Counted from the first letter of the stretch, positions 1 to 64,000 are shown. The stretch: 64,000 nt of DNA from an uncultured Coriobacteriia bacterium (GCA_963751505.1 CAVVUM010000011.1:8989-72988), one strand, 5' to 3'. Program-made: numbers and translations. Notes: a model not told the origin generated them from the letters alone.

Positions 1-959
1 CGACGACTGCGCCGGCTCGTTCGGCCAGAGGCACCGTGAAGGTGCCGGCGCCCGCGTAGAGGTCGGCGACGCGGTCGCTGCCGTCGGGCTCGAGCGCGTC
101 GAGAACGAGCTCGATGAGGCGCTCCGCGGCCTCGGTGTTCGTCTGGAAGAACGATGGCGCCGAGACGGTGAAGTCGAGCCCGCCCAGCCGCTCGCGCCAC
201 GCCCCTCTGCCCTGCAGGACCTCGACCTTGGTGACCGAGCGTCGCCGAACCTGCTCCTTGTACAGCACGCGAACCAGGCTCGTGACCGGGAGCGCCTGGC
301 CGATGACCTTCGCGGCGGCGCCTCGGGGAAACGGCCCAGGCGGTGTCCAGAGCGCCACCTCGACGTCCTTCGTGTGTCGAGCGGTGCGCACGGCGATCCG
401 TTCGATGCCGAGGTCCTCGGCCCCGCTCAGGTAGCGGAGGGCCCCCGCAAGCGCCTTGGGGGCCGTCCTGAGTCTCTTGGGGAGAAGGAGGCACGACTCG
501 ACGCGAACGACGTCGGTGGATGCCGACCGGTGGTAGCCGAGCGTGAACCGATCGGCGCCCGGATCCACGACAAACTCGACCTTGTTCCGGTAGCCGAGCG
601 GCGAGGGCGACGGGATGGCGGTTCCGACAAGGTCTTCGGCATCCGGCGACTCCGCCGATACGGGAGAGCGCGTCGACCACTGCGCGACGCTTGGCATCGA
701 GCTGCGCAGCGTAGGCGACATGCTGCCACTGGCACCCGCCGCACGCCCCGAAGTAGGGGCAAGGCGGCTCGATACGCTCGGGTGACGCGGTCAGCAGCTC
801 GGCTATCCGAGCACGTGCGAACCGAGGATGCTCCTCGGTGATCTCGATCGCAACCTGGTCGCCCGGGCAGGTGAGGGGCACGAAGACCGCCCGCCCGTCG
901 GGGAGATGCGCGACACCGTCGCCGCCGAAGGCGAGGCTCTCGATATCGACGGTGGGCAC
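1..959 (-). CDS. 23S rRNA (uracil-C5)-methyltransferase, RlmD/RumA family (TRAM + Fe-S + SAM MTase). The 3' end lies outside the window. One frame break near 648.
   Basis: Minus-strand translation from GTG (957-959) gives VPTVDIESLAFGGDGVAHLPDGRAVFVPLTCPGDQVAIEI (TRAM-like), CPYFGACGGCQWQH (Cys cluster), PSFFQTN and VADLYAGAGTFTVPLAERAG (SAM motif I). The post-break part has no Met start, so it is absent from the ORF track. Confidence 0.8.
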   Translation of the reverse strand, partial: MPTVDIESLAFGGDGVAHLPDGRAVFVPLTCPGDQVAIEITEEHPRFARARIAELLTASPERIEPPCPYFGACGGCQWQHVAYAAQLDAKRRAVVDALSRIGGVAGCRRPCRNRHPVALAARLPEQGRVCRGSGRRSVHARLPPVGIHRRRSRRVVPPSPQETQDGPQGACGGPPLPERGRGPRHRTDRRAHRSTHEGRRGGALDTAWAVSPRRRREGHRPGAPGHEPGSRAVQGAGSATLGHQGRGPAGQRGVARAAGRARLHRLGAIVLPDEHRGRGAPHRARSRRARARRQRPRRRPLRGRRHLHGASGRTSRRSR

Positions 960-1116
960 TGCTGCGGATCCCTTCGTTCGGCGGCAGTCCCATGCTACCC
1001 GAGCGCGGGGGCTATAGAGCACGCCTACTCAAGCCGATACCACAAGAGGACACGCGTTCAACGTGGGCGGGGGAGCCACGGTTCCCGACCGCCGACCGCC
1101 GAGGAGGTCGCTTTTC

Positions 1117-1810
1117 GTGGGTGCGAAGATGGTACTGATCGTCCACGACGACACCACGTTCGTCGAACAGCTGAGGCGAGGACTGACGGCTACCGCGCCC
1201 GAAGTCGAGGTCGCCATAGCGTTGTCTGCGCCACGCGCGCTGGGCATGGTCGCCGCCGAGACTCCCGACGTCATCGTCGTCGACGCCGAGTTGGTGGGCG
1301 TGGACGGCTACGCGCTGACGCAGCAGCTCAAGTCCGACCCCAAGACCAAGGACGTCCCCGTGGTCATCGTCACGCTCTCGCCGAGCGAGTCCTCGGCGCT
1401 GCGCGCACGGCAGGCGGGCGCGGCCGCCCACCTCGCCGCGGCAGGGCCGCTCGACGCGATCGTCAGCAAGGTCGTTGCACTCACCGGCCAGACCGACGCG
1501 GCGGCTCCCGCTTCGCCGCCGCCCGTCTCGGCACCGGTCAACGATTCAGCCTCCAGCGGGCCCGCGTCGATCAATGGCTTCGCGGTTCCCGAGGTGACGC
1601 CGTCGGCCGCCGCAGCGACTGTGCCCGAGGTGCCGGCCTCGGTCCCGTCGCCGGCGGCCGCCGTCGCCACGGCGCCTGCCGCGGCGCAGGCCCCGTCGGC
1701 CGTGGGACTGCTCGACTTGCCTGAGCTGCCCCAAGAGCCCGTGGCGCCCAGTGCCGTCGCCGAGCCCATGTCGTCGGTCGCGAGCGTCGCCGAGGCGCCC
1801 GCTGAGCGAG
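1117..1810 (+). CDS. Response-regulator receiver (REC) domain plus a ~190-aa Pro/Ala/Ser-rich linker. There is no stop before pilT, and a +1 shift near 1805 joins it to the PilT frame (probable REC-PilT fusion).
   Basis: ORF 1063..2559, first part: MVLIVHDDTTFVEQL...PDVIVVDAELVGVDGYALTQQLK...VPVVIVTLSPS (DD pocket, phospho-acceptor D, T). RBS gaggagg at 1101-1107 favours GTG 1117 (ATG 1129 is the alternative). After ~1810 this frame becomes Arg-rich nonsense, while frame 2 continues EAPADAPIMPGYAG... into PilT. Confidence 0.6.
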
Positions 1811-1831
1811 GCGCCGGCAGATGCGCCGATC

Positions 1832-3010
1832 ATGCCAGGCTACGCCGGCCCGGCAGAGGCGCGCGGCTCAGGCAACGCGCCGTTCGGCTCGTGTCCCTCA
1901 GTCTCGGTATCCGAGTCCGTCCCCAACCTCGACTCGGACGAAGTACCCCACATCGACGATCTACTGCGGCTCATGCTGCAGCGCGGCGGTTCCGACCTGC
2001 ACGTGACCGTCGGGAGCCCCCCGGGCATCCGCCAGCGCGGCGATATCATTCCGATCGAGAGCGTGAAGCCGCTGTCGCAGCGCGACACGATGGAGATGAT
2101 CCTGTCGCTACTCTCCGAGGAGCAGCGCCGACGCTTCGAGACCGAACTCGAACTCGACTTCGCCTACTCCATACCTGGCGTCTCGCGATTCCGCGCCAAC
2201 GTCTTCCAGCAGCGCAACTCGATGGGCGCCGTGTTCCGCGTCATTCCCATCGAGATCCCGACGATGCAGGACCTCGGACTCCCCAAGGTCTGTCAGGTCC
2301 TTGCCGAGCGCCCGCGCGGGCTCGTTCTCGTGACCGGCCCGACCGGCTCGGGCAAGTCGACGACGCTCGCCGCGATGATCGACCACATCAACGAGACCCG
2401 ACCGGTCCACATCATCACGCTCGAGGACCCGATCGAGTTCATGCACCGCAACAAGAGGGCGTTCATCAACCAGCGCGAGGTCGGCGAGGACACGCACTCG
2501 TTCTCGTCGGCCCTCAAGCGCGTTCTGCGTCAGGACCCCGACGTCATCCTCGTCGGTGAGATGCGCGACCTCGAGACCATCTCGGCGGCCATCACCGCTG
2601 CCGAGACCGGACACCTCGTGCTCGCGACGCTGCACACCACGGGCGGTCCCGAAACCGTCGACCGCGTGATCGACGTGTTCCCGCCGCATCAGCAGCAGCA
2701 GGTCCGCATGCAGCTCTCGACCACGCTCGAGGGCGTTCTGTCGCAGACACTGCTACGCTCGACCGACGGACGCAGCCGCGTGATGGCGATGGAGATCATG
2801 CTCGGCATCCCCGCGATATCGAACCTGATCCGCGAGGGAAAGACGCACCAGATGGAGACGATCATCCAGGGCGGCGCGCAGTTGGGTATGCAGACGCTCG
2901 ACCAGCATCTCAAGACGCTGCTCAATCAGGGTAAAGTCACCTTCGAAGAGGCCGTCAGCAAGGCGAAGAATCCTCGCGAACTCGCTAACATGGTGGGACG
3001 CAAACTCTAG
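1832..3010 (+). CDS. pilT: Type IV pilus retraction ATPase PilT (ATPase core; may be the C-terminal part of a REC-PilT fusion).
   Basis: ORF 1751..3010. Walker A GPTGSGKSTT, Walker B DVILVGEMRD, His box GHLVLATLHT, PilT signature AISNLIREGKTHQ. Intact frame. Confidence 0.9.
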   Translation: MPGYAGPAEARGSGNAPFGSCPSVSVSESVPNLDSDEVPHIDDLLRLMLQRGGSDLHVTVGSPPGIRQRGDIIPIESVKPLSQRDTMEMILSLLSEEQRRRFETELELDFAYSIPGVSRFRANVFQQRNSMGAVFRVIPIEIPTMQDLGLPKVCQVLAERPRGLVLVTGPTGSGKSTTLAAMIDHINETRPVHIITLEDPIEFMHRNKRAFINQREVGEDTHSFSSALKRVLRQDPDVILVGEMRDLETISAAITAAETGHLVLATLHTTGGPETVDRVIDVFPPHQQQQVRMQLSTTLEGVLSQTLLRSTDGRSRVMAMEIMLGIPAISNLIREGKTHQMETIIQGGAQLGMQTLDQHLKTLLNQGKVTFEEAVSKAKNPRELANMVGRKL

Positions 3011-3032
3011 GGGCCAGGTCATACACGCCGAA

Positions 3033-3068
3033 CGGCGGGCCTCCCTCCTGGGGCCCGCCGTTTCTTAT
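3033..3068 (+). terminator. Rho-independent terminator after pilT.
   Basis: Stem cggcgggcc (3033-3041) pairs with ggcccgccg (3052-3060). 10-nt loop, then tttcttatt. Confidence 0.75.
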
Positions 3069-3083
3069 TGGAGGAGAGGGTCC

Positions 3084-3833
3084 ATGGACACGCTGTACGC
3101 GGGGACAGGGAGCGGTCTCGGGACCGACGTGACGGACGTCGTCGTGATGCCGGTCTTCAACGAGGCCGGAACCGTGGGCCCGGTGCTTGACGCCGTCCGC
3201 GAGCACTATGCGGGCGAGATCATCGTCATCGATGACGGCTCGACCGACGGGACCGCGCTGGTGCTCGCCCGGCGCTCCGACGTGGCGGTGGTCTCGCTCG
3301 ACCGCAACTGCGGCTACGGCTGCGCCTTGAGGCTCGGCTTCGACGTCGCGCGCGAGCTCGGCGGCGAACGCGTCATCACCATGGACTGCGACGGGCAGCA
3401 CGAACCCGCCCACATCCCGCAGTTCCTCGAGGCGCTGACCGGAGACTGGGACATCGTCTCCGGCAGCCGCTACCTGCCCGGAAGCGGCGCCAATGGGGCC
3501 GCGCCGGCTGACCGTCAGGAGATCAACCGAGCGATCACCGCGCTGGTGAACGGGGCGACCGGGTGGAGCCTCACCGACTCCTTCTGCGGCTTCAAGGCCT
3601 ACCGCGCGGAGGCGCTCGCGCGGGTGCGACTCAGCGAGCCGGGCTACGCCATGCCGCTCGAACTGTGGGCCCACGCGTGGCGCGCAGGCTTGCGCGTGCG
3701 CGAGCTGGCGGTCGAGAGGATCTACTGCGACCGTGAGCGGTCGTTCGGCGCCGACCTCGACGACCCCGAGCAGCGACTCGCGTACTACCTCGAGGTGTGG
3801 GAGCGAGCGCTCGAGCAGGAGGTGGGAACGTGA
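3084..3833 (+). CDS. Family-2 glycosyltransferase (DPM1/GtrB-like, soluble).
   Basis: ORF 3084..3833, intact. VVMPVFNEAGTV, IIVIDDGSTDGT, DxD-type MDCDGQH. RBS ggaggag 3070-3076. Confidence 0.8.
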   Translation: MDTLYAGTGSGLGTDVTDVVVMPVFNEAGTVGPVLDAVREHYAGEIIVIDDGSTDGTALVLARRSDVAVVSLDRNCGYGCALRLGFDVARELGGERVITMDCDGQHEPAHIPQFLEALTGDWDIVSGSRYLPGSGANGAAPADRQEINRAITALVNGATGWSLTDSFCGFKAYRAEALARVRLSEPGYAMPLELWAHAWRAGLRVRELAVERIYCDRERSFGADLDDPEQRLAYYLEVWERALEQEVGT

Positions 3834-4526
3834 CAGACGCGGGCTACGATGCCGTGTGCGTTGGCGCGCATCCTGACGACGTCGAGATCGGCATGGGCGC
3901 TACGATCGCGAAGATGACCGCCGCGGGCAGGCGGGTCGCCATCGTCGACCTCACGAACGGCGAACCCACGCCGCACGGGAGCGTCGAGGTCCGGGCAGCC
4001 GAGAGCGCTCGCGCAGCCGAAATTCTCGGCGTGCAGGTGCGGCGCACGCTCACCCAGCCGAATCGCTACCTCTTCGACACCGTCGAGGCGCGGACCGAGC
4101 TTGCCGAGGTGCTGCGCGAGCTGCGCCCCCGCATGCTCTTCATCCCGTACGCCGAGGACGCCCACCCCGATCACATCGCCGCGTCGTCGATAGCGGTGGC
4201 CGCGCGCTTCTACAGCAAGTTCACCAAGACCTCGATGGCAGGCGAGCCTTTCTACCCGGCCCGGGTGTTCCGGTACATGGCGGTGCACCTGCGCGTCGTC
4301 GCTCAGCCCACCTTCGTCGTCGAATGCGCCGACTACCTGCCGCGCAAGCTCGACGCGCTTGCGCGCCTATCACTCGCAGTTCGGGATGAACCCCGGGAAT
4401 GCGGGCATCATCGCCAGCATGGAGCAGGCCGCGCGCATGTGGGGAGCGATGGCGAACGTCTCGGCTGCCGAGCCGTTCTTCGCGCTCGAGACGCCGGCGC
4501 TGTCGACCCCCGACGAGATCCTCTAG
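3830..4526 (+). CDS. PIG-L/LmbE-family N-acetylglucosaminyl deacetylase (BshB/MshB-like). One +1 frame break at 4359-4360.
   Basis: GTG 3830 overlaps the GT2 stop (GTGA). AVCVGAHPDDVEIGMGATIAK, EDAHPDHIAAS. Removing one t from gcgcttgcgcgcc restores KLDALRAYHSQFGMNPGNAGII...ETPALSTPDEIL, stop 4524-4526. Confidence 0.8.
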
Positions 4527-4536
4527 GAGACCTCTG

Positions 4537-6124
4537 ATGGTGCGAGCGCGCCCCGGCCTGCCGGCCGGTCACGGTGAGCTGCTGGAGTCACCCGCCTTCG
4601 CCGAGTGGGCCTCGATCGTCTCAGGCAACCGGGAGCTTCTGGCGACCCACGACTTCGACGTCGCCGGCGTGCCAGCTCGCGTCGTTGCGCGAGCTGGCTC
4701 GGCGAGAGAGTGCCGACGCCGCGACGACCTTCTCGGCGAGGCTGGGCGTGCCGGTGAAGCGGCTCGATCCCGGCTCGGCGATCGTGATGACCGGGCACCA
4801 GCCCGAGCTCTACCACCCCGGTGTGTGGGTGAAGGACTTCTTGCTCCAGCGCCTGTCCGAGGAGACTGGCGCGAGCGCGATCGACGTGGTCGTGGACTCC
4901 GACGGGTTCGACACGGTCTCGGTCAGCCGCGCCGTGCCTCGCACCGGAGGTCCGACGCTGCCGTCAGTACCTCGCGGTCGGCACGCCTTCGAGCTGCTAC
5001 GCGTGCACGCCTCCGCCCGAGCCGCGCGCGATCGAGGACTTCTGTCGGCAGGGCGACGAGATGCTCGCGACGCTGCCGGCGCCCTCGGTTCGGCGGCACT
5101 TCTCGGAGTTCTGCGGTTGTCTGCGCTCCGCTGCCGCTGACGGGCGCACGCTGGCGGAGGTCGTGACCTTCGCGCGGCGACGCTACGAGGCCTCGGCGGG
5201 CACGGACTACGCCGAGCTGCCGGTCACCGAGCTCGTCGCGAGGACGCGCCTTCGCGACGTTCGTGGTCGGACCTCGCGCGCCGACGCGGAGCGGTTCGCC
5301 GCGGTCTACAACGCCGAGCTCGACGCGTTCCGTGCGCCGCACGGGCGTTCGCTCGGCCGCGCAGCCGTTCCCCGACCTCAAGTCGGACGCCGCATCGGGG
5401 CGCGTGGAGCTGCCGCTCTGGGTACTCGGCGACGGTCGTCGCGAGACGCTGTGGGTGCAGCGACGCGGACGGCGCCGTCGTCCTGTTCGCGGGCGACGCG
5501 GAGCTGCTGGCGCTTCCCGCCGACGCGCAGTCGGCCGTCGAGGCGCTGACGCGCCTCGGGGTCGCACGATCGCGCCCAAGGCGCTCGCGCTCACGCTGTT
5601 CGTTCGGCTGTTCTGCTGCGACCTGTTCATCCACGGCGTGGGTGGCGGCCGCTACGACCAGGTCACCGACGGGGTGTGCAGGGCGCTACTACGGAGTGGA
5701 GCCGCCGGCCTTCGTCGTGGCGTCGCTCACGATGTACCTGCCGCTCGGGGCGCATCTCGTGAGCGAGGAGGAGGTTTCCGCAGCGCGAGAGCGTCTGAAC
5801 CGCGTGGAGCACAACCCCGACGCGCTGCTCGCCGAGGCGCAGTTCGAGTCCGCCGGTCGAGGCGGAGCGTGCGCGCGACCTTGCGGCCGAGAAGGCGACG
5901 CTGGTTGCGGCGATCGCGGCGCCCGGCGCCGACAAGAAGGCGCTCGGCCTGCGGATCCGCGAGGTCAACGCCGAGCTCGCGCAGCTGCTCGACCCCTTCG
6001 CGAGGAGCTGCGACGACAGCTCGCCTCGCTCGAATCGCAGCGTGCGTCGACCGAGGTCTTCACCGACCGGACGTACCCGTTCTGCCTCTGGTCGCCCGAC
6101 GAGGTCGCCGACAAGGTGCGGTGA
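4537..6124 (+). CDS. Conserved hypothetical ~529-aa protein, possibly a distant BshC-like ligase. At least 10 frame breaks as sequenced.
   Basis: RBS aggaga 4525-4530, ATG 4537. Stitched across ORFs 4399/4574/5061/5263/5642: ...AIVMTGHQPELYHPGVWVKDFLLQRL...IDVVVDSDGFD...AERFAAVYNAELDAF...GRVELPLWVLGDGRRETLWVQ...LFCCDLFIHGVGGGRYDQVTDGV...YYGVEPPAFVVASLTMYLPLG. The C-terminal heptad-like region reads ERARDLAAEKATLVAAI...REVNAELAQLL...EELRRQLASLESQ. That this is a gene is solid; the function is a guess. Confidence 0.5.
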
Positions 6125-6175
6125 CGGCGGGGTCGGCACGCGTGGCGGCGATTCCGCGCGGCGGGGCGCGCGAGA

Positions 6176-6204
6176 TTGCCGAGCACCTCGTCGCGCGCTA
6201 GTAT
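6176..6204 (+). promoter_or_regulatory. Sigma-70-like promoter for the ferredoxin gene.
   Basis: TTGCCG (6176-6181), 17-nt spacer, TAGTAT (6199-6204). About 50 nt upstream of ATG 6254. Confidence 0.45.
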
Positions 6205-6253
6205 GCGTCCCACCGTGAGCGCCATGCGCTAGTGTCAGCAGAAAGGACCGCCC

Positions 6254-6430
6254 ATGTCTGTGCCCGTCGTCGATCCGAATCTGTGCACCGCGTGCGGCAT
6301 CTGCGTGGACGAGTGCCCGCAGAGCTGCTACGACCTCGAGGACATCGCGCGGCTGAACCGCCCCGATGACTGCACCGAGTGCGGCATCTGCGTGGACTCG
6401 TGCCCCAACGCCGCGATCTCGATGGACTAG
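6254..6430 (+). CDS. 2x[4Fe-4S] mini-ferredoxin, 58 aa (below the ORF-track length cutoff).
   Basis: My translation: MSVPVVDPNLCTACGICVDECPQSCYDLEDIARLNRPDDCTECGICVDSCPNAAISMD. It has two CxxCxxCxxxCP motifs. RBS gaaagga at 6241-6247. Confidence 0.85.
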   Translation: MSVPVVDPNLCTACGICVDECPQSCYDLEDIARLNRPDDCTECGICVDSCPNAAISMD

Positions 6431-6458
6431 CGGTTCGAGAACAACCAGATCCGCGAAC

Positions 6459-6484
6459 GAGGGCCGGGAGTCATCCCGGCCCTC
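6459..6484. terminator. Bidirectional hairpin between the convergent ferredoxin and plsY genes.
   Basis: gagggccggga-gtca-tcccggccctc, a perfect 11-bp stem. The T-tract is weak. Confidence 0.55.
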
Positions 6485-6511
6485 GGTGCGTTCTACAGGG
6501 CGCGAGCAGGG

Positions 6512-7225
6512 TCAGCCGCGCGGCCCCATCCGGTCGTTGATGTAGAGCTTGGGCTCCTTGCCCTGAAGCAGGCCGACGAAGCGACGATGGTGTGCCGCGT
6601 ACACGAACAGCCCCATGAGCAGCGCGAAGGCCCAGTCGGGCGATCCAAGGAGCAGCGCCGTCGCCGGGAGGGTGAGGGCGGCCGCCACCTGGCCGGCCAT
6701 CATGTAGCGGGTGATCGCGATGACCGTGAGCCCGACGACCACCACGGCGACGAAGTAGCGCCAGTCGTAGGCGAGCAGCGCGCCGCCGCCGGTCGCGAGC
6801 CCCTTGCCCGTGCGCGTGAAGCGCCGCTTGATGAGCGCCATCCACAGCGAGTAGTTGTGACCGACCACCGCGCCGGCCACCGCGAGCTGCACGAAGAGGT
6901 AGGCCATGAGCACGGCGCGCGAGTCGATGGGGCCGAGCGTCACCCCGGTCGGGGCGATCAGGAGTAGCGCCGGGAATGGCGAGGTACTTGGCGACGGCGA
7001 CCGGGCACGAAGCCTTTGAAGCGCGTCGGCGAACATCGCGACGACGAACCAGCCCCACGAGCCGGTCGAGCGGCGCACGTTCATGGCGCCCACGTTGCCG
7101 GTGCCGTGCGCGGTGATGTCCTCGCCGGTGACGAGCCGGACGATGATGTAGGCGAAGGGGATCGAGCCGACCAGGTAGGCGGCGGCCAGCGAGCAGCGCG
7201 AGATCGCCCACGCTCAGCGTGGTCA
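6512..7225 (-). CDS. plsY: Glycerol-3-phosphate acyltransferase PlsY. Two frame breaks (~7010, ~6965).
   Basis: GTG at 7223-7225. LLAAAYLVGSIPFAYIIVRLVTGEDITAHGTGNVGAMNVRRSTG (pieces in the 6471..7871 and 6512..7093 ORFs), HNYSLWM, KGLATGGGALLA. Confidence 0.85.
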
Positions 7226-8130
7226 CGATGCCGCCTTCCTCGGGACGAGGCACTCGATCGCGCCAGGCAGCATGCGGACCTCGTAGCGGCGCTCGGCGTA
7301 GACCTCGCCGTCGATCTGCGCGGGCAGCGGCTCGGTCGCACTCGATGGTCGCCGAGGTGTGGCGCGACATGTGGACCCGCCGCATCTTCGTGTGCTTGCC
7401 GACGATCACGAAGGGCAGCCGCACGAGCGCCTGGGGCAGCGAGAGCGGGTCGATCATGCAGACATCGAAGAGCCCGTCATCGGCGACGGCGTCGGGCGTG
7501 ATGAAGAAGCCGCCGCCGTAGGTGGGCCCCTGGGTCATCGCGATGATGAGCGTGTCGTAGTGCTCGCAGGGTCCGTCGTCGAACGCGATCGCGCATGTCG
7601 AAGCTGCCGAGGTCGTTGAAGAGCACGTGCAGCAGCGCGGTGAGGTAGAGCCAGAGCCCCGAGCGGCCCGTGGTGACCTTGTACTCGACCGCCTTGGCGG
7701 TGACCTTCGCGTCGAGCCCGGCCGCGAACAGTTGTTGAAGTAGACCCCGTTGCACAGACCGACGTCGAAGCGCCGGGCCTCGCCGGTCGACAGCACGAGC
7801 GCGGCCTGGGCGAGATCGGTCGGGATACCCAGCGTGCGGCGCGTGTCGTTGCCCGACCCGGTCGGCAGCACGCCGAGCGCGGGCGGCCTCCGGCGGGTGC
7901 GACATGAGCCCGTTGAGGACCTCGTGGACGGTGCCGTCGCCGCCGGCCGCGACGACGAGTCGTAGCTCGCGCCACGGCCGCGCGACCTCGGTCGCGTGGC
8001 CCATGCGCTCGGTGATCACCGTGTCGTGGGGGACGTTCGCGAGCAGCTGCTCGATCACGGGGACCAGCTTGGCGGTCTCTCCGTGTCGGGCGGCGGGGTT
8101 GATGATGAGCAGCGTGTCGGGCGCTGGCAC
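7222..8130 (-). CDS. Diacylglycerol/lipid kinase catalytic-domain protein (YegS/BmrU/DagK family). About 4 frame breaks (~7885, ~7730, ~7590, ~7335).
   Basis: GTG 8130 with RBS gaaggga. LLIINPAARHG, LVVAAGGDGTVHEVLNGL, LGVLPTGSGNDTRRTLGIP, MTQGPTYGGGFFITPDA, AQIDGEVYAE. The stop overlaps the plsY start (GTGA). Confidence 0.8.
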
Positions 8131-8227
8131 GTGCGAGTCCCTTCGGCCGAGCGTTGGGGCAAGAATAGCGCAGGCGAGGCGCGTTGGTCTCAACCGGAGC
8201 GTGTGGTAGAGTGCGGTCTCGCTTCGC

Positions 8228-8303
8228 GCCCTCTTAGCTCAGTGGATAGAGCGTCTGCCTCCGGAGCAGAAGGTCGCAGGTTCGAATCCTGCAGAGGGCG
8301 CCA
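8228..8303 (+). tRNA. tRNA-Arg (anticodon CCG), CCA encoded.
   Basis: Cloverleaf by eye. Acceptor gccctct/agagggc, D arm gctc-agtggata-gagc, anticodon arm tctgc-ctCCGga-gcaga, T arm gcagg-ttcgaat-cctgc, discriminator g, then cca. Confidence 0.9.
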
Positions 8304-8317
8304 TCGACCAGACACAG

Positions 8318-8349
8318 TGAGGCCGGTTCCGCATGCGGAACCGGCCTCA
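8318..8349. terminator. Bidirectional hairpin between tRNA-Arg and the convergent EF-G2 gene.
   Basis: tgaggccggttccgc-at-gcggaaccggcctca, a near-perfect 15-bp palindrome. Confidence 0.6.
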
Positions 8350-8377
8350 TGTCGTTGTCGCGTGGAGCGAGCGGTCG

Positions 8378-10449
8378 CTAGTGCCCCTCGGCACGCTCCT
8401 TCTGGTACGCCTCGACGAGCTTCTTCTGCACGTCGCCCGGTACCTGCTCGTAGCCGGTCGATCGAGATCGTGTACGACCCGGTGCCGCTCGTGATCGAGC
8501 GCAGGTGCGGCGAGTAGTGCACGACCTCGGCGTAGGGCGCCTGGGCGCGGATCACCTGGACGCCGGGCGCGGGGGCGTCCATGCCGAGCACGCGTCCGCG
8601 GATCGACGAGATGTCGCCCATGACGGCGCCGGCGTAGGCGTCGGGTACCTCGATCTCGAGCGTGGCGATCGGCTCGAGGATGACCGGATCGGCCTTCTCG
8701 GCGGCGGCGCGGAAGCCGATGCGAGCGGCGGTCTTGAACGCCATCTCGTTGCTGTCGACAGCGTGCATCGAGCCGTCGTACACGGCGACCTTCACGTCCT
8801 GGACCGGATAGCCGGCGATCGCGCCGGAGGCCATGGTGTCTTGAACGCCCTTGTCGATCGCGACGATGTAGGGCTTCGAGATCTTGCCGCCGACGATCTC
8901 GTCCTTGAACTCGTAGCCTCCGCCCGGGTTCGGCTCGATGCGCAGCCAGCAGTCCGCGAACTGCCCGGATCCGCCGGTCTGCTTCTTGTGCCGACCCTGG
9001 GCCTGCGCCGTCTTGCGGATCGGTCTCGCGATAGGGGATGCGCAGCTCGGCGAGCTCGGCCTCGACGTGGAAGCGGTCGTGGAGCCGCGAGATCACGACG
9101 TCGACGGCGGTGTCGCCCATCGCGGCGAGCACCGTCTGGTGCGTCTCCTCGTCGCGCCGCAGCACCAGGCACGGGTCCTCGTCCACGATGCCCTTGAGGG
9201 CGGTGCCGAGCTTGTCCTCGTCCGCCTTGGTCTTGGCGACGATCGCGACCGGGTAGAGCGGCTCGGGCAGGGGCAGCGGGCTGAACTCGACGCCGCCCTT
9301 GGCCGACAGCGTGTCGTTCGTGAGGACGTCGCCGAGCTTGGTGAGCACGGCGATGTCGCCGGCGGGCGAGCCATCGACGTCGGCGGTCTCCTTGCCGGTC
9401 ATCTTGAAGACGTGGGCGATGCGCTCCTTCTTGCCGGTGCGGGAGTTCACGAGCTCGGTGCCGGGCGTCAGCGTGCCGGAGACGACCTTCACGAAGTTGA
9501 TGCGACCGACGTAGGGGTCGCTCATGCGTCTTGAAGACGTGAGCGCTGACGTCGCCCGCGGTCGAGAACGGGACCTCTTCGCCGTCGACGGTGTGCATCG
9601 GACCGTGCGCGGTGGGCTCGGGGAAGAAGGTGACGATCTCGTCCATGAGGTCCTCGACGCCCTGCAGCATCGCGGCGGAGCCGACGAAGACCGGGATGAC
9701 CTTGGACTCGGCGATCGCCAGTCCGAGCAGCTTCTCGAGGTCCTCCTGCGTGAGCGGCTCGCCCTCGAGGTACTTCATCATGAGCTCGTCGTCGGCCTCG
9801 GCCGTCTTGTCGGCGAGCTGCTCGCGCGCGCTCTCGGCGGCGGCGACAAGTCGGCGGGGATCTCGTCCATGTGCTCGCCGTCGGCCTCGTGGTGGTAGGC
9901 CTTCATGCGGATGATGTCGACGACGCCGTGGAAGTCGGCCTCGGCGCCCATCGGCAGCTGCACGGGCACCACGCGGTCGCCGAACTTCGCGGTGAGCGCG
10001 GCCATGGCGGCGTCGAAGTCGGCGTGCTCCTTGTCGAGGCGGTTGATGAAGACCGCGCGGGCGATGCCCATCTCGCCGGCGATCTTCCAGAGCCGCTCGG
10101 TCTGGACCTGGGGGCCGGCGACGGCGTCGACCACGAAGAGCGCCATCTCGGCGGCCTCCATGCCGGCGATCGCGTCGCCGATGAAGTCCGCGTAGCCGGG
10201 CGTGTCGATGATGTTGATCTTCACGCCGTCGTGAACGACGGGGGCGAGCGCGAGGTTGATGGTGAACTGGCGCTTGATCTCCTCGGCCTCGTAGTCGAGG
10301 TTCGAGTGCCCGTCGTCGACCGTGCCGAGCCGCTTCGTCGCGCCGGAGAGGTGAAGCATCGCCTCGGCGAAGGAGGTCTTGCCCGCACCGCCGTGGCCGA
10401 CGAGGACGACGTTGCGGATCTTCTCAGTGCTTGGTGCTCCCAAGGACAT
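8378..10449 (-). CDS. Elongation factor G paralog (EF-G2-like translational GTPase). Four frame breaks (~9858, ~9526, ~9032, ~8465).
   Basis: G1 VVLVGHGGAGKTSFAEAML, DTPGYADF, INRLDK. Stitched from ORFs 9778..10449, 8792..9781, 8347..9525 and 8190..8834. RHKKQTGGSGQFADCWLRIEP. C-terminus YEQVPGDVQKKLVEAYQKERAEGH. The N-terminus resembles Thermus EF-G2 rather than canonical FusA (AHIDAGKTT). Confidence 0.85.
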
Positions 10450-10571
10450 CGCCTCCTACGTAGGATACGCGCGACGCACCGGTGGTCACGCGATCGAAGC
10501 GGAGCGCTTCTTCGGCCCCGCGGGTCCTTGGCGCAACAGTCTACTCCTTCATCGCGCTACACTCGCAGTCC

Positions 10572-10600
10572 TTATCACGGAGGCGGGCGGCTGGTAGAAT
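10572..10600 (+). promoter_or_regulatory. Promoter with extended -10 (TGGTAGAAT) for the cyclophilin gene.
   Basis: TTATCA (10572-10577), 17 nt, TAGAAT (10595-10600) preceded by TGG. RBS aaggagg at 10644-10650. Confidence 0.55.
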
Positions 10601-10662
10601 CCCGTGGAATGCTGTCAGCAACCGGCGCTCGCGCAGCACGCCCAAGGAGGGCACACCCGCAC

Positions 10663-11402
10663 ATGACTTCTCGCTCCCGATCGATTCTCATCGTCGTGCT
10701 CGCCGTCGCGTTCCTGGCTCTCGTGGGTCTGGCGGGCTGCGGCTCAGACGCCGCGGAGCCCGCGCAGCCGAAGACCGAGGACGCTGCCGGCGCCGCCGGA
10801 GCCGAAGGCAGCCGAGGAGAGCCAGACTGCGGAAGAGCAGTCGGCACCCACTGAAGGAGGGCGAGTTGTACCAGCCCGCGTACAAGCCCAACGGTGACGA
10901 GAAGGCGGTCATCAAGACGAGCAAGGGCGACATCACGCTCGTGCTGTTCGGCAAGGACGCGCCGATCCACGTCGGCAACTTCGTCGAGCTCGCCCAGAAG
11001 GGCTTCTACGACGACACGAAGTTCCACCGCTACGTCGAGGGCTTCGTGGTCCAGGGCGGCGACCCGGACACGCGTGAAGCCACGGCCGATGAGGTGAAGG
11101 CCGAGGCGGCCAAGGGCGATGGCGGCGGCCGGTTCGGCGTCGGGGGCCCCGGCTACATGATCAAGGGCGAGTTCGATCCCCAGAAGAACCCGAACAAGCA
11201 CGAGTTGGGGTCGGTCGGCATGGCGCGCAGCATGGACCCGAACTCCGCGGGCTCCCAGTTCTACTTCTCGCTTCAGCCGCTGCCTCAGCTCGACGGCCAG
11301 TACACGGTCTTCGCCAAGGTGAGCGAGGGACGTGACGTGATGGAGAAGCTCCGCGCCGGCGACGTGATCGAGTCCGTCAAGATCCTCAACGCTTCGAAGT
11401 AG
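10663..11402 (+). CDS. Peptidyl-prolyl cis-trans isomerase, cyclophilin type, lipoprotein. Frame breaks ~10800-10850.
   Basis: Signal peptide and lipobox MTSRSRSILIVVLAVAFLALVGLAGC. Cyclophilin core ITLVLFGKDAPIHVGNFVELAQKGFYDDTKFHRYVEGFVVQGGDP...GSVGMARSMDPNSAGSQFYF (ORF 10482..11402). Confidence 0.9.
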
Positions 11403-11415
11403 GCGCGATCTGACC

Positions 11416-12783
11416 GTGGACCAGGCCAAGTTCCAGGAGGCGCAGCAGGCGTACGACGCCGGTGACTTCCGCACCGCCGCGAAGGGCTTCCTCGCGGCCG
11501 CGGGGCGCGGGTCCGAGGGCAACGGCGCCGCCTACCACATGGCGGGCAACGCGCTCATGCGCCTGCGCCGCTACTCGGACGCGGTGACCGTCTACGGTCA
11601 CGCGCTGCGCGACGAGACCTACGAGAAGCGCGGCGTCGCGTACGCGAACCTCGGCGCGGCGTACAAGGCGCTCGGCGAGCTCTCGGAGTCGATCACCGCC
11701 TACGAGGCGGCGCTCGAGGAGCCCGGCTACCCGTACGCCGTACAAGGCGCTGCAGGGCATCGCCGCGGCGCAGCTCGATCGCGGGCGCGTCGAAGAGGCG
11801 GCCGGCGCGTTCAGGCGGGCCGCGCTCGAAGAGGGCAACCCGATCCCGGCAAGGCGCTGGTCAACCTCGGCCTGTGCTTCATGGCTCTCGGGCGCCCGGC
11901 GGACGCGGTCGATGCCTACCAGGCGGCGCTCGGCTTCGACGACTACGAGGGCCGGGGCAAGGCGCTTGCCAACCTCGGGCAGGCCTACATCGCGCTCGGC
12001 AGGTACGACGACGCGGCCAAGGCGTTCGAGAAGGCGACACGGCTGCACGGTCACAAGCTCTCTGAGGCCGCCGAGGCGGCCTACGCCACGGCGCTCGCAT
12101 CGCGGACCTCCGTTGCCGAGCAGGTCGAGGGGTGGGAGACCGGGGAGATGCCCCCGGCGATCACTCGGCGAGCGGCGGCGAAGGCTGGAACACCGGCGAG
12201 CTCGCGGCGCTCGGTGCGGTCGGCGACGCGGCGGAGACGGTCCCGGCCACCGGTGTCCAGGAGGCCGATCACGCCGCGGAGGCGCTCGGGTTCGGTGACG
12301 AGCAGGCCGTGAGCGACTTCTTCTCGCGCAGCGAAGATGACATGAAGCAGCGCGACCGCGAGGCGCGCCGCGCCGAGCGCGGCGACGCGACTCAACAAGC
12401 AGTCACGCATAGCGATCCTGATCGGCTCGGCGATCGTCGGGCTGATGCTGGTGCTCGGCGTCGCGTACCTCGCGGGCCTCGGGTGGCCGACGCAGCGGTC
12501 GACGGTGAACGGGATGCTCGTCGCCTACTCGAAGGGCGAGCCGGTCGAGAAGTACTGGGTCGCCGTGCCCGAGGGCGACGTCGCGCGCGAGATGGCGAAG
12601 GTCCCCCCGGTGGAGAAGTTCACGATCGACGAGGTCGATCGCGGGCGCGACTCCTCCGCGGTCGCCGTGACCGTGACCCCGCGTGAGGGCGGCACGATGC
12701 GCTACGTGGTCCGCCTCTCCCGCGAGGGAGTGGGCTGGCAAGTGAACGGGCTCGACAACAACTGGCGTTCGACGGGAGGGTGA
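11416..12783 (+). CDS. TPR-repeat protein with a C-terminal transmembrane helix and a ~100-aa extracytoplasmic domain. About 4 frame breaks (~11740, ~11843, ~12150, ~12385).
   Basis: TPR-like units: AAYHMAGNALMRLRRYSDAVTVYGHAL, VAYANLGAAYKALGELSESITAYEAAL, ALVNLGLCFMALGRPADAVDAYQAAL, ALANLGQAYIALGRYDDAAKAFEKA. TM helix IAILIGSAIVGLMLVLGVAYLAGL. Tail in ORF 12445..12783. Confidence 0.7.
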
Positions 12784-12821
12784 GGCCTTCGCGCTTCGCC
12801 CGCACAACGAAGGGACGGATC

Positions 12822-13226
12822 GTGGATCAGCGGACGTACGTGATGATCAAGCCGGACGCGGTGAGCCGCGGCCTTGTCGGCCGCATCGTCGCGCGGTTCG
12901 AGGACACCGGCCTTACGATCGAGCGCATCGAGCTCGGTGTCGTCACCGCCGAGGAGGCCGCGGCGAACTACGCGGAGCACGAGGGCAAGCCGTTCTACGA
13001 GGGCCTCATCGACTACATCACGTCCGGTCCGGTCGTGAAGATGGTCATCTCGGGGCCGGAGGCCGTGAGGGTCTGCCGCAAGCTCATGGGCGCGACCAAC
13101 CCTGCCGAGGCGGCGCCGGGCACCATTCGCGGCGACTTCGGTCTCGTGCTCGACGCCAACGTGATCCACGGTTCCGACTCGCCCGAGTCGGCCGAGCGAG
13201 AGATCGCGATCTTCTTCGGCGACTAG
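12822..13226 (+). CDS. ndk: Nucleoside-diphosphate kinase.
   Basis: GTG 12822 within ORF 12780..13226. RTYVMIKPDAV, GPVVKMVISG, GATNPAEAAPGTIRGDFG, NVIHGSDS. Intact. Confidence 0.9.
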   Translation: MDQRTYVMIKPDAVSRGLVGRIVARFEDTGLTIERIELGVVTAEEAAANYAEHEGKPFYEGLIDYITSGPVVKMVISGPEAVRVCRKLMGATNPAEAAPGTIRGDFGLVLDANVIHGSDSPESAEREIAIFFGD

Positions 13227-13315
13227 CCACCGCCGGAGTCTGCGGCGCTGTCGCAGCCCTGTTCGTCTCGCGTCCGTACCCCACGGACGCACCTGCCTGG
13301 GAGCAAGGGGACCAC

Positions 13316-14343
13316 ATGTTCTTCCGCGTGATGGACAAGTCACGCCTGCCCGACCTCGTGCGCGGCTTGGCCGCGAAGTACGAGGTCGTCGGGCCGGTGG
13401 CGAAGGGCGATGCGTTCGTCTTCGCGCAGATCGAGGACCCGTCCGAACTTCGGCTCGACTACGACACGACGATCCTGCCGCCGAAGAAGTACTTCGTGCC
13501 TCAGCGCGAGGAGCTGATGCGCTTCAACACGGCGAACGGGAGCGTGACCGCACGACGGGGTGCAGTCGCCGCCGCGCGTGCTCTTCGGCCTGCACCCGTG
13601 CGACATCAACGCGCTGATGCTGATGGACAACGTGTTCCTCGGCGACTACGAGGACCCGTACTACAAGGCGCGCCGAGAGAACACGCTGCTCGTCGGCGTG
13701 AGCTGCACGCCGCAGCGGAGTGCTTCTGCAACGCGTGGGGGACCGACGAGGTGCACTGGGGCTTCGACATCTTCCTCTCCGACCTCGGGGACCGCTACTT
13801 CGTGTCGGTGCGGTCGGTGAAGGGCGCCGAGCTGCTCGACGAGTCCGTCGAGACGCGCGAGGCCACCGCCGAGGACACCGCCGAGTTCCAGGCGCGTGAC
13901 GCACGCGTTCAAGGAGTCCTTCTCGGCGGAGGTCGACACCGCGCAGCTGCCGCTGCTGCTCGACGCCAAGTTCAGCGACGCGATCTGGGACGAGCTCGGA
14001 GAGCAGTGCCTGTCGTGCGGCGCCTGCTCGATGGTGTGCCCGACGTGCTACTGCTTCGACGTGAAGGACGACCTCGACGCCCGACGGCGAGGAGCGGCGC
14101 GCGCGTGCGCGTCTGGGACTAGCTGCCAGTTCTCCGAGTTCGCCGAGGTGGCGCACGGGCACAACTTCCGCGACAGCCGAGCGAGCCGGGTGAAGTACCG
14201 CTACTACCACAAGCAGTGGGGCTACCTCTCCAAGTTCGAGCGCGTGCTGTGCGTCGGCTGCGGCCGCTGCGAGCGGGCCTGCAAGGCGGGCATCAGCCCG
14301 CGCGTCGTCATCGAGGCACTGCAGGGGGGTGCGCAGCCGATGA
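13316..14343 (+). CDS. hydB: [NiFe]-hydrogenase (sulfhydrogenase / group 3b type) beta subunit, Fe-S protein (AsrA-like). At least 6 frame breaks.
   Basis: Stitched: LFGLHPCDINALMLMDNVF, AECFCNAWG, CLSCGACSMVCPTCYCFDV, RVWDSCQFSEFAEVAHGHNFRD, CVGCGRCERACKAGI. Order and motifs match P. furiosus HydB from memory. The end is inferred from the ATGA overlap if the G6 run at 14324-14329 is really G5. Confidence 0.75.
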
Positions 14344-15213
14344 GCAGCGCGAGCACGGCCAACGCCTACCGCAGGCTCAAGGCGAACCCCTATCGTCCCT
14401 GGCCGGCGCGCATCACGTCGATCACCGACCTCACCGACAAGGAGAAGCTCTTCGAGTTGCGGCTGATCGACGAGGACGTTCGCGAGGCGTTCGACTTCGA
14501 CGCCGGGCCAGTTCGTCGAGCTGTCGATCTTCGGCGTGGGCGAGGCGCCGATCTCGATCTCCTCGGCGCCGTCGAAGCAGGGCTTCATCGAGCTGTGCGT
14601 GCGTAACGCCGGCGACGTCACGCGGCGCGCTCCACGCTCGAGCAGTGCGGCGACATCGTGGGGCTGCGCGGCCCGTTCGGGCGCGGGTTCCCGTTCGAGG
14701 CAGATGAAGGGCCACGACGTGCTGCTCGTCGCCGGCGGCCTCGGCATCGCGCCGCTGAAGTCCCTGATCAACCACATCCACGACGAGCGCCACGACTTCG
14801 GCAAGGTGACGATCCTGCTACGGCGTCCAAGAACCCGGCCGAGGTGCTCTTCCGCCAGCAGTTCGACATGTGGCGGCACCGCGAGGACTTCGACCTGATG
14901 ATGACCGTCGACGAGCCCGACGCGACGTGGGACGGCGAGGTCGGACTGGTGACGCGGCTGTTCGAGAGCATCGAGCGTCGATCCCGGCAACACCTACGGC
15001 GCGATCTGCGGACCGCCCGTCATGTACAAGTTCGTCATCGACGAGATGCGCAAGAAGGAGATGGACGTCGACCGCATCTACGTGAGCTTCGAGCGCCGCA
15101 TGAAGTGCGGCATCGGCAAGTGCGGGCACTGCGGCGTCGGCCACCAGTACGCCTGTATCGACGGGCCGGTCTTCAACTACTGGGAAGCGATGAACCTGCA
15201 GGAGGCGATCTAG
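14340..15213 (+). CDS. hydG: Hydrogenase gamma subunit (FAD/NAD(P)-binding oxidoreductase with 2Fe-2S, AsrB-like). About 6-7 frame breaks.
   Basis: MSSASTANAYRRLKANPYRPWPARITSITDLTDKEKLFELR, GQFVELSIFGVGEAPISISS, LRGPFGRGFPFE, LLVAGGLGIAPLKS, ERRMKCGIGKCGHCGVGHQYACIDGPVF. Collinear with P. furiosus HydG from memory. Confidence 0.8.
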
Positions 15214-15969
15214 ATGGCGCCGCGCGTGGTCGTCATCGGCCTCGCCAGCGACTTCGGCTGCCAGGTCCAGATGACCAACATGGAGGACGACCTGCTCGCC
15301 GTCTCGGGCACGATCGAGCTGTCGTACTGGCAGCTCGCCTCCAGCGGGCACATGCCCGCCGAGTACGACGTCGCGATCATCGAGGGCGCCGTCACGACCG
15401 ATGGAGCACGTCGAGCTCCTCAAGAAGGTGCGCGACGTCGCCTCGACGGTCATCGCGATCGGCGCGTGCGCGGTCACCGGCGGCATCCCGGCGCTCGCTG
15501 GCGTCGGGGCACTCGAGACGCACGTGGAGCGCGTCTACGGCGACGGACGGCCGCCTCGTCGCCGGCGGACGCATCGCACCCGCTGCCGGTCGACTGCGGT
15601 CATCGACGTCGACTACCGCGTGCCCGGCTGCCCGATCGAGCCCGAGGAGTTCGTGCGACGCTCCAGCGCGCCTGATGGGCCTGTCGGACCGACGCCGACC
15701 GCGAGCCGATGTGCGCGGCGTGCAAGATGGCCGGAGAACAGTCTGCTTCTACGAGACGGACGTCGTGTGTCTCGGCCTCGTCACCCGGAGCGGGTGCGGC
15801 GCCAAGTGCGTGTCGCTCGGCCGGCCGTGCACGGGCTGCCGCGGGATCGCCGACGACGCCAACCTGGCCGCCGCCGAGGACCTGCTTCGAGCGGCAGGGC
15901 CTGCGCGTCGAGCGAGCTCTCGCGGCGTGTTCGAGCTCTACAACTCACATGACGGAGGTAGCTCGGTGA
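15214..15969 (+). CDS. hydD: Hydrogenase delta (small) subunit. About 5 frame breaks; the 3' end is uncertain.
   Basis: MAPRVVVIGLASDFGCQVQMTNMEDDLL, DVAIIEGAVTT, VIAIGACAVTGGIPA, VIDVDYRVPGCPIEPEEF, CLGLVTRSGCGAKCVSLGRPCTGCRG, FELYNSHDGG. A GTGA overlap with the hydA start is expected. Confidence 0.75.
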
Positions 15970-17233
15970 GCACGCTCACCGTCGAGCACGTCGCCCGCAT
16001 CGAGGGCCACGGCACCATCACGGTCGAGCGTCGAGGGGGGCGAGGTCCGCGAGGTCCGCATGGACGTCGTCGAACCCGCGCGGCTCTTCGAGTCGATGGT
16101 CGTGGGCCGCCGTTTCGACGAGGCGCCGCTCATCACGAGCCGCATCTGCGGCATCTGCTCGCCCAACCACGCGGTCACGTCGCATCAAGGCGCTCGAGGC
16201 GGCGCTCGGCGTCGAGGTGTCCGAGCGCACGGTCATGCTGCGCGAGCTCCTGCTGTACGGCAGCTACCTGCAGAACCACGCGACGCACCTGTACATCTTC
16301 GCCGCGCCCGACTACGTCGGCCAGCCGAGCGTGCTTCCCGCTCGCGGAGACGCAGCCCGAGGTCGTCGAGCGGGCGCTGCGCATCAAGAAGCTCGGCAAC
16401 GACCTCACCACGCTCGTCGGCGGTCGTTCGGTCCACCCGATCACCGCGGTGGTCGGCGGGTTCGCGTCCGAGCCCGACCGCCGAGACCTCGCTGCCATCG
16501 CAGAGCGCCTGCACGCTGCGGCCGGCGACGCGGCCGCGACCGTGGAGCTGTTCGCCGGCTTCGAGACGCCGGACTTCGCGACGGAGGGCGAGATGCTGGC
16601 GCTCACGAGCGCGCGACGACTACGCGATCTACGATGGCGACGTGTGCGCGCTCGACGCCGGGTGGTGCAGGCCCGCCGGCGAGTACCGGGAGTTCGTCAC
16701 CGAGACGGTCGTGTCGCACAGCAACGCGAAGCACTCGACCGTCGACGGCCGCACGTTCCTGGTGGGCGCGCTGTCTCGCGTGAACCTGTCGTGGGACTCA
16801 GCTTCTGCCCGCGGCGCGCGTCGTCGCGAGCAAGGCGGGCCTCCGCCCCGTCGTCGCGCAACACCTTCCCCAACAACCTGTGCCAGGCCGTCGAGCTCGT
16901 CGACGCTGCGGAGCGGTGCGCGCTCCTGTGCGAGCCGCTCCTTGCCGACAGGGGCGACAGCGCGCCCGTCCGCTATCGGATTCGGGCCGGTTCGGGCATC
17001 TCGGCGACCGAGGCGCCGCGCGGGACGCTCTACCACCGCTAGCATCGACGACGACGGCGTCGTGACCGGCGGGAGACGTCATCACGCCGACCGCGCAGAA
17101 CCTCGCGAACCTCGAGGCGGACATGCGGCGTTCGCGCCACTGGTCGCGGATCTGCCGCGAGACGAGTTCGTGCTGGCGATCGAGAAGCTGGTGCAGGGCG
17201 TACGACCCGTGCCTTTCCTGCGCCGTGCACTAG
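15966..17233 (+). CDS. hydA: Hydrogenase alpha (large, [NiFe]) subunit. About 7 frame breaks. Ends at the C-terminal metal-site His.
   Basis: GTG 15966, RBS gacggagg. VEHVARIEGHG, N-terminal site RICGICSPNHAVTS, ATEAPRGTLYH. C-terminal site: removing the a at 17195 gives EKLVRAYDPCLSCAVH followed directly by TAG 17231-17233. Confidence 0.85.
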
Positions 17234-17373
17234 AGCACGCTGCCGGGCCCGCTCGGCCACCGCCGGGCACCTTAACGCCGAGCCGGCACCTGCAGGGCAA
17301 GCGGTCAGTAAGGTTCGGGCAAGGCGGTCGTGAAACCGTGGAGCCGTCGTTCGCTTCGGAAGGCGGTTCCTCG

Positions 17374-18030
17374 ATGACTCCACGCGCCCCCAGTCTCTGT
17401 CGTCCGAGAGAGCTGCTCCTGACCGGTCAACCCTACGCCGTCTCCGACGAGGGACTCCTGAGCGTGCTGGTCGGCGGGGGTGGTACGGCCCGGGTGAGCG
17501 CGCTGCTGGGAGACGACGCCGTGGCCGGACTCTGGACGGTGTCCGCCGACGACCTGGTGGCGCTCGAGGGGTTGGGACCCGCGACCGCGGCGCGGCTGCT
17601 CGCGTGCGTCGAGTTCAGCCGTCGCGCAGGCTCGCGATCCGGCGGCGACAAGCCGGCCATCTCCACACCCGAGGACGTGGTGGCGGTCTGCGGTTCGCAG
17701 CTGCGCGGACTGGACCGCGAGCACTTCTGGACGCTCGCGCTCAACACGAAGAACCAGCTCGTGCGCATCATCGAGGTCTCGGTCGGCTCCCTGAACGCGT
17801 CGATCGTGCATCCGCGCGAGCTGTTCAAAGACGCCGTACGCGTCTCGGCGGCCTCGATCGTCGTCGTCCACAACCATCCGAGCGGCGATCCGACACCCTC
17901 CGGCGCGGACATCCAGCTCACGCGACGGCTCGTGAAGGCGGGCGACGTGCTCGGCATCGAGGTGCTCGACCACGTCGTCATCGGGGACGGCGGGGCGCAC
18001 GCGAGCCTGCGCGACCTGGGGATGATGTAG
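17374..18030 (+). CDS. radC: RadC-family JAMM/MPN domain protein.
   Basis: Tail of ORF 16060..18030 from ATG 17374. HhH-like LEGLGPATAARLLA; JAMM motif VVVHNHPSGDPTPSGADIQLTRRL. Intact. Confidence 0.85.
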   Translation: MTPRAPSLCRPRELLLTGQPYAVSDEGLLSVLVGGGGTARVSALLGDDAVAGLWTVSADDLVALEGLGPATAARLLACVEFSRRAGSRSGGDKPAISTPEDVVAVCGSQLRGLDREHFWTLALNTKNQLVRIIEVSVGSLNASIVHPRELFKDAVRVSAASIVVVHNHPSGDPTPSGADIQLTRRLVKAGDVLGIEVLDHVVIGDGGAHASLRDLGMM

Positions 18031-18098
18031 TGCGCACGCAGCCCGGACTGCGGTGCAGTCGGCTCTGACGTGCTGTGCTACACTTCCTGCGTTGCACG

Positions 18099-20105
<2,007 letters not shown>

Positions 20106-20109
<4 letters not shown>

Positions 20110-20626
20110 TGAGCAGGAAGTGGATCGTGACCGCGGTCGCCGTGTTGATCGCCGCGCTGCTGCAGGCGGGACTCGCGCCCTATCTCGCGATCGGCGGGGT
20201 CGTGCCCAACTTGCTGCTCCTCGTCGTCATCACGCTCGCCCTGATCGAAGGGCCCGGCGCCGGGCGCGACGGCGGGTTTCGCAGCCGGCCTCATCTTCGA
20301 CCTGCTGGGCACCGGACCGGTCGGGCCCGATGGCGCTCGTGCTCACGACGACCGGCTACCTGGCGGGTCTGCTGCACGAGCAGATGTTCGCCGAGGGCTG
20401 GTTGCTGCCGCTCACGGTGCTTGCGGTCGCGGCTCTGCTGAGCGAGATCGCCTACGGCGTGATACTGATCGTGCTTGGGGAGGGCGGAGCGTTCTGGTCG
20501 GGGTTCGCGGGCAAGATGCTCCCGGGCGCCATCTACAACATCGCGCTGGCGGTCTTGATCTACCCGTGGTTGGCTCGCTTCTTGCGAAGTGACCGCCCTG
20601 TGACGACCCTGCGCCGGCTCGCCTGA
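20106..20626 (+). CDS. mreD: Rod-shape protein MreD. Two +1 breaks (~20265, ~20325).
   Basis: Position after mreC (4-nt overlap). Multi-TM: VPNLLLLVVITLALIEGP, TAGFAAGLIFDLLGTGPVGP, MALVLTTTGYLAG. Confidence 0.7.
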
Positions 20627-20685
20627 CGCGGGCCGTCTTGTCGTACTTCCTGGGAGCAACGTGACCCTCGTTCGCGGACATAGCG

Positions 20686-22544
20686 ATGCCTGACTATCGC
20701 GAGATGCTCAAGCCGCGCTACGCCGTGCTGGCCGGTGTCGTCCTGCTCGTCCTCGGGCTGCTGCTCGCGCGCCTCTGGACGATGCAGGTTCTGCAGGGTT
20801 CCGCGTACGCGTCGCAGGCCGAGGAGAACCGCGTCCGCGAGGTCACCACGGTCGCGCCTCGCGGGCGCATCCTCGACCGGAACGGGAAGCCGCTTGTCAC
20901 GAACCGGCCCACGCTCGCGGTTCTGGTCGACCCATCGGTCGGCGACGACGCGGCACTGCTCCAGCGCCTGTCAGCGCTGCTCGACATCCCGGTGACCGAG
21001 ATCCGCGAGCGGGTCTCGAGCGTGAAGGAGGCTGCGCTCGCGCCGCGCGTCGTGGCTATCGACGTGCCGCTCGAGAGGGTCGCCTACCTCGCCGAGCACC
21101 AGAGCGACTTCCCGGGTGTCGAGGTGCAGACACGTGCGGTGCGTGAGTACCCGCAGGGCAAGCTCGCTGCTCACGTTCTCGGCTATACCGGTGAGATCTC
21201 GGAGACGCAGCTCGAGCGATCCCGAGTTCGAGGACTACGACCCCACCGATACCGTCGGCAAGGGGGGCGCCGAGAGCTCGTTCGAGTCGGTGCTGCAGGG
21301 AGACCGGGGCACGCGCACCCTCGAGGTCAACGCTGCGGGTGAGCCGCGTCGCGTCATCTCGGAGATCGAACCCGTGCCGGGTCGCGACGTCATGCTCACC
21401 ATCGACACCAAGACGCAGAAGGTCACCGAGAAGGCGCTCAAGCAGGCGCTCGTCGACGCGCACAACGCAGAAGTTCCCGAAGGCTCGGGCCGGGGCAGCG
21501 GTCGCGCTCGACGTGCGCACCGGCGAGGTACTCGCCATGGCGAGCGAGCCCACCTACGACCCGTCCGTCTTCCTCGGCGGCGTGTCGGAGAAGACCTGGC
21601 GCTCACTCACGACCACCTCGTCGGAGTACCCCCTGTCGAACCGGGCGATCGCGGGGCAGTACCCGGCCGCGTCGACGTTCAAGGCGTTCACCGGACTGGC
21701 GGGGCTTCAAGGCGGTCTGACGCGCCAGTGGGCGACCTATCGGTGCGCAGGGAAGTGGACCGGTATGGGCGAGGACTGGAGCAAGTGGTGCTGGAACCAC
21801 TCCGGCCACGGCACCGAGTCGTTCGTCGACGGCATCGTGGACTCCTGCGACGTCGTGTTCTACGAGATCGGCTACGCCTTCTACAAGGAGAAGACGGAGG
21901 GGCTGCAGAAGTTCGTGCGCAGCTTCGGCTACGGGAAGAAGACCGGGATCGACCTGCCCGGCGAGGCCGACGGGCGCGTGCCCGACGCCGCCTGGAAGAA
22001 GGCGTTCAACGAGAACTACCCCGAGTACCAGCAGTGGCTGCCGGGCGACACGGTCAACATGGCGATCGGCCAGGGCGACATGCTCGTCACGCCGCTGCAG
22101 GTCGCCGCGACCTACGGCGGCATCGCCAACGACGGCAAGGTCATGCGGCCGCACGTGCTCAAGAAGGTGCTCGGCAGCGACGGGAAGTCCGTGCTGAAAG
22201 CCGAGCCCGAGGTCGCCTTCAAGCCGAAGGTGTCGAAGAAGAACATCGCGACGATGCAGTCGGCGCTGGAGGGCGTGACCACGCGTGGCACCGCGCGCGC
22301 CGTGTTCCGCGGCTTGGAGACGCCGATCGCCGGCAAGACCGGAACCGCTCAGGTGACCGGCAAGGACGACTACGCGTGGTTCGTCGGCTACGCGCCGGCA
22401 AACGATCCGAAGTACGTCGTCGCGGTCGTGGTCGAGCAGGGCGGCCACGGCGGCTCGGTCGCCGGCCCGGCAGCTCGGCAGATTCTGGCGTCTCTGCTCG
22501 GCGAGAAGGTCGAGCACGTCACCGCCGAGGACCGTTCGAGGTGA
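20686..22544 (+). CDS. mrdA: Penicillin-binding protein 2 (elongation transpeptidase). Two +1 breaks (~21215, ~21470).
   Basis: ORFs 20686/21116/21339. RGRILDRNGKPLV, active-site STFK (AASTFKAF), SCD (IVDSCDVVF, SxN-like position), KTGTAQV. Confidence 0.9.
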
Positions 22545-22548
22545 CCGC

Positions 22549-23683
22549 GTGAACGAGCGTCCGGCGTTTCTTCGGGTCGTGAACCCGGCTCTGCTCTCGG
22601 CGGTGTTGCTGCTGGTCGTCTACGGCAGCGTGCTCGTCAACTCGGCGGTGTCGGGCATGGATGCCGGTCCGTCCATGTTCAAGCGGCACCTGTTCGGGCT
22701 GGTCGTCGGCTTGGTCCCGCTGGTCGTCATGTGGGCGTTCGACTACCGCAAGCTGCAGGCATGGGTCGGACCGCTGCTCATCTTCGATGCGCTGCTGATC
22801 CTCTCGCCGCGCATCCCCGGCCTGGGCGACGCCGCCAAGGGCGCCACATCGTGGCTGCAGATCGGCGGCATGCGTCTCTTCCAGCCTTCCGAGCCGGCGA
22901 AGCTCGTCACGATCATCGTCATGGCGGCCGTCATCGCGCGCTATCAGGGCAAGATCGAGCGTCCGGCCGACATCGCGAAGATCCTCGGCGTGCTCGCCGT
23001 GCCACTCGGCCTGATCATGCTCCAGCCCGACCTCGGGACCGGTCTCGTGTTCGTGGCGATCACTGCGGGCATGCTGCTCATCGGCGGGCTGAGCCCGCGG
23101 TGGTTCGCCGCGCTGGGGCTGATCGGGTGTGCTGCTGGTTGCGGGGCTGTTCTGGCTCGACGGTGTCGTCGATCGGTCCAGCGGCGAGGACAGGCTCATC
23201 AAGCAGTACCAGCTCGACCGGCTGATGGTCTTCATCGATCCTGCGGTCGATCCGAAGGGCGCCGGCTACAACCTGGAGCAGTCCAAGATCGCCATCGGTT
23301 CCGGGGAGCTCTCCGGCAAGGGCCTCGGATCGGGCACGCAGGGCAATCTGAACTTCTTGCCGGAGCGCCACACCGACTTCATCTTCAGCGTGCTCGGCGA
23401 GGAGCTCGGCTTCATCGGCGTGATCGTCCTGCTCGGGCTGTATCTCGTGTTGCTGGTGACGTCCCTCGAGATATCGACGTCGAGCAAGGACCTGTTCGGC
23501 GCCTTGATCGTCGTCGGCATCATCAGCATGTGGACGTTCCAGATACTCGAGAACATCGGGATGACCATCGGGCTCATGCCCATCACCGGCATTCCGTTGC
23601 CTTTCATGAGCTTCGGTTCTTCGTTCATGGTCACCAACATGATGGCGACGGGTATGCTCCTGTCGGTGTGGACGCGCCGCTGA
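22549..23683 (+). CDS. rodA: SEDS-family peptidoglycan polymerase RodA. One +1 break near 23125.
   Basis: ORFs 22549 and 23129. LFQPSEPAKL, LQPDLGT, HTDFIFSVLGEELGFIG, PITGIPLPFMSFGSS. Confidence 0.9.
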
Positions 23684-23699
23684 GCGCAGAGGGGGCCCA

Positions 23700-24632
23700 A
23701 TGAGATTGCCGCTGAACATCACCGAGCTCATGAGCTCGAGTTCGAAACTGCGCGAGGAGCGCGAGAAGCCGGTGCGCATCGCGGTCCTCATCGACGCTGA
23801 GGCCGCCCAGCCCGCCGTCGACGCGCTCAAGGCCGCACTGCTGCCGCAGACGGGCAACGCGCTGCTTCGCGTCGAGGCCCTGGTCCCCGGCGATGTGCTC
23901 GAGATCGACTCGGCCGCGGACGTCGTGATCGGGCTGACCGGGCCGGGAACCACGATCGAGCCCACCATGCGGCTCACGCGCCAGCGCGCCATCCCCACGG
24001 TGCTGCTGGGATGGGAGGCCGACCGGCACGCGCTCGCGTCGCGGCTCTCGCAGCCGGTCCTCGACACGATCGCCGAGAACGAGGCGGACGATCTGGTTCG
24101 CGCGTTGGGCGCGTGGTTGAGCGAGCGCGTATCCGGCAAGCGCGTCGCGCTGGCCGCCAACTTCCCGTTCGTGCGCCGCGCGGTCGCCGAGGAGGCCGTC
24201 AAGAACACCGCCTTCCAGAACGGCGTCATCGGCGCCGTCGCGGTGCTCCCCGGGGCCGACATGCCCATCATGACCGCCAATCAGGCCAAGATGGTCCTGC
24301 AGATCGCCGCCGCGTACGGCGAGCCGCTCGGTGCCGAGCGCATCAAGGAGCTCGCCACGGTCGTGGGCGGAGCGTTCGTGCTCCGCACCGTCGCGCGTCA
24401 GTTCGTCGGCCTCGTACCCGGTTTCGGCTGGGCGATCAAGGCCGGCATCGGCTACTCGGCGACGATCGGCGATGGGCTACGCGGCCATCGAGTACTTCGA
24501 GAACGGCGGCGATCCGCGCGAGCTTGCCGAGCGACTGCGCGAGGCGCGCGACCAGGCGATCGAGAAGGCGCGCGGCGTGCGCGGGGGGCAACCCGAGGAG
24601 GTCATTCCCGCTCATGCATGGGTGGTCGATGA
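23700..24632 (+). CDS. DUF697-like domain protein. At least one frame break near 24470; the 3' end is uncertain.
   Basis: GVIGAVAVLPGADMPIMTANQAKMVLQIAAAYGEPL...LVPGFGWAIKAGIGYSATIAMGYAAIEYF resembles the YcjF/DUF697 C-terminal module (from memory). No precise function is known. Confidence 0.45.
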   Translation: MRLPLNITELMSSSSKLREEREKPVRIAVLIDAEAAQPAVDALKAALLPQTGNALLRVEALVPGDVLEIDSAADVVIGLTGPGTTIEPTMRLTRQRAIPTVLLGWEADRHALASRLSQPVLDTIAENEADDLVRALGAWLSERVSGKRVALAANFPFVRRAVAEEAVKNTAFQNGVIGAVAVLPGADMPIMTANQAKMVLQIAAAYGEPLGAERIKELATVVGGAFVLRTVARQFVGLVPGFGWAIKAGIGYSATIGDGLRGHRVLRERRRSARACRATARGARPGDREGARRARGATRGGHSRSCMGGR

Positions 24633-24712
24633 CGCCATCGCGGTTGACGAGCCCGGCGCTCGGCCCCGCCGATCTGACGGCTGTCACCCGGCGGTCAGGA
24701 GCAGTCGGCCCT

Positions 24713-26585
24713 GTGACCGCGCCCGACCTGTGGCCTGCCGTCGAGCCGCTCTTGGCGCGCGTCGAGCGGCCGTCGCGCTACATCGACGGCGAGTGGGGCG
24801 CCCGCCGCGATGCATCGGCCGAGTACCGCGCGGTGCTGGCCTACCCGGACGCCTACGAGGTCGGACAGGCCAACCAGGCGATCGGCATCCTCTACGCACG
24901 CCTCAACGCGATGCGACGGTGTGGCCGCCGAGCGGACCTACGTCCCCTGGGTCGACCTGTCCGGGCTCCTGCGCGAGCACGGCGTGCCGCTGTTCTCGCT
25001 CGAGTCCTGCGCTCCGGTGGGGGAGTTCGATCTCATCGGCATCACGCTGCCCTACGAGCTGACGTACACGAACGTGCTCGAGACTGCTCGACCTTGCCGG
25101 GGTGCCGTTGCGTGCATCCGAGCGGGGCGATGAGCTCTCCGCTCGTGGTCGGCGGCGGGCCGTGCGCCTTCAACCCGGAGCCGGTCGCGCCGTTCTTCGA
25201 CGCGATTCTGATCGGCGAGGGCGAGGACGCCATCGAGGAGATCGTGCAGGTCCACCGCGCATGCGAAGGCCGAGGGCGTCGCGCGCTCCGTGCTCCTCGA
25301 CCGCCTTGCGGGGATCGCCGGCGTCTACGTGCCCTCGCTCTACACGCCGGTACTCGATGAGGACGGGCGTTTCGCCGGCGTGCGCGCGACCGGTTCCGCT
25401 CCGAGCGTGGTGCTGAAGCGTGTCGTGCGCACGCTGGGCGCCCACCAGACACCCACCTGCCCGGTCGTGCCGTTCATGGACGTGGTGCACGACCGGATGA
25501 CCGTCGAGGTGCTGCGCGGATGCACGCGCGGCTGCCGGTTCTGTCAGGCCGGCATGGTCTACCGGCCGGTGCGAGAGCGCTCGGCCGATGAGATCGTGCG
25601 CGACGCGCTCGCCGGGCTCACCTGCACCGGCTACGACGAGGTGTCGCTCACCTCGCTGTCGACGGCCGACCACTCGACGCTCGAAGAGGTCTTGCGGCGG
25701 CTGAGCCGGCGCTTGGAGGGCACCGGCGTCTCGCTCTCGGTCCCGTCCCTGCGAGTCGACGCGTTCTCGGTGGAGATGGCGCGGCTGATCGGCAGCGGCA
25801 AGAAGACGGGCCTCACCTTCGCGCCCGAGGCCGGGAACGCAGCGCCTGCGCGACGTCATCAACAAGAACGTGACCGAAGACGATCTGCTCGGCACGATCG
25901 AGGCGCGTTCGCGGCAGGCTGGCGGCGCGTGAAGCTCTACTTCATGCTCGGGCTGCCGACCGAGACAGACGACGACCTGCGCGGCATCGCGCGATCTCGT
26001 GCGCAAGACGCTCGACGTCGCGCGGCGGAGCACACCGGCCGGACCAGCGCGGAAGCGTGCGAGTGGCGGTCAGCGTCTCGACGTTCGTCCCCAAGGCCCA
26101 CACGCCGTTTCAGTGGGAGCCGCAACTGGAGCTCGCCGAAGTGCAGCGCCGGCAGAGCGTTCTGCGCGAGCACATGCCCCGCAAGGGCGTCGAGCTCTCG
26201 TGGCACGACGCGGAGGTGTCGCTGCTCGAGGGCGTGCTCGCTCGAGGCGGGCGGGAGCTCGCGGACGTCATCGAGGACGCGTGGCGCGGCGGCGCCCGCT
26301 TCGAGGCGTGGACCGAGCGGTTCTCGCTTGAGCCCTGGCGCCGGAGCGCCGAGGCGCACGGCATGGAGCTGGCGTCGCTCGCCGCGCGCATCGTTCGCGC
26401 TCGAGGAGCCCCTGCCCTGGGAGCACCTGAGCCCGGGTGTCGCTCGCGCGTACCTGGTCGAGGAGCGGGCACGCGCGCTCGCTGCGGCGACCACGCCCGA
26501 CTGCAGCTTCGACGGCTGCACGGGCTGCGACGTGTGTCCGGTGCTTGACGTCGACATCGTGCTGGCGGGGGAGCAGCGGCGATGA
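24713..26585 (+). CDS. Uncharacterised B12-binding-like radical SAM protein (family recalled as TIGR03960). About 8 frame breaks.
   Basis: GTG 24713 with aggag 11 nt upstream. LARVERPSRYIDGEWG, LAYPDAYEVGQANQAIGILY, VEVLRGCTRGCRFCQAGMVYRPVRERS (CxxxCxxC), VSVSTFVPKAHTPFQWE, DCSFDGCTGCDVC. Confidence 0.8.
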
Positions 26586-27276
26586 CGCCCGGCGAGTTCA
26601 GGCTCCGGATACGCTACGAGAAGTGCGATCGGCTCCGGTGGCTTTCGCATCTGGAGGTCCTGCGGGCGATCGAGCGGCTCGTGAGGCGCTCGGGGCTGCC
26701 CGTATGCGGTCACCAAGGGCTTCAACCCGCACATGAAGCTCGCCTTCGGTCCCGCGCTGCCGGTGGGCACCGCTGGCCGAAACGAGTACGCCGACGTCTG
26801 GCTGACGCGCTACACTGAGGCGGATGCGGCGCTGGCGGCCCTGAGTGGTCATGCCGTGCCTGGGCTGGCTCCGCTTGAGGTCGCGGTACGTCGACGACCG
26901 GTGTCCGTCGCTGTCGGCGGCGCTCACGATCGGCGTCTACCGCATCGAGATCGACGGAGAGGAGATCGACGCGACGAAGGTGCACGCGGGGCTCGTTCGA
27001 GTCCTTCAGCGCGGACAGCTCGAGGTGGAGCACAAGGGCAAGACCAAGGTTTTCGACCTCGGCGCGTGCGTTCCGAAGGACGCTCGTGTCGAGGCGATTC
27101 CGACCGGGGTAGCGATCGAGTTCCCGGTCAGGATGGGGCCCCAGGGGTCCCTTCGCCCAGAGATGCTCACCAGGGCGGCCCTCGCAGAGGCCGACATCGA
27201 AGCTACCGCTGTGCGCACGGTGCGCCTGGACACGCTCGTCGAGGGTGATGAGGGGGTCTGGTCGCGTCCGCTGTGA
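26582..27276 (+). CDS. Radical-SAM-linked protein (DUF2344; family recalled as TIGR03936). Two frame breaks (~26705, ~26885).
   Basis: ATGA overlap with the radical SAM stop. RIRYEKCDRLRWLSHLEVLRAIERLVRRSGLP, TKGFNPHMKLAFGPALPVG, EYADVWL. Confidence 0.75.
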
Positions 27277-27288
27277 ACGGGGGATGCG

Positions 27289-28783
27289 GTGGCCGATGTG
27301 GCCCGCGAGATGCTCATCTCGCACGACAGCAACGAGACGCGAGTCGCCCTGCTCGAGGACGGCGAGCTCGTCGAACTCTACATCGAGCGGCCAAAGCGGA
27401 GTGTCGTAGGCAACGTCTACCTCGGCAAGGTGACCGACGTCTTGCCGGGCATGCAGGCTGCGTTCGTGGACATCGGGCTCGAGAAGAACGCCTTCCTGTA
27501 CGTCGATGAGGTCGTCGCCCCAGAGGGCGTCGAAGCGCCGAGGCGCCGCGACATCAGCCAGCTGCTCAAGGTCGGGCAGCAGGTCATGGTGCAGGTGGTC
27601 AAGGACCCGATGGGTACCAAGGGCGCGCGTGTCACGACCGAGGTCACACTGCCCGGTCGGTTCCTCGTCCTGATGCCCTTCGCCGATTTCGTCGGCGTCT
27701 CCAAGAAGCTGCCCGAGGAGGAGCGCGACCGGCTGCACGACATCGTCGCTCGGCACGTGCCCAAGGGAACCGGCGTGATCGTCCGGACGGTCGCTCAGGG
27801 CGTCGCCGAGCGCGATCTCGTGAACGATCTCGAGTTCCTGCTTCGTCTGTGGAAGCGCGTCAACCATCTGACGACCGAGGCGCTCGCCCCCGAGGTGCTC
27901 TACACCGAGATGGACCTCGCGCTCCGGTTCGTGCGCGACGTGTTCTCGGACGACTTCAACCGGATGACCGTCGACGACAAGCCCACGTACGAGAAGGTCG
28001 TCTCGTTTCTGAAGAAGACCTCGCCCCAGCTGGTGCGCCGGGTGCAGCTCTACAAGGACCGCACGCCGCTGTTCGAGGAGTTCCAGCTTCAGGAGACGAT
28101 CGATTCGGCGCTGCGACGGGTCGTGCCCCTGCCGTCCGGCGGCCACCTCACGATCGACAAGACCGAGGCGCTGACCGCCATCGACGTGAACACGGGGAAG
28201 TTCGTCGGTCGGCGAAGCCTCGAGGAGACGATCGCCAAGACGAACCTGGAGGCCGCCGACGAGGTCGTCCGGCAGCTTCGTCTTCGCGACATCGGCGGCA
28301 TCATCATCGTCGACTTCATCGACATGGAGCAGCCGGCCAACAAGCAGGCGCTCCAGGCGCGACTGTCCACCGCGCTCGAGCGGGACCGCACCAAGACGCG
28401 CCTCTCCGACATTTCGCGTCTGGGACTGGTCGAGATCACGCGAAAGAACGTGACCGACGGGCTGTACGGCGTGCTGACCGAGCCGTGCGCATGTTGCGGG
28501 GGAGAGGGCCGCGTCGTTTCGAAGCAGACGCGGCGCATCGCGGTCGAGCGCCGGATGCGCGAGATCCTGCAGGACCGGTCGGTCGGACGCGTACCTGTTC
28601 GGGCTCAATCCCGAGACGTTCGAGCTGATCACGGCGCCTGGGCTCAACGTCGCCGCTTCTCTGCGCGCCGAGACGGGTCGCCAAGTCACCATCGTGCCTG
28701 ATCCGGAGGCCGAAGCCACTGAGGTGCGGACCCTCATCGAGGGGCGGACGGGGCTTCTCGGCAAGCGGCCTTTCGGCAGGTAG
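27289..28783 (+). CDS. rng: Ribonuclease E/G family endoribonuclease (RNase G-like). One break near 28590.
   Basis: ORF 27289..28701. S1 domain VGNVYLGKVTDVLPGMQAAFVDIG, GGHLTIDKTEALTAIDVNTGKF, LRDIGGIIIVDFIDM, GLVEITRK, CACCGGEG. Confidence 0.9.
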
Positions 28784-28826
28784 CACAGACGGGACACACC
28801 CGGCGGCGTGGCGTGGCTGGTTCGCG

Positions 28827-28855
28827 TTGACGCTGCGTGTTCGGGCTGCTAGCAT
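28827..28855 (+). promoter_or_regulatory. Sigma-70-like promoter of the rplU-rpmA-obg operon.
   Basis: TTGACG (28827-28832), 17 nt, TAGCAT (28850-28855). About 35 nt upstream of ATG 28893. Confidence 0.6.
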
Positions 28856-28892
28856 ATCTCCTCGCGCAATCAAGCTAATCGAAAGGTTTGGG

Positions 28893-29297
28893 ATGTACGC
28901 AGTCGTTGCTACCGGTGGGAAGCAGCTGAAGGTCAGCGCTGGTGACGAGGTCGTTGTCGAGAAGCTCGACGCGCCCGTTGGCGAGACGGTGAACTTCAAT
29001 GTGATCTTCCTCGCCGATGAGGGCGAGATCACGGTCGATCCCGACGCTTTGTCGTCAGCCGCCGTGACCGCAGAGGTGCTCGAGCACTTCAAGGGCGAGA
29101 AGGCCATCATCTTCAAGTTCAAGAAGCGCAAGGGCTACAAGCGCCTGAAGGGTCACCGTCAGAACCTCACCCGCGTGAGGATCACCGACGTGGCAGCTGC
29201 TCCGAAGAAGAAGGCCGCGCCGAAGAAGAAGGCCGCCAAGGCCGAAGAGCCGACCGAGGCGCCTGCTGAGGCGACCGAGGCCGCTGAGACCGAGTAA
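28893..29297 (+). CDS. rplU: 50S ribosomal protein L21 with a ~30-aa Lys/Ala/Glu-rich C-terminal tail.
   Basis: [25 protein letters not shown]...[17 protein letters not shown], then [34 protein letters not shown]. Confidence 0.95.
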
Positions 29298-29311
29298 GGC
29301 AGGGAATCGAG

Positions 29312-31036
<1,725 letters not shown>

Positions 31037-31037
<1 letters not shown>

Positions 31038-32143
31038 TGGGCAAGCGCATCGTGGTCAAGGTCGGTTCCTCGACGCTGACGCGCGACGACGGCGGGCTCG
31101 ACCGTGACCTTGCGTCGCGGCGCTCGTCGCCCAGATCGCGCAGCTTCGCGCGGAGGGGCACGCGCCCGTGCTCGTGTCGAGCGGGGCCATCTCCGCAGGG
31201 CTCGTCGCGCCTCGTCGATAGCGACGCGGCCCGACGACATGCCGTCGCTGCAGGCCGCAGCGTCGATCGGTCAAGTCGCGCTCATCGAGACCTACGCGGC
31301 GCTCTTCGCCGAGCACCGGCTTGCCGTCGGGCAGGTGCTCCTCACGCGGCACGACACCGGGCACCGTGAGTCGTACCTGCACGCGCGCGACACCTTCGAG
31401 CGTCTGCTCGAACTGGGCGCGGTCCCCGTCGTCAACGAGAACGACACCGTCGCGGTCGACGAGATCCGCTTCGGTGACAACGACACGCTCGCGGCGCTCG
31501 TGGCCACGATGGTCTGCGCCGATCTGGTCGTGGTGCTCTCGGACATCGAGGGACTCTACGACAGCCGATCCGCGAGCCTCGGACGAGGCCACGCTGCTCG
31601 AGCACGTCGTCGGAGCTGACCGACGACGTCGTCGCCGCCGCGGGCGGCGCGGGCAGCGAGCACGGCAGCGGCGGAATGGCGACCAAGATCGACGCCGCGC
31701 GCGTGCTCATGCGCGCCGGGATTCCGATGGTGGTCTGTGACGGCGCCCGCGAGAACGTGATCTTGGATGCCGCCGAGGGCAGGGCGTGCGGGACGGTGTT
31801 CGCGCCGGGCGAGGAGAGCTTGGGAGCGAAGAAGCTGTGGATCGCGCTCGGCAGAAGGCCCGCGGGCGAAGTGGTCATCGACGACGGCGCGCGCGCCGCT
31901 ATCACCGAGCGCCAGTCCTCGCTTCTGCCTGCGGGTGTCGTGGCCGTGAGGGGGTCGTTCCAGCCGGGCGATGCGGTAGTATTGAAGGACCTCTCGGGTG
32001 CCGTCGTGGCGCGTGGGATGACCGAGGTCGCGTCGGCAGATCTCGATCTCGTCAAGGGCATGAAGACACCCGATATCGCGGCGCGATTCCCGCGCCTTGC
32101 GGGCAAGGATGTCGTACATCGCGACCGGCTCGCGATCCTGTAG
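31037..32143 (+). CDS. proB: Glutamate 5-kinase. About 5 frame breaks.
   Basis: ATG overlaps the obg stop (TGATG). RIVVKVGSSTLT, VLVSSGAISAG, PVVNENDTVAVDEIRFGDNDTLAALVA, GMATKIDAA. PUA domain AGVVAVRGSFQPGDAVVL. Confidence 0.9.
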
Positions 32144-32176
32144 GGCACCGCGGCCGGCGAAGGGAGTGCGGCAGGC

Positions 32177-33437
32177 ATGTCTGAGGTTCTGAAGCTCGCC
32201 GAGACAGGCCCGCGAGGCAGCGACCGCGCTCGCCATCACTTCGACCGAGGACCGCAATCGGGCGGTGCGAGCGATGGCCGACGCGCTTGAGGCCGCGTCA
32301 GGTCGAGATCCTGGCGGCGAACGCCGCCGACCTCGAGCGGGCCCGCGCGAAGGGAACGCCGGACGGCCTGCTCGACCGGCTCGATGCTGAACGAGGCGCG
32401 CCTTACCGGCATGGCCGACGCTCTGCGCGCCCTCGCCGCGCTTGCCGACCCGATCGGCGAGGTGGTCACCGGCTACACCATGCCCAACGGCATCGAACTG
32501 CGCCAGATCCGCGTTCCGCTCGGCGTCGTCGGCATGATCTACGAGGCGCGGCCCAACGTCACCGCGGACGCCGCCGGGCTGTGCGTGAAGACGGGCAACG
32601 CGGTGATCCTGCGCGGCGGCTCGCTCGCGCACCAGAGCAACCTGACGCTCACGCGCGTGCTCGCCGAGGCGGCCGCGCGGTGCCGGCATGCCCGACGGGT
32701 GCATCCAGGCGATCGAGTCCACCGATCACGCGGCTGCCGAGGAGCTCATGGCGCTCCACGGCTACGTCGACGTGCTCATCCCGCGCGGCGGGGCCGGGCT
32801 GATCCGGAGCGTGGTGGAGAAGGCGAAGGTCCCGGTGATCGAGACCGGCATCGGCAACTGCCACGTCTACATCCACGAGTCCGCCGATCCCGAGATGGCC
32901 GAGCGCATCGTCGTGAACGCCAAGACGCAGCGGCCGAGCGTGTGCAACGCCGCGGAGTCGCTGCTGGTGGACGAGGCGGTCTACGAGCGCGTTCTGCCGC
33001 CGGTGCTCAAGGCGCTCGAGTCGCGCGGCGTCACGCTGCTACGCCGACGAGCGGACGCTGGCGCTCGGCGCGGTCTCTGCGATCGAGCCCGCGACCGAGG
33101 AGGACTGGGGCACCGAGTACCACGAGCTGAAGATGAGCGTGAAGGTCGTCTCGGGACTCGACGAGGCGATCAAGCACATCAACACGCTACGGCACGAAGC
33201 ACTCCGAGGCGATCGTCGCGAGCGACTACGCCGCCGCACGCCGCTTCCTGGCCGAGGTGGACGCGGCCGCGGTCTACGTGAACGCGTCGACCCGCTTCAC
33301 CGACGGCGGGGAGTTCGGGCTTGGCGCCGAGATCGGCATCTCGACGCAGAAGCTGCACGCGCGCGGCCCGATGGGGCTTGACGGCGCTGACCTCGACGAA
33401 GTTCGTGCTGATGGGCGACGGGCAGATCCGCGAGTGA
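32177..33437 (+). CDS. proA: Gamma-glutamyl phosphate reductase. About 7 frame breaks.
   Basis: [106 protein letters not shown]. Confidence 0.9.
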
Positions 33438-34052
33438 GAAGCGGCACCCGACTCGGCATCATGGGCGGGACGTTCGATCCCATCCACTTCGGGCATCTGG
33501 TCACCGCCGAGGAAGCGCTCGTCCAGTTCAATCTCGACAAGGTCGTGTTCATGCCGACGGGCCGGCCCGCCGCCAAAGCGGACCAGACGGTCTCATCGGC
33601 CGAAGACCGCTACCTCATGACGGTGCTCGCCACGGCGACCAACCCGGACTTCGACGTGAGCCGCCTCGAGATCGACCGCCCGGGCGCGACCTACACCGTC
33701 GACACCCTGCTCGAGCTGCGGGACGCCTACGGCCCCGCGGCCGACGCTCTTCTTCATCACGGGCGCCGACGCGGTGCTCGAGATCGTGACGTGGAAGGAC
33801 GCCGACCGCGTCGCCGATCTTGCGACCTTCATCGCCGCGACGCGGCCCGGCTACGAGCTGAGGGGCAGCGAGGGGCTTGATGCGGCCGTGACAAGCGGCT
33901 TCCGCATCGAGCACATGGAGGTGCCGGCGCTCGCCATCTCCTCGACCGACCTGCGGTCGCGGGTGGCCGAGCGCCGCCCGATGCGCTACCTGACCCCCGA
34001 GCCCGTCGCGACCTACATCGCCAAGCGCGGGCTCTATCGCGGGGAAGCCTGA
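33434..34052 (+). CDS. nadD: Nicotinate-nucleotide adenylyltransferase. One break near 33745.
   Basis: GTGA overlap with the proA stop. [35 protein letters not shown]. Confidence 0.9.
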
Positions 34053-34655
34053 TGGCCGACGACCTGCGACAGAGGGCGGAAGGCCTGCTGGCGGAGCGTC
34101 TGTCGCCCGTGGGGCTTGCGCACTGTCATGCGGTCGCCGAGATGGCCGAGCGACTGGCGACCATCTACGGCGTGGACCCGTACACGGCGGGCCTCGCCGG
34201 CCTGCTCCACGACTGGGACCGGGAGGTCCCCAAGGATGCGCTCGCGGGGCGCGCCGCTGAGGCCGGCCTCATGGCCACTGATGTCGAGCGCGCGGCGCCG
34301 TACCTGCTTCATGCGCGCACGGGGGCCGACGCGGTGCGCGGAGATGCTCGACGAGCTGCCGCCGGAGGTCGTGCGCGCGATCGAGCTGCACACCGTCGGT
34401 GACGCGGAGATGGGCGCGCTCGACATGGTCGTCTACCTCGCCGACATGCTTTCGGCCGACCGCAGCTACCCCGGCGTCGGCGCGCTTCGTGAGCTCATCG
34501 GCGAGGTATCGCTCGAAGATCTCTTCGCCGAGTGCTACCGTCACTCCGTCGCCGACCTGGTCGAGCGGCGCAAGCCCATCCACCCGCTGACCGTCGAGGT
34601 CTGGAACGCATTCGTGGCTCGCAAGCACAGAGGATCCGGGGGCCCGCATGGCTGA
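34052..34655 (+). CDS. yqeK: HD-domain protein YqeK (bis(5'-nucleosyl)-tetraphosphatase-like). One break near 34340.
   Basis: AHCHAVAEMAERLA, AGLLHDWDRE, AIELHTVG. Position between nadD and rsfS as in Bacillus. Confidence 0.75.
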
Positions 34656-35767
34656 GGCGCCCAAGCGCAGCAAGGCCAACACGCCGCCGGAGACCACGTT
34701 GGGGTATCGGGCGTCTCGGCGTGCGTCCAAGTCGGCCAAGCAGGCGAAGAAGGCCGAGAAGCAGCATCAGCTCGTCACCGGTGCTCAGCGTGCGGGGCGC
34801 GGCGCCAAGAACCTCACCATCGTGATCGTGCAGGGGCTCGCGGTGCTCGGCATCGCGGTGCTCGTGCTGCTGCTCGCTGCGATGCTCATCAACTGGGGCG
34901 TGCGCTGGAACGCCCGGCGGGTTGCCGAGAAGGACTCGGCGGTCGCTCAGCTCGAGCGCAGGGCGCGCGACAACATCGTCGTGATCGGCGCCGACGGCGA
35001 GCGCGCGACCGGCTTTCTCGCGATGCGGCTCGACAACAAGGACCGGCCGTGCCTACGGTATCGCGATCCCCGACGGCGCGTTCCTCGACGTGCCCGGCCA
35101 GGGCTTCGAGCGCATCGGCGAGGCGTATCCGGCCGGCGCGGACACAGTGGTCGCATCGATCGCCAACTACCTGACGGTGCCGTTCCGCAGCTACGTCGTG
35201 GTGCCCGCGGCGGTCTACAAGGACGCGATCACCCGGCAGGTCGTGCGCGGTGTGGTGGAGTCGGCGACCGACTCCAACCTGAGCAAGGCCGAGCTCGACG
35301 AGCTCGCGAGGCAGATCGCCCGAGTGCCCAAGGACAACGTCGCGCTCGTGCCGATGCCGGTCAAGCCGATCAAGCTCGGCGATCAGACGTACTTCGAGCC
35401 GCAGAAGACCGAGCTCGCGGACCTGCTGAAGTCGTGGTGGGGCGTGGACGCGAACAAGAAGATCCAGGCGACGCGCGTGGTCGTGTACAACGGCGCGGGC
35501 AAGCCGGGCATCGCGGGCGAGGCGGCCCAGGAGCTCATCCGCGCGGGCTTCCGGGTCGTGGACACGCAGAACGCCGACTCGTTCGACTACGACACCACCA
35601 AGATCATCGTGCGCCGCGGCGACGCGAAGCGCGGCGACGAGGTGAAGCGCGTGCTCGGCGTGGGCGAGGTCTCGTCCGACCCCTCGCGCCAGGACGTGAC
35701 CGACGTGATCGTCATCATCGGCAAGGACTATCGTCCGAAGGACGCCGAGAAGACCAAGGAGGACTGA
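34648..35767 (+). CDS. LytR-CpsA-Psr (LCP)-like protein with a C-terminal LytR_C domain. One break near 35050.
   Basis: N-terminal TM helix IVIVQGLAVLGIAVLVLLLAAMLI. NIVVIGADGERATGFLAMRLD, IPDGAFLDVPGQGFERIGEAY. LytR_C-like VVVYNGAGKPGIAGEAAQELIRAGFRVV. Confidence 0.6.
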
Positions 35768-36188
35768 GTGACCTCATCGAAGGAGCTCGCGATCACCGCT
35801 GCCGTTGCAGCGAGTGACAAAAGGGCGACCGACATCGTCGCTATGGACGTGGCGGAGCTGCTCGTCATCACCGACTACTTCGTCATCTGCACCGCGAACA
35901 CCGACATCCAGGCGCGGGCGATCGCCGAGGAGGTCGAGGACAGGCTGCGCGAGGAGCCGGGGTCAAGCCGATGGGCCGCGAGGGCGTGTGCGGAAGGCAA
36001 GTGGGTGCTGCTCGACTTCGGCGACGTCGTCGTCCACGTGTTCCAGCCCGAGGAGCGCGAGTTCTACCGCCTCGAGAAGCTGTGGGGCGACGCCCAGCGC
36101 CTCGCGCTGCCGGCCGAGTCGTCACCGAGCCGGCGCCCGAGCGCTGCCGCCGGCGGCACTGAGGGCCGACGAGGACGCCCGGTCGTGA
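35768..36188 (+). CDS. rsfS: Ribosomal silencing factor RsfS. 2-3 frame breaks; the 3' end is uncertain (36162 or 36188).
   Basis: ATDIVAMDVAELLVITDYFVICTANTDIQARAIAEEVEDRL, GKWVLLDFGDVVVHVFQPEEREFYRLEKLWGDA. Confidence 0.85.
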
Positions 36189-37128
36189 GCGAAGCGCTCC
36201 GGCGCTACTGGATCCAGCTCGCGCTCGTCGCCGTCGCGGTCGTGTGGGGCGCGACCTTCGTCGATGGTGAAGGACGCGGTCGCCGGCTACCCGCTGTACT
36301 CGTTTCTGGCCCTGCGGTTCGCGATCGCGTGCGTCGCCTTCGTCGTGATCTTCCCGCGGTCCGTGCGCGGCCTCGAACGCCGGCGTCGTGCGGGTGGGGC
36401 TCTTGGCGGGCGCGTTCCTGTGCGCCGGCTACGTCTTCCAGACCTGGGGGCTGCAGGGTACGACGGCGAGCAAGGCCGCGTTCATCACCGGGATGTTCGT
36501 GGTCATCACGCCGATCCTGCAGGCCGTCATCCTGCGACACGTGCCGCGGTGGCCGACGGTTGCGGGCGTCGCGTTCGCGGTCGTCGGGCTTGCGCTGCTC
36601 TCCGGGGGCTCGACCGGCGGCTGGAACGTCGGCGACACGCGGGTGCTGGTCTGCGCGGTCGCCTACTCGGCGCACATGATCGTGCTGGGAAGCATCGGCA
36701 GGCGGCACGACGCCCTGCCGCTCACGCTCGTGCAGATCGCGGTGACCGCGCTCGTGTGCGGCGGCGTCGCTGTCGCGACCGAGCCGATCGCCCTGCCCGA
36801 GTCACGCTCGGTGTGGGTCGCGCTCATCGTGACCGGCGTGCTGGCCTCCGCGGTCGCCTTCGCGGTCCAGACGTACGCGCAGCGCCACATCCCGCCCGCG
36901 CGCACCGCGCTCATCCTCATCACCGAGCCCGCGTTCGGCGGGCTGTTCGGCTGGCTCGCGGGCGAGACGCTCGGGCTGAGCGGGCTTGCGGGCGCGGCGC
37001 TGATCCTCGCCGGCATGGTGCTCGCCGAGGTCGTCGGCGTGTTGACGCACACCGAGGAGGAGGTCGTGCTGCAGCCATCGCTGGAGGGCCCTTCCGTGCC
37101 GCTCGCGGAGGCAGGCGAGGAGGCGTAG
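36185..37128 (+). CDS. EamA/DMT-family transporter. Two +1 breaks (~36262, ~36385).
   Basis: Ten-TM pattern. LALVAVAVVWGATFV, AGYVFQTWGLQGTTASKAAFITG, YAQRHIPPARTALILITEPAFGGLFGW. Confidence 0.8.
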
Positions 37129-37172
37129 CGGGGCCGGTGCCACGCCGCCTGCGGCGCGTCGGTATCGGCTGC

Positions 37173-37199
37173 TTGACCGCCGTAAGCCGCTGGTATACT
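37173..37199 (+). promoter_or_regulatory. Promoter with extended -10 (TGGTATACT) for tRNA-Ala.
   Basis: TTGACC at 37173-37178 with a short 15-nt spacer. TGG + TATACT at 37191-37199, about 30 nt upstream of the tRNA. Confidence 0.45.
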
Positions 37200-37230
37200 A
37201 CCGCTTGCCGCTCAGGCGGCACCCAGATGT

Positions 37231-37306
37231 GGGGCCATAGCTCAGCTGGGAGAGCGCTTGGCTGGCAGCCAAGAGGTCAGGGGTTCGATCCCCCTTGGCT
37301 CCACCA
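37231..37306 (+). tRNA. tRNA-Ala (anticodon GGC), CCA encoded, G3:U70 present.
   Basis: Acceptor ggggcca/tggctcc (G3:T70), D arm gctc-agctggga-gagc, anticodon arm cttgg-ctGGCag-ccaag, T arm agggg-ttcgatc-cccct, then a and cca. Confidence 0.92.
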
Positions 37307-37318
37307 ACAGAGACACCG

Positions 37319-37347
37319 CGCCCGCCGACACGTCGGCGGGCGTTTCT
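37319..37347 (+). terminator. Rho-independent terminator after tRNA-Ala.
   Basis: cgcccgccgac / gtcggcgggcg stem followed by tttct. Confidence 0.7.
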
Positions 37348-37474
37348 GCATCATCGGGGGCGAATGCACGGCGATGCGCCGCAGCTCGAATCGGTCTGCT
37401 TGCAGCGAAGGGCCGCGCACCCATTCGGCTACAATAGGCGCGCATCAGAGCCGGACGAGTGGGAGGACACGCGG

Positions 37475-40013
<2,539 letters not shown>

Positions 40014-40174
40014 ATCCGCCGAGGGTCGGCGCACCGCTAGCTCCGAGCAAGACTCCGGTAGGGGCTCGGTGCCATCGTGTCGAATGCGGGCCGAGTGAAG
40101 GCGGTCCGCGCGGTCGGCACTTGGCGCGACGTCCCCTCCGTCGCCCGCATCCGTCGGGCGAACGGGGTGGGGCG

Positions 40175-40865
40175 ATGCAGGAGAAGGTGCGCGAGCTGCT
40201 CGCGCGGGCGGGGCTGGGGTCGGCGACTCCGGCAACCCTCGTCGCGCTTGCCGTACTGGTTGCGGTGGTAGCGGGAATGGCGCTCTGGCGCTGGTGGCCT
40301 CGCGCGGAGCCGACATCGGTCGAGGTCGTCGCTGCGGAAGCGCACGCAGTGGAGACCGAAGCTGCCGCAGGCGAAGCCGGCCACGGAGGCCTGCAGCGTC
40401 GACGCTGTTCGTGCATGTCGTCGGCTCGGTGCGCCATCCCGGGCTCTACGAGCTGCCGGCCAAGGCGCGAGTGGCCGACGCGATCGATGCGGCCGGGGGG
40501 ACGCTGCCCGACGCGAAAGATCGAGCTCATCAACCTCGCTCGTCCGGTGAGCGACGGCGAGCAGGTTGCCGTGCCCGACGAGGACGACGAGGCGCCGCCC
40601 GTCGCCGCTGCGGTGCCGGGCGTCTCCGCCGGGGCGGGGGCGTCCGGCGCGTCCGCGGGCGCCGCGCAGGGCGCCGATCGATCTCAACTCGGCGGACGCC
40701 GCGGCTCTCGACACGCTTCCCGGAGTCGGTCCGAGCACCGCGCAGAAGATCATCGCGGATCGCGAGTCCAACGGACCGTTCGCCTCGGTCGAGGACCTGG
40801 GCCGCGTCTCCGGCATCGGACCCAAACGTCTGGAGCAGCTGAAGGACCTCGTCTGTGTCCGATGA
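40175..40865 (+). CDS. comEA: Competence protein ComEA (SLBB + helix-hairpin-helix DNA binding). About 3 frame breaks.
   Basis: TM anchor, FVHVVGSVRHPGLYELPAKARVADAIDAAGG, INLARPVSDGEQVAVP, IDLNSADAAALDTLPGVGPSTAQKIIADRESNGPFASVEDLGRVSGIGPKRLEQL. Confidence 0.85.
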
Positions 40866-43162
40866 GTCGTGCGTCCGGCCGTCCATACCGCCGCTCGCGT
40901 GGTTCGCCGCGGCGATGTGGGCGGGCGTGGTCGTCGCCGAGGCCTACGCGTGGTCGCGCTACGCAGGCGCTACCGCCGGACGCGGCGGGGTCCGCTCATC
41001 GGTGCGGTCGCGGCGGTCGGCGGGATGGCTGTTCTCAGCCTGCGCTGGCCTGCGTTGCGCCCGATCGTGGCTGGCGTGGTCGCCGGACTCGTGTGCGGGT
41101 CGCTGTACTGGGGTTGGTGGTCGCGATGCGGTCGAAGCGGCGAGGCAGCGAGGGCGGTGCCTGAGCTTCACGCCGAGGCATTGACTGACCCGGTCCGCGG
41201 CCAGTTCGGTGAGCGTTCGGACGTGACGGGTTCGGCTTCGGAACGGCGGGGTGCGCGTAGGATGCCGGTGGTCCGAGGAGCGGCCGGCACCCGAGGCAGG
41301 CGAGGCGGTCGTGCTGCGCGGCCGCATCGAGCCGCCGGGGAGCGACGAGTGGGGACGCGACGACCATCGCGACGGGCGCGTGGGCAGCCTTCGGCCGACG
41401 AGCGTGAGCTCCGGCGGGCAACGCGCGCTCCATCCGGGGTCTCGTCACGCCCGTCCGAACGCGAGCGCGCGCGTGGATCGAGGAGGTGTCCGGCCCCGGC
41501 GGCGATCTGCTCGCGGGTGTCGCCATCGGCGACCGCCGGCGGCTGCAGGACACGCCCGCTGACGCGGACTTCCGCACCACGGGGCTCACCCACCTGGTCG
41601 CGGTGAGCGGCGGTCACCTGGTCGTCGTCGCCGCTCTGCTGACGGCGTTCGGTCGGCTGGTCGGGCTGCCGAGACGAGCTACTCGTGATCCTCGTGTGCG
41701 CGAGTTCTCGGCTGGTACGTCGTCCTCTCGGGCGTTCAGGCGTCTGCCGTGCGCGCATGGCTGATGGCGTGCGTAGTGACCGTCGCCAGTCTGCTCGACA
41801 GGCGCTCGGACGGGCTCGGCGCGCTGTCAGGTGCTGTGGTCGTCGCCTTGGCGCTGTCCCCACCGAACGCGTTCGATCTCGGGTTCCAGCTGTCGGTGCT
41901 CGCGGTCGGCGGACTGCTCGTCTTCTCACGTCTCACCGAGACATGGGTCTGCGGCGCTCATCCCCCGGGTCGCCGCAGGGCTCGCCGGGCCCGTCGCGAT
42001 GACGCTCGTCGCTCAAGCGGTTACGACACCGATCACGGCGAGCACCTTCGGCACACTCTCGCTCGTGTCACCGCTCGCGAACCTGATAGTGGGGCCGCTC
42101 GTCTCTGCGGTACTCACCCTAGGGCTGGGCGGACTGGCGTTCCACGTCCTCATCCCGCCCGTCGGGCGGAGTCCTCCTGGTGCTCTCCGGGACCGCCGGC
42201 GCGGCTGCGGCGTGGTGCGCGCACAAGCTCGCGCTGCTGCCCTCAGCCGCTGTGCCCGTCGCCTGGGCAGTGGGTCCTGCGGCCGCGGTCTTGCTTGCGG
42301 GCGCGGCGACGCTGTGGACCCTATGGCCTCGTGCGAGCCCGATGCGAGCGCGGGTGCTCGGTGTCGCGTGTCCTCGCGATCATGCTGCCGGTCGTCTGGG
42401 GCTCGCCGCCACCAAGCGGCGCACGCATCGTCGTGCTGGACGTGGGCCAAGGCGACGCGATTCTCGTACAGGACGGCACGAGCGAGCTGCTCGTCGACGC
42501 CGGACCGGATCCGGGTGCGCTGAAGCGAGGGCTGCTCGAGCAGGGCGTGCGCACGCCCGACGCCGTGCTCGTAACGCACTCTCACGCCGATCACGCGGCC
42601 GGGCTCGAGGCGCTCGGCACCAATCGGGCGGTTGACCTCGGGTTCTGCGCCGCGATGCGCGATCCACCCTCCGCCCTCGCGGTGCCCGAACTCGGCGCCG
42701 CCGCGCGGAAGGTCCGTGACGGTCGATGCAGGCGACACGCTGCGCGTCGGTCGCTTCACCGTGCGCGTCGTGTGGCCCGACGGACCGGTCGCCGACGCTG
42801 GCGCCAATGAGAACTGCGTCGTCGTCGAAGTCGCGACGGAGGGGTTCTCGGCGCTACTGACAGGCGACGCGGAGTCATCGGTGCTCGATCGCCTCGTGGC
42901 AGAGCGTCAGGGTGAGGGACATCGACGTGCTGAAGGTCGGTCATCACGGGAGCAAGAAGCGCGGTCGATGCAGCCGCGCTCTCCGCGCTCGACCCCGAGT
43001 ACGCGCTCATCTCGGTGGGCGCGGACAACCGCCACGGCCACCCCACTGAGACGGCGCTACGACTGCTGCGCAGAGTCGGGCGCGAAGGTGCTTCGCAGCG
43101 ACCAGGGCGGTCCCATCGTCGTGGAGGTGGGTGAGGCCGGCTACCGGATACGCCAGAACTAG
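40855..43162 (+). CDS. comEC: DNA internalisation channel ComEC/Rec2 with a C-terminal metallo-beta-lactamase domain. About 10 frame breaks.
   Basis: FRTTGLTHLVAVSGGHL, SAVRAWLMACV, LSPPNAFDLGFQLSVLAVGGL. MBL domain: IVVLDVGQGDAILV, VLVTHSHADHAAGL, LKVGHHGSK, ISVGADNRHGHP. Confidence 0.85.
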
Positions 43163-43222
43163 GTCGCCCTTCGACGGCACTGTGCGAAACTGTAGACGCC
43201 GACCGCCGCGAGAGGAACGCGA

Positions 43223-44191
43223 GTGACCAAGAGCCCAGGCGAGCTGCTTCCCGTCTACCTGATACATCAGCGAGCAGGAGTTGCTCGTCGATGAGGCTCT
43301 GTCGCGCCTCAAGTCGCGCATCGGGGATGCTGCGGACCTGGACTTCAACATGCAGGTCTTCGCCGGCGAGAATGCGGTGGCCGAGGAATCATCATCGCCT
43401 GCAACACGCTGCCGTTCGCCTCGGACAAGCGCCTGGTCGTCGTGCGCGAGTGTCGAGAGGATGTCGAAAGACAGCCTGGACGCGCTCGCCGCCTACGCCG
43501 CAGACCCGGCGCCGTTCACGGTGCTTGCGATCGCGGGTGCGAAGCTCGCGAAGAACACGCGGCTCTACAGCGCCGTCAGATCGCGCAGGGGGCGTGGTCG
43601 ACCGCAAAGTGGAGAAGCGCGACGTGCCCGGGGTGGTGCGCAGGATGTTCGAGCAGCGAGACAAGGTCGTCACGCTCGATGGAGCTGAGGAACTGGTCTC
43701 GGCGGTCGGGTACGATCTGCGGCGCTTGAGCGCCGAGGTGGACAAGGCGGTGGCCTACGTGGGCGACCGGCGCGAAGTGACGCGCGAGGACGTCGAGAGC
43801 GTCACCGCGACGACCGCGCCCACGAATGTGTGGGAGTACACCGAGGCGCTGGGCGACAGGGACTGCCGTCGATCGCTCGCGCGAGTTGCGGACCTGCTCG
43901 CCGAGGGGGAGTCGGTTCATGGCCTTCACGCGCTCGGAGTGCGCACGGTGCGGGACCTGATCGGTCGCGCGCAGCATGCTCGACCGCGGGCTGAGTAGCG
44001 TCGGGGAGATCTCCGCGGCGATGGGACGGCCCGACTGGCAGGTCAAGCGGCTCGTCAGGCAGGCGCGCGCGTTTCGTGCCGACGAACTCGCACGCGCCAT
44101 CCAGCTTGCGGCGCAAGGGGAGTCGGAAATGAAAACGAGCCGGGATTCCCGGCTCGTCCTCGAGCGTTGGATCGTGCAGCTGTGCGGCTAG
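43223..44191 (+). CDS. holA: DNA polymerase III delta subunit. About 5 frame breaks.
   Basis: [60 protein letters not shown]. Position after comEC and convergent with rpsT, as in Bacillus. Confidence 0.75.
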
Positions 44192-44451
44192 CCTACGCTG
44201 TTGGCTGCCTTCATGATGCCCGACTTGCGATTGGCAGCCTGGCTCTTGTGGATGACGCCCTTGCTGGCAGCCTTGTCGAGCAGGCGTGAGGCCTCGAGTG
44301 CCGCCGCCTTGGCGCTCTCGGCGTCACCGGCCGCGACCGCGACGTGGACCTTCTTGATCGAGGTCTTCAGCCCGGACTTCACGGCCTTGTTGCGCTGGTG
44401 CGCCTTCTCATTGGTGAGGACGCGCTTCTTCTGGCTCTTGATGTTGGCCAC
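44188..44451 (-). CDS. rpsT: 30S ribosomal protein S20.
   Basis: ORF 44188..44451. [30 protein letters not shown]. Confidence 0.95.
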
Positions 44452-44513
44452 AGTTGTTTCTGCCCTTCCGCATACGATGGTGCCCGTGACAGTGGGGTGT
44501 CGACGAACCGCGA

Positions 44514-44523
44514 TAGTCTAGCA
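44514..44523 (-). promoter_or_regulatory. Putative extended -10 element (TGCTAGACTA on the minus strand) for rpsT.
   Basis: The reverse complement of tagtctagca is tgcTAGACTa, i.e. TGn + TAnnnT. About 55-60 nt upstream of the rpsT ATG. Confidence 0.4.
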
Positions 44524-44576
44524 CACGCTTCCGGGTGGTGCCATATCGACTGCGGGTTCCTCGGCAGGTGTGCGCT

Positions 44577-44586
44577 TGCTAGACTA
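44577..44586 (+). promoter_or_regulatory. Putative extended -10 element (TGCTAGACTA) for lepA. It implies a leaderless or near-leaderless mRNA.
   Basis: tgcTAGACTa. The hexamer ends at 44585 and the ATG is at 44594. No Shine-Dalgarno in between. Confidence 0.4.
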
Positions 44587-44593
44587 GACCGCC

Positions 44594-46396
44594 ATGACGC
44601 AGCCTGACCACATACGGAACTTCTCGATCATCGCGCACATCGACCACGGGAAGTCCACGCTCGCCGACCGGATCCTCGAACTCACGCACACGGTGCAGGA
44701 GCGCGACATGGTCGAGCAGGTGCTGGACTCGATGGACATCGAGCGCGAGCGAGGCATCACCATCAAGGCGCAGGCCGTGAGGGTGATGTTCGAGTCGTCG
44801 GACGGCCAGACCTACCAGCTCAATCTCATCGACACCCCTGGGCACGTCGACTTCACCTACGAGGTCTCCCGTTCGCTCGAGGCGTGCGAGGGCGTGCTGC
44901 TCGTCGTGGACGCCGCGCAGGGAGTGGAGGCGCAGACGGTCGCGAACGCTCTGATGGCCATGAACGCGGGGCTCGAGATCATCCCGCTCATCAACAAGAT
45001 CGATCTGCCTGCGGCGGACCCCGAGCGCGTGCGGCATGAGATCGAGGAGGGCCTCGCCATCCCCGCTGACGAGGCCGTTCTCACGAGCGCCAAGTCCGGG
45101 GTCGGCGTCCTCGATGCACTCGAAGCGGTCGTGCGCCGCGTTCCCGCGCCGAGCGGAGACCCCGCGCGCCGCTCAAGGCGCTGATCTTCGACTCGTACTT
45201 CGATGAGTATCGCGGCGTGGTCGCGCTCATTCGAGTGATCGACGGGAGCGTGCGCAAGGGTCTCAAGGTGCGCATGATGGCCACCAGAACGGTGACCGAC
45301 GTCGAGGAGGTCGGGGTCAGGCGCCCGGCCAACATCCCGGTCGGCGAGCTCGGAGTGGGTGAGGTCGGGTACTTGATCACCGGGCTCAAGGACCCCGCTC
45401 TGGTGAAGGTCGGTGACACGGTCACCCTGGCGAAACACGGTGCGACCGAGCCGCTTCCCGGCTACCGCGAGGTCAAGCCGATGGTGTTCACCGGGCTGTT
45501 CCCCATCGATGGTGACCAGTACCCGGAGCTGCGCGACGCTCTCGACAGACTCAGCCTGAACGACCCCGCGCTGATCTACGAACCCGAGTCGAGCCATGCT
45601 CTTGGCTTCGGGTTCCGCGTCGGATTCCTCGGGTTGCTGCACATGGAGGTCGTCAAAGGAACGCCTCGAGCGCGAGTTCGACCTGGATCTTCTGGCGACT
45701 GCGCCAAGCGTCGAGTACCACGCGTTTCTCACGAACGGTGAGATGAAGATCCTGCACTCACCGCAAGACATGCCTGATCCGGCGAAGCTCGAGCGGATGG
45801 AGGAGCCCTACCTGAAGGCGACGGTCCTCGTGCCGCCGGACTTCGTCGGGGCGGTGATGGAGCTGACCCAAGGTCGCCGGGCTACTTTCAAAGACATGCA
45901 GTACCTCTCGGCGACCACCGTCGAGATGCACTACGAGATGCCGCTTTCCGAGCTGATCATGGACTTCTTCGACCAACTCAAGAGCCGTACAAAGGGCTAC
46001 GCCTCACTCGACTACGAGTATCTCGGCTATCGGCCCGGTGAGCTCGTGAAACTCGACATCCTTCTTGCAGGCAAGCCGGTGGACGCTCTGAGCTTCATCG
46101 TCCACAAAGACAAGGCCTACGACCGCGGCAAGGTCCTTACCGAGAAGCTGCGCGGCATCATCCCCAGGCAGATGTTCGAGGTGCCGATCCAGGCGGCCAT
46201 CGGTGGACGCATCCTTGCCCGCGAGACCGTGCGCGCCAAGCGCAAGGACGTGCTCGCGAAGTGCTACGGCGGCGATATCACCCGCAAGCGCAAGCTTCTG
46301 GAGAAGCAGAAGAAGGGCAAGAAGCGGATGAAGAACATCGGCTCGGTCGAGGTGCCGCAGGAGGCGTTCATGGCGATCCTGAAAGTCGATGACTGA
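44594..46396 (+). CDS. lepA: Elongation factor 4 (LepA). Two frame breaks (~45170, ~45655).
   Basis: [52 protein letters not shown]-terminal [16 protein letters not shown]. Confidence 0.95.
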
Positions 46397-47653
46397 GCAG
46401 GGCGGATCGAGCGCTGACCTGGGCCCGGTACTCGAGAGCGCCGTCCGAGGCCCCGCACTTCCTGCGCACCTCTACCTGCACGTGCCGTTCTGTCGTTCGA
46501 AGTGCGCCTACTGCGACTTCGCCTCCGTCGTACCCACCGACGACACATCGTGCGCGCCGTGTTCTCGGGGATGCGTGCCGAGATCGTTCGCTGGGCCGCG
46601 GCCTGTCTTCCCGGCGTGGTCGAGACCGTCTACGTAGGCGGTGGCACGCCGTCGCTGTTCGCCGAGGAAGTCGCCGACCTGCTCGACTGGGTGCAGCAGC
46701 AGCTGCCGGTGCGCGCGGGTGCCGAGATCACGGTGGAGGCAAACCCCGACTCGCTGGATGCCGTGTCGCTCGAACTTCTTCGCGCCGGCGGCGCCAACCG
46801 CATCAGCCTCGGCGTGCAGTCCTTCGACGACGGGGTCTTGCAGTTCCTCGGCCGTGCGCACGATGCGTCGGGCGCATGGCGCGCCTGCGAGCTCGTGCGC
46901 GAGTCGGGAGTGGAGCTTTCGGTCGATCTCATGTGCGGCGTGCCGACAGACATCGCCGCGAGCGCGGATCACTGGTCACACAGCCTGTCGTCGGCCCTCG
47001 CAAGCGGTGCGCCTCACCTGAGCGTCTACCCGCTGCAGGTCGAGGAGGGCACCCCGCTCGAGGGGCGAGTGGCCAGGGGCGCCGTGGCTCTGCCCGACGA
47101 GGATGCGGTCGCCGACGAGCTCATCTTGGCGCGCGACACGCTCGAAGCGCGAGGACTTCGGCGCTACGAGGTCGCCAACTACGCGCGCGCAGGCCACGAG
47201 GCGCGCCACAACACCGCGTACTGGCTCGGCAACCCCTACATCGGAGTCGGACCATCTGCGCACGGCATGCTTGACGCTGCCACCGCCGAGGTTCTCGGCC
47301 TGATCGACGGCGTGTCCCCCGAGGCCGCACGGGTGCGCTACGCGCAGGCCCGGACGATCGAGGGCTGGCTCACCGGCGAGCGGACCGAGGTCGAGGTCCT
47401 GACCGCGCGCGAGGCGGCGCGCGAGAACGTGATGCTCGGCCTGCGGCTGACCGACGGCGTGAGCGCGGTCGCCGTTCGCGATGCGGGTGTCGAGCCGGTT
47501 CTGGAGGGACTCCTCGCCGACGGCCTGGTCGAGCGCGCAGGGGAGTCGGGGCACCCGCGATGGCGGGTCACGGACCGCGGCTGGCTGCTCGGCAACGAGG
47601 TCTTCGGGCGGGTCTGGCTCGCCGACGAGGATGAAGGGCGCGAGCTGTCGTAG
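46389..47653 (+). CDS. hemW: Radical SAM heme chaperone HemW (HemN-like, oxygen-independent coproporphyrinogen oxidase family). One break near 46545.
   Basis: [17 protein letters not shown] (CxxxCxxC), [37 protein letters not shown]. Confidence 0.85.
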
Positions 47654-47676
47654 CACTCGGTATACTTGAGTGCCAG
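47650..47676 (+). promoter_or_regulatory. CIRCE operator (HrcA binding site).
   Basis: gTAGCACTC-ggtatactt-GAGTGCcAg, compared with the consensus TTAGCACTC-N9-GAGTGCTAA. It overlaps the hemW stop and sits 36 nt upstream of the hrcA ATG. Confidence 0.8.
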
Positions 47677-47711
47677 CCACAGCAGGAAGTGGCGAGTCGA
47701 AAAGGACCCGG

Positions 47712-48734
47712 ATGCTGAACGACCGCCGGCGAAGCGTCTTGAAGGCGCTCGTCGAGGAGTACATAGCGAGCGCCCAGCCGGTGGGCAGCAGAACGCTCGT
47801 GGAGCGCTACGAGCTCGGCTGCAGCCCCGCCACCGTGCGCAACGAACTCGCGATTCTGGAGGAGACCGGCTTCGTCGTGCAGCCGCACGTCTCAGCTGGG
47901 CGTCTGCCGACCGACACAGGCTATCGCGACTTCGTCGACCGCTTGCTCGAGCAGGCGCTCGAACGCGACGCCAGCGTCGCCGCGATGCCGCAGGTCGCCG
48001 AGGTCGACGACCTGCTGCGCGAAGCGACTTCGCTGCTCACCAGACTCACCGACTCGCTCGCGATCGTGCTTGCGCCGAGCGTGTCGCTCGCGCGCGTGAA
48101 GCGGGTGGACTTGCTCTCGATGGCCCCGCGGCGGGCGCTCTTCGTGCTGATCACCGAGTCGGGGCAGGTACTCAACCGCCATATCGAGCTCGCCGAGGAC
48201 GCATCACCCGAGCGGCTGGCCGATATCGAGCGTTCGTTGAACGCGTCGTTCGTCGGCAAGCGGGAGGCGGAGATCCGCCCGCTGCGGGAGGCGCTCGCGC
48301 AAGCTCCCAGTTCGGCCGATGGCTCGGACGCGGACGCCGATGCGGGGCTGATGGTCGCCGTGCTCGACGAGATCCTCGACGCCCTCGGCGAGGCCGACCG
48401 CGACCGCTTGCACCACGTGGGCGTGCCGGCCCTACTCGCGCAGCCCGAGTTCCACGATGCCGACCGCGCCCGCCCCGTCATCACCTGCGTGGAGGACGGG
48501 CTCGCGCTGCTCGACACGCTCTCGGCAGTACTTGGCCGAGACGGAGTGTGGGTGAGCATCGGGCACGAGAACCAGCGCGAGGAGCTCGATCACACGAGCG
48601 TCGTCGCCGTGCGGTTCGGCTCCCGTGAGTCGGACGGCGTCATCGGCGTGCTCGGCCCCACCCGGATGGACTACCATCGCGCCATCGAGGCCGTTCGCGC
48701 AGTCGCCGACGGTCTCTCCGGCGCCCTGAGCTGA
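47712..48734 (+). CDS. hrcA: Heat-inducible transcription repressor HrcA.
   Basis: ATG 47712 within ORF 47670..48734. [54 protein letters not shown]. Intact. Confidence 0.92.
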
Positions 48735-48780
48735 GATCCCGAGACGATGCGCGGCCCGCAGTGGGCCGCATGAGGAAGGA

Positions 48781-49957
48781 ATGACGTTGCCAGCTGGTAC
48801 TAGGGACTACTACGAGGTGCTCGGCGTTGAGCGGGGCGCCTCGGCAGACGAGATCAAGAAGGCGTTTCGGCGCAGGGCGCGGGAGCTCCACCCCGACGTG
48901 AACAGCGCGCCCGACGCTGAGGACCGCTTCAAAGAGGTCAATGCCGCGTACGACGTGCTGTCCGATCCCGGCAAGCGCGAGCAGTACGACCGCTTCGGAA
49001 CGGTCGGACGCCCCAACGGAGGTCCCGGTGGCCCGGGCGGCCCGGGCGGGGGATACCAGTACGTCGATCTGAACGACCTGTTCGGCGGTGGCGCCGGCGG
49101 CTTCGACATGGGCGACTTGTTCAGCGCCTTCTTCGGAGGCGTCACCGGCGCGTGCCGGACGTGGCGTGCGTCTCGAGGGTCGCGACATGGCGATGTCCAT
49201 CGCGATCACGCTTGCCGAGGCCGCGAGCGGTGTCGAGAAGGAGATCGTCCTCGACCGCCTTGCGCCCTGCGAGGTCTGTGGCGGGTCCGGCTCGGCGGCG
49301 GACACCAACGTCGTGATGTGCAGCGAGTGCCAGGGCAGCGGACAGAAGGTCACGACGCGTCGCACGTTCCTCGGTACGATGCAGACGGCGGTTCCGTGCG
49401 ACCGTTGCGGTGGCGTGGGCAAGATCGTCGAGCACCCCTGCGACGAGTGCCAAGGCTCCGGGCGCGTGCCCGATCGCCAGCACGTGAACGTCACCGTGCC
49501 CGCCGGAATCCGCGACGGCCAGCAGATCAGGCTGCGCGGACTCGGGGAGGCGGGCATTCGCGGTGCCGCCGCGGGTGATCTCATCATCTCGGTGCGGGTC
49601 ACCCCCGACGACTTCCTGCATCGCGAGGGCGACGACCTGCATTGCAAGGCGACCGTATCGGTGACCCAGGCGTCCCTGGGCGCGGACCTGAAGGTCTGCG
49701 GCATCTTGGAGGACAACCAGATCAAGGTCCCGGCCGGTACGCAGCACGGCGACACGGTGCGCCTCAAGGGGCGCGGCATGCCTCGGTTCGGCGGGGGAGG
49801 CCGTGGCGACCTGGTCGTGCACCTCGGCATCGAAGTGCCCAAGAAGCTCACGAAGCGGCAGAAGGAGCTCATGCGCGAGCTTGCCGACGAGTTCGGAGAC
49901 GAGACGCGTCACGACAAGGGCGCGCTCGAACGCCTGCGGGACTGGCTCACGGGCTAG
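48781..49957 (+). CDS. dnaJ: Chaperone DnaJ. One +1 break at 49153.
   Basis: J domain DYYEVLGV...HPD. Gly-rich linker. Four CxxCxG zinc motifs ([32 protein letters not shown]). Confidence 0.92.
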
Positions 49958-49959
49958 CG

Positions 49960-50732
49960 ATGTCGGCACACCGCTTCTTCCTCGTCGATGACCTGGCCTG
50001 ACGGCCCAGGTCCCGTTCGGCTGCCACTCGACGGAGCCGACGTGCATCACGCAGTGCGCGCGCTTCGCCTCAAGCCCGGTGAGCTGGTCGAGGTCGTGGA
50101 GCCGTCGCGCGGGCGGTGCCTGCGCGTCGAGCTCACGACGTGCGGTGACGAGGGCCTCGCCGGGGAGGGTGCTCGGCGAAGTGACGCTCCCACCCGAGAC
50201 GCACGTCACTCTCGTGCTCGGCATCGCCAAGGGCGAGAAGATGGACCGGATCGTCCGGCACTGCGTCGAGCTGGGCGTCTCTTCGATAGCCCCGGTCGTC
50301 ACCGAGCGAACCGTCGTGCGCGTCGATGCCTCCCGGGGTGCCGAGAAGGCCGCACGGTGGGAGCGCATCGCCCGTGCTGCGGCCGAGCAGTCGCGCGCGG
50401 CCACGGCGCCACGCGTCCTCGAGCCCGTGCCGCTCGCCGGTGTGGGCGACCTGCTGGCCGAGCAGGACGCGGTCGTCGTCGTGTGGGAGGAGGCGTCCGG
50501 TCGCGGAGTCGCCGCGGCGCTTCGTGTTGCCGGCGCCGGCCCGGGCGCTCGCGTGGCGCTTGTGGTCGGTCCCGAAGGTGGCCTGAGTCCGTCCGAGGTC
50601 TCGGCCCTCGTCAGAGGCGGTGCGGTGACCGCCACGCTCGGGCCGAGGATTCTGCGCACCGAGACCGCGGCGGTCGTGGCGGTAGCGCTCGCCATGGAGG
50701 CGCTCGGGTTTCTCGGCGGAACCGATGAGTGA
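49960..50732 (+). CDS. rsmE: 16S rRNA (uracil1498-N3)-methyltransferase RsmE. Two +1 breaks (~49995, ~50165).
   Basis: MSAHRFFLVDD, HHAVRALRLKPGELVEV, VTLVLGIAKGEKMDRIV, LVVGPEGGLSPSEV, LGPRILRTETA. Confidence 0.85.
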
Positions 50733-51990
50733 GGAACTCGCCGTCGCGTTTCGGACGCTCGGCTGCAAGGTGAATCGTGCCGAGAGCGAAGACATCGCGG
50801 CGGATCTGCTCGGGAGGGGCGTGCGCGTCACCGACGCCGACCATGCTGCGGTCGTGGTGATCAACACCTGCACCGTGACAGCCGAGGCGGACGCGAAGGC
50901 GCGTAAGGCCGTCAGGCAGGCTCTTAAGGCCGCTGGAGGCCCGATCGTCGTGGTGACGGGCTGTCTTGCCGCGCTCGACGCGGATGCGCTGCGCGCCTTG
51001 GGATCTCGTGTCGTGGTCGAGGCCGACAAGAACGTCGTCGCGGACCGGGTGGCCGAGGCCCTCGAGCTGGCGGACCGGTCGGCTGCTGCGAGCCCGGTCC
51101 GTGTGGGCGAGGGGTTCCGTACGCGTGTCATGGTCAAGATCGAGGACGGCTGCGACGCCTTCTGCACCTACTGCATCGTCCCTCACGCGCGCGGCCTCCC
51201 GCGTGCCGTACCGCTGGATACCGTCGTCGGCGAGGTGGAGCGCCTTGTGGCCGCGGGCGTCAAGGAGGTCGTGCTCACCGGCATCAATCTCGGCCGGTAC
51301 CGGGATGGCGTCGCCGGTCTCGCAGCGGTCGTCGAGGCCGTCGCAGCGACCGGTGTGCGCCGGCTGCGCCTCTCGAGCATCGAGCCCATGGACCTCGACG
51401 ACCACCTGCTCGGCGTGCTAGCGGCCACACCCGCGTTCTGCGCGCACCTGCACGTGCCGCTCCAGAGCGGAAGCGATGCGGTGCTCTCGGCGATGGGGCG
51501 CGCCTACACACTGGCCGAGTACGCGGAACGGGTCAGTGCGGCGCGTGCTGCGCTGCCCGGACTGGCGCTCACGACCGACGTGATCGCCGGCTTCCCGGGC
51601 GAGACCGACCGCGATGCCGCGCGCACAGAGCAGGCGTGCGAGGAGCTCGCGTTCGCGAAGTTGCACGTGTTCCGCTACTCGGCCAGGACGGGCACGTCAG
51701 CTGCGGGAATGCCGCAGGTAGACCCGAGCTTGAGGCAGCGTCGCGCCGAAGGGCTCCGTAACCTCGACCACAGGTTGAGGGAGCGGTTCCTGACTGCCCA
51801 CGCAGGCAGTACCGCGGAGGTACTGGTGGAGCGGGTCGCCGACGGCTACGCCGAGGGGACGACCCGCGACTACATCCGAGTCGGCCTTGCGTGCCAGTCC
51901 GCGTGCGCGCCCGGGGATCTGGTCGGGGTCGTGCTCGGGGCGGGCGGTGCGGAGCCGCTATGCGGCAGTCTCGCACGCGGTCAGGCCTGA
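50725..51990 (+). CDS. mtaB: tRNA (N6-threonylcarbamoyladenosine) methylthiotransferase MtaB (MiaB-like radical SAM).
   Basis: ORF 50725..51990, intact. FRTLGCKVNRAESE, VINTCTVT, IEDGCDAFCTYCIVP, TDVIAGFPGET, TRAM-like C-terminus. Confidence 0.85.
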   Translation: MSEELAVAFRTLGCKVNRAESEDIAADLLGRGVRVTDADHAAVVVINTCTVTAEADAKARKAVRQALKAAGGPIVVVTGCLAALDADALRALGSRVVVEADKNVVADRVAEALELADRSAAASPVRVGEGFRTRVMVKIEDGCDAFCTYCIVPHARGLPRAVPLDTVVGEVERLVAAGVKEVVLTGINLGRYRDGVAGLAAVVEAVAATGVRRLRLSSIEPMDLDDHLLGVLAATPAFCAHLHVPLQSGSDAVLSAMGRAYTLAEYAERVSAARAALPGLALTTDVIAGFPGETDRDAARTEQACEELAFAKLHVFRYSARTGTSAAGMPQVDPSLRQRRAEGLRNLDHRLRERFLTAHAGSTAEVLVERVADGYAEGTTRDYIRVGLACQSACAPGDLVGVVLGAGGAEPLCGSLARGQA

Positions 51991-52004
51991 GCCACCCTCG
52001 GCGG

Positions 52005-52013
52005 TGGTAGAAT
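52005..52013 (+). promoter_or_regulatory. Extended -10 element TGGTAGAAT upstream of phoH.
   Basis: The same 9-mer as at 10592-10600. It lies 15 nt after the mtaB stop and ~64 nt before the phoH GTG. Confidence 0.45.
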
Positions 52014-52076
52014 CCAAGCACGCGAAGACGAACCCGAGCGGCGCACCCTCGAGATGCGCCAGACCTTGGAACCGAG

Positions 52077-53061
52077 GTGCCGATCACTTCCGTGGAAGCC
52101 ACTCAGATCCGACTCGTCGTCCCGCCCGACCTGGACATGACCAGACTGCTCGGGCAGGGGGACGCTCTCCTGCGCATCATCGAAGACGAGTTCGAATCCT
52201 GCGATCTCGGTGCGGGGCAACCAGATCACCATCGACGGGAACCCCGGTGACAGCCAGACCGTGTCGTCGCTGTTCGCCGAGATGATCCAGCTCGTCGAGC
52301 GCGGAGAGAACCTCACGCCCGACGCTGTCGAGCGATCCATCGAACTGCTCAAGCACAGCGAGTGCACGCCGACCGGGCTGCACGGCGATGTGATCCTCAC
52401 GCACAAGGGCAAAGCCATCCGGCCCAAGACAGCAGGACAGAAGCGCTACATCGACGCCATCCGCTGTCATACGGTCACCTTCGGGATCGGGCCGGCCGGC
52501 ACGGGCAAGACGTACCTCGCGATGGCCATGGCGGTTGACTCCCTGAAGCGCAAAGAGGTCGGCCGGATCATCCTCACCCGTCCGGCGGTCGAGGCAGGCG
52601 AGTCGCTCGGCTTTCTGCCCGGCACGCTTACCGAGAAGGTCGATCCCTACCTTCGCCCGCTCTACGACGCGCTGTTCGACATGATGGAGGCGGAGAAGTC
52701 CGCGGCGATGCTCGAACGTGGGACGATCGAGATCGCGCCGCTGGCCTACATGCGCGGGCGCACGCTCAACGACTCGTTCGTGATCCTCGACGAGGCGCAG
52801 AACACCACCCCCGAGCAGATGAAGATGTTCCTGACGCGACTGGGCTTCGGGTCCAAGATCGTCATCACCGGCGACGTGACCCAGATCGACCTGCCGCGCG
52901 GCCACTCCGGGCTCAAGCAGGTCAGATCCATCCTCGACGGCGTGGCTGATCTCACCTTTGTGGACCTCACCAGCAAGGACGTCGTGCGTCATCGCCTCGT
53001 CCAGCGCATCGTCTCGGCGTATCAGACCTTCGAAGAGGCGCGCGAGCAAGGCGATGACTAG
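52077..53061 (+). CDS. phoH: PhoH-like ATPase. One +1 break at 52200.
   Basis: Removing t52200 gives [55 protein letters not shown]. Confidence 0.9.
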
Positions 53062-54022
53062 CGGCCACCATCACGGCATCGGTGCGCATCGTGGCGCGAG
53101 CGCGGATGCCCGCTCGAGCCGGGTGACAGGCAGCACGCTGTTGCGCACCTTCGGCGTGCCCGTGGCGGCCGTGCTCGGTGGGGCTGCAGTTGCCGCGCTC
53201 GTCGCTGCGGCCACCCACTGGGCCGGGGCCGAATCGGCCGCCGTCTACGGCGCGCTCGGTGCGATCACCGCGGGCATCATCGGCACCCTGGGCTTGCGGG
53301 GCGCTCGCGAGGCCCACGCCGATCCCCGCGATGAGCTCGTTGCAGCGGCGAGCCCCCTGCATCCCCTGCAGAAGCGCCTGATGGCCGAGGCGCCGGGCAC
53401 CTACGTGCACTCGTTGGCCGTCGCGAACCTCTCGGAGACGGCTGCGGAAGCGGTGGGCGCCGACGCGCTGGTTGCGCGGGTGGGCGCGTACTACCACGAC
53501 ATCGGGAAGCTCGCCGACCCGTACTGCTTCTTCGAGAACTCGGAGGAGGGCGACTGCCCCCATCAGGGCACCGACCCCATCGCCGCCGCGCGGGTGATCA
53601 TGGCTCACGTCCCCGACGGCGCAGCGCTCGCGAGACAGAGCGGGCTGCCTGAGCAGGTGTGCGAGATCGTGAGCCAGCATCACGGGACGTCGCTCGTCCG
53701 CTACTTCTACCATCAGGCGGCGCTTCAGGATGCCGGGGTCTACGAGACCGACTTCCGCTATCCCGGTTCCCGTCCCCAGAGTCGGGAAGCCGCGATCGTC
53801 ATGATCGCCGATAGCAGCGAGGCCTCGGTGCGCGCGCTGGCCCAGCCGGACCCGTCGGAGGTGCGTGAGCGCGTCGGCGCCGTGCTTCGGGAGCGCAAGG
53901 CAGACGGGCAACTGGACGAGTGTGGGCTGACCGACGCCGAGCTCGGCACGATCGCGGACGTGATCGCCCGCGGACTCGTGAGCTTCCGCCACGTCCGCCT
54001 TGCCTACCCGGCGCCCGAATAG
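53054..54022 (+). CDS. Membrane-anchored HD-domain phosphohydrolase (PgpH/YqfF-like HD domain, without the long 7-TM receptor module).
   Basis: ATG 53054 inside ORF 52958..54022. Two predicted TM helices, then HSLAVANLSE...GAYYHDIGKL...VSQHHGTSLVRYFY...IVMIADSSEA. Confidence 0.75.
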   Translation: MTSGHHHGIGAHRGASADARSSRVTGSTLLRTFGVPVAAVLGGAAVAALVAAATHWAGAESAAVYGALGAITAGIIGTLGLRGAREAHADPRDELVAAASPLHPLQKRLMAEAPGTYVHSLAVANLSETAAEAVGADALVARVGAYYHDIGKLADPYCFFENSEEGDCPHQGTDPIAAARVIMAHVPDGAALARQSGLPEQVCEIVSQHHGTSLVRYFYHQAALQDAGVYETDFRYPGSRPQSREAAIVMIADSSEASVRALAQPDPSEVRERVGAVLRERKADGQLDECGLTDAELGTIADVIARGLVSFRHVRLAYPAPE

Positions 54023-54042
54023 CGCCCCGCGAGGAGGTGTCG

Positions 54043-54493
54043 ATGCAGATCAGCGTTGTCAGTCACCGCGAACCCGAACCGCTCGCCTTCGAGGCGTTCG
54101 TCGAGTTGGCGACGTTCGTCCTCGAGCGCGAAGACACACCGGACGCGGTCGAGCTCTCCGTCGCCGTGGTGGAGTGTCGAGGAGATCGCCGAACTGAACA
54201 CCCGCTTCCGCGGCAAGGACGGGCCCACCGACGTCCTCTCGTTTCCCTGCGACGACCCCTGCGCGGTGGTCGCTCCGGGCGAGCCCGTGACGCTCGGCGA
54301 CGTCGTCATCGCGCCGGAGATCGCCGAGCAGCAGGCCGCTGAGCTGGGGCACACGGTCGAAGAGGAACTCAATCTGCTGCTCGTCCACGGCGTGTTGCAC
54401 CTGCTCGGCTACGACCATATCGAGGACGTCGACGCCGCCGCGATGCAGTCCCGGGAGCGAGCACTGCTCGATGCCTGGGCGGCCTCGCGCTAG
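54043..54493 (+). CDS. ybeY: Endoribonuclease YbeY. One +1 break near 54171, the last break in the window.
   Basis: RBS gaggagg. GPTDVLSFP, zinc motif LLVHGVLHLLGYDH. Confidence 0.9.
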
Positions 54494-54502
54494 CGAGCCC
54501 CG

Positions 54503-55207
54503 ATGAAGAGCAAGCGCTCCATCCTCTGGAGCTTCAACTACGCGATCGAAGGCCTCGTGTACACGCTGCGGACGCAGCGAAACATGCGCGTCCACACGTC
54601 GATCGCGGTCCTGGTCGCCGTCGGCAGCCTGCTGCTGGGAGTCACGCGGACACAGCTGGTCGCAATCGTCTTCGCGATCAGCCTGGTGTTCGTGACCGAG
54701 CTGCTCAACACCGCCATCGAAGCTGCCGTCGACGTCGCGACAGAGCGCTACGACCCGCTCGCCAAGACCGCGAAGGACGTCGCTGCGGGTGCGGTGCTCG
54801 TCGCAGCGATCAACGCGCTTGTCGTGGCCTATCTCGTTCTGTTCGACCCCGTGCGCGCGCTCATGCAGCAGGGCCTGGAACTGGTTCAGTTCGCGCCGGC
54901 GGATCTCACCGTCATCGCCATCGGTATCGTTCTGCTCGGCGTGCTCATCATGAAGGGCGTCTCGCGCGAGGGGACCTGGCTCGAGGGCGGCTGGCCGAGC
55001 GGGCACGTGGCCCTCGCGTTCGCCGGCGCCACCATCATCGGGTTCGTCACCTGGAATGCCGGCGCGCTTGCACTCTCGTACTTCGTCGCGTTTCTCGTGG
55101 CTCAAAGCCGGGTGGAGGCCGAGATCCACACGGTGCCCCAGGTGCTCGTCGGCGGGGCGCTCGGTGTGCTGCTGACGACCCTGGTCTTTCAGGTATTCTT
55201 CCGCTGA
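54503..55207 (+). CDS. dgkA: Diacylglycerol/undecaprenol kinase DgkA domain fused to a degenerate PAP2-like C-terminal module.
   Basis: ORF intact. DgkA part: SFNYAIEGLVYTLRTQRNMRVH, ELLNTAIEAAVD, AKDVAAGAVLVAAI. C-terminal part: WPSGH...36 aa...SRVEAEIH (PAP2 motifs 2 and 3; motif 1 KxxxxxxRP is not seen). Confidence 0.75.
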   Translation: MKSKRSILWSFNYAIEGLVYTLRTQRNMRVHTSIAVLVAVGSLLLGVTRTQLVAIVFAISLVFVTELLNTAIEAAVDVATERYDPLAKTAKDVAAGAVLVAAINALVVAYLVLFDPVRALMQQGLELVQFAPADLTVIAIGIVLLGVLIMKGVSREGTWLEGGWPSGHVALAFAGATIIGFVTWNAGALALSYFVAFLVAQSRVEAEIHTVPQVLVGGALGVLLTTLVFQVFFR

Positions 55208-55245
55208 GGGCTCATCGCCCGCTCGACGAAGGAAACGGCTGACAC

Positions 55246-56541
55246 GTGCTCGCAGTTGCGTTGGTGATCTCGATCGCGCTCGCGGCAGCGTCCGCGATGT
55301 TCTCGGCGGGCGAGACCGCGGTCATGCTGCTTCCCGCCGGCCGCGTCCATCGCCTGGTCGAGTCTCGCGTGCGTGGTGCGGCCGCGCTCGACGACCTCGT
55401 CGAGCATCGGCATCGGCTGCGCGCCGTCTCGGCGCTCGTCTTCGCGCTCGCGGCAGCGGCTTTCGGGCTGCTCGGCTGGTTCGTGGCGATCCAGTTCCTG
55501 CCGGTGGCGCTCGAGGTCGGCTCGACAGCTACCGCGGCGGCGACGCTTGCCGGGCTGCTCGGCCTGCTCGTCGGGGTGGCGCTCGCGCACTCGGTCTGCC
55601 AGGCCCTGCCACGCACGCTCGCGGTCGCCAACCCCGAGCGCATCGGTCTGGACTCGGCCCGCGTGTCCGTGCCCCTCGTCCGCCTTCTGTGGCCGATCGC
55701 CCGCCTGCTCGGAGCGCCGTGGCGCTGGGCGGTGGAGGTCGTGTCCAAGGAGCGGACTCTCACGCCGTGGGCGGTCACCCCGGAGTTCCGTGGCGGGACG
55801 CTCGGCGAGGAAGGGGAGCGCGAAGAGGCCGAGGAGGCCTGGCTCGAGGCGGTCTCGGACTTCGCCGAGAAGGTCGCACGCGAGGTCATGGTGCCGAGAA
55901 CCGATGTGGCGGCCCTGCCTGACACGTCGTCGGTGGCAGACGCCATCTCGACGATTCACAAGACCGGCTTCTCGCGCTTGCCCGTCTATCGCCGCTCGAT
56001 CGATGACGTGCGGGGCGTGCTGTACGCGAAGGACCTGCTGGTGGCGATGGGGCGCGGGCAGCACGACATCGATATCGCCGAGATCGCGCGCGCGCCGTTC
56101 TTCGTGCCCGAGACCAAGCCGGTCGAGGAGCTGCTGTTCGAGATGCGCGTGCGCACGCATATCGCCATAGTCGCCGACGAGTACGGCGGCACCGCTGGTA
56201 TCGTTACGCTCGAGGATCTGCTCGAGGAGATAGTGGGCGAGATCTCAGACGAGTACGATCGTGACGAGCCACTCATCGTCGATCTGGGCCACGGCAGGTT
56301 CCGCGTCGATGCGCGACTGCCGGTCGACGACCTGAACGAGGCGTTCGGGACCGATCTGGACACCGAGGCCGACTCGGTAGGCGGCCTGTTCACCGAACTT
56401 GCCGGGCGCATCCCCGAGACGGGGGAGTCCATGGAGCTCGAAGGTCTGCGCCTGACCGTGACCGAACGCAAGGGGACCCGCATCTGCCAGATGACCGTCG
56501 AGCCGGCCCCGGCTCTCGAAGAAGGAGACGACCGTGCGTAA
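55246..56541 (+). CDS. HlyC/CorC-family transporter (DUF21 + CBS pair + CorC_HlyC).
   Basis: ORF intact. FSAGETA, VMVPRTDV, GFSRLPVY, AIVADEYGGTAGIVTLEDLLEEIVGEI. Confidence 0.85.
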   Translation: MLAVALVISIALAAASAMFSAGETAVMLLPAGRVHRLVESRVRGAAALDDLVEHRHRLRAVSALVFALAAAAFGLLGWFVAIQFLPVALEVGSTATAAATLAGLLGLLVGVALAHSVCQALPRTLAVANPERIGLDSARVSVPLVRLLWPIARLLGAPWRWAVEVVSKERTLTPWAVTPEFRGGTLGEEGEREEAEEAWLEAVSDFAEKVAREVMVPRTDVAALPDTSSVADAISTIHKTGFSRLPVYRRSIDDVRGVLYAKDLLVAMGRGQHDIDIAEIARAPFFVPETKPVEELLFEMRVRTHIAIVADEYGGTAGIVTLEDLLEEIVGEISDEYDRDEPLIVDLGHGRFRVDARLPVDDLNEAFGTDLDTEADSVGGLFTELAGRIPETGESMELEGLRLTVTERKGTRICQMTVEPAPALEEGDDRA

Positions 56542-56956
56542 CCTGACCCAGCCCGACTTGGCATTGCTGGCTTTCGCGCGCGAGGCTCAGGAGAAGGCGT
56601 ACTCGCCCTACTCGATGTTTCGCGTCGGCGCGGCAGTCTATACCGCTGATGGTGAGATCTTCCAGGGCGTGAACGTCGAGAACGCCGCGTATCCTGCCAC
56701 CACGTGCGCCGAGCGCGCCGCGGTGGTGGCTGCCGTCTCGGCGGGCCATCGCGAGATCACGGCTGTCGCTGTCGTTGGCGACTCCGACGCGCCGACCGTG
56801 CCCTGTGGCATCTGCCGCCAGGTCCTTGCCGAGTTCAACCCCGAGATGCGCGTGATCATGGGCGGCCAGAGCGATGACGTGATGGTCATGACGCTCGACG
56901 AACTTCTCCCCGAGGCGTTCGTCCGAGGATTCCTCGACCAAGACGAGACGAAGTAG
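56534..56956 (+). CDS. cdd: Cytidine deaminase.
   Basis: AYSPYSMFRVGAAV, CAERAA, PCGICRQVLAEF. Confidence 0.9.
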   Translation: MRNLTQPDLALLAFAREAQEKAYSPYSMFRVGAAVYTADGEIFQGVNVENAAYPATTCAERAAVVAAVSAGHREITAVAVVGDSDAPTVPCGICRQVLAEFNPEMRVIMGGQSDDVMVMTLDELLPEAFVRGFLDQDETK

Positions 56957-57880
56957 GTGTCCGCGGTCTCAGAGAACCCGATGACCGAGGTACGAAGCGG
57001 TTTCGTCGCCCTTGTGGGCCGTCCGAACGCAGGCAAGTCGACGCTCACCAACGCGCTCGTGGGCCAGAAGGTCGCCATCACGAGCGATACTCCGCAGACG
57101 ACGCGTCACAGGCTGCGGGCCGTGATCGATCGCGAGGACTCGCAGATCGTCGTCGTCGACACGCCGGGCCTGCACCGGCCTCACGACGCGCTCGGAGAGG
57201 AACTGAACCGCAGCGCGCTCAAGGCGCTCGAAGGCATCGACGTCGTCGCGATGCTCGTCGACGCGACCAAGCCCGTCGGCGGGGGCGACCGCTGGGTCGG
57301 CGAGCACGTCGCCCGCTGCCACGCGAAGCGGATCCTCGTCATCTCCAAGGCCGACATCGCCTCGGCCGATCAGGTCGACGCCCAGATCGCCGCCGCCGAG
57401 CGCTTGGCGCCCTTCGACGAGGTGGTGGTCCTCTCGGCGGTCGAGGGGTTCAACCTCGAGGGCTTCATCGCCGCGGTGACGGAGTACTTGCCACTCGGCC
57501 CGCGCTGGTTCCCGCGCGACATGCCCACCGACCAGCCGTTCGAGGTCATGATCGCGGAGTTCATCCGCGAGAAGATCCTGCGTTCGACCTTCGACGAGGT
57601 GCCTCATGCGGTCGGCGTCGCAATCGAGGAGATCGAACAGGACCTGCGCGCCGACCTGACGCGGATCTGGGCGGTGATCTACGTGGAGCGCAGCTCCCAG
57701 AAGGGCATCATCATCGGTAAGGGCGGAGTGATGATCAAGCAGATCGGGAGCGAGGCGCGCGTGGATCTGGAGCGCCTGCTCGGCACCCGGGTCTTTCTCG
57801 AGCTCACGGTGAAGGTGAAGAAGGACTGGCGACGCGACGCCTCCCAGATCCGCCGCTTCGGGTACGGAGAGGGGCTCTGA
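56957..57880 (+). CDS. era: GTPase Era.
   Basis: GFVALVGRPNAGKSTL, DTPGLH, SKADI. KH domain with VERSSQKGIIIGKGG. Confidence 0.95.
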   Translation: MSAVSENPMTEVRSGFVALVGRPNAGKSTLTNALVGQKVAITSDTPQTTRHRLRAVIDREDSQIVVVDTPGLHRPHDALGEELNRSALKALEGIDVVAMLVDATKPVGGGDRWVGEHVARCHAKRILVISKADIASADQVDAQIAAAERLAPFDEVVVLSAVEGFNLEGFIAAVTEYLPLGPRWFPRDMPTDQPFEVMIAEFIREKILRSTFDEVPHAVGVAIEEIEQDLRADLTRIWAVIYVERSSQKGIIIGKGGVMIKQIGSEARVDLERLLGTRVFLELTVKVKKDWRRDASQIRRFGYGEGL

Positions 57881-57885
57881 AGCTC

Positions 57886-58569
57886 ATGGACGCCGTGATG
57901 CTCGCTTCGATGATCGACCAGACGCTACTCAATCCGAAGGTGGGGATGTCGGAAGCTGCCGCGTGGATGGAGGCCAACCGGGATCAGGGATTCGCCGCGC
58001 TGTGCGTCTCGCCGTTCCTCGTGCCGCTCGCCACGCAGCATCTGGCGGGCAGCTCCACCCGTGTCTGCTCCGTGGTCGGCTTCCCGCTCGGGTACTCGCT
58101 CACCGAGACCAAGGCCGAGGAGGCCGTCCATCTCGTGGAGCTGGGATGTGCTGAGGCCGACATGGTGATCAACATCGCCGCGCTCCTCGAGGGCGAGGAC
58201 GCCTACGTGCGCGACGACATCGCCGCGGTCGTAGACGCCGTCGCCTCACGCTCCGATGGCACGGCGATCGTGAAGGTGATCCTCGAGACCGGCTATCTCG
58301 ACGAGGCGCTCATCGACCGAGCCTGCGGGCTCGCCGTGTCCGCCGGCGCTCACTTCGTGAAGACCTCTACCGGGTTCGGCCCGCGTGGTGCTTCGGCGCG
58401 CGACGTCGAGATCATGCGCGCCGCGGTTGGGCCCGACATCGGCGTGAAGGCCGCTGGTGGCATCCGCGACCTGGACGCAGCTCTCGAGATGGTGGAAGCC
58501 GGGGCGAGCCGTATCGGCACGTCCGGTGGCGCGGAGATCGTCGCGCAAGCGCTGGCGCGAGGGCTGTAG
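57886..58569 (+). CDS. deoC: Deoxyribose-phosphate aldolase.
   Basis: IDQTLL, VVGFPLG, VKVILET, FVKTSTGF (Schiff-base Lys), KAAGGIR. Confidence 0.9.
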   Translation: MDAVMLASMIDQTLLNPKVGMSEAAAWMEANRDQGFAALCVSPFLVPLATQHLAGSSTRVCSVVGFPLGYSLTETKAEEAVHLVELGCAEADMVINIAALLEGEDAYVRDDIAAVVDAVASRSDGTAIVKVILETGYLDEALIDRACGLAVSAGAHFVKTSTGFGPRGASARDVEIMRAAVGPDIGVKAAGGIRDLDAALEMVEAGASRIGTSGGAEIVAQALARGL

Positions 58570-58575
58570 GCGTCC

Positions 58576-59325
58576 GTGCCGTCCTACCCGCTGCGAGCTC
58601 TGGTCCTTCGCAAGACCAAGCTGGGTGAGACCGACGTGATCGTCACGCTCGCTTCCGACGAAGGCCGGCAGGTGCGCGCGGTCGCCAAGGGCTTGCGGCG
58701 CCCGGGTTCGCGCTTCGGAGGTCGCCTCGAACCGTTCTCCGTGGTGGACCTGCTCGTGCACACCGGCCGCTCGCTCGAGGTCATCAGCGAGGCTCGCACG
58801 GTCGAGACCCACGCCGCGGTGCGCGAGGACCTCGAACGGTCGGCCGCCGCCGCGGTCGTCGTCGACCTGCTCGACAAGGTGCTCGTCGAGGGTCAGGCCG
58901 AGCCGAAACTCTACGCGCTCGCCGACGTCACCATCGGCACGCTGGAGTCGGCCGAGCTCGAGCGCATCCCGCAGGTCGTGGTGGCGTTCCTGATCAAGGC
59001 GCTTTCCATCCACGGCTACCGGCCCCAGCTCGACGCATGCGTTGCGTGTGCAGCCGAGATCGAGGGTCCCGCGACGCTATCGGCCGGCCACGGTGGCGTT
59101 CTGTGTACCGCGTGCGGTGAGCTCGACCCGGCGTCTCTGCGGTTCCCCGACGCCGCCAGGAGCTGGCTCGAAACGCTCCTGGGCTCGACGATGGCCGAGG
59201 TCGCCTCGCTCGAAATGCCTCCTGCGGCGGTCTCCGACTGCTTCGCGCTTGTACGCTCGTTCGTGACCTACCACGTGCCCGCACGGCTCAAGGCGCTCGA
59301 CTATTTCGCGGGCAGCCTCGTGTAA
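58576..59325 (+). CDS. recO: DNA repair protein RecO.
   Basis: LRALVLRKTKLGETDVIVTL, GGRLEPFS. Zinc finger CVACAA...LCTAC. Confidence 0.9.
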   Translation: MPSYPLRALVLRKTKLGETDVIVTLASDEGRQVRAVAKGLRRPGSRFGGRLEPFSVVDLLVHTGRSLEVISEARTVETHAAVREDLERSAAAAVVVDLLDKVLVEGQAEPKLYALADVTIGTLESAELERIPQVVVAFLIKALSIHGYRPQLDACVACAAEIEGPATLSAGHGGVLCTACGELDPASLRFPDAARSWLETLLGSTMAEVASLEMPPAAVSDCFALVRSFVTYHVPARLKALDYFAGSLV

Positions 59326-59336
59326 GATAGCCCCCA

Positions 59337-59357
59337 CACTCGGCGCGGGGCCGAGTG
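59337..59357 (+). terminator. Hairpin after recO.
   Basis: cactcggc-gcggg-gccgagtg, an 8-bp stem. The T-tract is weak (agttcc). Confidence 0.4.
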
Positions 59358-59382
59358 AGTTCCTCGAGAAGGCATCCACACG

Positions 59383-60303
59383 ATGAGTTCTATGACCTTT
59401 CAGGACATCATCCTGACACTCTCTCGCTACTGGGCCGATCAGGGATGCGTCGTGCTGCAGCCCTACGACACGGAGGTCGGAGCGGGGACGTTCCATCCGG
59501 CGACGACACTCCGCGCACTCGGTCCCGATACGTGGCGCACGGCCTACGTGCAGCCCTCTCGGCGGCCGACCGACGGCCGCTACGGCGAGAACCCCAACCG
59601 GCTCCAGCACTACTACCAGTACCAGGTGATCCTGAAGCCGAGCCCTGACGACGTGCTCGACCTGTACTTCGACTCTTTGCGCGCCATCGGCATCGAGCCT
59701 GCCGAGCACGACGTGCGTCTCGTCGAAGACGACTGGGAGTCGCCGACCCTCGGCGCCTGGGGACTCGGGTGGGAGGTCTGGCTCAACGGCATGGAGGTCA
59801 CCCAGTTCACCTACTTCCAGCAGGTGGGGGGCTTCGAGTGCCGTCCTGTGCCTGCCGAGATCACCTACGGGCTCGAGCGGCTCGCGATGTACATACAGGG
59901 CGTCGACTCGGTGTACGACCTCGTCTGGTCCGTTGGACCCGACGGCCACACCTTCACCTACGGCGACGTCTTCCTGCGCAACGAGCAGCAGTACTCGGCG
60001 TACAACTTCGAGACCGCCGACGTCGACATGCTGCTCGGGCTGTTCACGACCTACGAAGGGGAGTGCTCGCGCACGCTCGAGGCAGGGCTGGTGCTGCCGG
60101 CGTACGACTACGTGCTCAAGTGCAGCCACGCGTTCAACCTGCTCGACGCTCGGGGCGCCATCAGCGTCACCGAGCGCCAGGGCTACATCCTGCGAGTCCG
60201 GGCGCTTGCCAAGGCGTGCTGTGCGGCCTACATCGATCTGATCACACCCGCCGAGGAAGCAAGCAGCGACGAAGAGCCGTCGGCCGAAGGGGGTGAGCGC
60301 TGA
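59383..60303 (+). CDS. glyQ: Glycyl-tRNA synthetase alpha subunit.
   Basis: ORF intact. [65 protein letters not shown]. Confidence 0.95.
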
Positions 60304-62378
60304 TGACCCGCCGCGACCTCGTGTTCGAGCTCGGGACAGAGGAGCTGCCGTCGTCGGCGGTCTACTCGGCGGTCGAACAGCTTCAGGTGAACGCACCGCG
60401 CGCTCTCGCGGATGCTCGCCTCACCTACGACACGCTCCGCGTCGTGGCCTCGCCGCGCCGGCTTGCACTGCTCGTCGAGGGCCTTGATGAGCGGCAGGAA
60501 GACGCAGTCCAGCGCCACAAGGGGCCGGCGGCAAAGGCGGCTTTCGACGCCGAGGGCAAGCCGACGAAGGCCGCCGAGGGCTTCGCGCGCGGCAAGGGCG
60601 TCGATGTCGCCGACCTCGAGGTGATCGATGAGGCCGGCAACGCCTACGTGTATGCGACGGTCCAGCTCGTCGGTGCTGACGCACTGACCGTTCTCCCCGC
60701 GGTGCTCGAGTCTCTGGCCACCGGCATCGACTGGGCGAAGTCGATGCGCTGGGGCAGCGGCGAGACCCGCTTCTCACGCCCCGTGCGTTGGCTCCTCGCG
60801 CTGTTCGGGTCATCCGTCGTGCCGGTCGGCTTCGGTGGGCTCACCTCGGGCGACGTCACCTTCGGCCACCGCTTCCTCGCGCCGGGACCGCTACGGCTGA
60901 GCGCTGCCTTCGAGTACCTGCCGGCGCTGGAGCACGCGTTCGTGCTGGCCGATCAACAGGTGCGTGCGGAGCGCGTGCGCGAGGGCATCGAGGCTGCGGC
61001 CGCTGCTCACGGCGGTCGCGCGGTCATTCCGACCTCGACGTTTGCCGAGGTCGTGAACCTCGTCGAGTGGCCAACGGTCACCACCGGCGTGTTCGATGAG
61101 GCGTTCCTCGCGGTGCCCCGAGAAATGCTCGAGAACGCCATGACGAGCCACCAGCGCTACTTCCCGCTCGAGCGGGCAGACGGCTCGCTCGACAACCGCT
61201 TCATCGTCGCTCACAACGGCGACCCGGCGCGCTCCGCCGCGATCGTCCGCGGACACGAGCGCGTGATCCGGGCACGCCTCGCCGACGCCGCCTTCTTCTA
61301 CCGCGAGGACTGCGCCACGCCGCTCGAGGACTGGCTGACCAAGCTCGAGACCGTCGTCTTCCAGGAACGCCTGGGGACCGCCGCCGCGAAGGTCGCGCGT
61401 GTCGAGCGCTTGGCGGCCCTGATCGCCGCCAAGGCCGATGCGCCTGCCGACGTGAGCGCCGAGGCGGCGCGCGCCGCGCATCTCGCCAAGGCCGACCTCG
61501 TCACCAACGCGGTCATCGAGTTCACCGACCTGCAAGGCGTCATGGGTCGCTACTACGCCGAGAACTCCGGTGAGTCGGCGGGCGTCGCGCTCGCGATCGA
61601 GGAGCACTACCGGCCGCGCTACGCCGGTGACGAGGTGCCGTCGACTCCTGCGGGGCGCATCGTGTCGGTCGCCGACAAGGCGGACACCATCTGCGGCATC
61701 TTCGTGGCCGGTCTCGCCCCCAAGGGCTCGTCGGACCCGTTTGCGCTGCGTCGTTCGGCCATCGGCGTCTTGCAGATCTCGCTTGCGGGTCTGCCGCTCA
61801 ACATCCGTGAGCTTATCGCCGACGCGCTCGGGGGCCTCGTTGGCGTGGTCGACGGCTTCGACCCCGACGAGGTGGGCACCGCCGTCTATGCCTTCTTCAT
61901 GGCGCGGCTGGAGGGGATCTTGCGCGATCGCGGCTTCGACGCCGAGACGATCGCTGCGGTGCTCGACGCCGCCGGAGAGCGGCCCGCGGACGCGCTCGCA
62001 CGCTGCGAAGCGCTCGCGTCGGCTCGCGCAGGTGCGCCCGATGCGTTCGAGGACCTGTCGGTCGCCTTCAAGCGCGCGGCCAATCTCGTCGGGAGCGCTC
62101 CGGTGACGACCGATCGCGCGCTCATGGGCGAGCACGAGGCCGCGCTCGCCGATGCGCTCGATGCCGCGAGCGAGCGGGTCGACGAGCTGTTCGCGCAGGG
62201 CGCCTACGGGGCGGTGCTCGAGGTCTACGCGCAGATGCGCGGACCGATCGACGACTTCTTCGAGAACGTGCTGGTGATGGATCCCGACGAGCGCCTGCGG
62301 GCGAATCGGCTCGGTCTGCTCGCCCGCTTCGTCGCGCTTTTCGCCCGGTACGCGGACTTCAGTCGCCTCGCGAGCTGA
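60303..62378 (+). CDS. glyS: Glycyl-tRNA synthetase beta subunit.
   Basis: ORF intact, 691 aa. LVFELGTEELP, SPRRLALLV, HQRYFPL, DLQGVMGRYYA, DPFALRR. Confidence 0.95.
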   Translation: MTRRDLVFELGTEELPSSAVYSAVEQLQVNAPRALADARLTYDTLRVVASPRRLALLVEGLDERQEDAVQRHKGPAAKAAFDAEGKPTKAAEGFARGKGVDVADLEVIDEAGNAYVYATVQLVGADALTVLPAVLESLATGIDWAKSMRWGSGETRFSRPVRWLLALFGSSVVPVGFGGLTSGDVTFGHRFLAPGPLRLSAAFEYLPALEHAFVLADQQVRAERVREGIEAAAAAHGGRAVIPTSTFAEVVNLVEWPTVTTGVFDEAFLAVPREMLENAMTSHQRYFPLERADGSLDNRFIVAHNGDPARSAAIVRGHERVIRARLADAAFFYREDCATPLEDWLTKLETVVFQERLGTAAAKVARVERLAALIAAKADAPADVSAEAARAAHLAKADLVTNAVIEFTDLQGVMGRYYAENSGESAGVALAIEEHYRPRYAGDEVPSTPAGRIVSVADKADTICGIFVAGLAPKGSSDPFALRRSAIGVLQISLAGLPLNIRELIADALGGLVGVVDGFDPDEVGTAVYAFFMARLEGILRDRGFDAETIAAVLDAAGERPADALARCEALASARAGAPDAFEDLSVAFKRAANLVGSAPVTTDRALMGEHEAALADALDAASERVDELFAQGAYGAVLEVYAQMRGPIDDFFENVLVMDPDERLRANRLGLLARFVALFARYADFSRLAS

Positions 62379-62379
62379 C

Positions 62380-63198
62380 ATGGAGCAGCTGCCCATCTCG
62401 ATCCACGTGGTCTCCGACTCGCTCGGCGAGACCGGCGAGATGGTAGCGCGCGCTGCCGCGGCACAGTTCGGTACTGGCGCGTTTCGGATCGAGCGGCTGC
62501 CGAAGATCGCTTCTCCGGAGCAGCTGCGCGAGCTCGTCAACTCTCACTGCGGCATGCACTGCCTGTTCCTCTACACGCTCGTGAACGACGAGCTGTGCGC
62601 GGAGATGGAGGCGCTCTGCCGAGAAGGCATCAACGGAGTCGACCTATTCGGTCCGGCAGTTCGGGTGCTCGGAGAGGTCACCGGACGCACTCCTACGGGC
62701 GAGGCCGGCGGCATCCGCAGGACCGATCAGGACTACTTCGACCGCATCGAGGCGATGGAGTTCGCCGTCAAGCACGATGATGGCCGCAACGCAGAGGGAC
62801 TCCTCGAGGCCGACATCGTGTTGGTGGGCGTATCGCGGACCTCCAAGACACCGCTTTCGATGTATCTCGCGTTCAAGGGCTACCGCGTCGCCAACATCCC
62901 GCTTGCGCCGGGCATGAGCCCTCCGCCCGAGCTCTTCGAGGTCGACCCGCGCAAGATCTTCGGTCTTGTCACGCGCGGGGAGACGTTGGTGGAGATCCGC
63001 ACGGCGAGGATGCACGAGTTGGGAACCCTCGTTCCGCACTATGCGGAGCGAGAGGCTATCGAGGCCGAGATGGCCGAGGCGCGCTCACTGATGCGCTCGC
63101 TCGGCTGCATCGTCGTGCATACCGACGACCGCGCCGTCGAGGAATCGGCGCAGGAGATCATCAGACACCTGAACGGCAAGGTCAGGAGCGTGGACTAG
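62380..63198 (+). CDS. Pyruvate, phosphate dikinase regulatory protein (PDRP, DUF299 kinase/pyrophosphorylase).
   Basis: ORF intact. IHVVSDSLGET, P-loop-like VGVSRTSKTPLSMYLA. Directly upstream of ppdK. Confidence 0.88.
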   Translation: MEQLPISIHVVSDSLGETGEMVARAAAAQFGTGAFRIERLPKIASPEQLRELVNSHCGMHCLFLYTLVNDELCAEMEALCREGINGVDLFGPAVRVLGEVTGRTPTGEAGGIRRTDQDYFDRIEAMEFAVKHDDGRNAEGLLEADIVLVGVSRTSKTPLSMYLAFKGYRVANIPLAPGMSPPPELFEVDPRKIFGLVTRGETLVEIRTARMHELGTLVPHYAEREAIEAEMAEARSLMRSLGCIVVHTDDRAVEESAQEIIRHLNGKVRSVD

Positions 63199-63307
63199 GG
63201 GAGCGATCGAGGGCACGGCAGCGAAGGACCGGGGCGCCCCGGCTGATGCGGCGGCTACGGTATCATGCAACTCGCTGGGGAGCCCGGGAGAGAGAGGGGT
63301 AAGGGAG

Positions 63308-64000
63308 TTGTCTGACGTCAAGCGCGTATACGCGTTCGGTGGGGGTAACACCGAGGGCAACAAGTCGATGAAGTTCGTTCTCGGCGGCAAGGGTGCCAAC
63401 CTCGCCGAGATGGCCAACATGGGCCTGCCCGTACCGCCGGGCTTCACCATCACCTGCCAGGCCTGTGTGGAGTACTCCAACTCCACGCCCGCCACCTTCC
63501 CGGAGGGACTTGCCGAGGAGATCGCCGCCTACGTGGCCGACCTCGAAGGCAAGATGGGCAAGACGCTCGGCGAAGCGAACGACCCGCTGCTCGTTTCCGT
63601 GCGCTCGGGCTCTCCTTTCTCGATGCCGGGCATGATGGACACCGTACTGAACCTCGGGCTGAACGACGCGTCGGTCCAAGGGCTCATCGCCCAGACCGGT
63701 AACGAGCGGTTCGCGTGGGACAGCTACCGACGATTCATCCAGATGTTCTCGAAGGTTGTGCTCGACGAAGAGGATCGAAACCCCTGGCACGCGGGCGACC
63801 GGTTCGAGAACGCCATCCAGACGATGAAGAACGACCGGGGCGTGAAGAACGACACCGACTTGAGCGCAGAGGATATGAAGAAGCTCGTCTCGGTGTTCAA
63901 GGGCATCGTGAGCGAGTACGCGCCCGCCGCGAACTTCCCCGAGCTCGTGGTTGGCGGCCATGTCGTCTTCCCGCAAGACCCCGCCCAGCAGCTGCATCTC
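63308..64000 (+). CDS. ppdK: Pyruvate, phosphate dikinase, N-terminal part (continues past the window end).
   Basis: TTG 63308 with RBS aagggag. My translation: KRVYAFGGGNTEGNKSMKFVLGGKGANLAEMANMGLPVPPGFTI, LVSVRSGSPFSMPGMMDTVLNLGLND, ERFAWDSYRRFIQMF. No stop up to 64000. Confidence 0.9.
   Translation, partial: MSDVKRVYAFGGGNTEGNKSMKFVLGGKGANLAEMANMGLPVPPGFTITCQACVEYSNSTPATFPEGLAEEIAAYVADLEGKMGKTLGEANDPLLVSVRSGSPFSMPGMMDTVLNLGLNDASVQGLIAQTGNERFAWDSYRRFIQMFSKVVLDEEDRNPWHAGDRFENAIQTMKNDRGVKNDTDLSAEDMKKLVSVFKGIVSEYAPAANFPELVVGGHVVFPQDPAQQLHL

Follow-up and report, generated by a model that had tools for sequence, protein, structure and literature searches.

Over most of the 64,000-bp stretch of DNA analysed here (the window), genes can be followed only by changing reading frame every few hundred bases, which raises the question of whether these genes are broken in the organism or only in its sequence record. 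The window is part of a public 98,740-bp contig from an uncultured Coriobacteriia-like actinobacterium, and its gene neighbourhood is a conserved one of largely housekeeping character, including pilT, an EF-G paralogue, a NiFe hydrogenase, mreBCD-mrdA-rodA, rng, rplU-rpmA-obg-proBA, leuS, comEA/EC-holA, lepA, hrcA-dnaJ, era and glyQS.

Number and distribution of frame breaks

Intact orthologues from six related genomes (including L001, L081, L085, L088 and L090) were run against the window with a frameshift-tolerant protein-versus-DNA aligner written for this analysis. L001 and L081 represent a single NODE contig of short-read style from a binchicken co-assembly MAG, L088 is a NODE-named MAG contig, L090 is a Logan short-read assembly, and L085 is an ENA contig. 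Each intact orthologue from the six relatives matched the window in 2–16 frame-shifted pieces, bearing out the statement of the first-pass annotation that almost every gene up to about 54.2 kb is frame-broken. The merged catalogue comprises 147 frame breaks between positions 644 and 54,175, or about one per 370 bp, with 128 events of sign +1, 14 of sign −1 and five of sign +2. The earlier hand count of about 130 breaks (about one per 400 bp) was a slight undercount, and the frameshift-aware protein alignment proposed with it, which counts the shifts and their sign, returned mostly +1 events. Of the sites that had been resolved by hand, 9526, 17195 (here 17194), 18968, 49153 and 52200 were recovered exactly or within 1 nt; at 4359/4360, for which protein alignment gives 4364, removing the T at either 4359 or 4360 restores the peptide originally proposed.

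The break rate in the window far exceeds the noise of the aligner. Short-read-assembled relatives compared with each other by the same procedure showed 0 and 1 events in 18 kb, and a comparison of L088 with L090 over the genes worst hit in the window showed 0 events in 7.2 kb, against 147 events in 54 kb of the window. A further control on ComEC (L081 versus L087) likewise gave 0 events, and in the dense block at 4300–7100 the calls based on L088 and on L090 were concordant site by site.

Breaks are clustered, as had been claimed (variance-to-mean ratio of 2.3 in 1-kb bins, p = 2e-7), with 5–8 events per kb in dense blocks and fewer than 1 per kb in sparse ones (Table 1). The densest block covers the hydrogenase operon, which encodes a Fer4 subunit, a FAD/NAD subunit, a small subunit and a large subunit according to the Pfam names of the orthologues. 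Event density correlates weakly with local G+C at the 1-kb scale (rho 0.36). A spacing of the dense blocks of about 10 kb was rejected as a regular period, and a dependence of event density on gene conservation was also rejected; such a dependence would be expected had the consensus profited from reads of related strains, but Obg, ProA and ProB contain many breaks despite their strong conservation.

Table 1. Coordinates of the main features of the window.
Feature	Position	Strand	Content
Error-laden part	1–54175		147 frame-breaking indels, about 94% single extra bases; about 40 genes on both strands
Clean stretch in noisy zone	1711–4364	+	PilT ATPase domain and GT2 gene; 0 events
Dense block	4300–7100		15 events (5.4 per kb); PIG-L gene end, 525-aa gene, plsY (3 events)
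525-aa gene	4537–6121		11 events
tRNA-Arg(CCG)	8228–8303	+	Intact
Densest block	13500–17200	+	31 events (8.4 per kb); four-gene NiFe hydrogenase operon
Dense block	24400–26900	+	14 events; DUF697 gene end, B12-binding radical-SAM gene (9 events), DUF2344
Near-clean stretch	26900–30500	+	rng, rplU, rpmA, 5' two-thirds of obg; single event at 28570
Dense block	30500–33400	+	20 events; 3' third of obg, proB, proA
tRNA-Ala(GGC)	37231–37306	+	Intact
leuS	37475–40010	+	Breaks at 37553, 37659, 38383, 39461 (+2), 39655, 39719
Dense block	40300–44000	+	21 events; comEA, comEC, holA
Sparse block	44000–54175	+	7 events in 10.2 kb (0.7 per kb) at 45160 (−1), 45655, 46556 (−1), 49153, 50195, 52200 and 54173–54175; lepA, hemN-like, hrcA, dnaJ, rsmE, mtaB, phoH, HD gene, ybeY
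Clean tail	54176–64000		0 events, genes intact; in order ybeY 3' end, dgkA/PAP2, CNNM/CorC, cdd, era, deoC, recO, glyQ, glyS, PPDK regulator, start of next gene

Several of the original per-gene counts held, namely at least ten breaks in the gene at 4537–6124 (11 counted), about 12 in proBA (12–13), six in the essential, single-copy leuS (6) and about five in holA (4–5 in the holA region). Other genes were heavily broken as described, but the numbers given had been too low: 31 breaks rather than about 24 were counted in the hydrogenase operon (13.3–17.2 kb), 12–15 rather than about ten in comEC, and seven rather than about five in obg. The stretches listed as free of breaks proved clean again, comprising that of the PilT domain and GT2 gene, 17194–18968, most of rng, rplU-rpmA, hrcA and mtaB.

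The last 9.8 kb of the window, past 54,175, are free of events, which has a probability of 3e-12 at the mean rate and of roughly 1e-3 (exp(−7)) even at the rate of the sparse block at 44–54 kb. RecO, GlyQ and GlyS have ORF lengths in this tail that match those of their homologues, and no frame breaks were found with L081 proteins over 54.5–58.6 kb. The clean tail behind the reported end of the breaks near 54.18 kb is therefore real, but the transition is not one sharp step, the density being 0.7 per kb already from 44 kb.

Nature of the extra bases and selection on the corrected genes

Where a relative with 88–89% DNA identity was available, breaks were resolved at the base level, and about 94% of the events so resolved consist of one extra base. 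Comparison of the window with L085 (89% DNA identity) over 20 kb revealed 58 one-base insertions and 15 apparent one-base deletions, at least four of which are extra bases in L085 itself, as shown by L001 proteins. Five true one-base deletions are left over 19.5–54 kb, and the ratio of insertions to deletions in the window is about 15 to 1. Several of the −1 events, considered as candidates for real deletions, were rejected as such, since DNA comparison splits them into two closely spaced +1 events (31114/31122; 31204/31214). The JGI contigs L084 and L086 (88–93% DNA identity) are short and resolve few sites, L084 stopping about 1 nt before 49153.

Among 45 uniquely placed insertions, 29 are isolated, 12 make a run of two and four make a run of three identical bases, and none lies in a run of four or more. 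Isolated insertions are more frequent than expected under random placement (64% versus 49%), and 45% of them split a pair of identical bases, against an expectation of about 21%. Apart from this tendency, no sequence motif was found at the insertion sites, and G+C content within 10 nt on either side was no different from background (p = 0.22). The inserted bases themselves have a G+C content of 67%, compared with 69% for the genome. The earlier description of the extra bases as all non-homopolymer holds in that they have no homopolymer tie, but 16 of the 45 extend a run to two or three bases, and one of the sites on which it was based, 4359/4360, is itself TT.

After removal of the extra bases, no in-frame stop was found in 7,372 codons, and the corrected genes gave dN/dS values of 0.05–0.28. 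Even those genes compared with L085 that carry 5–9 breaks have dN/dS of 0.05–0.12 (obg 0.065, proA 0.05, radical-SAM gene 0.12). The top values of 0.27–0.28 belong to the 525-aa gene, with its 11 breaks, and a DAGK-like gene, both compared with L090, a more distant relative. Once corrected, the broken genes are 85–96% identical to those of the sister species. Purifying selection on the corrected genes is strong, with no sign of relaxation; the low dN/dS together with the lack of in-frame stops excludes real pseudogenization.

Genuine pseudogenization or genome decay, either in the organism or in relic DNA of a dead lineage, would produce many broken genes and a few true deletions, both of which are seen here. 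Pseudogene-rich genomes in decay, such as those of Mycobacterium leprae, Sodalis and recent host-restricted pathogens, also contain many frameshifted genes. Such genomes combine frameshift with nonsense mutations, dN/dS near 1 and a deletion bias, whereas the window lacks nonsense codons and its excess of insertions is the reverse of that bias. Essential single-copy genes are broken repeatedly, as first noted (leuS 6, obg 7, mreBCD, mrdA, rodA, plsY and holA); moreover, the relatives are intact and an adjoining 10 kb of the same contig is flawless. Decay is accordingly highly improbable as the source of the breaks.

Origin of the frame breaks

Exact public protein entries (NCBI, ENA) from the 98,740-bp contig correspond to the frameshift-truncated products of the window, namely Rng (470 aa, its tail out of frame), Obg (312 aa), LepA (196 aa) and PBP2 (218 aa). 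HrcA of the window is 100% identical to P0121 from that contig. Because the truncated products are already exact public entries, deliberate corruption of the window, which had been offered as a fallback explanation, is excluded. Insertion of random bases into positions 1–54,180 of an error-free sequence, as might be done to make a test decoy, would agree with almost purely single-base insertions, no homopolymer link and a defined end point. However, besides sitting in the deposited record, the events are overdispersed rather than uniform, the inserted bases track genome composition instead of accounting for 25% each, and an independent public contig carries the same signature, which leaves such a manipulation with hardly any credibility.

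This independent contig, ENA contig_18941 (67 kb), has a Flye-style name and belongs to a sister species. It contains 37 events in 33 kb, five of them within the first 16 kb and 32 over the 17.5 kb that follow; they are mostly +1, clustered and without homopolymer tie, and their positions differ from those in the window. One near-coincident site was observed in phoH, which is compatible with chance. The short-read-assembled relatives L004, L005, L088 and L090 are clean of the signature. A scan of genome contigs for a genome of the same species found none, the best match being Rng at 85% amino acid identity.

Programmed +1 frameshifting is known from prfB in bacteria and occurs genome-wide in Euplotes. 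Pervasive recoding of this kind, through programmed +1 ribosomal frameshifting, transcriptional slippage or RNA editing that restores the frames, would fit the near-uniform +1 sign and the many +1 breaks of the sister contig, as an extra base needs a +1 shift to be read through. Programmed sites have a conserved motif and a shift in orthologues, whereas the roughly 150 sites of the window lie at arbitrary codons in heterogeneous contexts, with no common motif, slippery run or stop codon, and the orthologues in the six relatives are unshifted. Except for the near-coincidence in phoH, the window and the sister contig do not share break positions, and both the short-read assemblies of the clade and 10 kb of ordinary genes on the same contig are free of breaks. 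Recoding is in our view even less credible than decay, and the probability of any truly biological reading, be it recoding or real mutations, is negligible.

We conclude, with a probability of about 0.93, that the frame breaks are residual consensus errors of an insertion-rich, underpolished long-read assembly, for which we infer the long-read platform and the link to read depth. The first-pass annotation had likewise read the breaks as a quality signature and not as pseudogenization, and single extra bases, purifying selection, the lack of nonsense codons and the similar second contig agree with it; as to the cause that it named (noisy long reads, uneven depth and insufficient polishing), the artefact is supported and this particular origin is the best available explanation. 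In the organism the genes are intact, the breaks having been introduced during sequencing and assembly. The stray bases most probably stem from an insertion-rich long-read consensus without adequate polishing, and the kilobase-scale error blocks may represent places with locally poor depth or polishing support. The errors thin out past 44 kb and cease at 54,175.

Frameshifts caused by small indels are a known weakness of low-coverage long-read assemblies, and in raw PacBio CLR reads insertions occur at about 8%, deletions at 3% and substitutions at 2% (bioRxiv 10.1101/2021.08.23.457338). The window resembles long-read assemblies with indel errors (PacBio CLR or Nanopore) in that ORFs are split relative to intact orthologues in otherwise conserved sequence, errors gather in blocks where support may have been poor, annotation inflates pseudogenes and fragments, and a Flye-style sister contig has the same signature. 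A PacBio-CLR-type profile would have more insertions than deletions and more deletions than substitutions, at positions that depend little on sequence. The surplus of insertions, the missing nonsense changes and the weak context in the window would be compatible with such a profile, although errors left in a consensus may be distributed differently from those of raw reads. Indels in Nanopore consensus sequences are typically reported as linked to homopolymers (PMC9262707). Errors of that type would comprise homopolymer indels with deletions at least as frequent as insertions, unlike the window with its insertions of about 94%, 29 of 45 of them isolated and none in a run of four or more. Such a profile is unusual for the most common kind of long-read metagenome data and points to a chemistry rich in insertions or to an artefact of the assembler or polisher.

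An artefact of a different sub-type, mixed-strain consensus, would keep both alleles in series at polymorphic sites and thereby create an extra base, so that blocks richer in strain variation gather more insertions. Insertions that are composition-matched, clustered in blocks and without homopolymer link are consistent with it, as are the sister populations with 88–94% DNA identity present in public metagenomes. However, density does not follow conservation, with obg and proA being 95% identical to the sister species and carrying seven events each, and we consider mixed strains an unlikely source.

Consequences for annotation and public records

As consensus errors already in the public record, the breaks matter for database quality and not for biology; the finding is relevant to data hygiene alone and reveals no new biology. 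Automatic annotation of the contig will fill essential genes with about 150 calls of fragments, pseudogenes and spurious Arg-rich ORFs, and genome completeness estimates will come out too low. Truncated proteins have already spread into public protein collections as cluster representatives. The genes are recoverable through frameshift-aware correction against the relatives found here, and indel-truncated proteins are addressed in general by the IDEEL test, proovframe and MEGAN-LR/DIAMOND frameshift-aware alignment.

We tentatively raise the possibility, which we do not favour, that the almost pure single-base insertion signature is the fingerprint of one assembler or polisher failure mode, perhaps affecting many of the long contigs in ENA and NCBI that come from uncultured lineages of high G+C. 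If so, systematic detection and repair would be possible. The features that suggest such a failure mode are the missing homopolymer link, the splitting of identical-base pairs and the kilobase-scale blocks, and a wide spread of it is supported by seven truncated proteins among the 23 EF-G homologues that the clade has on contigs of 50 kb or longer.

Census of frame breaks and controls

The window has a G+C content of 69%, and nearly all of its genes lie on the plus strand. Its nearest relatives are uncultured Coriobacteriia/Actinomycetota MAGs, in which the gene order of the window is kept (see table; gene names are taken from Pfam hits of orthologues). Searched by tblastn, intact ORFs from the syntenic locus of L001, a NODE-named contig of a co-assembly MAG, yielded several HSPs per gene spread over different plus frames of the window. 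Orthologues from L001 and L081 (same contig), L088 (another NODE-named MAG contig), L090 (a Logan short-read assembly) and L085 (ENA contig_18941, sister species) were then aligned with the window by a purpose-built dynamic-programming aligner, which matches protein to DNA and treats +1, -1 and +2 frameshifts as explicit moves.

The merged catalogue contains 147 events between 644 and 54,175 (128 +1, 14 -1 and five +2), or one per ~370 bp, which confirms the pervasive frame breaks described in the first-pass annotation. Independent references placed events at the same sites, with L088 and L090 concordant for 11 of 11 breaks in the gene at 4537-6121. In controls run through this aligner, L001 proteins gave zero and one events against the short-read-assembled relatives L004 and L005, respectively, in ~18 kb each; L088 proteins gave none against 7.2 kb of L090, including the worst-hit 525-aa gene, and L081 ComEC gave none against L087. 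All six sites previously resolved by hand were recovered, five of them (9526, 17195, placed here at 17194, 18968, 49153 and 52200) within 1 nt. The sixth (4359/4360) was placed at 4364 by protein alignment; removal of one T, either 4359 or 4360, yields the peptide proposed in the first-pass annotation. The earlier list of clean stretches agrees with our census, as do the per-gene counts overall, although these were modestly low for the hydrogenase operon (31 here), comEC (12-15) and obg (7).

Features of the window and blocks of event density
Feature	Position	Detail
Gene order, block 1		response-regulator-PilT gene, GT2, PIG-L, 525-aa gene
Gene order, block 2		plsY, DAGK-like gene, EF-G paralogue (- strand)
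Gene order, block 3		PPIase, TPR gene, ndk, four-gene NiFe hydrogenase
Gene order, block 4		radC, mreBCD, mrdA, rodA, radical-SAM gene
Gene order, block 5		rng, rplU, rpmA, obg, proBA, nadD, rsfS, leuS
Gene order, block 6		comEA, comEC, holA, rpsT
Gene order, block 7		lepA, hemN-like, hrcA, dnaJ, rsmE, mtaB, phoH, ybeY
Gene order, block 8		dgkA, corC, cdd, era, deoC, recO, glyQS
Receiver-PilT fusion	1126-3007	response-regulator receiver domain N-terminal to PilT-like ATPase; same in L088 (555 aa); domains in separate frames here, break near 1711 in low-complexity linker
NiFe hydrogenase operon	13316-17230	cytoplasmic type, between ndk and radC; Fer4 subunit, FAD/NAD-binding subunit, small subunit, HoxH-like large subunit; arrangement kept in L088; peak error density of the window (8.4 events per kb)
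tRNA-Arg(CCG)	8228-8303	scored intact (73.7 bits), though within the noisy zone
tRNA-Ala(GGC)	37231-37306	scored intact (66.1 bits), though within the noisy zone
Dense blocks	4.3-7.1, 13.5-17.2, 24.4-26.9, 30.5-33.4, 40.3-44.0 kb	5-8 events per kb
Sparse blocks	0-4.3, 17.2-24.4, 26.9-30.5 kb	1 event per kb or fewer

Distribution and nature of the inserted bases

Events per kb are overdispersed (variance-to-mean ratio 2.3, p = 2e-7) and only weakly related to local G+C (rho 0.36). Density falls to 0.7 per kb from 44 to 54.2 kb, and the 9.8 kb past 54,175 contain no events (P = 3e-12 at the mean rate and roughly 1e-3 at the sparse rate). Up to ~54 kb, third-codon-position G+C switches phase at intervals of a few hundred bases; beyond this it does so only at gene boundaries.

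L085 and L087 are overlapping pieces of a single ENA contig (ERZ25039503 contig_18941, 67,217 bp) with 88-89% DNA identity to the window at 19.5-58.7 kb. Relative to L085, one base is inserted at 58 places in the window and one base is deleted at 15. L001 proteins show at least four of these 15 deletions to be extra bases of L085 itself; several protein-level -1 events are pairs of close +1 events, and only five true one-base deletions occur from 19.5 to 54 kb (25905, 30534, 35958, ~45165 and ~46545). Thus, ~94% of the events are single extra bases.

Among 45 uniquely placeable inserted bases, 29 differ from both neighbours (49% expected for random placement of a composition-weighted base), 12 create a run of two, four a run of three, and none lies in a run of four or more. 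The earlier description of all insertions as non-homopolymer was therefore overstated, although homopolymer dependence is clearly lacking. The G+C of the inserted bases (67%) is like that of the genome. Isolated insertions split a pair of identical bases in 45% of cases (background ~21%), a context effect that stands out; their removal leaves GG in 8/29, CC in 3/29 and AA in 2/29. Examples are found at 21215, 25082, 25992, 26884, 41703, 42170, 49153 and 54173, and L087 has extra bases of similar appearance. Such splitting may be a fingerprint of sequencing chemistry or polisher.

Selection on bridged genes and the public record

The broken genes include leuS, obg, mreBCD, mrdA, rodA, plsY and holA. 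Were these genes truly decaying, with indels at half a percent, nonsense codons, relaxed dN/dS and deletion bias would be expected as well, and none of these was observed. With frameshifts bridged, no in-frame stop occurs in 7,372 aligned codons, and protein identity to the sister species is 85-96%. In genes compared with L085, dN/dS is 0.05-0.12 even with 5-9 breaks (obg 0.065, proB 0.068, proA 0.05, radical SAM 0.12); the highest values (0.27-0.28) belong to the 525-aa gene (11 breaks) and the DAGK-like gene, both compared with the more distant L090. These genes are not pseudogenes, and the first-pass interpretation of a sequence-quality signature is supported.

Deliberate corruption, the alternative raised earlier, is refuted by the public record. 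P0121, a public (NCBI and ENA) protein encoded on a 98,740-bp contig, matches HrcA of the window at 100% identity, and frameshift-truncated products of the window are exact public entries from this same contig: Rng (470 aa, with an out-of-frame tail), Obg (312 aa), LepA (196 aa) and PBP2 (218 aa). The extra bases therefore belong to the deposited record. The frame breaks are an artefact of the public assembly and no biological feature. In practice, they call for caution in annotation and in protein databases into which the truncated products have already passed.

Probable source of the error and related public contigs

Small-indel frameshifts remain in long-read assemblies at insufficient coverage (bioRxiv 10.1101/2021.08.23.457338). 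Insertion errors left in a long-read consensus, accompanied by locally poor depth or polishing, are inferred to be the best-supported cause of the breaks. In raw PacBio CLR reads, insertions (~8%) outnumber deletions (3%) and substitutions (2%; bioRxiv 10.1101/2021.08.23.457338). Nanopore consensus indels are chiefly homopolymer-linked (PMC9262707), unlike the insertions here. Classic nanopore homopolymer error therefore appears to fit the profile less well than an insertion-rich chemistry or an artefact of polishing or strain merging would.

The sister contig, which bears a Flye-style name and provides an independent case of such breaks, is nearly clean over its first 16 kb (five events, all compatible with extra bases), and 32 events (25 of them +1) fall in the following 17.5 kb. 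They are clustered, with the same isolated-base look, at sites other than those of the window. Among homologues of the EF-G paralogue on ENA/NCBI contigs of at least 50 kb, 7/23 are truncated (225, 225, 316, 342, 436, 555 and 663 aa vs. 683-686 aa), and the gene is unbroken in the short-read relatives L088 and L090. These truncations suggest that public data commonly include long-contig assemblies of this clade with frameshifts.

The L085/L087 contig is frameshift-laden from ~24 kb on, with breaks in holA, lepA, hemN-like, hrcA, dnaJ, rsmE, mtaB, phoH, cdd and era and a fused deoC-recO. In phoH, both contigs carry an extra base around the EFES/DISV junction (window 52200 and L087 14198), within ~3 nt of each other; this near-coincidence is compatible with chance, given ~30 events per contig, and could also hint at context-specific error. 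In L086, a JGI metagenome contig (3300009120) from a population 93% identical, ~300 bp of obg is missing relative to the window (L086 2025/2026 corresponds to window 29894/30196) and obg is called as two genes, whether through a genuine deletion or through misassembly of short reads.
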